A stretch of DNA of 64,000 bases from contig CAWIYV010000011.1 in NCBI GenBank assembly GCA_963840455.1, forward strand, positions 640,001-704,000, in the 5' to 3' direction. This stretch comes from Nitrospirota bacterium (lineage in GTDB: Bacteria > Nitrospirota > UBA9217). The position numbers were made by a program, and so were the translations under genes. This document shows, piece by piece, positions 1-64,000 of this stretch. How positions within the stretch are numbered: the first letter of the stretch is position 1; every line of letters begins with the position of its first letter. The notes under the pieces were generated by a model, which saw only the letters and a program-made list of their open reading frames with translations, made no database searches and was not told where the DNA came from.

Positions 1-3000
1 CTCGATCACTATCGTGTCAGAAGTCCCGCCCGCGGCCGTGATATTGAGATTACGAATGTCCACAAGCCCTGTGCCCTTACTGCCGCCCGTTGGGCTGGTG
101 TTAGAGGCAGAGGCGCCCGCGGGCACGGTAACGAGGCTGAGAGTGCCCGGGACGAACATCGGGGATGCATTGAGCCTGTCCAGTTCGTCGGTAATGGAGA
201 AATTGTTAACTGTTGCTGTGCTGATGTTCCTGACCAGGATGCGGTACCGAATCATATCGCCAGGTGTTACGACTGCGCCCGGTTGCTTGCCCGGCGTCAC
301 GTTCGTAAAGGTCTTTTGGAACACCAAAACCGGCTGCACGCCAAGCGTGGTCGCGGTCACGGGTCCAACGCAGTAGACATTGGGCGCCGTGACATTCGGG
401 CAGCCCGCGCCGGTTCTTTCATACGGACTCTGTCCATCGAGCGAGGTCCAGTCGGCGATCACACCGTTTAATATCGTGCTGTTGGCAATGACGACAGTGG
501 CACGGTAGGTGAGTATCAAGGTCTGGCCAACAGGGATATCAAGGCTCCCGTCGCCATTCCCCTGCCCCCAGATGAGCGGGCCGTTTGGCTGGCCAGTGGG
601 TGTCGCTGCGAATCCGGGGACAGGAACACCATTGATCGTAGCTGTAGATACAAAGCCCGAATACCACGAAAGTCCGGCCGGAAGAGTGTCTTTCACGTCG
701 ACGTCGAAGGCCGTCGAGTTCCCGGTGTTCGTTGCGATAACGTCATATTCGAGGATGTCGCCGCTCACGGCCGCATCACCCGGCTGTTTGCCTGGTGTAA
801 CGTTGGCCGCGGTCTTATTGAGCGTCAGTTTCGGTTCTACAATGGTAACGAAAGAGGTGGATGCGGTCACCGACTGTACCGCGCCAGTAGCACCATTCGT
901 ATAATTGACGATAGCGGAGTTCTGAAGCGTTCCGCCTGCCCTGGTCAATAGGTCGTTATTTGCGCGTCCGGAGTACTTGATGCGAATGGTCGGGTTGACC
1001 GCGTTTACGGCACTGTCGTCCTCACTGGCGGTGATCACCGTACCGATGTTCCATATGGCGTTGCCGGTCGTGTTGTCAGCCGGAAACGAGGTGAATGCCG
1101 CTTCGCCGGGTGAACTGCCATTAATGCTCGTAATGCCGATGAACTCATAAGTAATGTCGTAGCTGGCATTGTTCGAAAGAGCATAACTTAATCCCGTCGC
1201 TGCCAGGTTGTCGGTGACCGAGATATTCCTCGTAGTGCCCTCCGGAAGCTGTATCTCGATCTGGAACTGTTTCTGTGCGCCGATGGCGGGAATGACTGCT
1301 GGAGACAGGTCGGTCTTCGTTACCTGTACGGCCGGGACCAGGAATGAGGTGCTGGCAGTCGTTTCATAATCGTTTATGGCGTTCCCGGCGTTGGGCAAGG
1401 CGCCATTACGCATACCCATGTCGCTGCCGTCCGCTCCTATGCTTCCGGTGCTGTTAAGGGCCGTAGTTTGGCCAGGAAGCGATTGCCAGCTGGCCTGAAT
1501 GGTATTGGTCAGGATCTCCTGCGGTTGTGCAGTGCCCGCGACCTTGACCTTGAAGGTGAATGTCCGGGTGGCTCCCGGAGCTATGGAATACTTCGGGTTG
1601 GATGCGTTCCAGCTGAATATCGGGCGATTGGCACCAAGCGATGCCGTATCAACGATGTCGGGCATATCCACGCCGCCCGCAGACCCGGGAACATAGGTCA
1701 AGTCCCTGACAGCAGCGAGGTCATCCAAGACCCGCAGGTTGTACGAAGTCGCCGTGCCGGAGTTGGTGGCCGTCACGGTCACGGTAACGGTGTCGTCGGC
1801 ATCGCCGCTTGCGACCGAGAATGCCTTTGTAATGGTGATCCTCGGTTCCTGCACGACAACGGCGGCCTCTCCGTAGGTAAGGTTGACATGCTGCCCTGTC
1901 TGGTCAATATAGTTCGCGGTCACGTTGGTCGAGTTGCCGCCATTTCTGATCGCGCCGCCATTATTGGTATTTGCCGTATTCTCTACCCGAGCGATGAAGC
2001 TGACCTTGAGGTCGTAACGATTGTTAGTCGTCCCTTTCGTGACCTCCTGGTCGCCGAAGTTCCACATAACCAAGTTGTTGGAACAGGTCGGCGTGATCGT
2101 TCCGCCCGGGACGAAGCCTGCCGCGGAATACGGCGCCGCGCTTAAGTTTACGGCCGGCGCCTCGGCGCACCGTACGCCCACAGGGAGTTCGTCGCGGACC
2201 ACAAAGCTCCGGAGCTGCGAGACGGGAATTGACGTGGTCAGTTCGTATCTGATCTCCTCGCCTACCGACACCGGCTGGGGGCTGGATGCGCTCAAGGGTG
2301 TTTGGGAAAGGTTGACGATCTTCTTCGGCTGTGTCAGTACCGGAATGATCCTGACCGTGGCATGGGCGTCGGCGGTCGCATAGACACGTGCTCCGCCCCT
2401 GTCGCCGTTTGGTTTCTGCGGGACGCTCTGGTGGCCGGAGGGGCCTTCAAGGGTGTCGTATGAAGCGTTCGCGGTGTTGCCGAACTGCTGGAGCGGCGCC
2501 GCGCTGTCGTCAAAGTCAACGCGGTAGTAGAGCCTTACCGAGTTACCGGCGTCGATACGCTGCAGAGCCTTGCTGTGGGTATAGGAGAACTGGACGGTCG
2601 CCGGGACGCCGTTTTTGACCGTGTTGTCGGTCGTGATCGTCCCTTCACCGTCGGGGTCTGCGCCGTCCATCTGCCCGTCACCCTCATTGTCCAGTCCATC
2701 GCTCCCGAACGGAAGAACATAAGCGAGGTCGCTCGCGTCCTGGGTATCGGTTACTATGACATCGTACGCCGGGGAGCGCGGGACGCCGTTGCTGCTTGCT
2801 TCGTTGGTGATCGTAAGCCGGTAGATGTAGGAGCTGTAGGCGTCCCCATCATCGGCAAGCGTCACGAAATGGCTGCAGGCCGGTCCCAAGCCGTAGAGCG
2901 TTTCATTACAGACCTCTTTAACGATCGTTACCCTCGGCTCTCGGACGGTGAGATCAACGCGCCTTCCTGCCTCGCGCGGGTAGCCCACGGTATTCGGTCC

Positions 3001-5856
3001 CAGGTCATACACTTCTTCGAGGTTCGTAATGGAGTTGAAGAATACAGCCTGAAAATATGAAACGAGGATGTTGCGGCTGTTGGCTGCGTGGAGGTTCGGG
3101 GCAGCGCTCACGTTTATGGGATTATTCATGATGCGGTTCGACGTATTGACGCGGAACCACTCATCCTTCACTGTGATGCGCTCTGCGGGAACGGCCTGGT
3201 TGAACGTCCAGTTATAATATCCTTCATCTAAGACTTGAGGAGCGGGCGGAACGAGGCTTACCCCCCTGTTAAGGCTGATGCCTTTGATGGCGGTAGTCGT
3301 ACTGCCGAAGGGGGCGATGTTTGCAAAGGGATCCGTGGACGATATGTATCCCTGTCCCGCCGGAGATTGGTCAATGACCTGGATCCTCTGGACCGCAATG
3401 TAGGTAAAGCCCGGGGTCTTGAAGCCGAACCAGCCGCCTGTATCGATATGGAACGTGCATTCTTCGCCGATCTCTACAAAGCGGTCGGGGAGCGGCGGCA
3501 GCGGCACATTGTTTTCCGTGCAGTTGCCGTACTCGGACTTGACAAGATTGAATCCAATGACACGCGCCCTTATGCCGTCCAATGTGTAGTTGTTCGCGCG
3601 GTCGGTGATGCCGTCCGGACGCGGGGTCGGCGTCGGGAACCACAAAGGCGTGCCGTCCCATAGCCTGATCTCTCCTACCGTGTCCGCGCGGAACGTCAGG
3701 TCGTCTGCCGCATTGGGGTCAACATTTTTGATGACCTGGAAGGCATAGTTGACGGTAGCGCCGGGGGCGATCCTTCCTCCGGTGCAATCGTAGACTATTG
3801 CAGTAACCGGTATGGCCGCAGGCAGTGTCCAGGCAGCGAGCGGCGGCGGGTTTGTGGTCCTGGTGCAGGCAGCAGGCGCTGTCGATACTGCCATCCCCTG
3901 CCCAAAAGTGACGTAGGTATGGTACTGGCTCCTATCGTTATTGTTGCTTGCGTCATGCCCGCCGTTGTTCGTTACAGCGACCGTCAAGGGCAGCGGCTGG
4001 GTCACGTCGTTCGTAAGGATGAAGATAAGTTCCGTGCCGATGATGTCAACGTCGAGGTCCTCCGGGAATGCCGGGGGGCTGTCGTTAAAGGTAATGGCCT
4101 GATGGCCTTGCGTTGCGCAGAATGGGTCAAAATCGACGGTCAGCCTGTTCGCCAGTGTTGTCTGGTTGGCAGGATCTGTTCCCGGCGGGCTGCTGTTCGG
4201 GGCCTCGACCCGGACATCGAGATTGGCGACCTTGTCGTAAGATGACGTCTTTATAAGAACGATGGGAAAGGTCACCGTAAGGACGTCGCCCTCACGGAGC
4301 ATATTGAACTGGTCGGCGTAGATCGGGTGCGTGGTCGAGCTGGTCAGGGTGAATATAGGCTGCGTATTCGCGAGCGGTACGGCGGGATTGGTGGATGTCA
4401 AGGTACCCGCGGCCGGATTGGTCCATGTGATGGTATCTACCATTCCCGGATAGCTGCCGTAGGCGGGGTCGATCGTATTGACGCCAAAGGTGGCTCCCCG
4501 TACTTGGAGGGCTTTGGTAAATCCTCCTGCCCAGTACGTGGGGTCAATGACATACTCGGCTGGAAGAAGGTCGGTAAGCCGGATATTCTTGACCGTGCCG
4601 CCGGACCCATTGGTGATGGTGATGGTCACCATGCCTTTGCTTCCTACCGGTTGTGATGTATTGATGCCGGTGATCGCGCGCCCTATGTTAAGGTTCGCGC
4701 GCTGGCCGTAAAGCGTATACAGGGTTGCAACAGCGTTAGCCGGCGTTCTGCCGGTAGACGTTGCGGTGATGCCTCCGGCGGGCGGTTGCACTCCGCAACC
4801 CCACTGGACGCCGCTCACGGTATTGGTCTTGCTGCTTACGCATGAACCGTCAGCCGTGATCTTTCCTACGAGATAGAAGGAGGCGGTACCACCGGCAGTG
4901 ACATCCACTTCAAAGCCGTCCGGGGAAATTCCCATGTTGCCGAAGGGATTTGTAACAACAAAGGCGGAGATATTGTTCGTTGCGGCGACACAGGGAGAGC
5001 CGCCCGGCCGTACGCCGTTATTGGCGGCGATCGCATTGGCGCTTGCGGCCGTCGGACAAGCATGGTTAATGACAAGATTATTGGCCTGCATGACATCGTT
5101 AAAGCGAAGGTCCTGAAGTCCCGCAAGGCCGGTATTGTTCACGCTAACACGCCAGACAACATCATCATTGTTATTGCCGTATACTGGATTGCTGCGGCTC
5201 CCCTCGCGCTGGTTCGCGTCGTAATTCCAGCCGGTCTTCGTTACGGCCGGGACAGGTTCGTGAAGGGGCAGGGTATCCACTGCGTTCTGCGGAGAGTCGG
5301 AGCAGCCGGAGTTGGTGCCGAAGGTCAGGTTCGCCTGGATGGTACGGTTTGCGCTGACCAGGCCTTCGGGATTGGTGGTGCGTCGAACAGCAAAAATAAT
5401 GGTAATGGTCTCTGCGTTTGATACCGGCCTCTGGTCAGAATCAAGGTTTGCCAGGGCCGGGATCTGTGCAGACGTCCAGGTAAGCACAGAACCGCCGCCG
5501 CTGATCACCGGGGCCGCCCCCGCGACTAACGGCCCGCCGTTAACGCTATATCTGATAGGCGTCGGCGCGGTCGGGTCGTAGGTGAGGCCGGAGCTTCCCA
5601 GATTCTCCGTGACCGTCATGCCCGTCATCGCCGCTCCGGAGTACGGGTTCGCAACGACGACCGAAACATAACTGTAGCCGCAGAGTTCCGCGTAGCTGGA
5701 GTTTCCGGTCAGGTCATGGTCAATGAACTCTGGGGCATTGTTCTTGATGTCGCAGGGAGCCGCAAAGGCTGTGCCTGCAGCTAAAATAAGGATCGCTGCG
5801 TATGCGGCTGCTTTACCAAGGTTCCTCATTAAGCTTGTTGATAATGTATGCTTCAA
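1..5856 (-). CDS. Giant secreted repeat protein (DUF11 / isopeptide-forming Ig-like domains), >1952 aa, runs off the left edge
   Basis: Absent from the ORF track because no stop lies in the window. TTG at 5856 with SD GGAGAGG 8 nt upstream; in-frame ATG at 5829. Signal peptide MRNLGKAAAYAAILILAAGTAFA. Spot-translated segments include GDILEYDVIATNTGNSTAFDVDVKDTLPAG and GEEIRYELTTSIPVSQLRSFVVRDELPVG. The same frame reads ...GGTSDTIVIE at position 1. Not every codon was checked. Confidence 0.85.
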   Translation of the reverse strand, partial: MKHTLSTSLMRNLGKAAAYAAILILAAGTAFAAPCDIKNNAPEFIDHDLTGNSSYAELCGYSYVSVVVANPYSGAAMTGMTVTENLGSSGLTYDPTAPTPIRYSVNGGPLVAGAAPVISGGGSVLTWTSAQIPALANLDSDQRPVSNAETITIIFAVRRTTNPEGLVSANRTIQANLTFGTNSGCSDSPQNAVDTLPLHEPVPAVTKTGWNYDANQREGSRSNPVYGNNNDDVVWRVSVNNTGLAGLQDLRFNDVMQANNLVINHACPTAASANAIAANNGVRPGGSPCVAATNNISAFVVTNPFGNMGISPDGFEVDVTAGGTASFYLVGKITADGSCVSSKTNTVSGVQWGCGVQPPAGGITATSTGRTPANAVATLYTLYGQRANLNIGRAITGINTSQPVGSKGMVTITITNGSGGTVKNIRLTDLLPAEYVIDPTYWAGGFTKALQVRGATFGVNTIDPAYGSYPGMVDTITWTNPAAGTLTSTNPAVPLANTQPIFTLTSSTTHPIYADQFNMLREGDVLTVTFPIVLIKTSSYDKVANLDVRVEAPNSSPPGTDPANQTTLANRLTVDFDPFCATQGHQAITFNDSPPAFPEDLDVDIIGTELIFILTNDVTQPLPLTVAVTNNGGHDASNNNDRSQYHTYVTFGQGMAVSTAPAACTRTTNPPPLAAWTLPAAIPVTAIVYDCTGGRIAPGATVNYAFQVIKNVDPNAADDLTFRADTVGEIRLWDGTPLWFPTPTPRPDGITDRANNYTLDGIRARVIGFNLVKSEYGNCTENNVPLPPLPDRFVEIGEECTFHIDTGGWFGFKTPGFTYIAVQRIQVIDQSPAGQGYISSTDPFANIAPFGSTTTAIKGISLNRGVSLVPPAPQVLDEGYYNWTFNQAVPAERITVKDEWFRVNTSNRIMNNPINVSAAPNLHAANSRNILVSYFQAVFFNSITNLEEVYDLGPNTVGYPREAGRRVDLTVREPRVTIVKEVCNETLYGLGPACSHFVTLADDGDAYSSYIYRLTITNEASSNGVPRSPAYDVIVTDTQDASDLAYVLPFGSDGLDNEGDGQMDGADPDGEGTITTDNTVKNGVPATVQFSYTHSKALQRIDAGNSVRLYYRVDFDDSAAPLQQFGNTANASYDTLEGPSGHQSVPQKPNGDRGGARVYATADAHATVRIIPVLTQPKKIVNLSQTPLSASSPQPVSVGEEIRYELTTSIPVSQLRSFVVRDELPVGVRCAEAPAVNLSAAPYSAAGFVPGGTITPTCSNNLVMWNFGDQEVTKGTTNNRYDLKVSFIARVENTANTNNGGAIRNGGNSTNVTANYIDQTGQHVNLTYGEAAVVVQEPRITITKAFSVASGDADDTVTVTVTATNSGTATSYNLRVLDDLAAVRDLTYVPGSAGGVDMPDIVDTASLGANRPIFSWNASNPKYSIAPGATRTFTFKVKVAGTAQPQEILTNTIQASWQSLPGQTTALNSTGSIGADGSDMGMRNGALPNAGNAINDYETTASTSFLVPAVQVTKTDLSPAVIPAIGAQKQFQIEIQLPEGTTRNISVTDNLAATGLSYALSNNASYDITYEFIGITSINGSSPGEAAFTSFPADNTTGNAIWNIGTVITASEDDSAVNAVNPTIRIKYSGRANNDLLTRAGGTLQNSAIVNYTNGATGAVQSVTASTSFVTIVEPKLTLNKTAANVTPGKQPGDAAVSGDILEYDVIATNTGNSTAFDVDVKDTLPAGLSWYSGFVSTATINGVPVPGFAATPTGQPNGPLIWGQGNGDGSLDIPVGQTLILTYRATVVIANSTILNGVIADWTSLDGQSPYERTGAGCPNVTAPNVYCVGPVTATTLGVQPVLVFQKTFTNVTPGKQPGAVVTPGDMIRYRILVRNISTATVNNFSITDELDRLNASPMFVPGTLSLVTVPAGASASNTSPTGGSKGTGLVDIRNLNITAAGGTSDTIVIE

Positions 5857-5933
5857 CGAATCGACCTCTCCATTGCGAAAAGGTAAATAAATCTTCTAAG
5901 GCCATAACGTAACAGAACAAGGCGCCTAAAATC

Positions 5934-5967
5934 TCGGCTTTTCATGACGTGCAATCGGCTTTTCATG
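5934..5967 (-). promoter_or_regulatory. Tandem AraC-type operator upstream of the giant surface-protein gene
   Basis: TCGGCTTTTCATG at 5934-5946 and 5955-5967, a perfect direct repeat with a 21-bp period, abutting the -35 position of a candidate -10 TACGTT (5911-5906). Confidence 0.6.
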
Positions 5968-6002
5968 CTTTTTTTGCTCATAAATCACCTTCGGGCCAGA
6001 CT

Positions 6003-6542
6003 TCATGACCCTTTTCTGTAAGCCGACGGCGTATGACCGGTCACCTTTTTGAAGATCCTGCCGAACCCGGTATTGTCGGCAAAACCCACATATGCGGCGA
6101 TCTCGGCTATGCTCTGGGGACTGGTGCGCAGAAGTTCCTTGGCCTTTGTGATCCTCATGCTGTTTACATACTCCTGATAGGACATGCCCACCACTTTCCG
6201 GAATGTTCTCGAAAAATGGGACGGGGACATGCCGGCGAGACCGCAAGCGGCGTCTCTGCTGATATCTGTCCTGTAGTTGTCGTTGACGAATAGAACGGCC
6301 TTCTGTATCTTGTGATACTGGAGATTGATGACGGCGGCTGACGGTGCTTTTGGCTCGTCCTCTGTCGGGGTTCCGAGAAGGCTGTCCTTTAGGAAGGGTT
6401 TCCTCAGAAATCCGCTGTCGCTGCTGCTTACCACCCTGGGACCCATTTCCTCGACTCCTTCTGGCGTGCCGCTATGGTCGAGGACGGGTGGCGTGATCCC
6501 TTTGTGTTCTTCCATGACTTCGTCCTTGTTCCCTTTGAACAA
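6003..6542 (-). CDS. AraC-family regulator (HTH domain only)
   Basis: AGMSPSHFSRTFRK...SIAEIAAYVGFADNTGFGRIFKKVTGHTPSAYR; no receiver domain. Confidence 0.85.
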   Translation of the reverse strand: MFKGNKDEVMEEHKGITPPVLDHSGTPEGVEEMGPRVVSSSDSGFLRKPFLKDSLLGTPTEDEPKAPSAAVINLQYHKIQKAVLFVNDNYRTDISRDAACGLAGMSPSHFSRTFRKVVGMSYQEYVNSMRITKAKELLRTSPQSIAEIAAYVGFADNTGFGRIFKKVTGHTPSAYRKGS

Positions 6543-6599
6543 TTAAATGCGGAAATGTCTGTAACGGATGAACGATACCGGAGTTCAGGAGCTCCTGTC

Positions 6600-6633
6600 T
6601 CGGCTTTTTATGACGTGCGCAAGGACTTTTATG
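6600..6633 (-). promoter_or_regulatory. Second copy of the 21-bp-period operator, upstream of the AraC-only gene
   Basis: TCGGCTTTTTATG (6600-6612) and AAGGACTTTTATG (6621-6633); flanks resemble 5934-5975. Confidence 0.5.
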
Positions 6634-6659
6634 CTTTTTTGAGCAAAAAGTGCTTTTTG

Positions 6660-7314
6660 ATGCGGGATCTCAGGCAGGCTTCTGTAGAAAGATGGCGTAT
6701 AGCCGGTGAGCTTTATGAAAATTCTGGCGAGGCCGGTTGGATCGGCAAAAACGAGGAAGACGGCGATTTCAGTCACGCTCCGCGTGCTAGTGCGGAGAAG
6801 GTTCTTGGCCTTCGTGATTCTGCGGCCATTAAGATAGTCCTGTTAGGGCAAGCCCATCACCTTCTTGAATATTCTCGAGAAGTGGATGGGGACATGCTGG
6901 CCTCCCGGCAACGGCGTTGAGGCAGATATCGGTTCGGTAGTTGTCGTTGATGCAACGAACGGCCTGCTGGATCTTATACTACTGGCTGGGGGTGACGGTG
7001 GAAGGCGGCGTCCCCGGCAGCGCCGGTGTATTGGGCCCGGGTAGGATGTTCTTTCTGTTGGGCTTCTTCAGGTAATTGCAGGCGCCGCTCCTGCATGCCT
7101 CGACCTCCACCTCTTCGTCGCCGTATGCCGTAACGATGAGAACGAGAATGGATGGTGCAACGTCCTTGATTTCTTTCATGACATCGCTGCCTGACATTGC
7201 GGGCAACCGGTATTTTACGACGACAAGATCAGTGTCGGGGCGCCGCTTTACCCGTTCTACCGCAACCAGGCCGCTCCGGGCCATGACAATTCGATAGGCG
7301 TAGGAATAACCCAT
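6660..7314 (-). pseudogene. Decayed duplicate of the REC-AraC response regulator
   Basis: Colinear with 7445-8305 at DNA level, but with a deletion after YLKKP, an in-frame TAG at about 6979 and a frameshift near 6885; split across ORFs 6979-7380 and 6585-6776. Confidence 0.85.
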
Positions 7315-7444
7315 CTTCTTCACCTCGTTCCTCGGCAGGGTCCTGCTGCATGCACTGCTGTGACCAGGAAGATCCCGCATCGGGAAAACACGAGCAGAGA
7401 CAAACCTCTTCTGTCTCGGCTTTTTATGCTTGTGGGGAAAGAAA

Positions 7445-8305
7445 TTACTTCTGGGGCAGGCTTCTGTAAGTGGAAGGCGTATGGCCGGTCAGCTTCTTGA
7501 AAATTCTGCCGAAGCCGGTCGGATCGGCAAAACCGAGGGAGACGGCGATATCAGTCACGCTCTGGGCGCTGGTGCGGAGAAGGTTCTTGGCCTTCGTGAT
7601 TCTGCGGCCGTTAAGATAGTCCTGATAGGGCAAGCCCATCACCTTCTTGAATATTCTCGAGAAGTGTGCCGGTGACATGCCGGCCTCCCCGGCAACGTCG
7701 TCGAGGCAGATATCGGTCCGGTAGTTGTCGTTGATAAAACGAACGGCCTGCTGGATCTTATGGTACTGGCTGGGGGTGACTGCGGCAGGCGGCGTACCCG
7801 GCGCGGCCGGCGTATTGGGCCCGGGAAGGATGTTCTTTCTGCGCTGTTGATCCGCGTGCCGGAGGGCGAGATAGAAGTCGATCTTCGTGGACAGCTCGGA
7901 TATGCTGAAGGGCTTCTTCAGGTAATCGCGGGCGCCGCTCCTGAATGCCTCGACCGCCACATCCTCGTCGCCGTATGCCGTGACGATGATAACGAGTACG
8001 GAGGGCGCAACGTCCTTGATCTCTTTCATGACATCGATGCCAGACATGTCGGGCAGCCGGTATTCGATGACCGCGAGATCGATGTCGCTGCGCCGCTCCA
8101 CCCGCTCGATCGCAATCCGGCCGGACTGGGCCGAAATGATTCCGTAGGCGTCGGAAAGGTTCTCGATGTACCCAGTATCGCTGTCAACGATCAATATCTG
8201 GGAAGGCGCGGTGTTTCCCACGGTGGGCGGACACGCGTTGTTTGCACCTTTCCGGCGACGTTTCGTGCCGTGGTTTCTCGATTGCTTGTCAATCATTGTG
8301 GTCAT
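7445..8305 (-). CDS. Response regulator, receiver + AraC HTH
   Basis: ILIVDSD...DLAVIEYRLPDMSG...TAYG...DYLKKP receiver fold followed by AraC HTH. The phospho-acceptor position appears to be E rather than D. Confidence 0.9.
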   Translation of the reverse strand: MTTMIDKQSRNHGTKRRRKGANNACPPTVGNTAPSQILIVDSDTGYIENLSDAYGIISAQSGRIAIERVERRSDIDLAVIEYRLPDMSGIDVMKEIKDVAPSVLVIIVTAYGDEDVAVEAFRSGARDYLKKPFSISELSTKIDFYLALRHADQQRRKNILPGPNTPAAPGTPPAAVTPSQYHKIQQAVRFINDNYRTDICLDDVAGEAGMSPAHFSRIFKKVMGLPYQDYLNGRRITKAKNLLRTSAQSVTDIAVSLGFADPTGFGRIFKKLTGHTPSTYRSLPQK

Positions 8306-8537
8306 TCATTTCACCCGTCTGTCCAGACTTCGGTACGGAATGGCCTCGGAGATATATTTGGAGGAACCCGTTCAACCAGGTGACTCTTGAGGAGTTCCCT
8401 TTGCATTTTTGACCTTTACATCTGTCAACATAGGAGTTTAACTCCTTTGGAGGATAACGCTCTTTACCATGGGGTAGATTCACCGCAATGTTACCACAAA
8501 TGTCAATGGACGGTTTATGAATCATATTATACAATAT

Positions 8538-8577
8538 AAAAGTAAAAAGCCCATTTTTCAATGGGCTTTTTACTTTC
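8538..8577. terminator. Bidirectional intrinsic terminator, probably the original ssrA terminator
   Basis: AAAAGTAAAAAGCCCATT-TTTC-AATGGGCTTTTTACTTT, about 25 nt beyond the outermost tmRNA 3'-end copy. Confidence 0.8.
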
Positions 8578-8600
8578 CTAGATATGGTGGGACTTTAAAA

Positions 8601-8620
8601 TGGTGGAGGCGGCGGGAATT
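8601..8620 (-). repeat. tmRNA 3'-end copy (outermost att site)
   Basis: TGGTGGAGGCGGCGGGAATT, 20/20 match to 63275-63294, followed by TAATAGTTTGTCCAA. Confidence 0.95.
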
Positions 8621-8826
8621 TAATAGTTTGTCCAATCCCATGATATTCCGTAATTCTCTTGCTTTCCTGTGCTATTTTTTATCAGCCTGATTCTTGTGTT
8701 CACTTCTCAAACCAGCTTCCGAAGCAGCCATTCAAGCCCTATTTGGGAATAGTTTCGAACAAGGCTCGCTCCGGACATTCATATACGGCCTCCCATGCGA
8801 TAATTTCAAGAGAGGAGGTCAAGGAG

Positions 8827-9432
8827 CTAGTTCATCTTTACGCCATTCAGATAGATTTCATACTTCCTTACGCCCTTAAGAAACGTCGGGATGTGGTATG
8901 GTGTGTGCTTGTGCCAGTAAAGCGGCTTGAATTCCAATACCGCTTCTTCCCCGCTGCGAAGTGTGATGTCAGCGTCCACAATATAGTCGTCCTCCGGCAG
9001 TACAAAATATACCTTATGCGCTCCCTCACGTAGCCGGATCTTTCTTTCCAAAATATAACTTACTCCCGTCCCTGCCTCTGGGTCTCTGCTCGTATTTCCT
9101 TGCTCGTCATATGCAGGATCGACATCCTTCTGTCCGTCCACCTTCCAGACCACAGCCTGACCGTCGATGTTCAAGACAAATGGATAGCCCGGCTTTCCAT
9201 GCAGGCTTTTTCCCGACTCGTCGCTATGATAGCCTTCCACGTGGGTCTTAATGTTCGCTTTGACGACGAGGTCAATATAGCCTTGAGGTTTCGCGCCGGT
9301 ATCATTCATTTCGGTGAAAACGTCCGCCCTCTCGCTTTGTGACTTGGCGGCGATCATTTTTGCCGTCGCACCACAGCCTGCGAGGATCATAAGCAACAGG
9401 ACAACCGAAACATATGCATTTATTCTCTTCAT
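8827..9432 (-). CDS. Hypothetical lipoprotein
   Basis: MKRINAYVSVVLLLMILAG-C lipobox; last gene of the efflux operon. Confidence 0.75.
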   Translation of the reverse strand: MKRINAYVSVVLLLMILAGCGATAKMIAAKSQSERADVFTEMNDTGAKPQGYIDLVVKANIKTHVEGYHSDESGKSLHGKPGYPFVLNIDGQAVVWKVDGQKDVDPAYDEQGNTSRDPEAGTGVSYILERKIRLREGAHKVYFVLPEDDYIVDADITLRSGEEAVLEFKPLYWHKHTPYHIPTFLKGVRKYEIYLNGVKMN

Positions 9433-9517
9433 TTTCTTCTCCTTATTATATTGCGCTCTCGCCGTGTTCTCTGGTCTTGGTCCTGACCGCAATGACGCAT
9501 CAACTGACTGCCGCACG

Positions 9518-9860
9518 TCATATCGCATCTCTTCCTCTTTCATTTGTTCTTATCTTCACTATTTCATCCACATTGATCACAAATATTTTTCCATCGCCCG
9601 TATTTCCCGTATGGGCAACTTTCTGAATCACGTTGACGACATCAGCAACCATCTCATCACGTACAACAACTTCTAGTTTTATTCGCGGAACAAATTCCAC
9701 CATCTCATATACGATCTTTGTCTTTCGCATTCTTGGCCCTGCTTTTACCGAACCCTTTGATTTCCGATATCGTTACGCCCGGCAACCCTTCAATTTTGTG
9801 CAGCTCTTCCGTTACCTCCAGCAATTTGAACGGTCTTATTATTGCTTTTATCTCTTTCAT
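9518..9860 (-). pseudogene. P-II-like protein with a +1 frameshift
   Basis: MKEIKAIIRPFKLLEV...GVTISEIKGFG from ATG 9860; the other frame gives PRIKLEVVV...HTGNTGDGKIFV...IRTNERG. Length 343 nt = 3n+1, with an extra A near 9718. Confidence 0.8.
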
Positions 9861-9952
9861 GGTTTTTTCCTGTCCTTTCATTGATTCATGGAGAAGAAGT
9901 CATTGAAGCTCCCTGCAGCAAGCTACGGGGAATGCGCTCGCTCCTGGATTCA

Positions 9953-12900
9953 TCACATTTCTGCTTCGACCTTTCTCTTTTCAAACCAGCTGTAAACCGA
10001 AGGGATAATCAACAACGTAAGCAGCGTTGAAGTAAACAACCCGCCCACAACAACGGTAGCCAATGGCTTTTGTATTTCAGAACCGGTTCCGCTGGCCAGC
10101 AGCATCGGCAGTAAACTGAAAATTGATATTGATGCCGTCATCAATACCGGCCTTAATCGGTCAAGGCTTCCCTTTCTGATCGCCTCCTGCAGTTCATGTC
10201 CTTCTTCCCGCAATTGCGAGATGCGTGATACCAGCACCAGCCCATTCAAAACAGCAACGCCAAAAAGAACGATAAATCCAACTGACGCCGGCACGGACAA
10301 ATATTGCCCGGACAGATAGAGAGAGAAGACCCCGCCGATGAGTGCAAACGGCAGGTTGGAAATAACCAGCAGTGACAGACTGACCGATCTGAACGATAAA
10401 TACAGGAGAAGCATGATCAGGCCTACGGCCGCGGGTCCGATGATCATCAGTTTGGTCATCGCTCTCTGCTGGTTCTCAAATTGCCCGCCCCACGTAAGAT
10501 AATAGCCGGCCGGTAGTTTGACCTGAGCACTGATCTTCTGTTTTGCTTCGGCAACAAAGCTGCCGATATCCCGGCCCGTGATGTTCAGTTCAATACCGAT
10601 CCGGCGCATCCCGTCCTGGCGGCTGATCTGGACCGGCCCTTCAATCATCTTCACTTCAGCCAGCTGTTCGAGCGGAATATTGATGCCGGTTTTCGCGGTA
10701 ATCATCAGGTTCTTGATTGCTTCCAGGGAATTGCGCTTCTCCTCCGGCAGGCGCACAGTGATGGGGAAGTTGCGGTTTTCCTCGTACAGCTGCGATGCCG
10801 CCTTGCCGGCTACGGCAATCTCGATCACCTTCTGTACTTCACTGATGTTCAGGCCATAGCGGGCGATCTTCGAGCGGTCGATGTTGACGGTCAGGTAGGG
10901 CTGCCCGGAAACCTTTTCCGCATTCAGATCGGTGCCGCCTCTGATCGTGGAAAGCACCTTGGCGATCTTCGCCGATTTTTCGCTGAGCGCATTGATATCT
11001 TCGCCAAAGAGCTTGAGGATCAGCTGCGCCCGGGTGCCTGCCACCAGTTCGTCGATGCGGCACTGGATCGGCTGGCTGAATCCGAAGGTGATCCCCGCGA
11101 TCGACTCCAGCGATTTCCGCATCTTATTGGTCAACTCTTCTTTTGATATGTCCCGTTTCCATTTGCTCTTCGGTTTGAAGATCCCCACGTAGCCGGTCTT
11201 GTCCGTGCCTCGCGTGTCCAGGGCGACCCCGGTCTGTCCGATTCGTCCCACGATGGTATCCAATTCCGGGAACTGCTTTAGCTTGTCGGCAGCCTGCTGA
11301 TTCACCTCCATCGCTTTTGCCAGGGAAACTCCGGGAAGCATGGACACATCCATATCGAAAGCGCCTTCATCCATGATCGGGATGAATTCCGTCCCCAGTC
11401 GGGTTACCAGAAAGAGCGAAGCGACCAGGAGAGCTCCCGCTATGCCCAACACCACCTGTTTCCTGTTCATGGCATAATCGAGCATCGGCAGATAGAGCCG
11501 GTTTGCATGCCGCATGATGAAGCTCTCCTTTGACCGGTGCGGTTTCAGGAACAGGATACAGAGTGCCGGTATGACGAATACCGAGAGGAACAGCGAGGCG
11601 AGCAGGGCGATGGCGACCGTGATCGCCAATGGCCCGAACATCTTTCCTTCGATCCCTTCCAGCGAAAGGATAGGGATGAAGGTGAGCGCAATGATCAGTT
11701 CGCCGAAGATGCTCGGTTTTCTGACCTCCATGACCGCCCTGAGCACCGTAAATATTTTGGGGTGTCGGGCCCCCTCGTCACTCAGGTGCCGCTGGACGTT
11801 TTCAACCTGGATAATGGCAGTGTCGATGATCATTCCTATGGATATGGCCAGCCCCCCGAGAGACATCAGGTTTGCGCTGATCCCCGTAAGCTTCATGACT
11901 ATGAACGTTGCCAGGAGCGACAACGGTAATGCAATGAGAACCACGATACTGCCCCTGATGCTGTTCAGCAGCAGATAGAGCACGATCAGGACCAGCAGGG
12001 AACCCTCGATCAGCGCCTTGTTTACGGTGCTGACGCTCGCTTTCACAATATCGCTTCTGTCGTAATAGGGGACAATCCTGATCCCATCCGGGAGCACGTT
12101 GTTTTCGTTGATCTCCTTGACCTTTTCCGCAACCCGCCGCACCACGTCGCGGCTGTTTTCGCCGCGCAGCATCATGACGATGCCGCCGACACATTCATCC
12201 TTGCCGTTCTTTATGGCAGCGCCCATGCGGACAGCCTCGCCGATCTTGACCTGGGCTACGTCGCGAATAGAGGTCGGCGTCCCACCCGCCGATTTCAGGA
12301 CGATGTTTTCGATGTCCTTTACATCCTTTATCAGCCCTACTCCGCGGACAATAAACTGGTCTGCACCGCGTTCGAGCAGGTTCCCGCCGACGTTTTCATT
12401 ATTATTTCCGATCGCCGAAAACACCTCTTCCACAGTTACGCGGTGCTGCAGCAGCTTTTCCGGCGACACGATCACCTGGTACTGCTTGAAATACCCGCCG
12501 AAGGAGTTGATCTCGTTCACCCCGGCGACACTCTTCAGCTGCGGTGTGATGATCCACTCCTGAATGGTCCTCAGGTTGGTCAGGTAGGGAATCTTCTCCC
12601 GCGGGTCATCCGGCATAGTGCCTTCAAGGGTATATTGATAGATCTCACCCATGGCCGTGCCGATAGGTCCCATGGCGACCTCGACTCCCTTCGGAACCTT
12701 TTCCCGTGCCTCCGCCAGCCGTTCGAATACCAGCTGCCTGGCAAAATAGATATCAACATCATCCTTGAAGACGATTGTTACGATCGAGAGCCCGAACTTC
12801 GTGACCGAACGCATCTGCTCGATATCGGGCAGGCCGCGCATTGCCATCTCGATCGGGTAGGTTACATTTCGTTCGATCTCTATTGCCGATAGTCCGTCCG

Positions 12901-13057
12901 CGTGGCTGACAACTTCGACCTGGATGTTCGTAACGTCCGGAAAAGCATCTATCGGCAATTTCCAATAGGAGTACAATCCGGTTGTTACTATCAGAAGCGA
13001 AAGGAATATGACCATCCCTTTCTGCTTCAGCGTATATTCGATAATTTTTTCCAGCAT
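9953..13057 (-). CDS. czcA: CzcA/CusA-family heavy-metal RND transporter
   Basis: 1034 aa; LPIDAFPDVTNIQV, NLMSLGGLAI, RLRPVLMTA. Confidence 0.9.
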   Translation of the reverse strand: MLEKIIEYTLKQKGMVIFLSLLIVTTGLYSYWKLPIDAFPDVTNIQVEVVSHADGLSAIEIERNVTYPIEMAMRGLPDIEQMRSVTKFGLSIVTIVFKDDVDIYFARQLVFERLAEAREKVPKGVEVAMGPIGTAMGEIYQYTLEGTMPDDPREKIPYLTNLRTIQEWIITPQLKSVAGVNEINSFGGYFKQYQVIVSPEKLLQHRVTVEEVFSAIGNNNENVGGNLLERGADQFIVRGVGLIKDVKDIENIVLKSAGGTPTSIRDVAQVKIGEAVRMGAAIKNGKDECVGGIVMMLRGENSRDVVRRVAEKVKEINENNVLPDGIRIVPYYDRSDIVKASVSTVNKALIEGSLLVLIVLYLLLNSIRGSIVVLIALPLSLLATFIVMKLTGISANLMSLGGLAISIGMIIDTAIIQVENVQRHLSDEGARHPKIFTVLRAVMEVRKPSIFGELIIALTFIPILSLEGIEGKMFGPLAITVAIALLASLFLSVFVIPALCILFLKPHRSKESFIMRHANRLYLPMLDYAMNRKQVVLGIAGALLVASLFLVTRLGTEFIPIMDEGAFDMDVSMLPGVSLAKAMEVNQQAADKLKQFPELDTIVGRIGQTGVALDTRGTDKTGYVGIFKPKSKWKRDISKEELTNKMRKSLESIAGITFGFSQPIQCRIDELVAGTRAQLILKLFGEDINALSEKSAKIAKVLSTIRGGTDLNAEKVSGQPYLTVNIDRSKIARYGLNISEVQKVIEIAVAGKAASQLYEENRNFPITVRLPEEKRNSLEAIKNLMITAKTGINIPLEQLAEVKMIEGPVQISRQDGMRRIGIELNITGRDIGSFVAEAKQKISAQVKLPAGYYLTWGGQFENQQRAMTKLMIIGPAAVGLIMLLLYLSFRSVSLSLLVISNLPFALIGGVFSLYLSGQYLSVPASVGFIVLFGVAVLNGLVLVSRISQLREEGHELQEAIRKGSLDRLRPVLMTASISIFSLLPMLLASGTGSEIQKPLATVVVGGLFTSTLLTLLIIPSVYSWFEKRKVEAEM

Positions 13058-13088
13058 GATAGATGATCTCCCGCCCAGGAAAGGCTAA

Positions 13089-14351
13089 TTACTTGCCATG
13101 ACCATGTTCGTCGACGAGCTCGCCTTTTTTCAGCTCTGATTTGAGAATGAACGCGCCCTTGACGGCAACCGGCTCGCCCTTATTGAGTCCGCGAATTACT
13201 TCCAGACGCTTCCCCAACGTCCGGCCCACCGCTACCTCACGCATTTCGAACTTCTCCGGAGCGGTCTGAATGAAAACATAGTTCTTGGAACCGTCGAGAA
13301 AGACTGCCTCCTCAGGTATTATGATCGCTTTCTCCATCTGCATGCCCTTTGCGTCGATGGTCACGGTGGCGAACATGCCCGGTTTCAGGAGACGGTTCGC
13401 GTTCTCGACTTCCACGCGGGCCTTCACCGTTCGCGACTTTTCATCCATGATCTCGCCGAGATAGGATATAAAGCCCCGAAAGCTCTTCTCGGCATAGGCC
13501 GTTGTCGACACTTTGACCGCCGTACCCGACTTCACCCGCCCGAGATCTTTCTCGTAGATGTCTATGATCACCCAGAGCCTGGAGAGGTCGGCAACGATGA
13601 AGAGCGGTTTTTCGGGGCTCACGACTTCACCCTGTGTTGCCGTGCGCTCGATTACCGAACCGCTGATCGGCGAGGTCATAGCGATGAGCGGATGCTGATT
13701 ACCGCTCTGCTTGTTCCCGAACTGTTCGACATCAATCCCGAGCAGATGAAACTTCTCTTGCGCAAAGGTGAGGTCCGCCTCTGCCTCGGCCAGATCCTGT
13801 CGCGCCTTGATCACGTCCTTTTCCGGGGATATCTTCTTCGAGAACAAGGTTTCCTCGCGCTCAAGGTTCTTCCGCGCGAGTACGGCCCGGCCTTTCGCCT
13901 TCGCATATTCAGCCCATGCCTGCCCCAGCTCGGGGCTGTCGAACCAGGCAAGTGCCTGGCCGGTCTTTACCGCATCACCCTGGGACGCTACAATCTTCAC
14001 AAGCCGTCCCGAGGAGCGCGCGCTGATCTTCGCCACTCGGTCTCCGTCCAGCTCGATCGCGGCCGTCGCCTCGATGGGGGCTGAGAAAGGTTCCAGCGCT
14101 GCAGCCATAACTTCGACACCTGATGCCTTTTGCGCTTCTTCTGACAGGTGCACAACGGCTGCTTCCTCGCGGGTCTTTTCGTTTTCGTGCACCTCTGCAT
14201 GCTCCTTTTTTTCCGTCGATCCGTAAAACGACAGGACCGTGACGAGAAGTGCGATCGCACCAGCAGCTATGAGCGCTGATTTCCTGTTGCGCCGTGCTGT
14301 ATCTTCCATAGCTACCCATTTATCCCGGATCAATTCCTTCATGACCTTCAT
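13089..14351 (-). CDS. czcB: CzcB-like membrane fusion protein
   Basis: N-terminal TM, ADLSRLWV, LKPGMFA, His tail DEHGHGK; ATGA overlap with the upstream gene. Confidence 0.85.
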   Translation of the reverse strand: MKVMKELIRDKWVAMEDTARRNRKSALIAAGAIALLVTVLSFYGSTEKKEHAEVHENEKTREEAAVVHLSEEAQKASGVEVMAAALEPFSAPIEATAAIELDGDRVAKISARSSGRLVKIVASQGDAVKTGQALAWFDSPELGQAWAEYAKAKGRAVLARKNLEREETLFSKKISPEKDVIKARQDLAEAEADLTFAQEKFHLLGIDVEQFGNKQSGNQHPLIAMTSPISGSVIERTATQGEVVSPEKPLFIVADLSRLWVIIDIYEKDLGRVKSGTAVKVSTTAYAEKSFRGFISYLGEIMDEKSRTVKARVEVENANRLLKPGMFATVTIDAKGMQMEKAIIIPEEAVFLDGSKNYVFIQTAPEKFEMREVAVGRTLGKRLEVIRGLNKGEPVAVKGAFILKSELKKGELVDEHGHGK

Positions 14352-15574
14352 TTCTGGCTTCCTCCCGTTGCTTTTTCCCATGCGTTCAGCGCAAGCTGCA
14401 GCCGAACCTGCGACTCCAAATAGGCGAACTGGGCGTCGATGGTGTCCTTCTGCGCGAGCCGCACCTCAAAGAACCCGAATTTCCCCTCTTTGAAGGCTAG
14501 GTTCATGAGGCTCAGGTTTTCCATGGCCTTGCCGAGAACATCTTTCTTGAACAGGTTCAGCTCTTCCACCGCTGCTATGAGATTCGCGTGGGCTTCTTCG
14601 ATCTCCCGGACCACGATCCTCTCCAGAGACGCCTGTCTGATCAGGGCCTGCCCGGCTTTGGCAGCAGCCTCCTTCCGGTCCGCCTGCTTCCGGTCGAAGA
14701 AAGGAAGTGGGAACGACAGCATTACGCCTGCCTCGTTCAGCCCGGTGTCGCGGTTATAGAAACCTGAGACGGTAACGCTCGGAATCGCCTCGCGACCCGC
14801 CAGCTTCATGGCCGCTTTTGCCTGCTGAACCTCTGCGGCGGCGGATTGTACGTCGGATCGCTGCGGAGCGTCCGCGTCCCGGATCTTCTCCCTGTCGGGA
14901 ATAGCCGGGGTTTCCGATGGAAGCTCGCCTTCAACAGTGAAATCGGCAGATGGTTTCATGCCGAGAACCTCCTGCAGGCCGAGCAGCGCTTCCCGCCGCT
15001 CCCGCTCCGCGAGCATGCGATCACGCCTTGCTTTGCCGAGCTCCACATCGGCCAGATTCTGTTCGAGCGCCGAAATATCGCCTGTCTGGAACTTAACTGT
15101 TGCCGAGGCGACCAGTTCCTCCTGGAGCTTTACCGCTTCCTCTGCCAGGTCTATTTTCCGCTTTGCAGCAAGGGCTCGCGCAAAGGCGTCCTTGACCGCT
15201 GCAATAAGGACGCGCTCTCTGTCTCGAATGTCCAGGAGCGCCTTCTCCCGACCGCTTCTGGCGGCGTCTACGCGCAGGCCTCGTTGTCCCGCCAGCTCGA
15301 ATTCCTGAGATAGTCGTACTTCATAGTTTTTGGCCTTCTCGCCGCCGTCCGGCAGCGTGTCCTTCCTGGACAGACTTCCCTCGATAACCGGATTGCTTCT
15401 GAGCAACAACCCTGCCTGATCAAGTCTACCCTGGGCAGTGTCCTTCTCCAACCGGACGGACTGAAGGTCGGGATTGTTTTTGAGCGCCGTGTCCACCGCT
15501 TCGCCGACTGTTATGGCAAAGACCGGCTGCGCAAACAGCAATAAACTGCACGCAAAAATAGACATCCGTGTCAT
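14348..15574 (-). CDS. czcC: CzcC/TolC-family outer membrane factor
   Basis: Signal peptide, ALKNNPDL, LSQEFELAGQR, SFPLPFFDR. Confidence 0.85.
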   Translation of the reverse strand: MTRMSIFACSLLLFAQPVFAITVGEAVDTALKNNPDLQSVRLEKDTAQGRLDQAGLLLRSNPVIEGSLSRKDTLPDGGEKAKNYEVRLSQEFELAGQRGLRVDAARSGREKALLDIRDRERVLIAAVKDAFARALAAKRKIDLAEEAVKLQEELVASATVKFQTGDISALEQNLADVELGKARRDRMLAERERREALLGLQEVLGMKPSADFTVEGELPSETPAIPDREKIRDADAPQRSDVQSAAAEVQQAKAAMKLAGREAIPSVTVSGFYNRDTGLNEAGVMLSFPLPFFDRKQADRKEAAAKAGQALIRQASLERIVVREIEEAHANLIAAVEELNLFKKDVLGKAMENLSLMNLAFKEGKFGFFEVRLAQKDTIDAQFAYLESQVRLQLALNAWEKATGGSQK

Positions 15575-15689
15575 GAGTACACCTCACTTCGATTCAATTA
15601 ATTAGGAAAAGGGGCGCGAGCGCGCAAACACACACCGCACGACAAAGGTCGCTCGGGCACGATACGGATCATTGATAACGCTGCGGGGG

Positions 15690-16049
15690 TTAATTCTGAG
15701 GTGGCTTGGCGATGGAATACGAAGGGTCTGAAAATGCGATTAGCTTCGGGAGATGGTTCGTGTGGATGATCATAGACGGAGCGCCGCACCACGTATTAAC
15801 CACTGTAGCGGCGGTGTTGGCGCAAACGGGGCAAAGATCTTGCGCAGCGCTTGTTTCTTGCTGAGCGGGTCGATCGGCGTCAGACGACGAGATATTGGCA
15901 TCAGAATGATGCACGTCATCCGTAAAGCGCTGTTGCATATCCCGAAGCGGGACGATGTCCGCACAGTCGTCGCATGCAACCGCGTCCACTATAGGTGCGG
16001 CAATAACGCTTACCAGAAGAGTGAGTATGAGAAGTGATTTCAGCTGCAT
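15690..16049 (-). CDS. Small Cys/His protein (CzcI/DUF2946-like leader)
   Basis: Hydrophobic N-terminus, CDDC and CPVC motifs, C-terminal SIAKPPQN; directly upstream of czcC. Confidence 0.65.
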   Translation of the reverse strand: MQLKSLLILTLLVSVIAAPIVDAVACDDCADIVPLRDMQQRFTDDVHHSDANISSSDADRPAQQETSAAQDLCPVCANTAATVVNTWCGAPSMIIHTNHLPKLIAFSDPSYSIAKPPQN

Positions 16050-16204
16050 TAAGGTTGGATAATACGTCATTTTATCAAGCAACGCAATATCAAGTTAGGA
16101 TTATATTGGTCTTTATTATATCTATTGTAAAGCCTTAACGATGATAATTTATATCTAGGACGTGTGTGAAAGCCTCACAACTGGCGATTCAAATCCGAGT
16201 GGCA

Positions 16205-16485
16205 CATACCCTCAAAATTACCCCAACTTGTGATTGCTGGAAGACAAAAAAAGAGCTAAATCCGTTAGGGACTTAGCTCTGGTCTCCATCTGAGTTCGAT
16301 GGAGACTTTCGGAAAAAATCAAAATAACACTATTATATCAAATAGTTATTGTGGAGGAGGTGGGAATTGAATTGTTTGTCCAACCGCTCGATATTCCGCG
16401 TATATATTTTCGCGATATTACGAGATACCCCAAATAGATACCCCATGAAAGCTGGATGTTGTAAGACATTGCTGGACTAATTCGG
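16205..16485. repeat. Junction: type-A end, degenerate tmRNA copy (16349-16371), arm module
   Basis: 17/20 match to the core; IHF box TATCAAATAGTTA at 16336-16348; ATACCCC x2; ends CTGGACTAATTCGG. Confidence 0.9.
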
Positions 16486-16625
16486 CTTTCATAGCTCATC
16501 GAGATATCGTATGGGCCTATGTTAGCGGAACGCGAGCAAAAGGTAGAGCGCGTTTGAGCGGAGCGAGAATAAACTACTAGTGTTGAAGTATTCTTTGACG
16601 ATTGAACCTTCTGTTCATAATTCTT

Positions 16626-16955
16626 TCAGTTGCTAATATCCATTCCTTGAAGTCTATCAATTTCGGCCTGTCCGTACCATTTAAGGCAGAAGTAAAGGGT
16701 TCTCATTAATACCCAGGCGCCGGCTAAATCAGAAAGAAGGTAATTGACAACCTGCCAATCCTTTGCAAGTTCGTACCAATCGCTTTCATCCCAGCAACGT
16801 ACACGAGGTGGAAGATATGCAGAAGACATATTTTGGGCCCACTGTTCGCGCGCGCTCTTTTCCGCATAGTTTGAGAGCGCAGTGATCAGCTCGCTTATCT
16901 TCCCGACGTCAGGCATAGACACTATGGTATTTTCCATTATACAGCTCCTGTCCAA
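16626..16955 (-). CDS. Hypothetical protein
   Basis: 109-aa ORF with no recognisable motif. Confidence 0.35.
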   Translation of the reverse strand: MDRSCIMENTIVSMPDVGKISELITALSNYAEKSAREQWAQNMSSAYLPPRVRCWDESDWYELAKDWQVVNYLLSDLAGAWVLMRTLYFCLKWYGQAEIDRLQGMDISN

Positions 16956-17272
16956 GCCGGCCCTGCTGCGATATTTGGCTTTCTGCTGACCGTAAAACTC
17001 GGCACGAATCGGTGTTGCCGAGAAGTCCTGGGAGTAGCCCTCGCATATCCACCGGTTTGTGCCAACCTATTATCGTTGTTAAATTACAGCTTCTTCCCTT
17101 CCGGCGTATTGTGGAAGAACAGTGGCTCGCTATACTTGTCCTTGCCAAAATCGCGGATGATTATCTATGCCTCTCTGCTCAGTAGCACTCGTCCCGGTAA
17201 CGGCCCAAAAATCCCCTGAAGGGGTTTATGTCCCTTCAGGGGCAATTGGGAAGCAACGATGAATCTTGCAAA

Positions 17273-18454
17273 TTAGAATATGTAATTGATGCCGAAGGAA
17301 ACCACGGACGGGTCTTCGCCGGCTCCCGGTGTGAATGAACCGCCTGGACCGGCTGTGCCGAGGCCGTAGGTGGCATTCGTTTCGTTTTTTGTCTGCGCAT
17401 ATAGGGCGTAGATGGTGGCGCGCTTTGACAAAGCATGGTCGATGCCTACCGCCATCCACGTAGCGCCCGTATTAGTAGCTGGGTTATCGCCGTCACTGGC
17501 ATTTGCATAGGCAATCTTGATCGTCTCTTTTCCGAATGTCTGGCTGGCCGCGATGTACCAGGCGTTACGGGTCTTGTCGGAGTTGGGTTTTTCGTCCTTG
17601 ATCATCTCGTATACCGCCGAGATCTTCGTGTTCCCGAAGGTAAGACCTGCGCCGAACTTTGTCCCCTTGTTCTCGGAACCGTCCGAATCCCAGGTCGTGT
17701 AGCCGTTCTTGTGGATCTCGTAGGCCGCCGAGAAATATACGGGCTTTGCGTCATAAACCACCGATGCGGACGATAGGCTCGCGCTGCCGAGGTTGTTGTT
17801 GTTCGATTCCGTTCCCGAACTCGTACCCGTACTCGTATTGGTATTCCCCGTCATGGAACGCGACAAGGCGAAACTAATGCCGCTCCACGAGGGCGAAAGA
17901 TACACGACCGAATCCTTCGCCCGGAGCTCGAAATTCGCCGTTCCGTTCACAGTCCCGATCACAGCGTTGTAGTCGCCCATGGAATCAACGAACAGGTCCA
18001 GCTTGCCCGTGGACGTCTTGTACGGGGTATCATAGATGCCGAGAAGCAGCGTGCCGGCGGCCTTATGGCTTAGTCCTAGGAAGGTGTTCCGGTAGGTGAT
18101 CTTGTCGATGTCCGTCGTCTTTGAAGTCACCGGACTGGGTGTTACACTCGAAACTACTGTTGTCTGCGTTCCGTCCAGGTTGACTTGCAGTTCTAATTGG
18201 AATACCGCGTTCAAGCCATTGCCAACGTCCTCTGAGCCTTTGAAACCGAGGCGCGACGAGTTGGTTGAGACCTTGTACAGCTTTTGGTCAGCCGGGGACT
18301 TCGCTCCTGTGTCGATCATGTCGTAAGACACCTTTGCTGCACCATAGATCTCGATGTTGCCTTTGACCGTCGGCGCGTCGCCTTCTGCCGCCAGCGCCAG
18401 GGAGCTAATACTTACAAAAACCGCTAGTGAAAGACCTGCTGCAAATTTCCTCAT
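17273..18454 (-). CDS. Gram-negative porin
   Basis: Signal peptide, SRLGFKGSEDVGNGLNAVFQLE, C-terminal GINYIF; SD AGGAGG. Confidence 0.92.
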   Translation of the reverse strand: MRKFAAGLSLAVFVSISSLALAAEGDAPTVKGNIEIYGAAKVSYDMIDTGAKSPADQKLYKVSTNSSRLGFKGSEDVGNGLNAVFQLELQVNLDGTQTTVVSSVTPSPVTSKTTDIDKITYRNTFLGLSHKAAGTLLLGIYDTPYKTSTGKLDLFVDSMGDYNAVIGTVNGTANFELRAKDSVVYLSPSWSGISFALSRSMTGNTNTSTGTSSGTESNNNNLGSASLSSASVVYDAKPVYFSAAYEIHKNGYTTWDSDGSENKGTKFGAGLTFGNTKISAVYEMIKDEKPNSDKTRNAWYIAASQTFGKETIKIAYANASDGDNPATNTGATWMAVGIDHALSKRATIYALYAQTKNETNATYGLGTAGPGGSFTPGAGEDPSVVSFGINYIF

Positions 18455-18547
18455 CGCGCAACCTCCTTAGATAAGATATTTCCACGTTCTTGCGAATAGC
18501 TTGACTGCAGAATATACGAAGTGTCAGTAACTACATTATTGATAAAG

Positions 18548-18571
18548 CGTTATATATCATAGGGAATAACG
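18548..18571. promoter_or_regulatory. ModE-type operator over the porin promoter
   Basis: CGTTATATA-TCATAG-GGAATAACG, close to the ModE consensus CGNTATATA-N6-TATATANCG; minus-strand TTGACT at 18579-18574. Confidence 0.7.
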
Positions 18572-19027
18572 GTAGTCAAGCAAAAATGTGCCGGCAATTA
18601 CATGCGCTTCTTTCTAATTTGCCGTCCAGTGTGCAAAATTTTGTTTCGTCTCTTCCCTCTAATCGCAGCGTAAATGATATTTTCACTACGACATTGCGTC
18701 CATGATATAATTGGTGTTATACATAGTAGTCTGTTTTGGCTGGAGGTTCGATACAGTGGTTGCTGGAATGCTCGCATTCAGCGTTATTATTTTTTGGATA
18801 AGCGTTGCTATTAGCAAGCGGCGCGATAAAATGGAGAGGTCGGAAATTGCCACTTATATAGTGCTCATCGCTTGGGGATCGCTCTTATGGGGCTTATTTC
18901 TCATGAAATTCGCGAGATAGCCCTTGCATTGACGGGGTAGGATCGGAAGCTGCCACCAGTCTCTGATATTCAGCAAATGGTCCAAAGATTGATATTACAC
19001 AAATCATACTCATGAAGGAGGAACGCC

Positions 19028-19234
19028 ATGAAGTTAAGCACAAGAAATCAGATCAAAGGCAAGGTGATTGAGGTGAAGAAAGGTGCTGTCGCAGCAAAAG
19101 TGAAGATCGACATTGGCGGCGGTAACACGATCACATCCACGATCACGGCAGATGCTGTAAATGACCTCAAATTGAAGAAGGGTGATAAGGTTATCGCCCT
19201 TATCAAGGCCAGTAGTGTCATGATCGGCAAGTAG
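19028..19234 (+). CDS. mop: Molbindin (Mop/TOBE)
   Basis: MKLSTRNQIKGKV...ITSTIT...ALIKASSVMI; strong SD. Confidence 0.92.
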   Translation: MKLSTRNQIKGKVIEVKKGAVAAKVKIDIGGGNTITSTITADAVNDLKLKKGDKVIALIKASSVMIGK

Positions 19235-19313
19235 CACCTGCCCCAGCGAGGGTGATTTCTGCGGTTAAAGATATCACCTCGTTTTAGACAGCATCGGAGG
19301 ATGTCGTTCTGTC

Positions 19314-20501
19314 ATGGAATTGAGCATCAAGGACGAGAAGAGCGAGGATGCGAAGGCTCGGGCCGAGGCAGGCATTGCTGTTAAGACAAGGAATCAATAC
19401 AACCGCATGGAATGGGCCGGCGCTTTCGGCGACGTCGGAACGCTGATCCCTTTTGTCGTTGCATATATCACGATCGTGAAGATGCCTCCCCTCGGCCTTC
19501 TCTTCATGTTCGGCGTTATGCTGCTCGCGTCCGGACTCTACTACCGAACGCCGCTTCCCATCCAGCCCATGAAGGCCATCGGTGCGGCGGCAATCGCGGG
19601 AGGCATCAGCCCCGCTGCCCTGTACGGTGCAGGCTTTTCGACCGGGCTTTTCTGGCTTCTTGCAGGCATTACCGGAATTCTGCGGCCGATTGCCAAGCTG
19701 GCAACAAAGCCCGTTGTGCGCGGTATCATGCTCGGCCTCGGCCTCACGTTCATGGTTGACGGTGTCAACCGGATGAGAACAGCGCCCGTTCTGGCTGGCA
19801 TCGCCCTGGTCGTCACCTATATTCTCCTCACCAATCCCAAAGTCCCGGCAATGTTCATGCTCCTTATCATCGGCGTTTTGTCCGCGGTGATCATGAACCC
19901 TCAGCTTCTATCAGAACTGGCGAAGATCCACATCGGGTTCAACATGCCGGTGTTCAGCCTTCCGATGATCACCTGGAACGATTTTGTGACCGGCACGTTG
20001 CTTTTCACCCTCCCCCAGATCCCGCTGACCCTCGGCAACGCGGTCATCGCAATTACCGCCGAGAACAACGAACTCTTCCCTGATAGGCCGGTTACGGAGA
20101 AGAAAATTGCAATTTCTCAAGGCATCATGAACCTCATCGCACCCCTCTTTGGCGGCATTCCGATGTGCCACGGCGCCGGCGGCATGGCCGGACATGTCCG
20201 CTTCGGAGCAAGGACCGGCGGAGCACTGGTCATCCTCGGGACTTTGCTGATTTTCATCGCTCTTTTTCTAAGCGATTCTGTCTCCATTATCTTCAAAATA
20301 TTCCCAAACGCGATCCTGGGCGTAATCCTGTTCTTTGCCGGTTCGGAGCTCGCCATCGTTGTAAGAGATATCGGCGACAAGAAGGCCGACTTTTACGTGA
20401 TGCTCGTGGTTGCAGCTGTTGCCATGTGGAATATGGGAGTCGCGTTTCTCGTTGGCGTGATCATGGATAATGCACTCAGAAAAGAGTGGCTTAAGATTTA
20501 G
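19314..20501 (+). CDS. MOT1-family molybdate/sulfate transporter
   Basis: GAFGDVGTLIP, PLPIQPMKAI, PMCHGAGGMAGH.RFGARTGG. Confidence 0.88.
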   Translation: MELSIKDEKSEDAKARAEAGIAVKTRNQYNRMEWAGAFGDVGTLIPFVVAYITIVKMPPLGLLFMFGVMLLASGLYYRTPLPIQPMKAIGAAAIAGGISPAALYGAGFSTGLFWLLAGITGILRPIAKLATKPVVRGIMLGLGLTFMVDGVNRMRTAPVLAGIALVVTYILLTNPKVPAMFMLLIIGVLSAVIMNPQLLSELAKIHIGFNMPVFSLPMITWNDFVTGTLLFTLPQIPLTLGNAVIAITAENNELFPDRPVTEKKIAISQGIMNLIAPLFGGIPMCHGAGGMAGHVRFGARTGGALVILGTLLIFIALFLSDSVSIIFKIFPNAILGVILFFAGSELAIVVRDIGDKKADFYVMLVVAAVAMWNMGVAFLVGVIMDNALRKEWLKI

Positions 20502-20569
20502 ATTCTTTGATAGCCCCCCGACCGACACACATGCGATTCATATTGGGTAGAATTCCCGAAGGCGCTATT

Positions 20570-20914
20570 TAATAGTTTGTCCAATCACCTGAATTACAGT
20601 CATTATCAGAAATTCGATTTCTCAAACATACACCCAAAAGTACCCCCAACCATCTAGTCCTAGAAATAAAAAAAGGAGCTAAATCCGTTAAGGACTTAGC
20701 TCTGGTCCCCACCTGTGTTCAATGGAGACTTTCGAAAAAAAACAAATATATCACTGTAAAAACAAATGATTATGGTGGATGCGGCGGGAGTTTAATAGTT
20801 TGTCCAACCGCTCAATATTTCACGATTATTATTCAGCCCTTATATATATGACATACCCCAAATAGATACCCCTGAAATTCTGGATGTCATGATGACCGCA
20901 TTGGACTAATTCGG
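20570..20914. repeat. Junction: full type-A end, tmRNA copy (20773-20792), arm module
   Basis: TAATAGTTTGTCCAA at 20570 and 20793; core 18/20; terminator 20668-20703; ends TTGGACTAATTCGG. Confidence 0.92.
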
Positions 20915-21101
20915 TCTTAGCCTGCCAGGGAACAAATGCGCTTACTTCGGCACCTTGCTCAGCGGAATGCCGAGTGCCTCTGCCACTCCTTTTCCATAAC
21001 GTTCCGGTTCAGCGGTGGCAGTATGCCGTCCGCTGGAACCGGAGGTCAGTTTACTGTTTGTTCCGCCCCGTCAAGAGACCATGCAGACCTGGATGCCACG
21101 A

Positions 21102-23324
<2,223 letters not shown>

Positions 23325-23425
23325 TTACATTGATTTTATTGATCCAACCGGCTCGTGAACGTATCGTGGCGCCGCTCCTCATCAGCGAGAACGTTCTCAA
23401 AGAGAAGCCGCGCCGTCGCGGTGAA

Positions 23426-23836
23426 TCAGCCTGCACGTTTTCGGCGGCAATCTTTACAATATCCATAATATTCGTATCTCATTGCCACGGGTTGAAAATC
23501 CGTCTTCTGCTGTACCTGCGCATATGATAGCGTGATTCCGCCGGGAAGGTCTTCGATCCTGCCGCACCTCTTGCAGATGAGATTGATGTGGTTCGTTGTA
23601 TTGACATCGTACCGATTGTCCCGGTTGTAGAATTCCAGTTCGTGGATGAAGCCCTCTTTTTTCAGAATGTCGAGAGTTAAATAAACTGTGGACATGCTGA
23701 CGTGCGGCACTGTTTTCCTTATCTTTTTCAATATGTCAGCGGCACCGGGATGCGTCATGTCCTTCGAAAGCAGGTTGATGATCGCTCGTCTCGGCGAGGT
23801 TAGTTTGTAGCCCTTCTCTCTGAGGCTCTTTTGCAA
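23426..23836 (-). CDS. Fur/PerR-family regulator
   Basis: GYKLTSPR, HPGA, STVY, HINLICKRCG, YGYCKDC; upstream of katG. Start uncertain. Confidence 0.88.
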   Translation of the reverse strand: MQKSLREKGYKLTSPRRAIINLLSKDMTHPGAADILKKIRKTVPHVSMSTVYLTLDILKKEGFIHELEFYNRDNRYDVNTTNHINLICKRCGRIEDLPGGITLSYAQVQQKTDFQPVAMRYEYYGYCKDCRRKRAG

Positions 23837-23882
23837 AACGTTTCAATTTCCTGCGGAGTTGAGGACTGTTTCATAATATACA

Positions 23883-23938
23883 TAATAGGAATGGTTCCGA
23901 ATTAGGTTTAATTATGATTAGTCTGTTCTCTTTGTCAA
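23883..23938 (-). promoter_or_regulatory. Sigma70 promoter with palindromic operator for fur-katG
   Basis: TTGACA (23938-23933), 16-nt spacer, CATAAT (23916-23911); downstream dyad TAATAGGAA-TGG-TTCCGAATTA. Confidence 0.6.
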
Positions 23939-24350
23939 GGCATCTTGTCCTAAAAAATATCGTTGATGAAATAATGCGATTACGATAAATCTTCCTTCCC
24001 TCGTATCTTTCCGAAGGCCCCCTATCCGGTCCCAATTCTCAACGTAGGCCCGGATCACGGCCTTCGTCGATAACAATGACCTTGTAGTGTTCGATTCCGA
24101 ACAGAAGCGCTAATCCTTATTGTATCCTCATGAGAAGTGACTTGAGAAGTGACTGTGATACTGCATCTACGGCGATCTGTCAGAAGCCCTATGCGGCGAA
24201 TTCTCAAGAATAGAATACTCATCCGTACAGTTCCCCAATGGCGATATCCATAGCAACCAGTTTTCCGGCGTCCTGGATTTCCCCTTCGAAAACCTTGCGG
24301 CAACCGCATCAGGGAAGGATGACCCTATATCATCGCTTTGTGCGGCTTCT

Positions 24351-25340
24351 GTGACAGAAGGCCGTGAAGTGCTCTTCACCCGATCCACCATCGCGCCCCG
24401 CTATACCTACTACAGACCCGCCGACTCCGCAAGGAACGCCGACCACGCGACGAAGACCGGACCGTTCCAGGTGCTTGGAATCGAGTACGATCACTGGCTG
24501 GGAGACCTTCCGTACGTCCTCATCCAGACCTCAGGGGCCGTGGGAGGAAATACGGACGGATACGCGGAAGTTTTCGCCGGCCTGGGCCTTAAATTGCCCT
24601 TAATAGAAAGACGCGGGTCATTCGCACTCTATATGGACGCAAATGGTGCGGTCGGCGCGGCAGGGGGAGGCAATCTCGACACCGGTAATGGGATGATCAC
24701 CAAGATCTCCTTGGGAGCAATCATCGAAGCAGACCGTAAGTTCGGGCTGTCACTCAGGGTCGGCAAGGCAACTTCGCACGGGACCTTTGAAGCAGATACG
24801 TACGAAACATCGCTCCGTTACTCCTGGGAAGCCGCCTTCCTTGGAGGTCCAGCAAAAGAGCCCGCAACAACCGTTCACGATGTTAAAATCAGCGAATGGC
24901 GCATTCGATATGCTGTCCAGCAGTATTATAACGCAACATCCAAGGACGGCATCGAGCAGAATATCTCCCTTCTGGGTGTGAAGCTCGATAAGATCATAAA
25001 TGGTACGCAGTTCTACATTACCGGGCAGGCCTATAGCGCTGTTCTCGGCAATGCGGGCGGATATTCCGCAGGGTTCATGGGCATTGGATACGAGACGCAG
25101 CCGATATTTACGGAGAGGACCAGGGCGTTCATTGAACTGCTCGGCGGCGCCGGCGGCGGGGGAGGAATCGATACGGGAGGCGGAACGATCGTCCATGGCG
25201 CAGGGGGCCTCCGATACGAGATCACGCAGAATCTAGGGCTCGAGCTCGAAATAGGGCACATCAGTGCGCTGAGCGGCGAATTGAACAGCGTAACCAGCGG
25301 AAGAAGCATGACCTATCGGTCCTGGTCATTCATTCGTTAG
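24351..25340 (+). CDS. Gly-rich outer-membrane beta-barrel-like protein, possibly 5'-truncated
   Basis: Two similar halves (GAAGGGNLDTGNG / GGAGGGGGIDTGGG) with alternating beta pattern; no signal peptide seen. Confidence 0.55.
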   Translation: MTEGREVLFTRSTIAPRYTYYRPADSARNADHATKTGPFQVLGIEYDHWLGDLPYVLIQTSGAVGGNTDGYAEVFAGLGLKLPLIERRGSFALYMDANGAVGAAGGGNLDTGNGMITKISLGAIIEADRKFGLSLRVGKATSHGTFEADTYETSLRYSWEAAFLGGPAKEPATTVHDVKISEWRIRYAVQQYYNATSKDGIEQNISLLGVKLDKIINGTQFYITGQAYSAVLGNAGGYSAGFMGIGYETQPIFTERTRAFIELLGGAGGGGGIDTGGGTIVHGAGGLRYEITQNLGLELEIGHISALSGELNSVTSGRSMTYRSWSFIR

Positions 25341-25551
25341 CCGCTTTTTTTTAAAACACCCCCTCGACATCAACTTCATTTCACTTTCCACTTCACACCA
25401 CGAACGCATTAAGTCTATCCGCGCGGTGAAGCCAAAAAAAATAAAGCAAATTGATCCCCTTTGGCATAGATTTGCTTAAATTGTCACATTATGCCCTGCA
25501 ATATCGAACAGGTTGAGGGATACGTCACGGAGGGGATCGAGAAGAGGATGC

Positions 25552-25947
25552 TTAGGACAGCGGCCACGTTTCAATGCGCAACCCTTCAATGTGCACAAAA
25601 TGCTTCTTGTTGCCCGTTACCAGAACCGCTTTATGCGCAATCGCCGTTGCCGCGATAAGAGCGTCAACCTCTCCGGTCGGCTTGCCGATGCTTCTCAGTC
25701 TGCTTTTGATCGACCCGAACGCGTCGGCGCATTCCAGATCGAAGGGTATCGATTGGACAACATCCAGCAGTCTGGTCAGTTTATCAAGATTGCGCGATGC
25801 ATTCTGCGACGCCTTCGCACCATAATTCAACTCAGCCACAACCAAGGCGCTTACAGCGACTTTATCGATATTGCCCGCAATCCGGTCCAAGACCGATTTG
25901 TTCCCGTTCAAAAAAGCTATGACGACATTCGTATCCAGGAGAATCAT
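25552..25947 (-). CDS. vapC: PIN-domain toxin
   Basis: MILLDTNVV, ELNYGA, DALIAATA, LVTGN.KHF. Confidence 0.93.
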   Translation of the reverse strand: MILLDTNVVIAFLNGNKSVLDRIAGNIDKVAVSALVVAELNYGAKASQNASRNLDKLTRLLDVVQSIPFDLECADAFGSIKSRLRSIGKPTGEVDALIAATAIAHKAVLVTGNKKHFVHIEGLRIETWPLS

Positions 25948-26186
25948 GCAAAGCTAACCTCTCTGCCCTGATACTGATGCCGTTCCTTCTCGATCTCTTC
26001 GAAGATCGGCACGATCGTGGCATCATCTGCCCATGCGCCGCAGAGCGATGATATGATCTTCCGCTTTTCGGCAACCTTCAAGGCGGGTTCGATCTTGACG
26101 ATCACCTTTGTACCTTCGGGAATTTTTACTTTTTTAGGAAGGCGAATCATACCTTTTACTATTTTGCTCGTTACCGTGAATACCAT
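25944..26186 (-). CDS. Antitoxin partner of VapC
   Basis: 80 aa, SD GGAGG, ATGA overlap with vapC. Confidence 0.8.
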   Translation of the reverse strand: MVFTVTSKIVKGMIRLPKKVKIPEGTKVIVKIEPALKVAEKRKIISSLCGAWADDATIVPIFEEIEKERHQYQGREVSFA

Positions 26187-26292
26187 AGCACACCTCCCCT
26201 GAGACGCCAAAGAACCTCTATACGACAGCAAATACATCCATAAAATAGCATGGTCAATGTTATATGACAAGTGACATCTCATATATGAATAC

Positions 26293-26536
26293 AAAAAAGA
26301 GCTGATTCCTAATTGAAATTAGCTCAAAAGGTCGCAGGTATTCGTATAAACATACGCAAAATACCAAGGAATATCGTGCAATATCAATGACTTCCTAAAT
26401 GGTGGAGGCGGCGGGAATTTAATAGTTTGTCCAACCCCTCGATATTACGGGATTATTTTTTCGTAATATTACGACATACCCCGAATTAATACCCATAAAA
26501 TGCTGGATGTCATAAGCTCTAGATGGATTAATTCGG
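26293..26536. repeat. Junction: type-B end, tmRNA copy (26400-26419), arm module
   Basis: Core 20/20; terminator 26293-26325 resembles 63165-63198; 26473-26536 differs from 51481-51544 at 2 of 64 nt. Confidence 0.93.
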
Positions 26537-26821
26537 ACTTCTTAAGACATCAACTTTATATGCTACTATTTTTATAGCCTTCAGCTTGACCCGATTCAAG
26601 AAGGACCATTCACTGCATGTTTCTATCGATATAATTCAGCTCTGGAAGATTCTGGCTCTGTGAAGAACACCTACAAGAGTGGAATAGACGATTAATCAAC
26701 AGTAGTGCTGTCTTCTGGTTGTAACTTGACCTATCAGCATTGTGACCTACACCTACAAACATTGGTTGGCATCTAAGCAGAAAATTAACAATTTCCTGTG
26801 GTAATAAATCGTCTCTTCATA

Positions 26822-29800
26822 TCACTTTCCCTCTGTGGCTGTGGCAACAGTAGGCGCTGCTGCTTGCGGTTTATATTTTCCCCGGCCGAAAAGACGAGAG
26901 ACTAGGACGAAGAAAAACGGAATAAAGATCAGGTCAATGAAGGTGGCCGAAAGAAGCCCGCCGGTTACTGCTGTGCCAATCGCGTTCTGCGCTGCGGCCC
27001 CGGCACCTCTGGTAAGGGCTAGCGGCAGGGTGCCGAAGAAGAAAGCCAAAGAGGTCATGATGACTGGCCGAAGCCTGATCTTCACCGCCATCAGGGTAGC
27101 CTCTATCAGTTCATGGCCCTGATGCAGCTGCGCCTTGATAAATTGGATAATAAGAATGGCGTTCTTTGTGGAAAGGCCCACGGTGGTGAGCAGGCCGATC
27201 TGGAGATAAACATCGTTCGGCAGCATCCGCAGCGTAACCGCAGTGACCGCTCCAACCAACCCCAGCGGAAGCATAAGCAGGTTTACGAAGGGGATTGTCC
27301 AGCTCTCATACAGCGCTGCCACAGAGAGAAACACTACCAGCAATGAGATCGCATAGAGCGCCGGCGCCTGTGCCCCGGCATTCTTTTCTTCATAGGAGAG
27401 GCCGGTCCACTCGTACCCGATCCCGACTGGCAGTTCGGCAGCCATTGCCTCAATCTCGGTCATCGCTTCACCGGTGCTTATTCCCGGCGCTGCCTGTCCC
27501 AGTATCTCCATAGACGGGATGCCGTTATAACGTTCCAGACGGGGCGAGCCGTACAGCCATCGTCCAGTTGCGAAAGCTGAAAACGGCACCATGTCGCCGT
27601 TTTTGTTGTTGACATACCACCTATAAATGTCCTCCGGCAGCATCCGGTATCTGGCATCCGACTGGAGATAAACTTTTTTGACCCGTCCATTCTGTATGAA
27701 GTCGTTAACATAAGAGCTTCCCCAGGCTGTTGACAGGGTGTTGTTGATATCCGTCAGCGACACTCCCTGGGCGCCGGCCCGCACATCATCTATGTCGAGC
27801 TTGAATTGGGGCGCGTCATCCTGACCATTGGGGCGTACTGCGACCAGCTTGGGATTTTTCATAGCCATGCCCAGAAGTTGGTTGCGTGCTTCTATAAGCT
27901 TTTCATGTCCCAGGCCGCTCCGATCCTGCAGCTGGAAGTCAAAACCGTTGGCCACACCCAATTCAAGCACCGCCGGTGGAGAAAAGGCGAAGGCCAGACC
28001 GTCACGGAATTGCGAAAACGCCTTCATTGCCCGTCCGGCAATAGCCGGAGCCTTCAAGTCCGGGGTCTTACGCAGTTTCCAGTCCTTGAGTCTCACAAAT
28101 GCCAGCCCCATGTTCTGGCCACGGCCGGCAAAACTGAATCCGGTTACCGTGATCACACCTTTCACCGTACTGGTCTCCTGTTCAAGAAAATGTTTCTCCA
28201 GCTGCCGTATCACCTGGATGGTCCGCTCCATTGTAGCTCCGGCAGGCAGCTGGACCTGGCAAATGATGAATCCCTGATCCTCATCAGGAAGAAAGGCGGT
28301 GGGAAGCCTCAGGAACAGGAACCCCATGGCAATAACGAAAGTGCCGTATATTATCAGGTAGCGCACCGGTTTTTTGAAGGAGCTGCCTACGATTCGTTCG
28401 TACTGTGCTCTGCTGCGTTCAAACAAATTGTTGAACCGGCGAAAGAACCACCTGAACCAGCTGGATTCCCCGAAGTGATGCCCCTTTTCCATCGGCTTGA
28501 GCAGAGTAGCGCAGAGCGCGGGGGTCAGTATCATCGCCACCAGCACCGAGAGAATCATGGCGGAGATGATGGTGATGGAGAACTGACGATAGATGACGCC
28601 GGTGGAACCGCCAAAGAAAGCCATCGGCAAAAAGACTGCGGTCAGTACCGTGGCTATTCCCCAGAGTGCACTGGTGATCTGTCCCATGGATTTGATGGTA
28701 GCATCGTGAGGTGACAACCCTTCCTCGGACATGATCCGTTCCACGTTCTCCACCACCACAATGGCGTCGTCCACCAGCAGTCCGATGACAATTACCAGAG
28801 CAAACATCGTTAGTGTGTTGATCGAAAAACCGGCAGCTGCCAGGATCCCCATGGTGCCCAGCAGAACCACCGGCACCGCGATGGTCGGGATCAGGGTGGC
28901 CCGGATATTCTGCAGAAAGATGAACATGATGATAAAGACGAGGAAGACCGCTTCTATCAGGGTCTGGACAACTTCCTCGATCGAGATCTTGATGAAGGGT
29001 GTGCTGTCGTAGGGGTAGACAACCTTCATGCCGTGAGGGAAGTACTTGGACAATTCTTCCATCTTGGCCCGAACTCGATTGCCTGTTTCGAGGGCATTGG
29101 CCCCGGATGCCAGCCTGAGGGCCATGCCTCCTAACGGTTCCCCATTGTAGAAAGACTGAATATCGTAATTCTCCGTGCCGATCTTGGTCTCGGCCACATC
29201 CTTGAGCCTCACGGTCGAGCCGTCACTATTCGTGCGAAGGATAATGGCATCGAACTGATCCGTTGTCTGGAGCAGGGTACGGGCCGTTATGGTGGCGTTC
29301 AGTTGCTGGCCCGGGGTGGCGGGCGTACCGCCGAACTGTCCAGCCGATATCTGGGCATTCTGCGCCTGCAACGCCGCAATCACATCGTTGGCGGTCAGGT
29401 GGAAGTTATGCAGCTTGGCCGGGTTGAGCCAGATCCGCATGGCATTCTGGGTGCCGAACAGCAAGAGTTCACCTACCCCATCCAGACGGCTGATGATATC
29501 CTGAAGGTTGGAGACCATGTAGTCGGTCAGGGCGTTCCGGTCCATGCTCCCGTCTTCCGATACGAGCCCGACAATCAGCAGAAAGTTCCTGGTGGATTTT
29601 ACTACTGATATGCCTTGCCGTTGCACGATTTGGGGCAGAAGCGGCACAGCCAGTTGCAGCTTGTTCTGCACCTGGACCTGGGCGATATTCGGGTCGGTTC
29701 CCGCCTTGAAGGTCAGGGTGATGGCCACAGCTCCTGAAGAGTCGCTGGTGGACGACATGTAGATCAGATTGTCAATGCCATTGAGTTTCTGTTCGATCGT

Positions 29801-29989
29801 CTGGGTGACCGTGTCTTGGACGGTCTGGGCCGAAGCGCCCGGATACACGGCATTGATGGCGATCTGCGGCGGCGCGATGGGCGGGTACTGAGAGACCGGC
29901 AGCGTTTTTATCGCCAGGAGGCCAGCCAGCATGATCATGATGGCTATCACCACGGCAAAGATAGGACGATTTATAAAAAATTTCGGCAT
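26822..29989 (-). CDS. HAE1 RND efflux permease (AcrB/MexB-like)
   Basis: [37 protein letters not shown]. Confidence 0.95.
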
Positions 29990-30000
29990 AACGGTTTCCT

Positions 30001-31224
30001 TTATTTATTAGCTGATGCCGCTTTCGGATCACCGGCCGGAGCTGCGCCTGTTTTGCTGCCGAACTCCACGGCCTTGACCGGGGTTCCCGGCCTCGCCTTC
30101 TGCAGTCCTTCAACGATGACACGGTCACCTGCCTTCAGTCCTTCGCTGACCAGCCAGTTGTCGCCCACCGTTCGCACGACCTTTATGGAACGCGTCTCCA
30201 CCTTCTCTTCGCCATTGACCACCATCACCATTGCATTGCCGTCGGGGCTGCGGGTGACGCCTCGCTGGGGAACGAGAATAGCTTGTTCGTTGACCCCTTC
30301 ATCCAGAATAGCTCTGACAAACATGCCTGGGAGCAGGATCTGTTTCGGGTTTGGGAAGATCGCCCGCAGGGTAATGGAGCCGGTGCTCTGGTCAACAGTG
30401 ACGTCCGAAAATTTCAGAGTGCCCGACAACGAATAGGCGCTGCCATCCTCCAGCACCAGCTTGACCCGCGCCTGGTCTGTCGTGCTGTTTTTCAGCAGGC
30501 CGCTGGCCAGATTCTGCTTCAGATGGAGCAACTCGGCGCTCGACTGGGTGACATCCACATACATGGAACTGAGCAGCTGAATGGTGGCCAGGGCCGCTGG
30601 CTGGTTGGCGGTCACCAGTGCCCCGTCGGTCACAGTAGAGCGGCCGATCCTGCCGGAAATGGGAGCGGTTATCCTGGTATAGGCCAGATTGATCCGGGCG
30701 GTCTCGAGTGCCGCTTTGCCGGCCTCGATGTCTGCCTCAGCCAGCTTGAATGCTGCATTCAAATCGTCGTAATCCTGCTTACTGACAAAATTATTTTTAA
30801 CAAGTTCACGATATCGCTCGGCTTTAAGCCTGGCGTTAATGACATTGGCTTCAGCTCTGGCAAGTGAAGCCTTCGCACTGTTGTAGGCTGCCTGGTACGT
30901 AGCCGGGTCAATCTGGTAAAGAATCTCGCCCGCCTTGACATCCGAACCCTCAGTAAACAGACGTTTTTGGACGATGCCACCTACCTGCGGCCGCACTTCG
31001 GCAATAAGATAAGCCGAGGTACGACCGGGAAGCTCTGTGGTAAGTGTAACACGCTGCGGCTGCACAACGATGACCCCGACTTCAGGAGGGGTGCTACGAG
31101 ACTTCCCGACTGTGGTATTCTTTTTTTCGCAACTCGTTAAAATCATGCCTGCGATGAGGATAAGCAGAATAGTGATCAAGTTAGCTAAGCCCTTGGTTAG
31201 CTTATACAACTCTTCCAATTTCAT
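30001..31224 (-). CDS. RND membrane fusion lipoprotein (AcrA/MexA-like)
   Basis: LTSC lipobox, [22 protein letters not shown]. Confidence 0.93.
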
Positions 31225-31539
31225 CTTCGATTTCTCCTGTATCTATAAAATGTAAAGATGGTAGCGTTGTAAAAGAGCTATGGTAGCAATAAACAGTGAA
31301 AAATGATCCCATCCAATCTTGATAGTATCAGTTAATACTTAGCACTTTTCCCGGGTACGATTACTACTAAATATAGCAGCACTGGGAACGTCTAGCCGAA
31401 TAATATTAAGGCTTAAGTTGTATAACAGTATTCGACTGTCACGACTTCCTTGACTGCCAATTCCTTACTATCATTTTTTTATAGTATACTTGAATACAGA
31501 TTCGTAAATCAGGAAGAACTTCACATCGGGAGGCCAACA

Positions 31540-33006
<1,467 letters not shown>

Positions 33007-33062
33007 CGGACGGGACCATCGTCATTTCTTCTTTAATGAAGATGCAGACTGAAGGGGTGCGT

Positions 33063-35732
33063 ATGGGTACAGTAACGACACGTTTCGTACGGGGCGCGGT
33101 CGTGTGGTTCCTGCTTTTGTCGATGCCGGCAGGGGCGGCTGTGGCCGTTGATGTTCTCCGCGCGACCCTTGCGAATGGTCTGCGCGTGGTGATCGTTCCA
33201 AATACCCTGGCGCCCGTGGTCACCACTGAAGTAAACTATTTCGTAGGTTCGAATGAAGCACCCGACGGCTATCCGGGAATGGCTCATGCCCAGGAGCATA
33301 TGATGTTTCGCGGTAGCCCTGGGATGTCTGCCGCCCAGCTAGCGAACATTATCGCCTTGATGGGAGGCAATTTCAACGCAGACACGCAGCAGACCGTTAC
33401 CCAGTATTTCCTTACAGTGCCGAAGGATGACCTGGATGTTGCGCTGAAGGTGGAAGCGGTACGCATGCGCGACATTCTCGACTCGGAGGAACTGTGGGCG
33501 CAGGAACGGGGAGCGATCGAGCAGGAGGTGGCACAGGACCTTTCAAATCCCGAGTACGTTTTTTCCATGCGGCTTCTCGAGAACCTGTTCGGCAATACGC
33601 CCTATGCCCATGATGCCCTGGGTACGCGCCCTTCGTTCGACAAGACGACCGGTGCAATGCTCAAAAAATTCTACGACATGTGGTATGCTCCGAACAATGC
33701 CATTCTTATTATTGCGGGAGATGTAGACCCGTCCAAGACCCTCAATAAGGTGAAGGAACTGTTCGAATCGATTCCTGCAAGACCTTTACCAACGCGCCCG
33801 GATATTCATCTTGAGGCACTCAGGCCGACGTCGATCGAGCTCGATACCGACCTTCCCTATGGTCTTGCCATTGTGGCATTCCGTCTGCCCGGCTACGACA
33901 GTCCTGACTATGCGGCTGGGCAAATTTTGTCCGATGTTCTGGACAGTCGGCGGGGAAGCCTTTACACACTGGTTACTGAAGGTAAGGCACTTTTCACCGG
34001 ATTCGACGGTGGGTCACTTCCAAAAGCCTCATTCGGGTATGCAACAGCAGCATTCCCCTCTGGAGGGGATGGTACTGCACTGGTCGCCACAATAAAAAAT
34101 ATAGTGGCTGATTATGTAAAAAACGGGGTTCCGGCCGATATTGTCGAGGCGTCAAAACGCCATGAAATTGCGGACGCTGAATTTCAGGCCAATTCCATTT
34201 CCGGACTTGCTGCGGTTTGGTCCCAGGCGCTTGCTGTGGAAGGCCGCTCCTCTCCGGACGACGATATCGTTGCAATAAAAAAAGTGACCGTAGCGGACGT
34301 GAACCGTGTTCTCAAAGAATACCTCGTGAATGATACAGCAATTACAGCCGTTCTTACACCGCGCCCTTCAGGAAAGCCGGCGTCGGCAAAAGGGTTTGGC
34401 GGCGGGGAATCCTTTGCCCCAACAGGTACCACTCATACCAAACTTCCCGTTTGGGCGAAAAGTGTAGAATCATTGCCCGGTGTCCCGATTTCCAGGGTCA
34501 AACCCACGGTCTCCACATTGCCCAATGGCATCCGTTTGATCCTTCAAGCGGAAAACGTGAGCCCAACGATAACTGTCTTGGGGCAAATTAAGAACAAACC
34601 GGAGCTTGAAGAACCCGCGGGAAAAGAAGGGGTCGCCGATCTCCTGGAAAGCCTTTTCTCATACGGTACGACGTCCCTTGACAGGCTTGCATTTCAAAAG
34701 GCACAGGATGATATCGGAGCAAACATTTCCGTGGGCACAGTTTTTTCGCTCAGGGTTCTCTCCGACCGATTCGACAGCGGTATGGCGCTTCTCGCCGACA
34801 ATCTACTGCACCCCGCTCTTCCCGATTCCGCGTTCGAGATCATGCGGCAGGAAAAATTAAGCTCACTGCCGGGTCTGCTCAAAAGCCCTTCTTATCTTTC
34901 ACGGCGCGCACTTCGTGAAGCGCTCTATCCCAAGAATGACCCATCCCTCCGTCAGGCCTTGCCCGAGACAGTAAGCAAGCTGTCGTTACAAGACCTCAGG
35001 TCTTATTATGACACAGTGTTTCGCCCCGATCTGACGACGATCGTTGTCATCGGTCGGACAACTCCTGCGCAAGCCAGGGTCATCGTTGAAAAGTATCTCG
35101 GTTCATGGAAGCCACGCGGTAGCAAGCCGGAGACCGACCTCCCGCCGGTAGCGCCCAACAAGCCCTCTTCATCCACGGTGCCCGATGCAAGCAGGGTCCA
35201 GGACGAGGTAACATTATTGGAGACCGTCGGCATCACGCGCTCACATCCGGATTATTACAAACTTGTGCTCGGCAATCACGTGTTATCAGGTGCATTTTAC
35301 GCTTCTCGCCTGTACCACGATCTCCGCGAGCAGGCCGGCCTGGTCTACACGGTCGAGTCCTTCATCGAAGCGAGAAAGACCCGTTCGCTTTTCGGGGTTT
35401 TCTTTGCCTGCGATCCCCCGAATGTTGTCAAGGCACGTACCATTGTTGAACGCAACCTGAGGGCAATGCAGACTGTCCCTGTTACGCAGGCTGAATTGCA
35501 GCGGGCTAAAATCCTGCTGATACGGCAGTTGCCTCTTTCAGAAGCCAGCACGGACAGCATCGCCCAGGGAATACTTTCCCGTTCACAGGAGGACCTGCCG
35601 CTCGACGAGCCGGTCCGCGCCGCAGTTCAGTACCTAAAAATTACGGATAGACAGGTGCAGAAAGCCTTTGAAAAATGGATCCGACCCGCGGGATTTGTGC
35701 AAGTGACTCTTGGGCCGAACCCGGGACCATAA
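33063..35732 (+). CDS. M16 zinc peptidase (double domain)
   Basis: HAQEHMMFRGS (HXXEH), LANGL / LPNGI repeats, signal peptide. Confidence 0.92.
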   Translation: MGTVTTRFVRGAVVWFLLLSMPAGAAVAVDVLRATLANGLRVVIVPNTLAPVVTTEVNYFVGSNEAPDGYPGMAHAQEHMMFRGSPGMSAAQLANIIALMGGNFNADTQQTVTQYFLTVPKDDLDVALKVEAVRMRDILDSEELWAQERGAIEQEVAQDLSNPEYVFSMRLLENLFGNTPYAHDALGTRPSFDKTTGAMLKKFYDMWYAPNNAILIIAGDVDPSKTLNKVKELFESIPARPLPTRPDIHLEALRPTSIELDTDLPYGLAIVAFRLPGYDSPDYAAGQILSDVLDSRRGSLYTLVTEGKALFTGFDGGSLPKASFGYATAAFPSGGDGTALVATIKNIVADYVKNGVPADIVEASKRHEIADAEFQANSISGLAAVWSQALAVEGRSSPDDDIVAIKKVTVADVNRVLKEYLVNDTAITAVLTPRPSGKPASAKGFGGGESFAPTGTTHTKLPVWAKSVESLPGVPISRVKPTVSTLPNGIRLILQAENVSPTITVLGQIKNKPELEEPAGKEGVADLLESLFSYGTTSLDRLAFQKAQDDIGANISVGTVFSLRVLSDRFDSGMALLADNLLHPALPDSAFEIMRQEKLSSLPGLLKSPSYLSRRALREALYPKNDPSLRQALPETVSKLSLQDLRSYYDTVFRPDLTTIVVIGRTTPAQARVIVEKYLGSWKPRGSKPETDLPPVAPNKPSSSTVPDASRVQDEVTLLETVGITRSHPDYYKLVLGNHVLSGAFYASRLYHDLREQAGLVYTVESFIEARKTRSLFGVFFACDPPNVVKARTIVERNLRAMQTVPVTQAELQRAKILLIRQLPLSEASTDSIAQGILSRSQEDLPLDEPVRAAVQYLKITDRQVQKAFEKWIRPAGFVQVTLGPNPGP

Positions 35733-35831
35733 GGAATGCCTGCGAAGAAAGAATGTCGCCAACGAGTGCGGAACCGGGTCCCGGAACGAGATGGTAGCAA
35801 TAACCGCGCTGGTCTTAATAAATGGCTGTTT

Positions 35832-36332
35832 ATGAAGACAATCATCTTGCTGTTCGGCTCCATCATTCTTCTCCAGGGTTGCATCTATCCGATTTCGGGG
35901 GATCTCGTTGCAAAAACAGACAGGACCGTCACCTTTGAAATACTGCAGGCTGACCCCGATCTTTATAAGGGGAGACTCATCATACTCGGCGGGAGTATCG
36001 CCGCGGTCACCAGCCTAGCGGAGGGTTCGCTGATCGACGTTTATCAGGCCCCCCTTGATTACTGGGGCAAGCCCATCCGCACAAATGGAGTAAAAGGGCG
36101 GTTTCTGATATATACGCTGGTGTATATCGATCCTGATGTCTATGCACCTGGCAGAGAGATCACCGTGGCCGGTGAAATAGAAGGGACCACACTGAAATTA
36201 TCGGAAAATTCGGAACTCACCAAATACACCTATCCCGTTCTTGTTTCAAAGGAGCTCAAGCTTTGGCCGAGAACGCGAGGCCCGGAGGAACCCGACTGGT
36301 GGGATCCGCTTTCCCCGATGTTGGGCAGGTAG
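35832..36332 (+). CDS. Slp-family outer membrane lipoprotein
   Basis: LQGC lipobox, GRF...DPDVYAPGREITVAG, YTYPV...LKLWP. Confidence 0.88.
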   Translation: MKTIILLFGSIILLQGCIYPISGDLVAKTDRTVTFEILQADPDLYKGRLIILGGSIAAVTSLAEGSLIDVYQAPLDYWGKPIRTNGVKGRFLIYTLVYIDPDVYAPGREITVAGEIEGTTLKLSENSELTKYTYPVLVSKELKLWPRTRGPEEPDWWDPLSPMLGR

Positions 36333-36486
36333 CAGGTGTTGTTTACAACAGCAGTATACTAAAGACTGGCTTATTTCATTACGCGAATACCGTGCAGCAT
36401 CCAAACGCTGGGTACGAAACTCCGTCTACGCTTACCTCGGTTCAGGACAGCGCAGGGTTTAAAAGAACGCAAAATAAGGTCATCCC

Positions 36487-37251
36487 ATGCACAACGTACG
36501 TGCCATCCTCTATAAAGCTATCCCCCTTTTCCTGATTGCCACCGTCATTGCTGTCGGAGATGAGGGGCTCGTGGCGGAAGAAACGCCCCCCGCCGCCCGG
36601 AAGGTCCAGGCCATTGTGAGTAAGATCGTTCATGCCTACGGAGGGAAGGCTGTCCTCGAGAAGAATGGATCGCTCACCGCTAAGGGGGTGATCGAATCGC
36701 CCCTTTACGAGGGACCCGCAGAATACTCGTTCTTCATCAGGCGTGACCGCAGGCTCCGTGTCGAGACGCGGTCAGGCAACTCGTTAGAGGTGCGGATATT
36801 GGATGCTAAGCATGGCTATTACCGGACGACTGACTCTCCCCTGACCGAGGTCTCGGGACCCCAATTCCTTTCCATGGTCTATCAGTTCAAAGAGCTCACC
36901 ATGCCCTATCAGCTCATGACCAAGGCATTCACGATCACTGATGAGGGCAGGAGCACCTTACAGGGCGCACCGGTGCTCATCCTCATGCTCAGTGACAAAG
37001 AAGGTCCTCCCATGACATTGTACATCGACATGAAGAACTACCGGATCGTAAAGGATTCAGGGACGTTCTCGATGGGCGGGGTGGAAACGGAACTTTCATC
37101 TGAATTTCATGACTTCAGAAAAGTGAATGGCAGGCTGCTGCCCTTCCGGGTTGTCAATTATGCCGGAGGACAAAAGGTTGGAGAAATCCGTATCCGCGAT
37201 TACCAAGTGAACCCTAAGCTACCGGATTCATTGTTTGTTCCGGGTGAATAA
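36487..37251 (+). CDS. Exported hypothetical protein, LolA-like fold suspected
   Basis: Signal peptide, AYGG, DFRKVNG.LLPF, NPKLPDSLF. Confidence 0.65.
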   Translation: MHNVRAILYKAIPLFLIATVIAVGDEGLVAEETPPAARKVQAIVSKIVHAYGGKAVLEKNGSLTAKGVIESPLYEGPAEYSFFIRRDRRLRVETRSGNSLEVRILDAKHGYYRTTDSPLTEVSGPQFLSMVYQFKELTMPYQLMTKAFTITDEGRSTLQGAPVLILMLSDKEGPPMTLYIDMKNYRIVKDSGTFSMGGVETELSSEFHDFRKVNGRLLPFRVVNYAGGQKVGEIRIRDYQVNPKLPDSLFVPGE

Positions 37252-37261
37252 AGGAGCCGGA

Positions 37262-38113
37262 TCAGAAGTTGCCTCTTACGAGAGCGTCGACAATCGTTTT
37301 GATATTGTCCGAGGGGACGATATCGGGCGCGCGTTTGCTCATCCTGCGCACGATCTTCGTCCATTCCGTGCGGTCGAAATGCCGGCGCTCGATGTCCTCG
37401 GTAACATGGCAAGCTGAACAATAGCGGCCGACCAACGACGTCCCGGACACCGGCGCGGAGGTTTTCGGAACACGTGTCGCCTGCAAATAATCGAGGACTT
37501 GGCCTGCCTCGTCAGGGCTGATCCGCGGTTGAGCAAGCTTGACCATGCGTGTGACGATTGCCTCCCACTCCTTCGGCTTGCGCGGGGTCAGGATGTCCCG
37601 TAGTGGATGGCAAACGGAACATCTCGTGATGAAAAGCTCCAGACCGAGCCGTGGGTCCTCCATTTTGCCGGGAAGCGTCCTGTGTGAGATATATGGCACA
37701 CCGCGGAACGCCTGCAGCAGGTAGTAACCGGCCGTTATGCCCACAAGGACGAAACCCGCCAAGTAAATAGAGACACCGAAAACAAAGAGATGCTTGGACA
37801 GACCCGGGAACAGCCGCGGGATCGCGATCTTGACGCAAAGAAGCACGAACAGGCTGAACGCCAGGGTGACATGGATCGCAATGCGCGCAGGCGCTGTCTC
37901 CCAGTACCGCTCGATCCTTCCGACCATCACGACCAGCAGGATCAGGTACAGGACCGCGAAGCTCCAACCCATAACGCGATGGACACGCGTTGCAAACTCC
38001 GGACGGGCAAATTGCTTTCCCCCTAGTTTCCCCAACATGATGACAAGGGAAACACTTCCTGCTAAGACAAATAACAGGGACAAGATCGTGGTTGCCATCG
38101 GCGACAAGTTCAT
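37262..38113 (-). CDS. Membrane-anchored di-heme cytochrome c
   Basis: About four TM helices with His, then CSVCH and CSACH in two repeated domains. Confidence 0.8.
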   Translation of the reverse strand: MNLSPMATTILSLLFVLAGSVSLVIMLGKLGGKQFARPEFATRVHRVMGWSFAVLYLILLVVMVGRIERYWETAPARIAIHVTLAFSLFVLLCVKIAIPRLFPGLSKHLFVFGVSIYLAGFVLVGITAGYYLLQAFRGVPYISHRTLPGKMEDPRLGLELFITRCSVCHPLRDILTPRKPKEWEAIVTRMVKLAQPRISPDEAGQVLDYLQATRVPKTSAPVSGTSLVGRYCSACHVTEDIERRHFDRTEWTKIVRRMSKRAPDIVPSDNIKTIVDALVRGNF

Positions 38114-38213
38114 GTTTCCTCCCTTGAAGCGCACAACCCTCTGCTATATTCCCGGATGCCCTCCGGACCGACGGTATTGATGACCGGTGCCCGGGTAGGA
38201 GGGTCGGGAACTA

Positions 38214-39473
38214 TCATTGCGGCTGTTCTCCCTCCATGAATTCGATCGCGCGAAGCAATTGCCGGTCCTTCTTTGCGCGCAACTCTTCGGAGGTCATGTG
38301 CCGTTCCGCTTCCGGGAGCAAAGGCGATGCACCTACGGGAAGCGAAATTTTGATATCGGGCGTGATGCCCTTGTGCCAGATCGTGCGGCCCTTCGGGGTA
38401 AGCCATTCCAGGAAGGCGAGTTGCACTGCCGATCCGTCGGAGAGCGGGATGGTTTTCAGGACCGTACCTGTTCCGAAGGTGGTTTCCCCCACGAGCGTCG
38501 CGCGCAGTGCATCCTGGAGTGCTCCTGCAACGATCTCCGCCGCACTGGCGGTCCCGGCATTGATGAGAACGGCAAGAGGAAGACCGCTTCTTTTGACACC
38601 GCTTTCAAGGGGAACGGACCGTACCTTGCCATGAGCGTCCTTTTCAATCAACGCATTGCCTTCCTTCAGAAATTGACTCGCCACGCCAACTGCCATGTCC
38701 AGGAGGCCGCCAGGATCGTTCCGGAGATCGAGAACCAGCCCTTTTGCTCCCATCCGCTCAATATCAACGAGCGTTTTTTCCAGGGCCTTGGACGTTCCAT
38801 CGCTGAAAAGCGCGATCCGCACATGCGCCAGATCGGTACCCGGGAGCATCTGCCAGGTAACACTGCGGAGCGATATGTTCGCGCGGATGATTTCGACTGT
38901 TCGTTCCTGCCCGTTTGTCGGGTTCATGATTGTCAGCGACACCCTTGTTCCGGCAGGGCCCTTGATTCTGCCGATAACCTGCTGTATCGGCAGGCCTTCC
39001 ACGCTGCGGCCGTCAACCCGCATGATCACATCGCCCGGGTGAAGTCCGGCCTTCTGCGCTGGTGATCCGTCCATGGGCGCAACAATCACCAGCTGTTTGT
39101 TTTTCACCTGAAGCTCGGCGCCGATACCGGCGAATTCGCCGCGTTCAATGCTTCGTTCGGCCTGCACCATGTCCGGGGTCAGAAAGACGCTGTGGCCGGT
39201 GTCGCCCAGGGAGGCCACCATACCGTCGATCGCGCCGTAGGCCATCGTCTTCGTTTGCACCGCGGACCGGTCGACGTAGTGCTGCTCAATGGCATTCCAG
39301 GCTTCCGCCATCAAGTTAAATTGAGGGACAGCTTGCTTCGGGATTGCCGTTGATGGATAAGGATCACCAAAAATATAGTTGTGCAGAAGAGCTCCTAGAA
39401 AGATCCCCACGATAAGCGGAAGGAGCGAGTTGGAAAGACCTTTTCCATTGTCGAGCCGATGTTCTTTGTCCAT
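38214..39473 (-). CDS. S41 carboxy-terminal protease (CtpA-like)
   Basis: DLRNDPGG, TASAAEI, PDZ domain. TFGTG stands where TFGKG is usual. Confidence 0.92.
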   Translation of the reverse strand: MDKEHRLDNGKGLSNSLLPLIVGIFLGALLHNYIFGDPYPSTAIPKQAVPQFNLMAEAWNAIEQHYVDRSAVQTKTMAYGAIDGMVASLGDTGHSVFLTPDMVQAERSIERGEFAGIGAELQVKNKQLVIVAPMDGSPAQKAGLHPGDVIMRVDGRSVEGLPIQQVIGRIKGPAGTRVSLTIMNPTNGQERTVEIIRANISLRSVTWQMLPGTDLAHVRIALFSDGTSKALEKTLVDIERMGAKGLVLDLRNDPGGLLDMAVGVASQFLKEGNALIEKDAHGKVRSVPLESGVKRSGLPLAVLINAGTASAAEIVAGALQDALRATLVGETTFGTGTVLKTIPLSDGSAVQLAFLEWLTPKGRTIWHKGITPDIKISLPVGASPLLPEAERHMTSEELRAKKDRQLLRAIEFMEGEQPQ

Positions 39474-39513
39474 GAGAATCCTTTCGCGCTGTCAGCTTGG
39501 GGGAACCACCCCG

Positions 39514-41922
39514 TCATGTTCTTGAAATTCCCACAGTATAGTCAATGCCGTCCCATCTCGCCTGATCAGTCCAATAGATGGTGAAAAAAATCATGCCGCC
39601 GGCGGAAAGGCCGATCGAAGGCAGATCCGCAACGTGAACGTCGAGCCCGGTATCACGGGTCGGGATATCCTGTGCTGCCTGCCAGTTATCCGCGCTCCAG
39701 TGGATCACAGCCGGAGCGAGCACTTCGATGCGCAATATCCTGCCCGCCTTCATGGTGCGGATCTTGTGGTTAAAACGCCATATTGCATGGAGCGGGGCTT
39801 TCTTCTCGACCTGGTAGCGCCGTACGGTCTGGGGAGGCATGCCGAAGACCCTGTTGTCGCGGAGGGACCGCAGCAGCGTGACATATTCAGCGTGAGCCCA
39901 CACGAGCGGCATGGCCGAGCCCGACGGCCTGCCGAAAAAGAGCTCCCTTCCCGGAATGTCCCCTTCGTCCCAGACTTGCTCGGGGATGAGACCGCCGGCA
40001 TTCGCGGAAAACGCCAGGACGCGAAGAAGTTTCTCTGCTTCGCTCCTCCTGCCTGCCGCGAGCTCATAGTGCGCCCGCTCGCCCGCGATCAGGGGCCATG
40101 CCCTCCCGATGCCGGTGCCATCGAAAGGAGAACCGTCCGCGTGTTCTCCATACCCGTCGTCATTGTACCGGTGCCAGAGCGGACCGTAGGACATATCGAC
40201 CTTGAGCAGGGAATCGATGACCCTGACGGTGTTCAGGACCCGGGGATCATCGGCTCGTCGAAGCCCGAAGCGAACGAGCGCGAGGGCATCGGGACTCACG
40301 ATCTCTGCAGCGGGCAGACTGCTCTGGCCCGGCGGCCGATTCTTGATCGTCACAAAGCCGGACGCCGGCGACGATGCGTCGGATATCTCGGGAGGAGCGA
40401 TCCTGACATAATGGCCCTCCACTCCCGCATGCTTTGCGAGGTCAGTCCCTTTTACATAGATCCACCGTTCGATGTTTTCGTTCCAGAAGTCCGCAGTCTC
40501 GCGCAGATAGATCGCGACTTCCGGCTCCTGAGCGAACTCCGCCAGATCGGCAGCACAGAGCAGGGCCGCAATCTCCGCTGCGAGTGTAAAGGGGGAGTAG
40601 CCCGGGTCCTCCTCCCACCGGTCCTGCTGCGTCACCGGTCCGTTCTGGACGATAAAGGTCGCCGCCCGTTTCACCATGGGCCACAGCCGCTGCTGCTCTC
40701 CCTGGTCAAGCGCTTGTTCCCTCCGCGCAAGATCGACGAGCAGGATCGGGAGCGCCGTTTCATCCATCTGGATCCCGCCCCAGTAAGGAGTGCCGTCGAG
40801 CCACATGTTCTGAGGCCAATGGCCATCCGCTTCCTGCGTGGATTGCAGATAATGGAGCACCCTTCGCGCGTCCTCGTGCGCTCCTGCCGCCAGGAGCCCC
40901 GAGGCGGTCTCCACAAGATCGCGGGGCCAGGCAAGATGATAGCCGCCCAGATCGTCGTCGCCTTTGGAAAAACCCCAGGGCACCGAGAGGCTCGCGATCA
41001 GACCTCCGGGAGCGTCCTTTGCCTCGTGGGTACGCATGACAGCCGTGCTGGTCCGGTATATATCGCGAGCACCCTCTTTTTCTTCGGAAAGCGGAAAAAG
41101 TCCATGCTGCCATGCCTGCCACTCGCTGACGTAGTCCTTTTTTGCACGGTCGAAGCCGTCGGACAGGCTCGCTAAAGCGCGGTTTCCTGCCTCCGCAGCA
41201 TTTCTACCGAAGCCGAGGGCAAGCGTAAATGCTCCCTGCGCAGCCTGATGATCGATCTCTCCCACGAGAGCGATATTGCCGTTCTCCGCCCTGTTATAGG
41301 TCCAGGCCATCCGTTTATGCTGTGAAAGATCCTGCCATCCGTCGGAAAAACCGACAAAACCCACGGACCGATTGAGCCATGGCGCCGAGCAGGCAAGAGC
41401 GAGCGTTATCCCCGCCCGTTCGGCAAAAAGCATCGGCACTCCCTTGTAGTCGCCGAGCCAGCCCGTGTTTCCCGAACCCCCATTCGCAATGTGCGGAGCA
41501 AGAAGAACATAGATCCGGTATGTTTCCATCGTTCCCTGAAGCGGCACGAAACGCGTCTGCTGGAGCAGCACCTCACGCCACGGATCGGTCAATATCTCCT
41601 TCTCGGTCTTATACCGGTCGTCGAGGCTCCTATTTTCGATGCGATAGGCAGGGACGCCCGGCGACGGTTGGCTGATCATGCTCCTGGTATTTCGTTTCTC
41701 TTCGGAGAAATACTCCGCGCCGTCGGTCACGATCAGCCCCATGTCGCGGGTGCATGCCTGGTCAATGCGGGGATAGTAGATCTCGTTCACGATGCCGTGG
41801 CTCACCGTGAACCAGATGCGGCTCGCGGGGTTCAGGGATGTGCCCACGCCGTCCTTAGCGCTCGACGTCCATCGAGACAGGATCCCGGGCCAGCCGGGAG
41901 CGTTGCGACATCCTTTACTCAT
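39514..41922 (-). CDS. GH15 glucoamylase/glucodextranase
   Basis: GGYHLAWPRD, QDRWEE, IPEQVW, SAMPLVWAHAE. Confidence 0.93.
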   Translation of the reverse strand: MSKGCRNAPGWPGILSRWTSSAKDGVGTSLNPASRIWFTVSHGIVNEIYYPRIDQACTRDMGLIVTDGAEYFSEEKRNTRSMISQPSPGVPAYRIENRSLDDRYKTEKEILTDPWREVLLQQTRFVPLQGTMETYRIYVLLAPHIANGGSGNTGWLGDYKGVPMLFAERAGITLALACSAPWLNRSVGFVGFSDGWQDLSQHKRMAWTYNRAENGNIALVGEIDHQAAQGAFTLALGFGRNAAEAGNRALASLSDGFDRAKKDYVSEWQAWQHGLFPLSEEKEGARDIYRTSTAVMRTHEAKDAPGGLIASLSVPWGFSKGDDDLGGYHLAWPRDLVETASGLLAAGAHEDARRVLHYLQSTQEADGHWPQNMWLDGTPYWGGIQMDETALPILLVDLARREQALDQGEQQRLWPMVKRAATFIVQNGPVTQQDRWEEDPGYSPFTLAAEIAALLCAADLAEFAQEPEVAIYLRETADFWNENIERWIYVKGTDLAKHAGVEGHYVRIAPPEISDASSPASGFVTIKNRPPGQSSLPAAEIVSPDALALVRFGLRRADDPRVLNTVRVIDSLLKVDMSYGPLWHRYNDDGYGEHADGSPFDGTGIGRAWPLIAGERAHYELAAGRRSEAEKLLRVLAFSANAGGLIPEQVWDEGDIPGRELFFGRPSGSAMPLVWAHAEYVTLLRSLRDNRVFGMPPQTVRRYQVEKKAPLHAIWRFNHKIRTMKAGRILRIEVLAPAVIHWSADNWQAAQDIPTRDTGLDVHVADLPSIGLSAGGMIFFTIYWTDQARWDGIDYTVGISRT

Positions 41923-43024
41923 GTGACCACTCCAATACGACCTTGATCTCATCCGTTTCATGGCGCGTTAATGCCTGCTGAAATTCCGTGTAAGGGCGGC
42001 TGTGAGAAATGAGGCGCGTCACATGGTCTCCCCAGGCGAGCCGCGCACGAAGGAGGTCGTCAACAGCCATTTGAAAATGATCGCGGGAAGCATTCACACT
42101 TCCGATCATCACCTGATTGCCGAGCACAAGCCTTCGTATCAGTTCGGCGCCATCGAGCTGAAGAGGCCGGTCCCCGCCGGGAATGCCGGTGAGAACATAG
42201 ACGCCGTTCTTGCCGAGCGCGTCGAGCAGGTTGAACTCGAGCGCAGCCACACCGGTTGCCTCAAGGATCAGGTCCATCTGCCCGAGTTCGCGTTCGACCC
42301 TGTCAGGAGGAATCTTCCGGCCGTCGACGTAGCTGCCGCCAATATGGGCAAGCCATTGCGGACGGGCGCTGTCCCTATCCACGACATCGAGGCCGTAGAC
42401 CGTTGCCCCGCGCAGGCACAAAGCGAGCGCCGCAAGAAGCCCGATGGGCCCCAGGCCCGCCACGAGGCAGCGGCGGCCGTGGAGCCAGTTGGGTGTTGCC
42501 GCAGCTTCGGGAAGGCGTGCTGATTGGATGCGGACGGACTCGTCGATGGCCTTCTCAGCTACTGAAAGGGGCTCGGTTAGCACGCCCGCGGCTCGCAGAT
42601 CATCGGGGACGCGGACAATGTACCGCTCCCTGTCCACGGCATATTCGGTCTGATACCCGTTCAATCCCCAGATGCCCCGCTCATGATAGTTGCCGGTCAG
42701 GCACATGTCCGAGCGGTTCATCATGCAGGGCAGACATTCACTGCAGCCGCGGCGCACCGTGAACACAGCATAATCGCCCGGCTTCACCCGGGTCACGGCC
42801 TTCCCGGTCTCGACGACCCGGCCGAACATCTCATGGCCTATCACCAGCTCTTTTTGTTCACGGGGGACTAAGGCCCGCCCCCCCGACGCCTCTTCGCGGT
42901 CCGTGCCGCAGATGCCCACGCGAAGAATGCGCACTTTCACATCATCGGGAGAAATGACTGACGGTTCAGGAAGATCTATCAGCCTGATCACAGATGATCC
43001 AGGGGTGAGTGCGATCGCTTTCAT
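41915..43024 (-). CDS. Zn-dependent glucose 1-dehydrogenase
   Basis: GICGTD, GHE, TVRRGC..C..C...RSDMC, GLGPIG, GSVNA. Confidence 0.88.
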   Translation of the reverse strand: MKAIALTPGSSVIRLIDLPEPSVISPDDVKVRILRVGICGTDREEASGGRALVPREQKELVIGHEMFGRVVETGKAVTRVKPGDYAVFTVRRGCSECLPCMMNRSDMCLTGNYHERGIWGLNGYQTEYAVDRERYIVRVPDDLRAAGVLTEPLSVAEKAIDESVRIQSARLPEAAATPNWLHGRRCLVAGLGPIGLLAALALCLRGATVYGLDVVDRDSARPQWLAHIGGSYVDGRKIPPDRVERELGQMDLILEATGVAALEFNLLDALGKNGVYVLTGIPGGDRPLQLDGAELIRRLVLGNQVMIGSVNASRDHFQMAVDDLLRARLAWGDHVTRLISHSRPYTEFQQALTRHETDEIKVVLEWSHE

Positions 43025-44289
43025 GGATGAACCTCCTTGTGTTCATGATCTGCCGGGGAGGAAGCAAATCGTGTACCAGCAAGCACGATGAGGCCAGCGC
43101 CGACGCCGATGATCCCCATCATGGGAATCGCGGCATAACCCCATCGATTCGCTGCCCATCCTCCCAGGGCCGCCCCGATAACGCCGGACAGCGCGGTGAC
43201 CGCGTTAAAGACGCCCATTCCCTCCCCCTCGTTCTTCGGCGACAGGCCGGCAACCAGTGCCGTGCTGCTCACGCTGAGCAAAGACCATGCAAGCACAACG
43301 AATAAAAAGAACGACAGGGCAAGCCAACCGCGTCCTGGCACGGATAGGACTGCCAGCATGGTCAACACAATAAAAGCTACGATACGAAGGACCAGCGCGT
43401 CCCGGAGGAGGGGCAGCGGCCCCCTCTGCGCAGACCACGTCCCCGCCGGAGCATAGAGGATGAGTCCCAGACCGGCAGCCAGGGCATATCCTGTTGACGA
43501 CAGCCCCGGCTGCACCCCGTAGACCTTCTGCATTAAGACAGGATAGAAGGAAAAGAATGCCGCGCTGCCTGAAAAACTCATTAGCCAGGCGATCAAAAAA
43601 AGACCGAAGGACGTCTTCAACGGCGTGAGGAGCATCCTTATGCCCTGCAGGCTCAGATGGTGAAAAAGATGCTGGGGTGAGCCGGCAGGCCACTCTGCAT
43701 GGTGCACGGGGTGTGAGAGCAGGGGCCGGCGCTGCAGGGGAGCAGCCGGCACCCGGTGCGTTCCAATCAGGGCAGGAATAATCGCGCCAATTCCTATCCC
43801 ACCGGCCAGCCAAAGACCGGCATCAGGCCTGCTTTGACCGATCACTCCCGCGAGCACCAGTCCTACGACCTGACCGCCACCGTAAAAGGTCTGGAGCCAG
43901 CCGATGCGTGCGCCCCACTCCGACTCCGGATGGACCTCGACGATAAAAAGGTTCGCGACCGTCGAGGCCGCTGCCAGACCGATGCCCGACAGGAGTGCCA
44001 GCCCGGTCCGAAGGAATAACGACAGAGCGAAAGGGAAGACGGCTGCTCCGAGAGCAGTCCCGAAAAGACCGCCTATGAGCAGCTGTCGATGCATGCGAAA
44101 GCGGTCGGCAAGTCCGCCCCAGACCGGCGCCGTGAGACCTCCCATGCTGAATGTCGCCATGACAAGGCCAATGTCCGCTGCTCCGCCGGTCCGACCGATC
44201 AGAATGGGCAGCAGGATCGGGACCAGCCCAGCCGCGGTCATGCCGAGCAAAGCATACGAAATGTACCAGCGTTCAATCCACTTCATCAA
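43021..44289 (-). CDS. MFS transporter
   Basis: About 12 TM; WGGLADRF motif A. Confidence 0.88.
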   Translation of the reverse strand: MMKWIERWYISYALLGMTAAGLVPILLPILIGRTGGAADIGLVMATFSMGGLTAPVWGGLADRFRMHRQLLIGGLFGTALGAAVFPFALSLFLRTGLALLSGIGLAAASTVANLFIVEVHPESEWGARIGWLQTFYGGGQVVGLVLAGVIGQSRPDAGLWLAGGIGIGAIIPALIGTHRVPAAPLQRRPLLSHPVHHAEWPAGSPQHLFHHLSLQGIRMLLTPLKTSFGLFLIAWLMSFSGSAAFFSFYPVLMQKVYGVQPGLSSTGYALAAGLGLILYAPAGTWSAQRGPLPLLRDALVLRIVAFIVLTMLAVLSVPGRGWLALSFFLFVVLAWSLLSVSSTALVAGLSPKNEGEGMGVFNAVTALSGVIGAALGGWAANRWGYAAIPMMGIIGVGAGLIVLAGTRFASSPADHEHKEVHP

Positions 44290-44494
44290 TTCCCCGAAGG
44301 CATTCTTATTGAATTATATATCCATCTCTCTTTCTTCGCAGGCTATCAGCTTCTCCGCCCGGGTCGTCCTCGCGATTTGAACGTCATATACCGTTGATGC
44401 CGAATAATCCTATCCAGCGGTCGCGTCAGCCGAGAGGAACGCCAGCGGGCAGACTGCTGGTTCGACTCACCATAGAATGACCGCTCGATACCTT

Positions 44495-45934
44495 CTAGTG
44501 CCCTGCGGTATCAGCGCCATTCTTCCTTCCCTGCCTGACGCCAGCTTCTTCAAGAATGACGTCACTAATGTGTCCGTACTTTCCTTCGAAATGGTGTCCT
44601 CCGGGCATCCGAATGACCTTTGCCACGCCTTGTCCAAGCAGGGGGCAGAGGCTGTCCGCTTCCTCTGCCCCGTAGAGACAAACCACATTTCTGCCCCTCA
44701 GTTTTTCTACTTCCGGCAAAATCGGCCTTGCAGACTCGCCACCTGAATATCCCAGCCACTCCGAGAAATGGAATTCAAACTCCGTTTTCCTGGCCGGACC
44801 CAGAAGGACGATCTCACGCACATGGTCCAGGAGGTCCTTCGGCAAACGGTTCGCCATAAAGGGAAGTACGTCCGCACCAAGGGAATAACCGACCAGAAGG
44901 ACGTTGTTCCTGTTCCATATGCGCTCATAGTGCCGCAGTATCCTGGCGAGGTCTTCTGAAGCACCTTCGGGCGTTCGCCTGGTCCAAAAATATTGGAGGG
45001 CGTTCAGTCCAACTACGGGGATGCCACGTTCGGCGAGTGTAGTTCCCACTTCCCGGTCCAAACCTGCCCAGCCGCCGTCTCCGGATATGATGACGGAGAA
45101 CAAGTCCGACCGGTCACCCTGCACCGGGACCTCCACGAGGGGCAGGTCGTCCAAAGAACCGCTCGCTGTGGTAGTCATTTCTTTTCCATCAGCGAGCTGG
45201 TCAAAAGCTTTCCTAAATTCGGGGAGCCAATGTCTTTCCACAGAAAATCCATGCCCCACGGAGGGAAGTACAACTATGTGGGAATCGGGAACACGCCGCA
45301 TGAACGATCGCGCCGCTTCAGCGTTACAGACCCTGTCGATCTCGCCCTGTAGAACGGTCCAGGGCGTCTCTAGTTTACGGTCTGGCAGGAATATCGTTTT
45401 TTTAGCATCAGGCTCTTGCTTCGATACCAGCCCATAACCGCGGCACAGCGGCTTTCGCATCGCAAGGTCGGGACAGAATCCCAAGCTGATGCCTCCCTGA
45501 AAGGTATTCGGCGGAGCCTGTGCCAGAACGGCATAGACCAGCGTCGCGCCGGATGAGTAGCCAACAAGAATTGGAAGCTTATACCGCGGGAGATCCAGCC
45601 GTTTCTGTACGTACTTGCTGAGGGCCTCAAAGTCAGCTGCCGGATAGATGCATCTGTCCCTTGATGTTTCAAGGTTGTGAAGATAACGCGTGATATCCAC
45701 ACCTGCGACAACACAGCCAAGCCTGACGAGCGCGCGAGTCATCTCCACTACTCCCTTGTTCCATCCGCCGTCCCCGGAGACGAAGATCACCACGGCACGC
45801 GGTTGCGCCACCTCCCGGTACAGGAAGACCCTCCCGAAGGGTCTGAAGTTAAATGACTCCGCCTCAGCATGAACGAAGTCACAGCAAACCAGGACCAGGG
45901 TTGCGGTAAGCAAGATAACGAATAATCTCTTCAT
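44495..45934 (-). CDS. AcvB/VirJ-family aminoacyl-phosphatidylglycerol hydrolase
   Basis: Two SGDGGW motifs, GYSLGAD, GGHHF. Confidence 0.9.
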   Translation of the reverse strand: MKRLFVILLTATLVLVCCDFVHAEAESFNFRPFGRVFLYREVAQPRAVVIFVSGDGGWNKGVVEMTRALVRLGCVVAGVDITRYLHNLETSRDRCIYPAADFEALSKYVQKRLDLPRYKLPILVGYSSGATLVYAVLAQAPPNTFQGGISLGFCPDLAMRKPLCRGYGLVSKQEPDAKKTIFLPDRKLETPWTVLQGEIDRVCNAEAARSFMRRVPDSHIVVLPSVGHGFSVERHWLPEFRKAFDQLADGKEMTTTASGSLDDLPLVEVPVQGDRSDLFSVIISGDGGWAGLDREVGTTLAERGIPVVGLNALQYFWTRRTPEGASEDLARILRHYERIWNRNNVLLVGYSLGADVLPFMANRLPKDLLDHVREIVLLGPARKTEFEFHFSEWLGYSGGESARPILPEVEKLRGRNVVCLYGAEEADSLCPLLGQGVAKVIRMPGGHHFEGKYGHISDVILEEAGVRQGRKNGADTAGH

Positions 45935-48486
45935 TTCTTGAGTGCCCCCATAAGACCTCCCGATATCAGGGATGCGAGGTTCGCCAGAATGCGGGGGAGC
46001 AGAAAGATCCGGGGAAAGACAAGATATTTCGGCTCCCAGAGAGGATCGAATTTTCCCTTGAACTGTCTCAATCCCTGGAAGTTATAAAAATGCTCGCCAT
46101 GCCGGAATATCTGCGCACCCAGGCGGTTCCAGACCGGTGCAAGTGCCCGATCTTCGAGGCCGGCAAGGGGCACCATACCGAGGTTGAACTCGCGATAGCC
46201 CTGCTCCTTGCCCCAGAGCATCAGTTCCACGAAGAGGAATTCCATGATGCCCTCCGGGGAATCAGGTGCATGACGCATGAGGTCAATGGAAAGCTCTTCC
46301 TTGCCTGCTCCAGGCCAGATATTGGAAAAGGCGATGATGTTCCCTTCCCTCGTGACCAGAGCCATGGGGAACTCCCGCAGGTAGGTATCGTTGAAATTCC
46401 CGAGGGAGAAGCGTTTCTCTCTCGTATTCTTTGCCGCAAGCCAGGCGTTGGAGATGACCCTGAGCCGGGGCAGGAGCGCTGGTATCTCCTGCGCCGGCAC
46501 GACCGAAAAGACTGCACCATCCCGCTGCGCACGCCGGTGTGCGTAACGCAGGCCTTTCCGGCCGCCGCCTTCCAGGGAGAATTCGGCAAGAACAACCTTC
46601 GCCTCTTCGCCGATCTTCAGTGTAGTAAGACCAAGGTCGACATAGAAATACAGGTTGTCCTTGGCTACTTCGTAGAATACGGGCCACCCTCCGTGCCGAT
46701 CGCACAGCTCCCGAAAACCCCAAACCAGGTCCTTACGGTCCTCTTCGAGACCCACCGGGTCCCCCATAGCGATCCAACTCTTTCCCTCCACAGCGTACAT
46801 GATGAATGACCGGTTGCTCTCGCTAAAAAGAAATCTCTTGTCCCCGAGGAGGCCAAGGTACGCACTGGTTTCCCTGCTCGCCGAGATGGCCGCGCGGGCC
46901 CTGTCCCTGTCTGCTGGTCCGGTAACATAGGCGCCTGGCGGCATCGGCTTCAGGAGCCGCGTGATCCCCATGATAACCGCGAGGCAGATCACGCCGACGC
47001 TCGCCCGCAGGAACCGCGATGCGTCGCCCGTTATGGTGAACTGCCACCACAGATCCTGAGAGTATTCCACGTGACGATAGGCAAATACCCCCAGCCAGAC
47101 CGTTCCGGCCAGGACGGCGACGATGGACATGATCCACCCGGCGGAAAAGCTCTGGCCCAGGAGCGAGGCGCGGCGGTAGAAGAACCCTTTAGCCGGCAGC
47201 AGGGCGGCAAGCATGACTGCGAGGATTAATGCTTCCTCGTAATCGAAGCCCTTGAGCAGGGAAAACAGAATGCCCGCGACAAGGAGGGCGACCGTGAGGT
47301 GGTACGCCGCATCCAATCTTCGCTGTATCCCGCGTGCCACAAGCAGCAGGGCGACGCCGCTCAGGCTGCCAAAAAAATGAGATGCCTCCAGGAAAGCAAG
47401 CGGGATGATGTCGGTGATCCATTCCAGCCGTGCCGGAAGTTCAGGCGTCGCGCCCGAGAACAGAAGCAGCGCCCCTGCTGCGAATATGATCACCGAAAGG
47501 ACCCGGGGCGCAATGGCAGCCGCTCCCTGACCCATGATCCGGCTGAAAGAGGCGACCTTGGCCTCCAACCGGGCAAGTTCATAGGAACCGAGCAGGACCG
47601 CCGCGATGATGAGCGGCAGGAGGTAGTATATCCCCCGGTACAACAGGAGAGCGCCCGCAATTTGCGAGGTCGTGAGCCCGGGAGGGGAGAGCAGGAGAAA
47701 TACGGTCTCAAACACGCCAAGACCCCCCGGAACCTGGCTCACAAGCCCGGCCACCTGAGCCAGAAAAAAGACGCCATAAAGGAGCGGCAGCGAGGAGAGG
47801 GCCGTGGGGGGGAGAAGCACGAACAGTACGCTCCCGGCCAGCAGCCAGTCAAGAGCGGATACCGCGATCTGCGCCAAAGACAGTCCCGTCGAGGGGAGCG
47901 GAATCTCGCGCTGCCGAATCATTAGGGGCTTCCTGGAGACCGTGCTCCAGGTGAGGTAGAAGGCTGTTACGGAAAGAAAGAGAATTCCCAGCGGGCGCGC
48001 AGAAAGGATAGGTAGTCCCAGAAGTGACGGCACTTCAACGGGCTCCACAACGAAAACGATGCCTCCTACTGTCAGGAGCCCGAGCCAGAGCGTCAGCGTA
48101 GAAAAAACCACCATCTTCGTGACATCCAGCACCGAGAGGCCCCACGATGTGTACAACCGGTACCGGATGGAACTTCCCGCCAGCATGGACAGCCCGATGT
48201 TGTTGCTGACGGCATATCCGATGAACGATACGAATGCAATCCTTCCATACTCCAGATTGCGGCCGACGTATCGGAACGCCAGGGCATCGTATCCCGTGAG
48301 GACAAAATAGTTCAGCGCCGTCAGCAGCATGGAAGCGATCAATCGCAACGCTGGAACGGCGCGCGCCGCTGCGGTGATATCCCCGTAGTGGTATTCGGAC
48401 AACGCGCGGTGGAGGACCCAGAGGGCCGCAAGGAAGAACACGAGACCCAGGAGGGACTCAATCAGATCTGTGATCTTTCTGTTCAT
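45931..48486 (-). CDS. mprF: Bifunctional aminoacyl-PG synthase/flippase
   Basis: VPGGLGVFE, MGDPVG, DLMRH, FYNFQGLRQFK.KF.P.WEPKY. Confidence 0.95.
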   Translation of the reverse strand: MNRKITDLIESLLGLVFFLAALWVLHRALSEYHYGDITAAARAVPALRLIASMLLTALNYFVLTGYDALAFRYVGRNLEYGRIAFVSFIGYAVSNNIGLSMLAGSSIRYRLYTSWGLSVLDVTKMVVFSTLTLWLGLLTVGGIVFVVEPVEVPSLLGLPILSARPLGILFLSVTAFYLTWSTVSRKPLMIRQREIPLPSTGLSLAQIAVSALDWLLAGSVLFVLLPPTALSSLPLLYGVFFLAQVAGLVSQVPGGLGVFETVFLLLSPPGLTTSQIAGALLLYRGIYYLLPLIIAAVLLGSYELARLEAKVASFSRIMGQGAAAIAPRVLSVIIFAAGALLLFSGATPELPARLEWITDIIPLAFLEASHFFGSLSGVALLLVARGIQRRLDAAYHLTVALLVAGILFSLLKGFDYEEALILAVMLAALLPAKGFFYRRASLLGQSFSAGWIMSIVAVLAGTVWLGVFAYRHVEYSQDLWWQFTITGDASRFLRASVGVICLAVIMGITRLLKPMPPGAYVTGPADRDRARAAISASRETSAYLGLLGDKRFLFSESNRSFIMYAVEGKSWIAMGDPVGLEEDRKDLVWGFRELCDRHGGWPVFYEVAKDNLYFYVDLGLTTLKIGEEAKVVLAEFSLEGGGRKGLRYAHRRAQRDGAVFSVVPAQEIPALLPRLRVISNAWLAAKNTREKRFSLGNFNDTYLREFPMALVTREGNIIAFSNIWPGAGKEELSIDLMRHAPDSPEGIMEFLFVELMLWGKEQGYREFNLGMVPLAGLEDRALAPVWNRLGAQIFRHGEHFYNFQGLRQFKGKFDPLWEPKYLVFPRIFLLPRILANLASLISGGLMGALKK

Positions 48487-48758
48487 GATTTATTATAATT
48501 TTAGCGGATTTTCTTTCGGCCTGTGCGAGGAAACCGGCTCACGTAGCTGATCACGTTGGCTCTGAAAGGTAGCACTATATTTCTTGCGCCGGCGGAGAAA
48601 TATTGCCCTACCTATACCTATCCCGAATTTTCCTCCCGTCTAGTCAGATGGTACGGGAGGGCTGCCCTGCCCTGTGGAACTTGACGATCTCCGGATGTAA
48701 AATAATTGTAGATAGATCAGGAACCGTATTGTTCTTGGCTGAAAGGGAGGTGCGAATC

Positions 48759-49151
48759 ATGCTCCGCAAGAAATTGACCATCAATGTTTCGACGGCGGCG
48801 CGTATCCTGGCGGATATCCTCGTTCTGATCGCTGTCGCGCTCGTTGTGGTGTCATTTGTCGAGACGGCATTTGCCGCCGTACCCCTGCAGGGGAGCAGGA
48901 CAAATACCCTGAGAGGGGAGATAGTGGCTGTCGACAACGTCGGCTACGTGACGGTCCTGACCGTCCGGTCTGCCCAGATAGGCCCGTTCCCCAACAACGA
49001 GCTGAACATCTTTACGAATCAGAACACCATGGTGAAGATCTGCAAGGAACGCGAACCTGCCAGGGACATAAATGTCGGCAGTAATGCGACCATTACCTAT
49101 CATGAAGAAGGAAGGGTAGCCGTCGCGAACGAGATCTTGGAACGCTGCTGA
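48759..49151 (+). CDS. Exported hypothetical protein (OB-fold-like)
   Basis: SD GGGAGG, signal ending AFA, followed by a terminator. Confidence 0.65.
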   Translation: MLRKKLTINVSTAARILADILVLIAVALVVVSFVETAFAAVPLQGSRTNTLRGEIVAVDNVGYVTVLTVRSAQIGPFPNNELNIFTNQNTMVKICKEREPARDINVGSNATITYHEEGRVAVANEILERC

Positions 49152-49176
49152 TGCCAGAAGCGTTCTGTTTTTCGTT

Positions 49177-49207
49177 AAAGGCTCCGCAGGAATGCGGAGC
49201 CTTTTTT
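49177..49207 (+). terminator. Intrinsic terminator
   Basis: AAAGGCTCCGCA-GGAA-TGCGGAGCCTTTTTT. Confidence 0.85.
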
Positions 49208-49731
49208 CTAATTTGGTTCTACGGAGAACACCTGGCACCGGAGAGAGAGGAACTCCGCCTCCTGCCCGATCCGAACCTCTGCTTCATAAGGTTCACACTT
49301 CCCCCCAAAACATGACGCAGCGTTCTTTTTCAAGATCGTGGCAAATTTCATCCGTTCCTTTCCCAAACTGTTCCTGTCGGGAATGCTAATATTGCCCTCC
49401 GCTCGTCTTGGAACGTTGACTCTCAATGTACATCGCACATGCAGGAACACTGTTCATTTTGGTTCAGACCGGATGGTTGCTCTTCAGTCCCTTGCTCATC
49501 CCAATTCATCAACCGCCATATACCCCATCCCATAAGGGACCAGAGAACGATAATAATAGGCGCTGGCCATCCCATGGTCCATTCAAGTATCTCAACAGGT
49601 TTCACGATCGATCACTCCTCTCACGATACTTCATTCTCTCCTGACTCAATTTTGGAGAGTTTTTCTGATACGCCCGACAAGCCATTGATTACACCAATCA
49701 CGCGGATTAGATCTGATTGGCGACGTCGGCT

Positions 49732-50811
49732 TCAATTTTTAAAAAGTTTCACGTACTTTCCATAACCATCTTTTACCAGGTCCTCTTTTGGTATGAACCT
49801 GAGAGCCGCCGAGTTCATGCAATAACGCAGGTGCGTCGGCGCCGGGCCGTCATCAAACACGTGGCCGAGGTGCGAGTCGGCTTGTTTGCTCCGCACCTCG
49901 GTCCTGACCGCGAAGTACCATGTCCGGTCCTTCTTTGTAACGATATTGCCGGGCTCGAGCGGCCTGGTGAAGCTCGGCCATCCCGTGCCGGACTCGTATT
50001 TATCGAGAGAGCTGAACAGAGGCTCGCCGGAGACGATATCGACATAGATGCCGGGCTTATGGTTGTCCCAATATGCATTGTTGAAGGCCGGTTCCGTTCC
50101 GTCCTCCTGCGTCACCTTATACTGCATCGGGGTCAGTCTTTTTTTCAGCTCTTCCTTTGACGGTTTCACAAAGGCTCCACTGGCCTCATTGGCCATTGCC
50201 GTATGCATCATTTTCTCTTTCCCCCAGACCTTCTCAAGATACTTGTCACGGCCGCAGCTGGACCTGTAGAACTTGTACCGGATAGGGTTCTTTTTATAAT
50301 AATCCTGATGGTACTCCTCGGCCTTATAGAATGCAGAGGCTTTGATCAGTTCGGTCACAATGGGTTTCTGATACCTACCGGTCTTTTCGAGCGCTTCTTT
50401 CGATTCTTCAGCCAGCCGTTTTTGTTTGGCATTTTCGTAAAATATCGCTGAACGATACTGCGGTCCTCTGTCGCAAAATTGGCCGCCTTGATCCGTCGGG
50501 TCTATTTGACGCCAGAAGACGTCAAGCAATGCCGAATAGCTTATCTTGGAAGGATCATAGGTGATCTGCACCGCTTCTATGTGGCCCTTCTCTGCATAGT
50601 CCTTGTAGGTGGGATCCGGGCTATTGCCGCCTGTATACCCTGATACCACCTCGTTAACACCGTTCAATTTCTCAAAAGGCGGCGTCATGCACCAAAAGCA
50701 CCCGCCCGCAAAGGTTGCTTTTTCAAGATGAGTCATACTGCCTGCATCGGCTTGAGTAGCCATGAGCGGCAGAATCAGCAATGTTCCTATCAACAATAAT
50801 TTCACCAGCAT
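49732..50811 (-). CDS. msrAB: Exported fused methionine sulfoxide reductase MsrA/MsrB
   Basis: Signal peptide, [27 protein letters not shown]. Confidence 0.95.
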
Positions 50812-51058
50812 GGTCAGTTCCTCGCTTTTTCTGTGATCATTCCAACATATGTTCCGGCCTTTTTCAAAGCGGACTCCATTTCCTTGATTGTAATGGCCTT
50901 CGGGTCCATAACAGACAGTGTCTGTCTCACCGACCCTCCGCATATGCCAGCTATGCATGCTTATTAAAGACAAATTCACTCTTATATTTAATTATAGCAT
51001 TCTTTATGCCAGAATGTTTCTCTGTTATACCGTAGACTCGCTGGGAGCTGTGTTCCAT

Positions 51059-51147
51059 GAGGGCGGCGGAATCGAACCCGCGTGCGAAAGCCATCAAACC
51101 TAAAGCACATACATGTTTATACCCTCGCTTGATGCTCGGCTCCTCCT
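51059..51147 (-). pseudogene. Diverged fragment of a tmRNA 3' region
   Basis: Aligns by eye with 63280-63368 with scattered substitutions; CCA end missing. Confidence 0.8.
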
Positions 51148-51206
51148 GCCTTTCTGTTCATGATAAAAAAGAGGGAATTCCTAATTGGAATCCAGGGCAC
51201 GCAATA

Positions 51207-51544
51207 TAATAGTTTGTCCAATCGCCTGAATTGCTGCCACTATTAGAAATTCGATTTGTAAAACATACCCCAAAAAATACCCCAACTTGTGAACGCTAGA
51301 AAACAAAAAAAGAGCTAATTCCTTTAAGGAGTTAGCCCTGGTCCCCGCCTGTGTTCAATGGAGACTTTCGGAAAAAATCAAAATATCACGATAATGTCAA
51401 ATAGTTATGGTGGAGGCGGCGGGAATTTAATAGCTTGTCCAACCTATTGAAATTCCACGCTTTATTTTCGGCGTTATTTCGACATACCCCGAATTAATAC
51501 CCCTAAAATGCTGGATGTCATAAGCTCTAGATGGACTAATTCGG
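51207..51544. repeat. Junction: full type-A end, tmRNA copy (51408-51427), arm module
   Basis: TAATAGTTTGTCCAA at 51207; core 20/20; ATACCCC pairs on both sides; ends TGGACTAATTCGG. Confidence 0.95.
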
Positions 51545-51672
51545 CCGTTATTGCACATCTAACCTATATATACCTTGCTAAAAAGTGAACGACGCGCGTT
51601 TCGACGGAGCCGGTTCGTACCGCAATGACTACCGATAAGAAACGACGCAGCAACAAACTCAATCTTGACCGC

Positions 51673-52563
51673 TCATCGGCGCGGCAAGGCCGCATCCGGT
51701 GCAGCGTCGCATTGTTCGGCACCTTCCTTGAGCGCAAAGGCTTCGGCGCAGGCGAGTTGCGCAAGCCGTCCTGCTGTATCCTCAAGGGGCTTGAGAGATA
51801 TATCTTCGCCGGAATGTCGCTCGTAGTACCCGAAGGGGTTGTCGAGATCCCTGATCAGCATCAGGAGGTAAATCATCAGGTACGAAATAACTCCCACAAA
51901 GAACAACGACTCGTAAAACGGCTCGATCTTTGCCAATATAAGCCCTATACATAGAAGGATCGTGGTGAGATCCGCGAGCAAATAACCCGAGGCAATAAAA
52001 GACGTTTCCCGAATAGTGTGAACGCGAAGGAGCGTACGTCGGAGATTGCTCTGCTCCTGCTTCAATCGAGCTACCAGAGTCGCCTGAGTCCATTGTTCCA
52101 TCGCCGCGAACTGAGGGGTTAGATCGTTCACGTGCTCCAGCAATTCTGTGGTTCGGTGCTTCTTATGGAACCAGTCCAGAATGTCCCGGCTCAATTGGGA
52201 CAGCAGGAGCAGACAGGCGCCAACACTGGCTTCCGATCGCGTCATCTTGATACCGCGCACTTCTTGCGCCAAATTCTCCAAACATGCGCTCAACTCGCCT
52301 GGAAGGCGCTCGCTCTCCTTGAAATCCGACAGAACGCCGCTCAGAAGAAATCCCATGAGGAAGACATTTGCGGCCACAATCCCCGAGAAGAGCGGATTGA
52401 TGGAGAGGATCTCTGCCCCGAAGAAATGGACAAGGAGTTTTGCGCCTACGACCAGCGCAACCACGGCGCTGACACGAAGCAGAAGACGGTATTTGTTCTG
52501 GATGGTCATCGTTCCCTCATCTGTCATGGTCATGGTGTTCTTGATGATGCTTCCTGGCGCCAT
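51673..52563 (-). CDS. Membrane protein, bestrophin-like suspected
   Basis: 2+2 TM layout with IRDLDNPFG motif. Confidence 0.6.
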   Translation of the reverse strand: MAPGSIIKNTMTMTDEGTMTIQNKYRLLLRVSAVVALVVGAKLLVHFFGAEILSINPLFSGIVAANVFLMGFLLSGVLSDFKESERLPGELSACLENLAQEVRGIKMTRSEASVGACLLLLSQLSRDILDWFHKKHRTTELLEHVNDLTPQFAAMEQWTQATLVARLKQEQSNLRRTLLRVHTIRETSFIASGYLLADLTTILLCIGLILAKIEPFYESLFFVGVISYLMIYLLMLIRDLDNPFGYYERHSGEDISLKPLEDTAGRLAQLACAEAFALKEGAEQCDAAPDAALPRR

Positions 52564-53503
52564 GACCCCAGTGGAAGCCCTTTTCTATAATAACGTGACC
52601 TGCTGCCAAGCCGACTGCGGCCAGGGCAGCAATGAATAATGCAAGCCATTTCCACAACGCCTTCCCTGGGCTAGGGTATCGCCATGCGCTTCTCATCGCA
52701 GTGCGGCCCTTCATAAGGATTTTCCTGGCTGTTTCACTGCATCGGCTAGCGTTTGCCACAGCGGGCCACGGCTCCCGCTTCGATTCTCGACTCTCCTTCA
52801 ACTGCTGATGCGCTTTCTCATCAGCAGGACGGTCATCCCAGTATTTACGAAACCGTCCGAACATACCGCTTGCCTCTTCCTGCTGCATTTCCCGGCACTG
52901 CCGCAGAACAGAACCCCGGCACCAGAGCATGGTTCCGCTCCATTGCGGTAGACCGTTGAGTGCGTCGAGAAACTCCTTTTTGCCCTCCACCTGCTCGTCA
53001 TACTCCCGTGGGCCGATAATGAGCATATTAGACTCGACATTGCAGAGCCCGCTCACGATTCGGTCTAATTCCTCATGCGCCTTCCACTGGATCCGGCCGT
53101 CGGCTGCAATTGTAATTTGATAGCGTCCGACACGGTATGCTCCGGGGTGCGCGAGTTCTGCGTGGGGGAGGACTGCGCGGTTCATCCTGGCAAAGGAGGA
53201 TAACTGCTCCAGCGGCTCGCCGGCTAGTGCCTGACCTGTCGCGCTGTCGAGCAGATCGCCTTCGAAACAATAAAATCGCGTCAGGGTCCAGGGAGGTAAT
53301 TTCCTCAAATGGTCAAGGAACTCGCCGCTCTGGAAGCCGTCTTCATCGTGATACTTTTTTCCAATGATGAGAACGTCTCCGAAGAGAAAGCACTTTCCGC
53401 TGCGCGCCATCGCCAGGGGAACATGCCGCTCCCATTGGACGAGAACAGCATCATACATGGTGATCCGGTAGTTTCCCAGGCGATATGATTTTTCAAGCGT
53501 CAT
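52517..53503 (-). CDS. Hypothetical protein with an internal duplication, C-terminal TM and His-rich tail
   Basis: Two repeats YRxGxYxIT...W...SGxC...LIIG...EFLDxL..LPxW; tail [10 protein letters not shown]. Confidence 0.7.
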
Positions 53504-54957
53504 GTGCTGTTCTCGTCCCCTGTCGGCTCGTTGCTTCCCGGGGACCGGGTGCGGTTCTCAGCGATAGGAATAACCACCGTGAACCTGCTGCCCTTGTCCG
53601 GTTCGCTCTGGACCGTGATCGTTCCGCCGTGAGCCTCGACAACAGACTTGACGATGCTCAACCCCAGTCCGGTGCCGTCCATGCTTCTTACTGTGTCGGC
53701 GCGATAAAAGCGCTCGAAGATTTTCGACCGGTCGCTCTCCCTGATGCCGATCCCCATGTCACTGATGGTGATGACCGCTTTCCCGGCCTCGTGTATCGCG
53801 AAGACGGTGACCGCTCCCTTCTCCCTGTTATATCTCACCGCGTTCTCAATGAGATTCAGAAAAGCCTCGGACAGGGCGATGCGCGATCCCGTAACCAGAA
53901 GCGTTTCATCAATTTCGACGGAGAGGTTGATCTGTCGCTCGTTCGCCTGTTGCGCTGTCATGGTTATTGCGTGGTCGATACACTCCTTGATCGACACCGC
54001 GGCAAAGCCCGAGGTCGAAAGAAGCCCCGCGTCAAGGCGGGCCAGGGAGAGGAGATCGTTAATAAGTCTCGTCATACTCTTTGACGACGACTGGACCGTA
54101 CGAAGTGCGTCGATGTACTCTTCAGGCGTTCTCGCCTTCTGCAGCGCCACATCGCACTGTGTCCTGAGTACCGAGAGTGGAGTTTTGAGTTCATGAGACG
54201 CGTCGGCGATAAGCCGCCTCTGGCTTTCAAACACGGTGTGCAAACGATCGAGCATGGCGTTGAACGCCTGCGCAAGCCGCGCCAGCTCATGATCCATGGC
54301 CCCGGCATTCAGGCGGTCCGCAAGGTTCTTATGGGTGATCGTCTCGATCGTCGTAGACAGGGATTCGATCGGACGGAGCGCCGCCTTTGCGATCCTCCAG
54401 GCTGCCAGGCAAAGGACCAAAATGATCAGAGGAACGGAAACGAGCAAATATCGTTCGAACGTGGAAATCATCGCGATGCCGTCTGTCAGGCTTTCGGCTA
54501 GGGTGATATCGAAGTTCCTGCCGAAGGCCCAATATCGATACCGAAGCACGCGCACCGGTTCATCATCGGGCCCCATTGAGGTGTACATGCTCTCGCCGGG
54601 AGGTCCGTTGACCGTTGCCGCGCCGGCGGGAATAAATTCATAACCATCAGTGACCAGGGATGGTGACGCAGCAAGAACCGCGTTGTCCATCATCACCCGG
54701 TAGTAATGGCCTGATCGCGGAATGACGTACTCACCGGCTATGATGTCCGAAAGCTCGAGTTCAATCCTGCCGTGCTCTTCGTGCAAGAGCCCGGTAACCA
54801 TTTGCCGCTTGGAGTGGAGGGTGCGATCAACGGACCCAACGACGATCCCTCTGACCTCTCTGGAAAGGAAGGCTGCCGCAACGGTTAGGACAATGGCAGT
54901 GCCGAGGAAGAGCCAGGCCACGAGTCTCCCGGATATGGATCGCAGGACAAGTTTCAT
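53500..54957 (-). CDS. Sensor histidine kinase (CusS/CzcS-like)
   Basis: Two [29 protein letters not shown]. Confidence 0.95.
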
Positions 54958-55628
54958 GGCTCACCCTTGAGCACGTAGCCCGCGCCGCGCTTCGTATGGA
55001 TGAGAGGCTTTCCGAAGCCCTTGTCGATCTTGTTTCGGAGATAATTGATGTACACGTCGATGACGTTGCTGTCCCACTCGTATTCCGTGGCGTAGACATG
55101 GTCGATCAGCTCGGTCCTGCTCACCACGCGGCCGGCATTGAGCGCAAGATATTCGAGGAGCATATATTCCCGGGCCGAGAGCGGGATAGCTTTGCCTGCC
55201 CGGGTAGCGGTTTTTGCGTTCGTGTCAATGGCAAGATCCTCGACCGCTACGATCGGTGATGGTTTTCCCTTGTTCCTCCTAATCGCCGCGCGCAGGCGGG
55301 CCATTAACTCGGCAAGGTCAAAAGGCTTGGGAATGTAGTCGTCAGCGCCGAAATCGAGTCCCTTGATCCTGTCCTCTATCTCTCCTCGGGCTGTGACAAC
55401 GAGCACCGGCACATCGATCTTTTTTGCGCGCAGGGTCTTCAGGATCGTGAGGCCGTCCTTGCCTGGCAGCATGAGGTCCAGGAGCACGGCGTCGTAGGGA
55501 TAGGACTCGGCCATGTGCAGGCCTTCCTCACCATCAAAGGAGAGGTCCACGGTGAAATCGTTCTCTTCGAGCCCCTTTTTCAGGATGCGCGCTAGCTTTT
55601 GTTCGTCTTCGATAATAAGGATCTTCAT
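54954..55628 (-). CDS. OmpR-family response regulator
   Basis: [34 protein letters not shown]. Confidence 0.95.
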
Positions 55629-56254
55629 TGTCGTTCTAGAAGCGCTTCCGGCTGGTCGTTCCGCGTGCTTATTGTATCAGAGATGAAGAATATTTTCCTC
55701 CAGATGTGGTTGCCGTGCAGGGCATGCATGATGACCGCGCCGACGTGAAACGACAAGAACACCGGTATAAGCACCATGCCGATCTCGTGCAGCTCCTTGA
55801 CATCATGAACGAGACCCCGAGTTTTTTGCCCCGGTTCCAGGTAGAAAAACAGATAGGCGCCTGTCGCTGCCACGAAAATAAACACCAGAAGACCGAATGT
55901 CTGGACCACACCGGCCAGGCCTTCGTGGGTGCTCCGGTCAGGCATGCGAAACTTCAGCAACCCTGAAATATCCTCAAGTACGAGTTTGATCCGCGCCGCC
56001 GTGAAAGGCATCCATCGCAGAAACTGTACGCTCCGGGGGCCGATGATCCCCGTGATCAGCCTCAGACCGGCAAAGGCCGCAAGACCCATGCCGAGCCAGC
56101 TGTGGACCGTAAATCCCGGGTGCATCATCCTTTTATAATCGTCGGCCATAAGGCCGGTAAGCCACGCTGTAAGGCCAAAGGCCAGGAGACCCAAGTGGAT
56201 GAGGATTGCAACAGGGCCTAGTTTGCTGTTCTTATCATCGATTTGTCTTGACAT
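55625..56254 (-). CDS. Cytochrome b/b6-domain membrane protein
   Basis: Four TM helices with spaced His residues (IH, VH, LHE, FH). Confidence 0.85.
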   Translation of the reverse strand: MSRQIDDKNSKLGPVAILIHLGLLAFGLTAWLTGLMADDYKRMMHPGFTVHSWLGMGLAAFAGLRLITGIIGPRSVQFLRWMPFTAARIKLVLEDISGLLKFRMPDRSTHEGLAGVVQTFGLLVFIFVAATGAYLFFYLEPGQKTRGLVHDVKELHEIGMVLIPVFLSFHVGAVIMHALHGNHIWRKIFFISDTISTRNDQPEALLERQ

Positions 56255-56309
56255 GGCATTCTTCCTCCTGCGTGTAAGACGGTAACCTGCCGCGGTATTA
56301 GCTGCCGAT

Positions 56310-56693
56310 TTATTTAGACCGCTTCACTTCAACCTCGTAGGCCGTAAATGTCTTGCCCGTGGTGTTGCCTTCAACTTCTACGTAGGCCCCGGCCTCTGCT
56401 CTGCCGTGCTTTTCCTTGATCTTCGTAGTTTTAGTCACAGCGACTTCCCTGCCGTTCACGACCCATATGCCGACGAGATCCTGCGGCACCTTTTCGATAA
56501 TTCCATAAATCTTGCTCTCATATTCGCCATGCTCCCGGTACTCACCGTCACGGCGACCTTCATGATCGCTGGCCAAGGCAGCTCCAGCCGCGAAAAACAT
56601 GCTAAGCAACGCCGCGGCCGCAATAAAGCTGGCCTTACGGCATGCCATCGTAATATTCGACTCCTCAACAAAATTCCGAGTATTAGATATCAT
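56310..56693 (-). CDS. Exported DUF5666-like protein
   Basis: Signal peptide, GIWVVNG...GAYVEVEG...AYEVEV. Confidence 0.7.
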   Translation of the reverse strand: MISNTRNFVEESNITMACRKASFIAAAALLSMFFAAGAALASDHEGRRDGEYREHGEYESKIYGIIEKVPQDLVGIWVVNGREVAVTKTTKIKEKHGRAEAGAYVEVEGNTTGKTFTAYEVEVKRSK

Positions 56694-57120
56694 GACATCC
56701 TCCTTTAATTCCGGTGAAATAGAATTCGGTTGTCCAATCCTTTGATGTTGTTGCGATACTATCACAGTGGAGATTAAGGGAAGATTAGAACATCAAGCGA
56801 TACATTTACTGGTTGATTTTGAACAGTAATGAAACTGGCGGGAACATTCTGATGTTGAACTTGACTAACCGAGACAATTTCGATAAATTCCATCTATCAA
56901 AATCCGAAGAGTTGGATGCAATTAACTCATCGCAGGTTTAAATATTTCCCATTCAATTAATATTAATGTCTCGATCGGCGAAGGTATAGAGGTGTTGACT
57001 TGATAATGAATGTTCTTCTGGATAGGGACATGAGAAACCATAAAGAAGCTGGCAATTCAAGTCCTGAGCAGTGAATTAAACCCGCATCCAAGAAATCCAC
57101 TTATATTAGCTTGCTCCATT

Positions 57121-57469
57121 TAATAATTCGTCCAATCACTTGTATTACTGTCACTACTTGCAGCGCGATCTATTTCAACATACCCTAAAAACTACCCCAA
57201 CTTGTGAATGCTAGAAAACAAAAAGAGAGCCAAATCCTTTAAGGACTTAGCTCCAGTTCCCATCTGTGTTCGATGGAGTCGATAGAGACTTTCGGAAAAA
57301 ATAAAAATATCACTGCAATATCAAATAGATATGGTGGAGGCGGCGGGAATTGAATAGTTTGTCCAACCGATTGAAATTCCACGCTGAGTATTTTGGCGTT
57401 AAATCGACATACCCCGAATTAATACCCATAAAAAGCTGGATGTCATAAGATCTTGTTGGACTAATCTGG
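57121..57469. repeat. Junction: full type-A end, tmRNA copy (57332-57354), arm module
   Basis: 23/23 match to 63275-63297; TAATAATTCGTCCAA at 57121; ends TTGGACTAATCTGG. Confidence 0.95.
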
Positions 57470-57630
57470 TCCTCGGAGGACATCTATCCTTTTCGGTTTG
57501 CTCTCGTGCAGAGTTTTCGTATTCTTAGCACAGAGCATGATCCTTTGATAAAACATCAATTAGATTACTGATCAGCTTGACAGGGGCATATCGTTCGATT
57601 ACTATTTAAGCCACAAGGTGAAAGCTCGCC

Positions 57631-57918
57631 ATGAAGATATCATATCTGACACTCATTAATATCTTTCTATTTTGTTTTATTGCAATGGCATGCATTGCAC
57701 ATCCTCTGGAAATGTGCAATGAGACATCCGCGCCTAATTCGTCAGTATGCTCAATCAGTGACACGCTTGAGAATCACGATAATGACTCAGATCAGGATTT
57801 TGAAATTCACACCTATAAGACACGCCCGACACCTGTGCGCAGCGCCGCTATCAACAACTCGATGTTTATGCCAGTATTGGTCAGTTCCATTTTCACTCCT
57901 CCGCAGTTTCTTTCCTGA
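57631..57918 (+). CDS. Small exported-type leader protein ending SIFTPPQ
   Basis: Hydrophobic N-terminus, Cys/His/Asp-rich middle; TTGACA promoter upstream at about 57577. Confidence 0.55.
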   Translation: MKISYLTLINIFLFCFIAMACIAHPLEMCNETSAPNSSVCSISDTLENHDNDSDQDFEIHTYKTRPTPVRSAAINNSMFMPVLVSSIFTPPQFLS

Positions 57919-58096
57919 TAATAATCCAGCCTCGTTTGCTATCAACGTGACACGTTTTTCGTTACGGTGAACGCCGCATTATCGTAATACAGGAATCGCG
58001 CGATCGGTGCGTGGAGAAAGGGCTCTCCTTTGACGAGTTGTTGAGCGAATACAATCCGATCGCACCTATATTGAGAATCGTCAGGAGGTTATTGCC

Positions 58097-58372
58097 ATGA
58101 AATGCCCTATATGTACATCCATTGATCTTGTTATGACCGACAGGCAGGGTGTGGAAATCGACTACTGTCCTACATGCCGGGGTGTCTGGCTGGATCGAGG
58201 CGAACTGGACAAAATAATCGAACGGTCGTACAGCCAGGTAGCACCGGCTGCTCCGGTCACCCAGCACGATGCGCGTACGATTAAGAATGAGACCGACCAT
58301 CATCATGAGGATGAGCACCATAGCGGGGGCCACAAGAGACGCAAATCATGGATGGGCGAGCTGTTTGATTAG
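58097..58372 (+). CDS. zf-TFIIB zinc-ribbon protein
   Basis: MKCPIC...EIDYCPTCRGVWLDRGELDKII; His-rich segment. Confidence 0.9.
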   Translation: MKCPICTSIDLVMTDRQGVEIDYCPTCRGVWLDRGELDKIIERSYSQVAPAAPVTQHDARTIKNETDHHHEDEHHSGGHKRRKSWMGELFD

Positions 58373-58462
58373 CAGTATCAGGCATGAGGATGGAGACATC
58401 TCCATCCTCATATTGACTTAACAGTCTTTCGTTCAACGCGCTTTGAGAGGAGGTCCACCAAC

Positions 58463-58960
58463 ATGAATAAAAGGCTTATTGGCCTGCTGATAGTCATGTC
58501 GATGGTTCCATTGCTTATGGCACTGGATAATCACGGCGAAAGCGAATCACTTTTAAAGGTCACGAATAACACCTATAAAAATACCTGTGGGTCCTGTCAT
58601 ATGGCATATCAAGCGGGTCTATTGCCTGAGCGATCTTGGTTGAAAATACTTAATTCCGGCGGCCACGTCGGAGGTGATGTTTCTCTTAATCGGGAAGCAA
58701 AGGCTGAAATAGAGAAATATCTCGTTCAAAACAGTGCGGATAAAATTCCGTCAAAAAGATCGCAAAAAGTATTGGCTTCGATCGGCAATAATGCTCCCAC
58801 AAGAATTTCGGAAATCCCCTATATCAAGAAGAAGCACCGTGATATCAGCGAAGATATTTTCGCTAGAAAGACCATAAGATCTCGGGCTAAATGCAGCGCA
58901 TGTCATAAGCGTGCAGATAGCGGCATATATGATGAAGAAGATGTGATAATTCCCAAGTAG
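58463..58960 (+). CDS. Diheme cytochrome c (DHC family)
   Basis: CGSCHMAYQAGLLP.RSW, CSACH. Confidence 0.88.
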   Translation: MNKRLIGLLIVMSMVPLLMALDNHGESESLLKVTNNTYKNTCGSCHMAYQAGLLPERSWLKILNSGGHVGGDVSLNREAKAEIEKYLVQNSADKIPSKRSQKVLASIGNNAPTRISEIPYIKKKHRDISEDIFARKTIRSRAKCSACHKRADSGIYDEEDVIIPK

Positions 58961-58980
58961 CCAAAGGAGGTCCTACAATT

Positions 58981-59544
58981 ATGGGATTCGGCAAGAAAAT
59001 AGTATACCGCGCGTGTGAACTGTCGCGTGACAACCCACGCCGGATGAAGAAAATCATCCTTTATGCCGGTGTGATATTATTGTGTTGTATCATGGTTGCA
59101 GGTCTTCTGATTTATTCTGCGATCAGCGGCTTGAAAAGCCTCGCTGCGTCATCGCCCGATCTTGACCTGCTTGCATTGCAGGAGCTTCTCAAAAATAAGG
59201 GGTTGATTCTTAGTGAGACGCAAAAGACGCAGATTATACCCCTTGTACAGAGAATGTCGCGGGAAACAGCGCTGGCCGACCGGGCAGCCTTGAAGAAACA
59301 GCTCGTTGGACTTCTAGATCCCATCCAGATTCAGAAGATGGATGAGTGGAAAACCGAGGTCACCAAAAAGGCTGGGGAATTTACCTCAACCCCGCATTAT
59401 ATCGTTTCCGTTATAGAACGCTATACCGGCATCTCGGTGAAGCCATTGAAGGGATGGATTGATGCGTTATTCTCGTGGTGGAAAATAACAAAACCAGAGA
59501 ATAACGCGCAAGGACTCAACGAGGCTTTAAAGAAGAAGGAGTAA
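58981..59544 (+). CDS. Hypothetical membrane-anchored protein
   Basis: SD AGGAGG; single TM. Confidence 0.6.
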   Translation: MGFGKKIVYRACELSRDNPRRMKKIILYAGVILLCCIMVAGLLIYSAISGLKSLAASSPDLDLLALQELLKNKGLILSETQKTQIIPLVQRMSRETALADRAALKKQLVGLLDPIQIQKMDEWKTEVTKKAGEFTSTPHYIVSVIERYTGISVKPLKGWIDALFSWWKITKPENNAQGLNEALKKKE

Positions 59545-59566
59545 CACTAGTCCGCCGGACAATGCG

Positions 59567-62128
59567 ATGAAGATTGACACTGAAATAAAGAAATATATCG
59601 GCCTCACCACCCATGACGCCTCACGGATACTGGCGGAGGAAGGCCCGAACGAACTGCCTTCAGCAAAGCCGCGCAGCATTTGGAAGATTGCTTTTGAAAT
59701 CATGAGAGAGCCGATGTTTCTTCTGTTGGTTGCGTGCGGCATCGTCTATCTGGTCATCGGCGACCGCGAGGAAGCGTTGATGCTGATCGCCTTCGTGTTC
59801 TTTGTCATGGGCATTACGCTTTATCAGCAACGCAAAACTGAGCGGGCGCTCGAAGCGCTGCGCGATCTTTCGAGCCCTCGTGCAGCGGTCGTCCGCGACG
59901 GCTCCCGTCTGCGCATACCTGGCCGCGAGGTCGTTCGAGGAGATATCATCTTTCTGGCGGAAGGCGACCGGGTTCCCGCAGATGCCGTTGTGCTCGAATG
60001 CTCGAATCTGACCCTCGACGAGTCGCTTCTTACCGGCGAATCCGTAGCGGTCAGAAAAAGAGCCGGTACCCCGTCCGCGCCCTCTTCGCGGCCTGGCGGC
60101 GATGATCTGCCGCATGTGTTCTCCGGAACGCTCGTGGTTCAAGGCCAGGGCATAGCTCAGGTATCTGCAACAGGCGCCAGGAGTGCCATCGGCACAATCG
60201 GCACGCAACTTCAAACGGTAACCGATGAGGAGACGCTGCTCCAACGGGAGACAGGGAAACTTGTCCGAATCCTTGCGCTGGCTGTATCCGGACTATGTCT
60301 TCTGCTCTTCGTGATCCATGTGATCATACGCGGAGCCTGGCTTGACGGCATCTTGAGCAGCTTAACGCTTGCCATGGCGGTTATGCCGAACGAACTGCCG
60401 GTTGTTCTTACTATTTTTCTCGCGCTCGGCGCCTGGCGCTTGTCCCTCCAGAGGGTGCTGACGAGAAACGCTCCGGTCATAGAAACGCTGGGCTCGGCCA
60501 CGGTGTTGTGCGTGGACAAAACCGGCACACTTACCGTTAATCAAATGTCGGTCGGTATGTTATATTCGGGTGGTTCATTTCATAATGTTCAGGACTACAC
60601 CTGCGGTCCGCCGCCTGATAAATTCCATGATCTTGCTGAATTCGGCATTCTTGCCAGCCAGCGCGACCCGTTCGATCCTATGGAGAGGGCCATCAAAAAG
60701 TTCGGCGAAGAGTATCTGGCCCGTACAGAACACCTTCATGGAGACTGGCGATTGGAGCGGTCATATCCTCTCTCGCCTGAGCTTCTGGCCATGTCTCACG
60801 TTTGGCGATCACTCGACGGCAGTGACTACGTCATCGCGGCCAAAGGGGCTCCGGAGGCTGTCGCCGATCTGTGCCATTTCAGTACGGAACAGCTGTCAGC
60901 GTTGAATCAGACAGTGATGAAGATGGCCGATCAGGGTCTGCGTGTGCTGGGCGTCGCCCGCTCCCGCTTCAAGGAGGAAAGCCTCCCCGGACAGCAGCAT
61001 GATTTTACCTTTGAATTTCTCGGGCTCATAGGCCTCATTGATCCGGTGCGTCCTACGGTGGCAGCGGCACTTCAGGATTGTTATCGGGCAGGCATGAGAA
61101 TGATCATGATCACCGGGGACTACCCCGGAACAGCGCGCAACATAGCACGTCAGATAGGGCTCAAGAACCACGAGACCGTGATCACCGGGCCGGAGCTGGA
61201 TGCGCTCAGCAACGAGGAACTGAGCCGCCGAATCACCGACGTGGACATATTTGCCCGGGTCGTGCCAGAACAAAAACTCCGCCTCGTGACCGCGCTCAAA
61301 GCCAACGGCGAGATAGTGGCGATGACCGGCGACGGGGTGAATGATGCACCTGCGCTCAAAGCTGCCCATATCGGCATCTCCATGGGTGAAAGAGGCACTG
61401 ATGTGGCCCGTGAGGCATCCGATCTTGTCCTGCTTGATGATGATTTCGCCTCCATCGTCCGCTCTGTCAAAATGGGCAGAAGGATCTTTGACAACCTGAA
61501 GAAAGCAATGGCCTACCTCCTGGCTATCCACATCCCAATCGCCGGAATGTCACTGCTTCCGGTGCTTTTCAAATGGCCGCTGCTGTTCATGCCAATTCAC
61601 ATTGCATTCCTGCACCTGATTATCGATCCGGCATGTTCCGTCGTGTACGAGGTGGAGCCTCCCGAGGACGGCGTTATGAACAGAAAACCGCGCTCTCCTA
61701 ACGAACCGCTATTCAATCGGCAGGTTCTCCTGCTCAGCACCCTCCAGGGAATCGGCGTACTGATGATCTTATTCGTTGTTTACGGAGTTACACTCGTCAG
61801 GGGGCAGGGTGAATTGGAAGCGAGGACACTTGCCTTCACCACGCTTATCATCGCCAATCTCGGACTGATGTTGACGAACCGTTCCTGGACCGCGTCAATA
61901 TTCCAGATGATCAGAAAACCGAATGCCGCACTCTGGTGGGTGACGGCTGGCGCACTGCTGTTCCTCTGGCTCACCGTGGCGGTTCCTGCTGTCCGCAGTG
62001 TTTTTCGCTTTTCAGTGCTTCACAGCCTAGACGTTTTCATATGTATTATAGCCGGATGCATAAGTATTCTTTGGTTTGAGCTGTTTAAGCGCATCAGAAG
62101 CGGCAAGGCAATTCGTTTGCAGACTTGA
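59567..62128 (+). CDS. P2-type cation-transporting ATPase
   Basis: LTGES, DKTGTLT, KGAPE, TGDGVNDAPALK; TM4 PNELP. Confidence 0.95.
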   Translation: MKIDTEIKKYIGLTTHDASRILAEEGPNELPSAKPRSIWKIAFEIMREPMFLLLVACGIVYLVIGDREEALMLIAFVFFVMGITLYQQRKTERALEALRDLSSPRAAVVRDGSRLRIPGREVVRGDIIFLAEGDRVPADAVVLECSNLTLDESLLTGESVAVRKRAGTPSAPSSRPGGDDLPHVFSGTLVVQGQGIAQVSATGARSAIGTIGTQLQTVTDEETLLQRETGKLVRILALAVSGLCLLLFVIHVIIRGAWLDGILSSLTLAMAVMPNELPVVLTIFLALGAWRLSLQRVLTRNAPVIETLGSATVLCVDKTGTLTVNQMSVGMLYSGGSFHNVQDYTCGPPPDKFHDLAEFGILASQRDPFDPMERAIKKFGEEYLARTEHLHGDWRLERSYPLSPELLAMSHVWRSLDGSDYVIAAKGAPEAVADLCHFSTEQLSALNQTVMKMADQGLRVLGVARSRFKEESLPGQQHDFTFEFLGLIGLIDPVRPTVAAALQDCYRAGMRMIMITGDYPGTARNIARQIGLKNHETVITGPELDALSNEELSRRITDVDIFARVVPEQKLRLVTALKANGEIVAMTGDGVNDAPALKAAHIGISMGERGTDVAREASDLVLLDDDFASIVRSVKMGRRIFDNLKKAMAYLLAIHIPIAGMSLLPVLFKWPLLFMPIHIAFLHLIIDPACSVVYEVEPPEDGVMNRKPRSPNEPLFNRQVLLLSTLQGIGVLMILFVVYGVTLVRGQGELEARTLAFTTLIIANLGLMLTNRSWTASIFQMIRKPNAALWWVTAGALLFLWLTVAVPAVRSVFRFSVLHSLDVFICIIAGCISILWFELFKRIRSGKAIRLQT

Positions 62129-62159
62129 GATGTTGACTGGCCATTCAATACGTCAATTC

Positions 62160-63062
62160 CTATTTCCGCAGGCTTGTATCTCCACGCCTGCAAACCAGCA
62201 CCGAGCAGTCGGCATGGCCAAGGATATTCCGGGCTACGCTTCCGAGCATACCGCTGAAACCGCGCATACCCCGGCTGCCGAGAGCGATGATTTGCGCCCG
62301 CGTTTCCCGCGCCGCCTGGAGTATCTGGTCCGCCGGATCTCCGTTTCTGATTAGCACCGCCGTGTTCCTGAACTTCTCCCGCAACCGAGTTCGTGCCTGG
62401 TCGAGGACTTTTTCGGCGTGAGCCGTCTCCGCCAGCCTCATACCTTCAGCGATCTTGTTAAGCCGTTCGTCCATCCCCGGATAGAACCGTTCGGGAATAT
62501 CCATATACGTTGAAGGCGAGACATACACAGCGGTGAGGCTCGTTTCAGGATAAAATGGTATCAGGGATAATACTTTTTCTGTTTCCTCAGCGCAGGCCGA
62601 ACCGTCTGTGGGAAAGAGCACGTTGAGTGGCCCGTCCTGTTTACCCTGGAACGGCTTGATGACGAGGACGGATTGCTCTGAGTTGATCACCACGGCCCGC
62701 GTCACGCTCCCGAGAAAAAATGAACCGACCGCCTTCATGCCCCGGTTGCCCATGACGATGATATCTGAGGCGGACCTCCTGCCCGCTGCAAGAATTGCAT
62801 CGGCCGGATGGCCCCTGGTCACTAAGGTGGAGACGTACGCCCCGAGGTCTTTCAATAGTCCGGCGGTCTCGTCTACAATCATAGGCGCCAGTTCCTCGCC
62901 GAGCTGCATCAAGGCCTTTAGGTAAGACCCACTGCTGTGGGGAACGTTAGGTATGACGTACAGCACTGTGATCTCATCGGCCTGCGAGAACTTGAACCGC
63001 CCAAGAAAACGGGCCGCGCTATCGGAGTATTTCGAACCGTCTGTGGCAAACAGTATTTTCAT
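62160..63062 (-). CDS. Tandem-domain universal stress protein
   Basis: ATDGS...MGNRG...LGSV, occurring twice. Confidence 0.92.
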   Translation of the reverse strand: MKILFATDGSKYSDSAARFLGRFKFSQADEITVLYVIPNVPHSSGSYLKALMQLGEELAPMIVDETAGLLKDLGAYVSTLVTRGHPADAILAAGRRSASDIIVMGNRGMKAVGSFFLGSVTRAVVINSEQSVLVIKPFQGKQDGPLNVLFPTDGSACAEETEKVLSLIPFYPETSLTAVYVSPSTYMDIPERFYPGMDERLNKIAEGMRLAETAHAEKVLDQARTRLREKFRNTAVLIRNGDPADQILQAARETRAQIIALGSRGMRGFSGMLGSVARNILGHADCSVLVCRRGDTSLRK

Positions 63063-63164
63063 CGGTCGCCTCCTTGTTATACCAAACCTGCCCGTTCCCA
63101 CCTTTTATCAGTATAGCAGTATAGAAAACCCAGATTCCCGAAAAATGCCCTTCATGCTAATGTT

Positions 63165-63198
63165 AAAAAAAGAGCTAATTCCTAATAGGAATTAGCTC
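63165..63198 (-). terminator. Unit-supplied intrinsic terminator for ssrA
   Basis: Minus strand GAGCTAATTCCT-ATT-AGGAATTAGCTC-TTTTTTT. Confidence 0.88.
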
Positions 63199-63274
63199 AA
63201 ATTCGCGAAAGTCTATAGGGTGGCAGGCTTGCCTAAAGACAAAAAATATCCATTAGAATCAATGACTTATTAAA

Positions 63275-63624
63275 TGGTGGAGGCGGCGGGAATTGAACCC
63301 GCGTCCGAAAACCTTCAACCGAAAGCTCATACATGCTTATCCCCTCGTTTACAGCTCTCGCTTCCTCCGGCGCCTCAGGGAAAGCTCCGGGATCAGCCAG
63401 CCCGGTAGTTCTTATCGCTCCGCCCCGGACATAGCGAAGAGACCAGCCCGAATTGTGACATCTCTTCAGCCGCTCAGGCGGCAGCCGGGAGACGCGCTAC
63501 TTAGTTAAGCAGCGTATGCCAGTTCGTTATTGGCAGTTCTATTTTGCCATGTGTTTTACGAGCCCCATGGCACCTCGGCATGCAACTCCCGATCTCTCGA
63601 TCCCCGTCGAAGCCAGTCGCCCCC
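63275..63624 (-). ncRNA. ssrA: tmRNA
   Basis: 5' GGGGGCG...CTTCGAC; 3' GGGTTCAATTCCC-GC-CGCCTCC-A-CCA with G3:U pair; tag ANNELAYAA* at 63534-63505; 350 nt. Confidence 0.97.
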
Positions 63625-63743
63625 TTTCTTAAAGAATCAACTACCTGACACGGAGACACGGGGAAGGGGTGACGCGGGGACAAATGCCCGTATAGCCTTC
63701 CTCTTTGTTCTCCGTGGTCAAACTCTCTGCTATATATAATAAC

Positions 63744-64000
63744 CTATTGCTTGGCTGTATTCAATAGCCGAATGACATCTTCCTCGCTCTTTCCGCTGAT
63801 CTTCACGCGTTTTTCCCGGGAGGTGTGGCCGGAGAGGATCTCGATCTGCGATTTGCTGACAGAGAGGGTGTCGGAAAGAAACGTAACCAGGGCCTCGTTG
63901 GCGGCGCCATCAACGGGCGGCGCCGTCAGCCTGATCTTGAGGGAGCCGTCCTGCATGCGGGAGATGCCGTTCTTCGAGGCACGGGGCTGGATCCGGACGC
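63744..64000 (-). CDS. DUF167/YggU protein (5' end outside window)
   Basis: VRIQPRASKN...LKIRLTAPPVDGAAN...GHTSREK. Confidence 0.9.
   Translation of the reverse strand, partial: VRIQPRASKNGISRMQDGSLKIRLTAPPVDGAANEALVTFLSDTLSVSKSQIEILSGHTSREKRVKISGKSEEDVIRLLNTAKQ

Follow-up and report, generated by a model that had tools for sequence, protein, structure and literature searches.

A tandem array of at least nine units, spanning about 105.6 kb from C11:597638 to the tmRNA gene ssrA, lies at the 3′ end of that gene in a Nitrospirota genome, and we hold it to be somewhat probable that these are non-autonomous, CIME-like, ssrA-specific units that share one attachment-site family and depend on a recombinase acting in trans. 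The window, that is the whole stretch of 64,000 nucleotides that was analysed, has a single tmRNA gene by ARAGORN and Rfam, for which ARAGORN gives the tag peptide ANNELAYAA. On the + strand the last 20 nt of this gene were found with 0 mismatches at 8601, 26400, 51408 and 57332, with 2 mismatches at 20773 and with 3 at 16349, which makes seven matches including the gene itself; no match occurred in 100 of 100 shuffles (0 expected). A full ssrA accompanied by six 3′ copies in direct orientation is the arrangement by which islands at tRNA and tmRNA genes are recognised. A preliminary description had reported the six copies at these positions, and the unit sizes it gave were reproduced from the tail coordinates (7.7, 4.4, 5.6, 25.0, 5.9 and 5.9 kb). 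Its array was also taken to end at 8601; the units inside the window stand but this outer end does not, because beyond the window there are perfect copies at C11:621401 and C11:618819 and a degenerate one at C11:597638. In all, five more junctions lie beyond the window. An isolated relic of the tail is present at C11:302727 and another copy sits on contig C5. The most decayed copies are the outermost ones (597638, 302727 and the outer copy of the related genome G066). The features in the window are as follows.

63275-63624, minus strand: ssrA (tmRNA gene), intact; ARAGORN and Rfam RF00023 (200 bits, model 1-374)
63125-63274, minus strand: P′ arm type B of the ssrA-proximal unit, like the left flanks of 26400 and C11:618819; its hairpin 63166-63201 is the terminator now ending ssrA
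57332-63274, minus strand: unit u9, 5.9 kb; core 57332-57351, P arm about 57352-57490; cargo dihaem cytochrome c, P-type ATPase, tandem-Usp protein
51408-57331, minus strand: unit u8, 5.9 kb; core 51408-51427, P arm to about 51570, full P′ arm type A 57114-57331; cargo histidine kinase/response regulator, cytochrome b561, DUF5666, two ORFs without Pfam match
26400-51407, minus strand: unit u7, 25 kb; core 26400-26419, P arm to about 26560, P′ arm type A 51200-51407; cargo RND pump, DegP-like protease, M16 peptidase, Slp, S41 peptidase, glucoamylase, glucose dehydrogenase, MFS, VirJ, MprF, MsrAB
20773-26399, minus strand: unit u6, 5.6 kb; core 20773-20792 (2 mismatches), P arm to about 20920, P′ arm type B 26293-26399; cargo KatG-type peroxidase, Fur/PerR-family regulator
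16349-20772, minus strand: unit u5, 4.4 kb; core 16349-16368 (3 mismatches), P arm to about 16520, full P′ arm type A 20563-20772 with terminator 20702-20676; cargo porin, MOT1-type molybdate transporter
8601-16348, minus strand: unit u4, 7.7 kb; core 8601-8620, truncated P arm 8621-8650, P′ arm type A 16204-16348 with terminator 16280-16252; cargo RND efflux operon (OMP, MFP, AcrB-like)
C11:621401 (beyond the window) to window position 8600: unit u3, ending in a P′ arm of type C; cargo inside the window DUF11 giant protein (1-5856) and AraC-type response-regulator paralogues (5926-8305)
8451-8600, minus strand: P′ arm type C that ends unit u3, with hairpin 8577-8538

The cargo is low in G+C and foreign, the array units having a G+C content of 50-56%, the flanks 61-63% and the genome 58%. 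Over the whole array it consists of efflux, oxidative-stress, envelope, transport, metal and defence genes (more than 100 kb in one genome), arranged in units of up to 27 kb and up to 15 genes on both strands, with their own regulators (Fur/PerR family, two-component system) and terminators. All-against-all BLASTP of the array ORFs found no protein family common to the units, which bears out the earlier observation of unrelated cargo between shared ends. On the chromosomal side, the region upstream of ssrA is syntenic in G002, G005, G007 and G011, and the distance from the far flank (C11:582948-586548) to ssrA is about 10 kb in G007 vs. about 117 kb here. Contig C5 is a 96-99% variant of this far flank that runs straight into hairpin, core and P arm, and is strain variation inside the assembly. 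The genes adjoining ssrA on the non-array side are housekeeping genes (proC-, YggS-, YfiH-, radical-SAM- and FKBP-type). A 373-aa ORF (L012:751-1872) considered as a platform gene by ssrA was rejected, as it looks like an antisense artefact.

Every internal junction has the order P′ arm, core, P arm, which gives it the look of a rebuilt attP; the whole module measures 350-400 nt and includes direct-repeat boxes. The P′ arm (about 125-210 nt) carries the ssrA terminator, and terminator-like hairpins on the ssrA strand were present in every P′ arm scanned, and the type C hairpin recurs on contig C5, where it adjoins the core, and in G066, where it lies at the outer boundary. The P arm (about 170 nt) has its boxes at fixed offsets. 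Within the arms we identified the box GTCCAA at +29, the box ATACCCC both at +76/+89 and at -143/-131, and tandem repeats of 20 nt (TTGGAYG...ATAAGAC); these look like putative binding sites of a recombinase or accessory protein. Box order and offsets are kept across 7 genera, and therefore point to protein recognition. Arms of units with unrelated cargo are 75-90% identical and no pair exceeds about 90%, so there is no sign of a recent event in this genome. Several junctions share an unbroken identity of up to about 37 nt over the core and its adjoining box. Compared with its relatives, the P arm at 8601 has lost about 115 nt from its interior. The conserved non-coding ends that had been described next to the tail copies are thus present on both sides, and the claim of one end family for the units is supported. 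We also considered the P arm as a structured RNA, which was rejected since it has no Rfam match and no consensus fold (RNAalifold on 24 P arms, RNA parameters, + strand: -0.56 kcal/mol, 5 invariant pairs, no covariation).

The search for a recombinase gave the following picture. Among 41 ORFs scanned with Pfam between 8601 and 63275, there was no integrase, transposase, relaxase, phage or T4SS family. Six-frame searches of the whole genome with PF00589 and PF00239 had no match on contig C11, and our own 10-seed recombinase HMM had none in the array. At E≤0.001 an integrase remnant was found in 0 of the at least nine units here and in no unit of 13 relatives with P arms. The lack of integrase, relaxase, phage gene and transposase noted earlier from the letters therefore holds in the 41 ORFs and six-frame scans, and the lack of integrase remnants at this threshold. 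For the relatives, arms were located in 64 genomes of the order, PF00589 was searched in 15 of these and PF00239 in 5; no recombinase was found beside the same arms over this set. Likewise, none of 48 metagenome loci with arms bears an integrase, a result that rests on our own 10-seed HMM because the Pfam tally of these loci consists of the 25 commonest of 119 families, and three pattern scans found no arm motif in viral contigs. The integrase flanked by the same ends that the preliminary description expected was hence not found in the 64 genomes searched for arms, the 48 metagenome loci or the viral contigs. PF00239 has 0 matches in this genome and in 4 of 5 P-arm relatives, the fifth having none on its ssrA contig. 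Only two intact tyrosine recombinases are present in this genome, both Xer-like, and these two are the sole ones common to all P-arm genomes examined; G000 and G065 have no further intact tyrosine recombinase, and G000 also has no serine recombinase. No dif-like dyad was visible by eye in the junction.

Three helper candidates were rejected. A tyrosine recombinase of about 480 aa is present in 39 of the 64 genomes and broken (a pseudogene) in this one; seven genomes with P arms (G007, G024, G042, G053, G056, G065, G019) lack it and two without P arm (G002, G005) have it, so its presence is unlinked to P arms, and no core, arm or tRNA was found at its loci. A recombinase of about 290 aa (G007, G024, G042, G057, G071) has no nearby arms and in G042 adjoins tRNA-Lys. 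ClusterA, a conserved 205-aa protein found beside the P arm in other genera, was considered as a hidden recombinase; it has no Pfam match and no PDB sequence match, its predicted models (pLDDT 60 from 10 sequences, which is poor, and 82 from 43 sequences) gave nothing in Foldseek at E≤0.001, with sigma-E region 2 as the best local match, and its paralogue in this genome adjoins an Eco57I-type restriction enzyme. We read ClusterA as defence-associated and not as a recombinase.

P arms were found in 14 of the 64 genomes (7 of 19 genera) with 70-82% identity, and the ssrA genes of these genera are 79-84% identical. The variable cassette content and order that had been predicted at ssrA was found among related strains, at the junctions. 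The left neighbour of u4 is a P′C arm in G000 and L084, P′A in L067 and P′B-like in L077, and in L079/L080 u4 is missing with a 0.45-kb mini-unit in its place. Strain differences fall exactly at junctions, but indels within a unit and away from junctions also occur (L088 vs. u1), and L082 is without exactly 223 nt between two 17-nt repeats, TTTAATAGTTTGTCCAA; part of the variation may come from plain homologous recombination. Three junctions were found again with both neighbours in independent contigs (L083, L084, L045), that of u6 in L083 at 91.6%. In other genera, a 4-kb unit of three genes adjoins ssrA, and its AEP-TOTE/helicase protein shows 88-92% identity from genus to genus; for neighbouring housekeeping proteins of the same genera the figure is about 50-57%, in alignments of only 197-267 residues. 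At the sequence level this unit suggests that cassettes may have moved between genera. The read check covered 8 runs, all as Logan contigs (best word share 0.23), of which four aligned to 45000-64000; the contigs of these four, of low depth and none spanning a unit, showed neither an excision product nor a circle nor an empty site. One run (X3) gave odd joints at 51093>63165, 51336>57331 and 63182>57331, mostly 90-95% alike, which we rejected as excision because their sides are short (31-35 nt) with foreign letters in between; we read them as paralogous junctions of other organisms.

These observations are best explained by an attachment-site family that targets the segment from the T-loop to the 3′ end of the tmRNA gene. 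A circular unit with P arm, 20-23-nt ssrA tail and P′ arm would recombine site-specifically at the ssrA 3′ end, where its tail copy and terminator-bearing P′ arm would rebuild a complete ssrA. The old tail would be pushed outward, so that the insertion site is regenerated and the next unit could enter; the 3′ end of ssrA is this regenerated site (attL core). With units loaded through ssrA tail and P′ arm, every internal junction would read P′-core-P as a rebuilt attP. No unit encodes the recombinase, which would for that reason have to act in trans; it is presumably of the tyrosine integrase type, and the units may still be mobile at present. Non-autonomous cassettes loaded in trans had been proposed earlier, and the single end family, the absence of integrases and the strain variation agree with this, though no integrase with the same ends was found.

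If a few old site-specific events had been followed mainly by homologous recombination, that is by RecA-type crossovers between junction modules after DNA uptake, no dedicated recombinase would be needed today. The identical stretches of core and box, the loss in L082 between its TTTAATAGTTTGTCCAA repeats, the internal deletion in the u4 P arm, the indels of L088 and the helper not found would all fit, yet we consider this unlikely: arms only 75-90% alike are a poor substrate, the ordered boxes in 7 genera point to protein recognition, and the own ssrA tail and terminator of each unit would be left unexplained. Quite unlikely in our judgement is a host-served, integron-like platform, on which a chromosomal recombinase unlinked to ssrA, e.g. 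the Xer-like pair or an unrecognised enzyme, loads and unloads the units. The distribution of the Xer-like pair, with G000 and G065 having no other candidate of that class, is consistent with such a platform, as are the conservation of arms over genera and the apparent spread of one unit between genera with no recombinase aboard; the housekeeping neighbours of ssrA speak against it, as may the junction, in which no dif-like dyad was seen by eye, and known Xer-exploiting elements use dif, not ssrA.

The trans-acting reading must also be set against a fossil array, in which ordinary integrase-bearing islands each lost their integrase and are now fixed chromosome. Decay is strongest in the outermost copies, no arms are identical, and the pseudogene of about 480 aa reveals that recombinase decay does happen in this genome. 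But with remnants at E≤0.001 in none of the units here or in the 13 relatives, arms about as conserved between genera as ssrA, and units of close strains differing at junctions, we find it decidedly unlikely. An assembly artefact from repeats collapsed or chained in a metagenome bin is highly improbable, even though the genome is a bin with strain variation and many related contigs break at junctions: the junction modules differ by 10-25% and are therefore not collapsible repeats, the array lies inside a contig of 924,579 bases, and three junctions are independently reproduced.

The closest precedent is described by McMurdie et al. 2011 (PMC3146451), namely the ssrA islands of Dehalococcoides, where several tandem islands lie downstream of a single ssrA with 20-bp direct repeats of its 3′ end (all within about 100 kb), extra conservation around the repeat, adaptive cargo and insertion deduced to be in the T-loop. 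There, 16 of 31 islands have a six-gene integration module including the large serine recombinase DsiB, and the other 15, without the module, are suggested to be cis-mobilizable; tandem ssrA islands with 20-bp repeats are thus known already, and half of those islands carry no integration genes. As there, 20-bp ssrA repeats bound tandem units here, nine within 105.6 kb. Unlike in those islands, neither the DsiB module nor any other recombinase was found in units of any genome examined, the arms measure about 170 and 125-210 nt, and the ssrA terminator is present in each P′ arm. CIMEs, as defined in PMC5704250, are decayed ICEs or IMEs that are mobilised with a related functional element beside them. 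The units share with them retained attL- and attR-type ends, the lack of integration and transfer genes and tandem accretion at a target gene's 3′ end, but the 64 genomes, 48 metagenome loci and viral contigs yielded no functional ICE or IME of matching att specificity, no decay remnants were seen, and the units are integrase-less across the whole order in the genomes examined. For Islander (PMC4383910), an intact target with displaced direct 3′ fragments marks island ends, as found here, and tmRNA is the most enriched target; it requires an integrase gene per island and has only 4 tandems of at least 3 among 3919 islands, whereas here at least nine units have no integrase. Given this requirement the array would go unreported. 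Tycheposons of Prochlorococcus (bioRxiv 10.1101/2020.12.28.424599) are cargo elements at tRNA/tmRNA genes that similarly build variable islands, with tandem junctions and excision seen in cultures; they encode their own recombinase, and the units here none.

Tandem islands at tRNA/tmRNA genes are normally detected and explained via integrases, and in this uncultured Nitrospirota order ssrA-specific units with elaborate conserved ends have no recombinase in any member examined. If the units are mobile, there is a helper or route that integrase-based island finders miss, and a sizeable share of the accessory genome is invisible to them; if immobile, the conservation of the arms calls for another explanation.

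In integrons, the tyrosine recombinase gene intI adjoins the primary insertion site, attC sites are short, imperfect inverted repeats that are recognised in folded, single-stranded form, and cassettes are mostly promoterless, single-gene and read from a common promoter. The array resembles chromosomal integrons in stockpiling unrelated cargo serially at one regenerated site, in cassettes without own recombinase and with strain-variable content. It differs in having no intI by the insertion site (PF00589 has no match on C11), direct-repeat boxes in long junctions instead of attC-type hairpins, and multi-gene, two-strand units with regulators and terminators, no common promoter being evident. 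The integron-like system of the preliminary description therefore fails on integrase, attC and cassette structure. It is rather doubtful that the order as a whole has ssrA-targeting cassettes that never carry a recombinase, dock at the tmRNA T-arm, are loaded and exchanged by an unlinked host enzyme or a new kind of recombinase, and move between genera; if true, this would be a functional counterpart of the integron built from different parts. IMEX, the Xer-exploiting elements, integrate at the chromosomal dif via a dif-like attP, and the target here is ssrA.

The window contains a single tmRNA gene, identified by ARAGORN and matched over the full Rfam model with 200 bits; the Rfam scan gave no other match.

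63275-63624, minus strand, ssrA (tmRNA gene)

The last 20 nt of this gene, as read on the plus strand, occur seven times in the window including the gene itself, all in identical orientation, with no mismatch at 8601, 26400, 51408 and 57332, two at 20773 and three at 16349, while 100 shuffles of the sequence gave no match. The unit sizes proposed in the preliminary description agree with these coordinates. Its shared non-coding ends were also recovered, as both flanks of the six displaced copies are conserved in an alignment of the seven places and in the repeat families. In the plus-strand reading (ssrA runs the opposite way), each displaced copy is bordered on its right by a conserved P arm of about 170 nt with the blocks AATAGTTTGTCCAA, GATATT, ACATACCCC-N6/7-ATACCCC, AAAATGCTGGATGTCATAAGAC and TTGGACTAATTCGG. 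Its left neighbour is a P' arm of about 125-210 nt, in which a stem-loop and the T-run that follows it on the ssrA strand make up a predicted terminator immediately downstream of the tail copy. The P' arms fall into three types.

8577-8538, 16280-16252 and 20702-20676, P' terminator hairpins
63166-63201, hairpin of the ssrA gene itself
16349, 20773, 51408, 57332 and C11:621401, P' type A
26400, C11:618819 and the real ssrA gene, P' type B
8601 and contig C5, P' type C

Within the full type A arm the initial 85 nt of the P arm are repeated (family D12), GTCCAA and ATACCCC boxes included, and the box offsets from the core (the 20-nt tail copy) are fixed, at +29 for GTCCAA and at +76/+89 and -143/-131 for ATACCCC. 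Consensus folding of 24 P arms, drawn from 14 genomes, reached only -0.56 kcal/mol with 0 covarying pairs. As there is neither a consensus fold nor an Rfam match, the arms look like arrays of protein-binding sites rather than RNA.

The genome (G000) is a bin of 4.03 Mb in 14 contigs, of which the window takes up C11:640001-704000. It was searched for further copies with the junction modules in BLASTN and with a mismatch scan. Core and P arm recur in perfect form at C11:621401 and 618819, in degenerate form at 597638, and once more on contig C5, outside the array contig. Since copies reach down to C11:597638, the array holds at least nine units up to ssrA, spanning 105.6 kb (21.2, 2.6, 27.2, 7.7, 4.4, 5.6, 25.0, 5.9 and 5.9 kb); the copies reported earlier within the window thus stand, and the outer limit then given does not. 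The outermost 21-kb unit is probably composite, as it contains at C11:606880-607797 a tandem-Usp gene together with a piece of type B arm, 81% identical to 62168-63077 of the window, which suggests a pair of units whose junction has eroded. Four relatives show synteny on the ssrA-upstream side, and housekeeping genes lie on the other side of ssrA; from the far flank (C11:582948-586548) to ssrA the distance is about 10 kb in the relative G007 as against about 117 kb in G000. Contig C5 (7.7 kb; L011 1-7677) is a 96-99% variant, with indels, of the far flank C11:581595-586865; towards the end of the contig this flank runs straight into a terminator hairpin, a copy of the ssrA tail with 1 mismatch, and a P arm. 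C5 represents another strain of the bin, in which the array has a different distal end. An isolated, decayed relic of core (4 mismatches) and P arm is also present 295 kb off the array, at C11:302727-302900 (L010, about 9727-9900), preceded by a fourth P' type that is also found in G042 (L033) and within the array of metagenome contig L080.

As assigned by Pfam, the window cargo covers transport (two RND efflux systems, a porin, a MOT1 molybdate transporter, MFS and a P-type ATPase), stress (KatG-type peroxidase with a Fur/PerR-family regulator, MsrAB, Usp), peptidases and envelope (DegP-, M16- and S41-type peptidases, Slp, MprF), and also VirJ, glucoamylase, glucose dehydrogenase, a two-component pair and cytochromes. 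The outer units carry ABC/LolA-like proteins, TauE, two ArsP permeases, an SBF/Acr3-type carrier, a methyltransferase, a Kelch giant, AsmA, ExbB, a DUF11 giant and AraC-type response regulators. No protein family common to the units was found by all-against-all BLASTP. The G+C content is 50-56% in the units, 61-63% in the flanks and 58% in the genome. It may be noted that three tandem paralogous AraC-type response-regulator genes lie at 5926-8305 (DNA repeats of 666-782 nt, 69-90% identity), some of which look truncated; the related contig L079 aligns with another copy pattern.

Integrase, transposase, relaxase and phage families had no match by Pfam in the 41 window ORFs and 20 outer-unit ORFs scanned. 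A six-frame search of the whole genome with PF00589 found nothing on C11, the array contig; it returned two full-length genes (C1, C9), scoring like the Xer pair of every relative, and four short remnants (C14, C10, C4, C7). PF00239 had no match in the whole genome, and the earlier claim of integrase-less units is borne out. A custom 10-seed recombinase HMM recovered the PF00589 genes and a broken recombinase of about 480 aa (C7:124436-125585). This tyrosine recombinase, with a SAM_4 domain, extends over C7:124436-126379 (L092 8436-10379) and is interrupted by a PDDEXK_3 gene; its family, syntenic in G002 and G005, occurs in 39 of the 64 genomes of the order, often multicopy and located at contig ends. 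It was rejected as the helper since its distribution does not track P-arm presence, and a family of about 290 aa was rejected as unrelated. G000 looks complete at 4.03 Mb, its only two intact tyrosine recombinases being Xer-like and serine recombinases numbering 0. Its load of recognisable mobile-element enzymes is unusually low beside a foreign array of 100 kb.

P arms were found in 14 of the 64 genomes (7 of 19 genera), typically 1-2 per genome against 11 in G000; a looser query gave 18 of 64, several matches being the ssrA tail alone. In 15 relatives, comprising G002, G005 and the 13 that have P arms, no PF00589 match was near ssrA or a P arm, the closest lying at 14 kb (G042, beside tRNA-Lys), 60 kb (G002) and about 200 kb (G071). 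PF00239 was absent from four of five relatives tested, and the fifth had it on a contig other than that of ssrA. Pattern scanning of metagenome contigs yielded 48 loci, 4 without BLAST support and 2 being contigs of G007 and G011. The custom HMM detected no recombinase in ORFs of at least 50 aa of loci L021-L091, and three scans of viral contigs gave nothing. Hence the integrase flanked by the same ends, which the preliminary description named as support, was absent from the relatives, metagenome loci and viral contigs searched. The metagenome Pfam tally covers 142 of 166 ORFs of at least 120 aa (the omitted 24 come from the four unsupported loci), and the 25 commonest of its 119 families include sulfatase, helicase, AEP-TOTE and response regulators, among others.

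Site-specific accretion of non-autonomous units, with a putative helper acting in trans, is the most likely reading, and we hold it with moderate confidence. Tandem elements with an attP of the form P-core-P' would leave such a junction layout, each incoming element rebuilding ssrA with the tail copy and P' arm that it carries, and shifting the previous ssrA tail outward. Related contigs of 85-95% identity carry the same units in different settings, as had been anticipated for unit content and order at ssrA. The RND efflux unit (u4, from 8601) is preceded by a type C arm in G000 and L084, type A in L067 and a type B-like arm in L077, while in L079/L080 a type C arm leads through a 0.45-kb mini-unit to the cargo of the porin/MOT1 unit (u5), u4 being missing. 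L082 (2050-2330 against window 20480-20960) joins u5 to the peroxidase unit (u6) minus 223 nt between two 17-nt TTTAATAGTTTGTCCAA repeats; the missing 223 nt are the P' arm and core, and this junction is thus without an ssrA tail copy. That the units were shuffled by homologous recombination is the foremost of the rivals, itself unlikely, followed by a platform served by the host, for example by Xer, and then by a fossil array, both improbable. An assembly artefact is highly improbable, as three G000 junctions recur in L083, L084 and L045, which argues against misassembly.

The nearest precedent for accretion at ssrA, as described in PMC3146451, is the Dehalococcoides ssrA islands, which are tandem, inserted at the T-loop and bounded by a 20-bp repeat; 16 of 31 have a serine-recombinase module, and the 15 without are suggested by those authors to be CIMEs (cis-mobilizable elements, defined in PMC5704250). 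Islander, according to PMC4383910, requires an integrase in every island; its 3919 islands include 4 tandems of at least three. Our literature search found no published description of such an array in Nitrospirota.

In six relatives (G002, G007, G011, G057, G066, G053) the unit adjoining ssrA encodes an 800-aa AEP-TOTE/SF2-helicase protein and a 73-aa ORF, with a family-less 205-aa protein in several of them; G000 is without this unit. The conserved 4-kb unit lies beside ssrA in four extracted loci of other genera.

L031 6137-9545, AEP-TOTE unit
L028 11352-14413, AEP-TOTE unit
L023 5488-8188, AEP-TOTE unit
L021 5513-8275, AEP-TOTE unit

The AEP-TOTE/helicase protein of G066 is 88% identical to that of G002 and 92% to that of G057, far more conserved than the housekeeping proteins by ssrA (about 50-57% when G066 is compared with other genera, the alignments spanning only 197-267 residues). 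The unit has therefore probably spread horizontally, each time into ssrA and each time without a recombinase. The 205-aa family has 569 metagenome clusters, every one named 'hypothetical', and no Pfam match. The protein was rejected as a recombinase since it has no such fold (pLDDT 82, no Foldseek match at E<=0.001, a local likeness to sigma region 2). A paralogue in G000 (55% identity; C11:203341-203946, minus strand; L094 7296-7946) lies immediately downstream of a 957-aa Eco57I/MmeI-type restriction-modification enzyme, with a TumE-family toxin gene nearby, and these neighbours suggest a defence-linked role.

Follow-up and report, generated by a model that had tools for sequence, protein, structure and literature searches.

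An "empty" 200-bp element in a gene array at the tmRNA gene of a Nitrospirota bacterium is probably an inherited long attachment arm

Why does a cargo-less element of about 200 bp recur beside unrelated genes in one bacterial chromosome, and does it tell us how these genes were collected? The question is raised by a stretch of 64,000 nucleotides (the window) from a Nitrospirota bacterium, which corresponds to C11:640001-704000 of a genome of 4.03 Mb assembled in 14 contigs (G000); positions given below with no contig name are those of the window. The initial annotation had seen in the element both a unit devoid of cargo and of its own tmRNA copy, and part of a device by which two small end modules would turn arbitrary DNA into a cassette. 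As an observation this holds in part: the copies and their motifs are there, and the exact borders are not where they had been placed. The interpretation divides as well, into an emptied-unit ancestry that the comparison of copies supports and a capture mechanism that it does not.

The window holds part of a tandem array of about 107 kb, comprising at least 11 gene units and inserted at the 3' end of the tmRNA gene. The intact tmRNA gene (ssrA, 63275-63624, minus strand) is the attachment site of this array. Copies of its last 20 nt, hereafter called cores, are found in the window at 8601, 16349, 20773, 26400, 51408 and 57332, and outside it at C11:618819, at C11:621401, in diverged form at C11:597640, and once on contig C5. 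Copies of the tmRNA 3' end thus occur at 10 places in the whole genome, nine of them on C11, where they share a single orientation and lie upstream of the tmRNA gene. The oldest core is decayed, lies at about C11:596166 and adjoins a native GC-rich terminator; the array's length and its number of units follow from the core positions out to this copy. Read on the plus strand, each unit consists of a core (20 nt), a left arm, the cargo and a right arm, after which the next core begins, the core that concerns us most being the reverse complement of the tmRNA end at 51408-51427 (plus strand). As in Islander-type islands, made by tyrosine integrases at tRNA or tmRNA genes, the target gene is regenerated and its displaced 3' fragment stands as a direct repeat at the far end. 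The cargo of this genome's array consists of stress, metal, efflux and envelope genes, among them RND pumps, KatG, MsrAB, MprF, ars genes and a P-type ATPase.

Two occurrences of the core call for separate mention. The 7.7-kb contig C5 opens, at C5:77-236, with a core and a left arm followed by cargo that is 90% identical to that of a related locus (L021, genome G003), and is probably a further array unit at which the assembly broke within the repeat. A lone decayed core followed by a complete left arm lies at C11:302727-302882 (L012, 7727-7882), 337 kb from the array, with no tmRNA gene and no right arm near it.

Within this layout, the mini-element corresponds to a right arm in its long form, made up of a trailer, a terminator and an additional copy, about 85 nt long, of the module found in left arms (we call this form M-type). 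The copy at 51207-51407 (minus strand) is the right arm, or P' arm, of the unit whose cargo occupies 26555-51198, and it lies directly downstream of the tmRNA 3' copy on the minus strand. The other copies that had been reported are likewise present: a second at 20570-20772 and a third at 57121-57331, as well as one at 16204-16348 that lacks its first 55 nt or so on the left (all on the minus strand). A related locus of G003 (L022) carries the cargo of the corresponding unit (unit A) at 93% identity, followed by a full-length mini-element at the position of the truncated one. The fifth copy, at C11:621260 and thus beyond the window, has suffered an internal deletion. The M module itself spans 51207-51290 (plus strand) and contains the 15-mer TAATAGTTTGTCCAA and two ATACCCC repeats (51265-51271 and 51277-51283). 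Each copy presents this order, with a TAATAGTTTGTCCAA-like 15-mer first and then two ATACCCC-like repeats 12 nt apart. The presence of this second motif and of the pair ahead of the terminator, as annotated, was confirmed, both words being far above what shuffled sequence gives: the window has 9 occurrences of the 15-mer at 3 mismatches or fewer (0.86 expected) and 7 of the paired ATACCCC motif of the left arm (0.91 expected), and none of 100 shuffles reached 9 or 7, respectively. We regard these motifs as putative arm-type protein-binding sites.

The rest of the mini-element contains, on the minus strand, a hairpin followed by a T-run, and then an A/T-rich stretch that continues up to the tmRNA copy at 51408-51427. 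The hairpin, GAGCTAAYTCC..GGAATTAGCTC, folds as an intrinsic terminator at about 51304-51338 (approximate limits, minus strand), and together with the A/T-rich trailer it is common to all 10 right arms of this genome; it is predicted to end tmRNA transcription about 90 nt past the mature 3' end. Taken as a whole, the mini-element does not fold as RNA more stably than its shuffles (z = -0.41). The end described as an IHF site proved weaker than had been claimed. A site at 51395-51407 (plus strand), abutting the core, shows by eye one mismatch to what we take to be the IHF consensus; this consensus is matched exactly at two of the nine junctions of this genome, with near matches by eye at some others, and is matched six times across the whole 108 kb on both strands.

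Right arms are not all of this type. Among the 10 of this genome, five are M-type, four are of a shorter type and one is decayed. The M module is not indispensable, since 4 of the 10 arms have no recognisable copy of it, including the arm that now adjoins the tmRNA gene. Related genomes place the M-type arm in this very position: it stands directly behind an intact tmRNA gene in four related loci (L016 of G007, L018 of G033, L077 of G072 and L052, a metagenome contig), and is followed there by cargo, left arm and core. In G007, G033 and G020, the DNA beyond the last core bears no relation to the M-type arm and has other terminators, hence the arm is borne by the element. The mini-element, as read from these comparisons of sequence, serves as the tmRNA-proximal arm of its unit.

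The left arm, or P arm, is about 135 nt long, and that of the next unit lies at 51428-51562 (plus strand), with the 15-mer, two GATATTMC words, two ATACCCC words, three TGGAY-like words and the end ...GCACATC. A consensus built from 45 copies starts at the core with (T)AATAGTTTGTCCAA, proceeds through two GATATTMC words and two ATACCCC repeats to GCTGGATGT and TTGGACTAATTCGG, and runs on for about 17 nt to ...GGACATC, beyond which conservation falls to background. The sharp stop after TGGACTAATTCGG that the initial annotation had described is therefore not seen: TGGACTAATTCGG stands at 51545, conservation in the 45 copies continues for some 17 nt to about 51562, and two repeat families (D3 and D9) extend the left-arm match to 51565-51569. 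It follows that TGGAC, one of three TGGAY-like words about 21 nt apart inside the left arm, is not at the cargo border. Conservation in the arms is motif-like, with GTCCAA and ATACCCC at 0.9 or more and spacers at 0.5-0.7, and the distal left arm contains TTGGAC, the inverse of GTCCAA, conserved at 0.8-0.9. No consensus fold of the arm was found on either strand with RNAalifold. In a sub-family of junctions (L076 of G075, L079 of G031, L019 of G020, and L036 at 7000), identity with the tmRNA gene stops after about 14-15 nt (…GGCGGCGAC…) before AATAGTTTGTCCAA, a pattern which suggests a crossover within the last 14 nt of the tmRNA gene.

The left edge of the mini-element was examined in 15 copies and turned out not to be a single point before TAAT, as had been proposed. 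Homology begins 8-10 nt to the left of TAATAG, with the consensus GCGCAATTK, and the retained length varies. These bases, at 51199-51206 (plus strand) in the copy studied here, are the decayed last bases of a former tmRNA core (CGCAATAT) and constitute the true left edge of conservation. Counted manually, the decayed core to the left of the M module matches at 15 of 21 positions in L024, 14 of 21 in L025, and 8 of 21 in the window copies w20571 and w51208. Just outside the mini-element lies a second terminator-like hairpin (51165-51193, minus strand), which we read as a remnant of the preceding unit's right arm. Such a remnant is significant in 2 of 14 copies (p<0.004; the one at 51165-51193 and that of L025) and borderline in two more, and its distance from the M module differs between copies.

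The ancestry of the mini-element can be approached through its outer module. Its first 85 nt or so are a paralogue of the left-arm module, with the same 15-mer at the same spacing from the ATACCCC pair. Mean identities are 0.71 between M modules, 0.73 between left-arm (P) modules and 0.53 between the two kinds, and all 15 M modules fall in one clade, apart from the 45 P modules, with a support of 0.889 in a tree that rests on about 90 aligned positions. The existence of a single clade argues that M modules were inherited and not remade at each capture. One locus, L077, has a genuine left arm with an M-like proximal half. The DNA that precedes the M modules on the left resembles the left arm no more than background does (scores of 21 or less), and no fused site of P arm and M module was found there. 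Together, the left-arm paralogue, the decayed cores and the terminator remnants support, as ancestry, the proposal of a cargo-less unit that lacks its own tmRNA copy. Most likely, from the sequence of these copies, the mini-element and about 40 nt to its left represent a degenerate array junction plus an emptied unit, inherited since as an extended right arm.

Sequence of tmRNA origin also lies nearby in another form. Between msrAB and the mini-element, the stretch 51062-51149 is a longer tmRNA-derived fragment that agrees at 73 of 87 positions with tmRNA 63282-63371 (score 84, against 25 or less in 200 shuffles); it lacks the last 7 nt or so of the gene and is preceded by a terminator on the minus strand. 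A similar, shorter fragment follows the MOT1 gene in L050. An ssrA element of a different kind may have left the fragment at 51062-51149 as its scar.

Comparison with relatives suggests that the units do behave as units, in that congeneric arrays differ by whole units and break at the core. G003, a genome of the same genus, has its KatG unit (left arm 89% and cargo 90% identical) immediately on the native flank; in the present genome one meets this flank about 64 kb and at least five units to the left, the break being at the core. Likewise, the flank of the core at 8601 leads in L049 (93%) into another unit. Unit A has a first gene that recurs (91-92% identical) behind a full left arm in L040 and L047, and in L040 also behind an M-type arm, unlike in this genome, where its position shows a truncated left arm and a short right arm.

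The array type is spread over the group. The junction pattern (up to 2 mismatches) was found in 7 of 36 other genomes of the family, and the M-module pattern in 7 of 63 other genomes of the order. Larger collections gave 3 records in genome_contigs, of which two carry the arm and one looks like chance once the arm is checked, and 31 contigs in metagenome_contigs, about 25 of them real by the same check; two patterns searched in viral_contigs gave no match. Six loci (L013, L026, L037, L032, L043 and L048) show no arm beyond the pattern, look like chance matches inside genes and were set aside. One locus (L034) presents three units in 4 kb, and L014, a metagenome-assembled genome labelled Nitrospirota, has the same array. 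In eight public sequencing runs no more than 0.23 of the sampled words were present, always as contigs, and the contigs of four runs show joints with sides of 28-35 nt between repeated arms, derived from relatives; none of these joints speaks for excision or against it. As a separate observation, the cargo of the related cassettes (L013-L054, 127 ORFs scanned) includes defence-type genes: 3 ORFs code for a TOTE-system primase domain and 5 for ResIII helicases.

What could move such units was sought at several levels. No recombinase family was recognised by Pfam in the 40 ORFs of the window or in 20 ORFs of its flanks, so that the integrase gene expected inside an Islander-type island is absent (no PF00589 in array or flanks). 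The genome contains two intact PF00589 genes and four fragments, the intact ones being, from their length and sequence, probably XerD and XerC, and it has no match to PF00239 (serine recombinase). A custom profile built from 21 diverse catalytic domains retrieved only its positive control among 2000 six-frame ORFs from 45 related loci, the array itself and contig C5, and phmmer with XerC and XerD matched none of 185 ORFs. In the related loci, where 127 of 130 non-overlapping ORFs were compared with Pfam, there was no recombinase among the best 25 of 153 families. PF00589 matches in 11 related genomes were not on the array contig or near the array (the array contig of G061-G063 is either deduced from the names of records or unplaced); in G075, assembled in two contigs, the nearest match on the array contig is about 950 kb away, and G033 has only two intact PF00589 genes and a fragment. 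An integrase located 12 kb from a core-like word in G019:C75 was rejected, as it belongs to a tRNA-Glu island. Finally, a functional element with the same arms was found neither in the 3 records of genome_contigs nor in the 31 contigs of metagenome_contigs, and viral_contigs offered none (0 records). Most of these genomes and contigs are metagenome bins, which often lose mobile helpers, and the missing integrase is for this reason weak evidence.

The reading that we favour, at a probability of roughly 0.6, takes the mini-element for the long P' arm of islands that carry no integrase and follow one another at the 3' end of ssrA, an arm descended from an emptied unit and served by an integrase acting in trans. 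Read along the tmRNA gene, each unit brings a new trailer with an IHF-like site, a terminator, cargo, a left arm of about 135 nt and a 20-nt tmRNA copy, and every internal array junction therefore has the layout of a lambda-type attP, that is arm, core and arm, about 360 bp in all. The extra outer module of about 85 nt would descend from an ordinary array junction and an emptied unit; that ancestral junction would have lost its trailer and most of its core, so that it no longer recombines, and the composite would since have been passed on as a lengthened right arm. Its 15-mer and ATACCCC pair probably act as arm-type binding sites on the P' side. Insertion and removal of units at the core would be the work of a tyrosine integrase that acts in trans and is encoded neither in the arrays nor in the genome bin; we infer such an enzyme because conservation of the arms is motif-like across many sources. 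Several points weigh against this explanation, besides the right arms that lack an M module. The attP reading is one of analogy, as no integrase was found anywhere. Recombination at the core, which never parts the cargo from its arms, does not by itself account for a single inherited M lineage that stands next to unrelated cargo. Last, the terminator remnant reaches significance in only 2 of 14 copies, and the clade has a support of 0.889 over about 90 positions.

A broader formulation seems to us doubtful: the arrays of this Nitrospirota family would be an integron-like, gene-collecting platform at ssrA, built of cargo and a split site of about 360 bp and served by an unlinked recombinase, in which the mini-element would be a cargo-less unit that enters array junctions, is fixed by decay of its left core, and so would mark the fusion of units and the absorption of neighbouring DNA into larger cassettes.

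Among the other explanations, the one that survives best, unlikely as we judge it, holds that M-type elements are cargo-less units consisting of attachment sites only, which inserted repeatedly at array cores and were kept where the left core was damaged. It would account for the single M clade beside unrelated cargo, as well as for left cores and preceding terminators damaged to varying degrees, of which L024 and L025 resemble intermediate stages; yet these variable remnants may equally be later decay of a single ancestral arrangement. The free copies, or fused empty site, that the initial annotation had proposed as a check were not encountered, as no copy has two intact cores in 18 core-to-core spacings, the smallest of which is 1611 nt. 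A circle of about 220 bp would also be a poor substrate for recombination.

Somewhat less probable still is that the arrays are fossils, in which no site-specific recombination takes place at present, units are exchanged, if at all, by homologous recombination within junctions after DNA uptake, and the mini-element has no present function. Motif-like conservation is difficult to reconcile with this scenario, as it persists in 45 left arms and 15 M modules of many sources over 45-98% pairwise identity and beside unrelated cargo, and so are the congeneric arrays that differ by whole units and break at the core. In its favour, arms are truncated or internally deleted at 8601, 16204 and C11:621260, decayed cores are found at both ends of the divergence range, and no recombinase other than XerC and XerD was found in the genome.

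The capture model is, in our opinion, quite improbable. It supposes that TGGAC and GTCCAA are inverted half-sites at the borders of the cargo, and that recombination with secondary sites loads arbitrary DNA between the two end modules. Neither word, as it turns out, is at an edge of conservation, which passes TGGACTAATTCGG on one side and extends on the other 8-10 nt, and in some copies 20-45 nt, to the left of TAATAG. The break points are scattered, with core remnants of unequal length and variable distances to the terminator, and the M modules constitute one clade. The model can appeal to the conserved inverse pair TTGGAC and GTCCAA, to the bases left of the M module, which resemble the core end (AATTK) in the way expected after crossover at a secondary site, and to the decayed core with a full left arm at C11:302727, off the array. 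Cargo homology was expected to end exactly at the proposed border; however, unit B and L050 (86% identical) part at 20501, the stop codon of the MOT1 gene, with 68 nt still to go to the mini-element, and unit C differs from its relatives by indels of 0.6-4 kb between the left arm and katG. A fused empty site was seen neither in the comparison of left flanks nor in the core-to-core spacings. The mini-element is not evidence for a capture mechanism, and the unit boundaries are corrected accordingly.

Least credible of all is that the host's XerC/XerD pair moves the units, as in Xer-exploiting elements: these two are the only intact tyrosine recombinases of the genome (with a similar situation in G033) and GTTTGTCCAAC agrees by inspection with 7 of 11 positions of the XerD arm in a dif candidate at C7:451052, located with what we take to be the reference dif words, but this agreement is not significant given the many possible offsets, the canonical 11-6-11 layout of that candidate is absent from the core and its surroundings, which do not resemble the host dif, and repeated words within long arms, together with an IHF-like site, make up a lambda-type layout and not that of Xer.

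Returning to the integrase-less islands with long arms, the closest published cases are the ssrA islands of Dehalococcoides and the cis-mobilizable elements (CIMEs). In the parts of McMurdie et al. 2011 (PMC3146451) that we draw upon, several ssrA-specific islands of Dehalococcoides stand in tandem within about 100 kb downstream of ssrA, with the insertion point assigned to the T-loop; certain units lack integration genes, and these the authors discuss as cis-mobilizable, while 16 islands carry a serine recombinase module, DsiB/DsiA. The tandem layout at ssrA is the same here, but no unit has a recombinase, there is no PF00239 counterpart to DsiB/DsiA, and the conserved ends are long (about 135 and 200 nt) and contain repeated words in the manner of tyrosine-integrase sites. 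CIMEs, in the sections used of a review (PMC5704250), are decayed ICEs or IMEs beside a functional element; their integration and transfer genes are gone, attL and attR persist, and they accrete one after another where a target gene has its 3' end. The present units also keep both attachment ends with no recombination genes, and no transfer genes appeared in the Pfam scans of window and flanks, which did not target them specifically. Against what these sections of the review describe, there are at least 11 units in this one genome and dozens in metagenomes, no functional partner is in view, and the conserved part is limited to the attachment arms.

Two better-known systems help to place the junction. 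A lambda-type attP has a core, arms of 100-200 bp with direct repeats (arm-type sites) on both sides, and an IHF site beside the core. This layout is shared, but here it is known from sequence alone, is accompanied by neither integrase nor excisionase, and has its right-arm repeats in a module copied from that of the left arm. Integron arrays and CALINs are composed of promoterless or self-contained units with one recombination site each, the recombinase lying outside the units. The likeness to them is in logic only: the site of the present array is the tmRNA 3' end with long arms conserved in sequence, RNAalifold gave no attC-like fold, and no IntI-like gene lies beside the array. In titles and abstract openings, a full-text search for Nitrospirota tmRNA islands returned no account of this array. 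Its distinguishing aspects are the long right arm with its duplicated module and the size of the array.

The main interest of the locus is that of an array as a cassette platform that would be mobilised in trans. Some 107 kb of stress, metal, efflux and envelope genes are arranged in units that have no mobility gene. If a trans-acting integrase exists, this would be a large, cassette-organised reservoir of adaptive genes in an environmentally important phylum, and one that automated island finders keyed on integrases would miss. The narrower outcome lies in the unit boundaries and in an "empty" element that is an inherited arm.

Some minor features may be added. A dispersed repeat of about 75 nt (L049, 769-842), REP- or MITE-like, occurs at more than 200 places in the genome with 75-93% identity, and none was seen inside the window. 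An open frame longer than 1952 aa (1-5856) runs off the window on its left, inside the unit that starts at C11:621401. The stretch 6002-8156 contains three to four tandem-like repeats of 150-300 nt with 65-90% identity (families D1, D6, D8 and D10), spaced about 660-850 nt apart around the gene of an AraC-type response regulator (7445-8305), and these look like paralogous gene copies.
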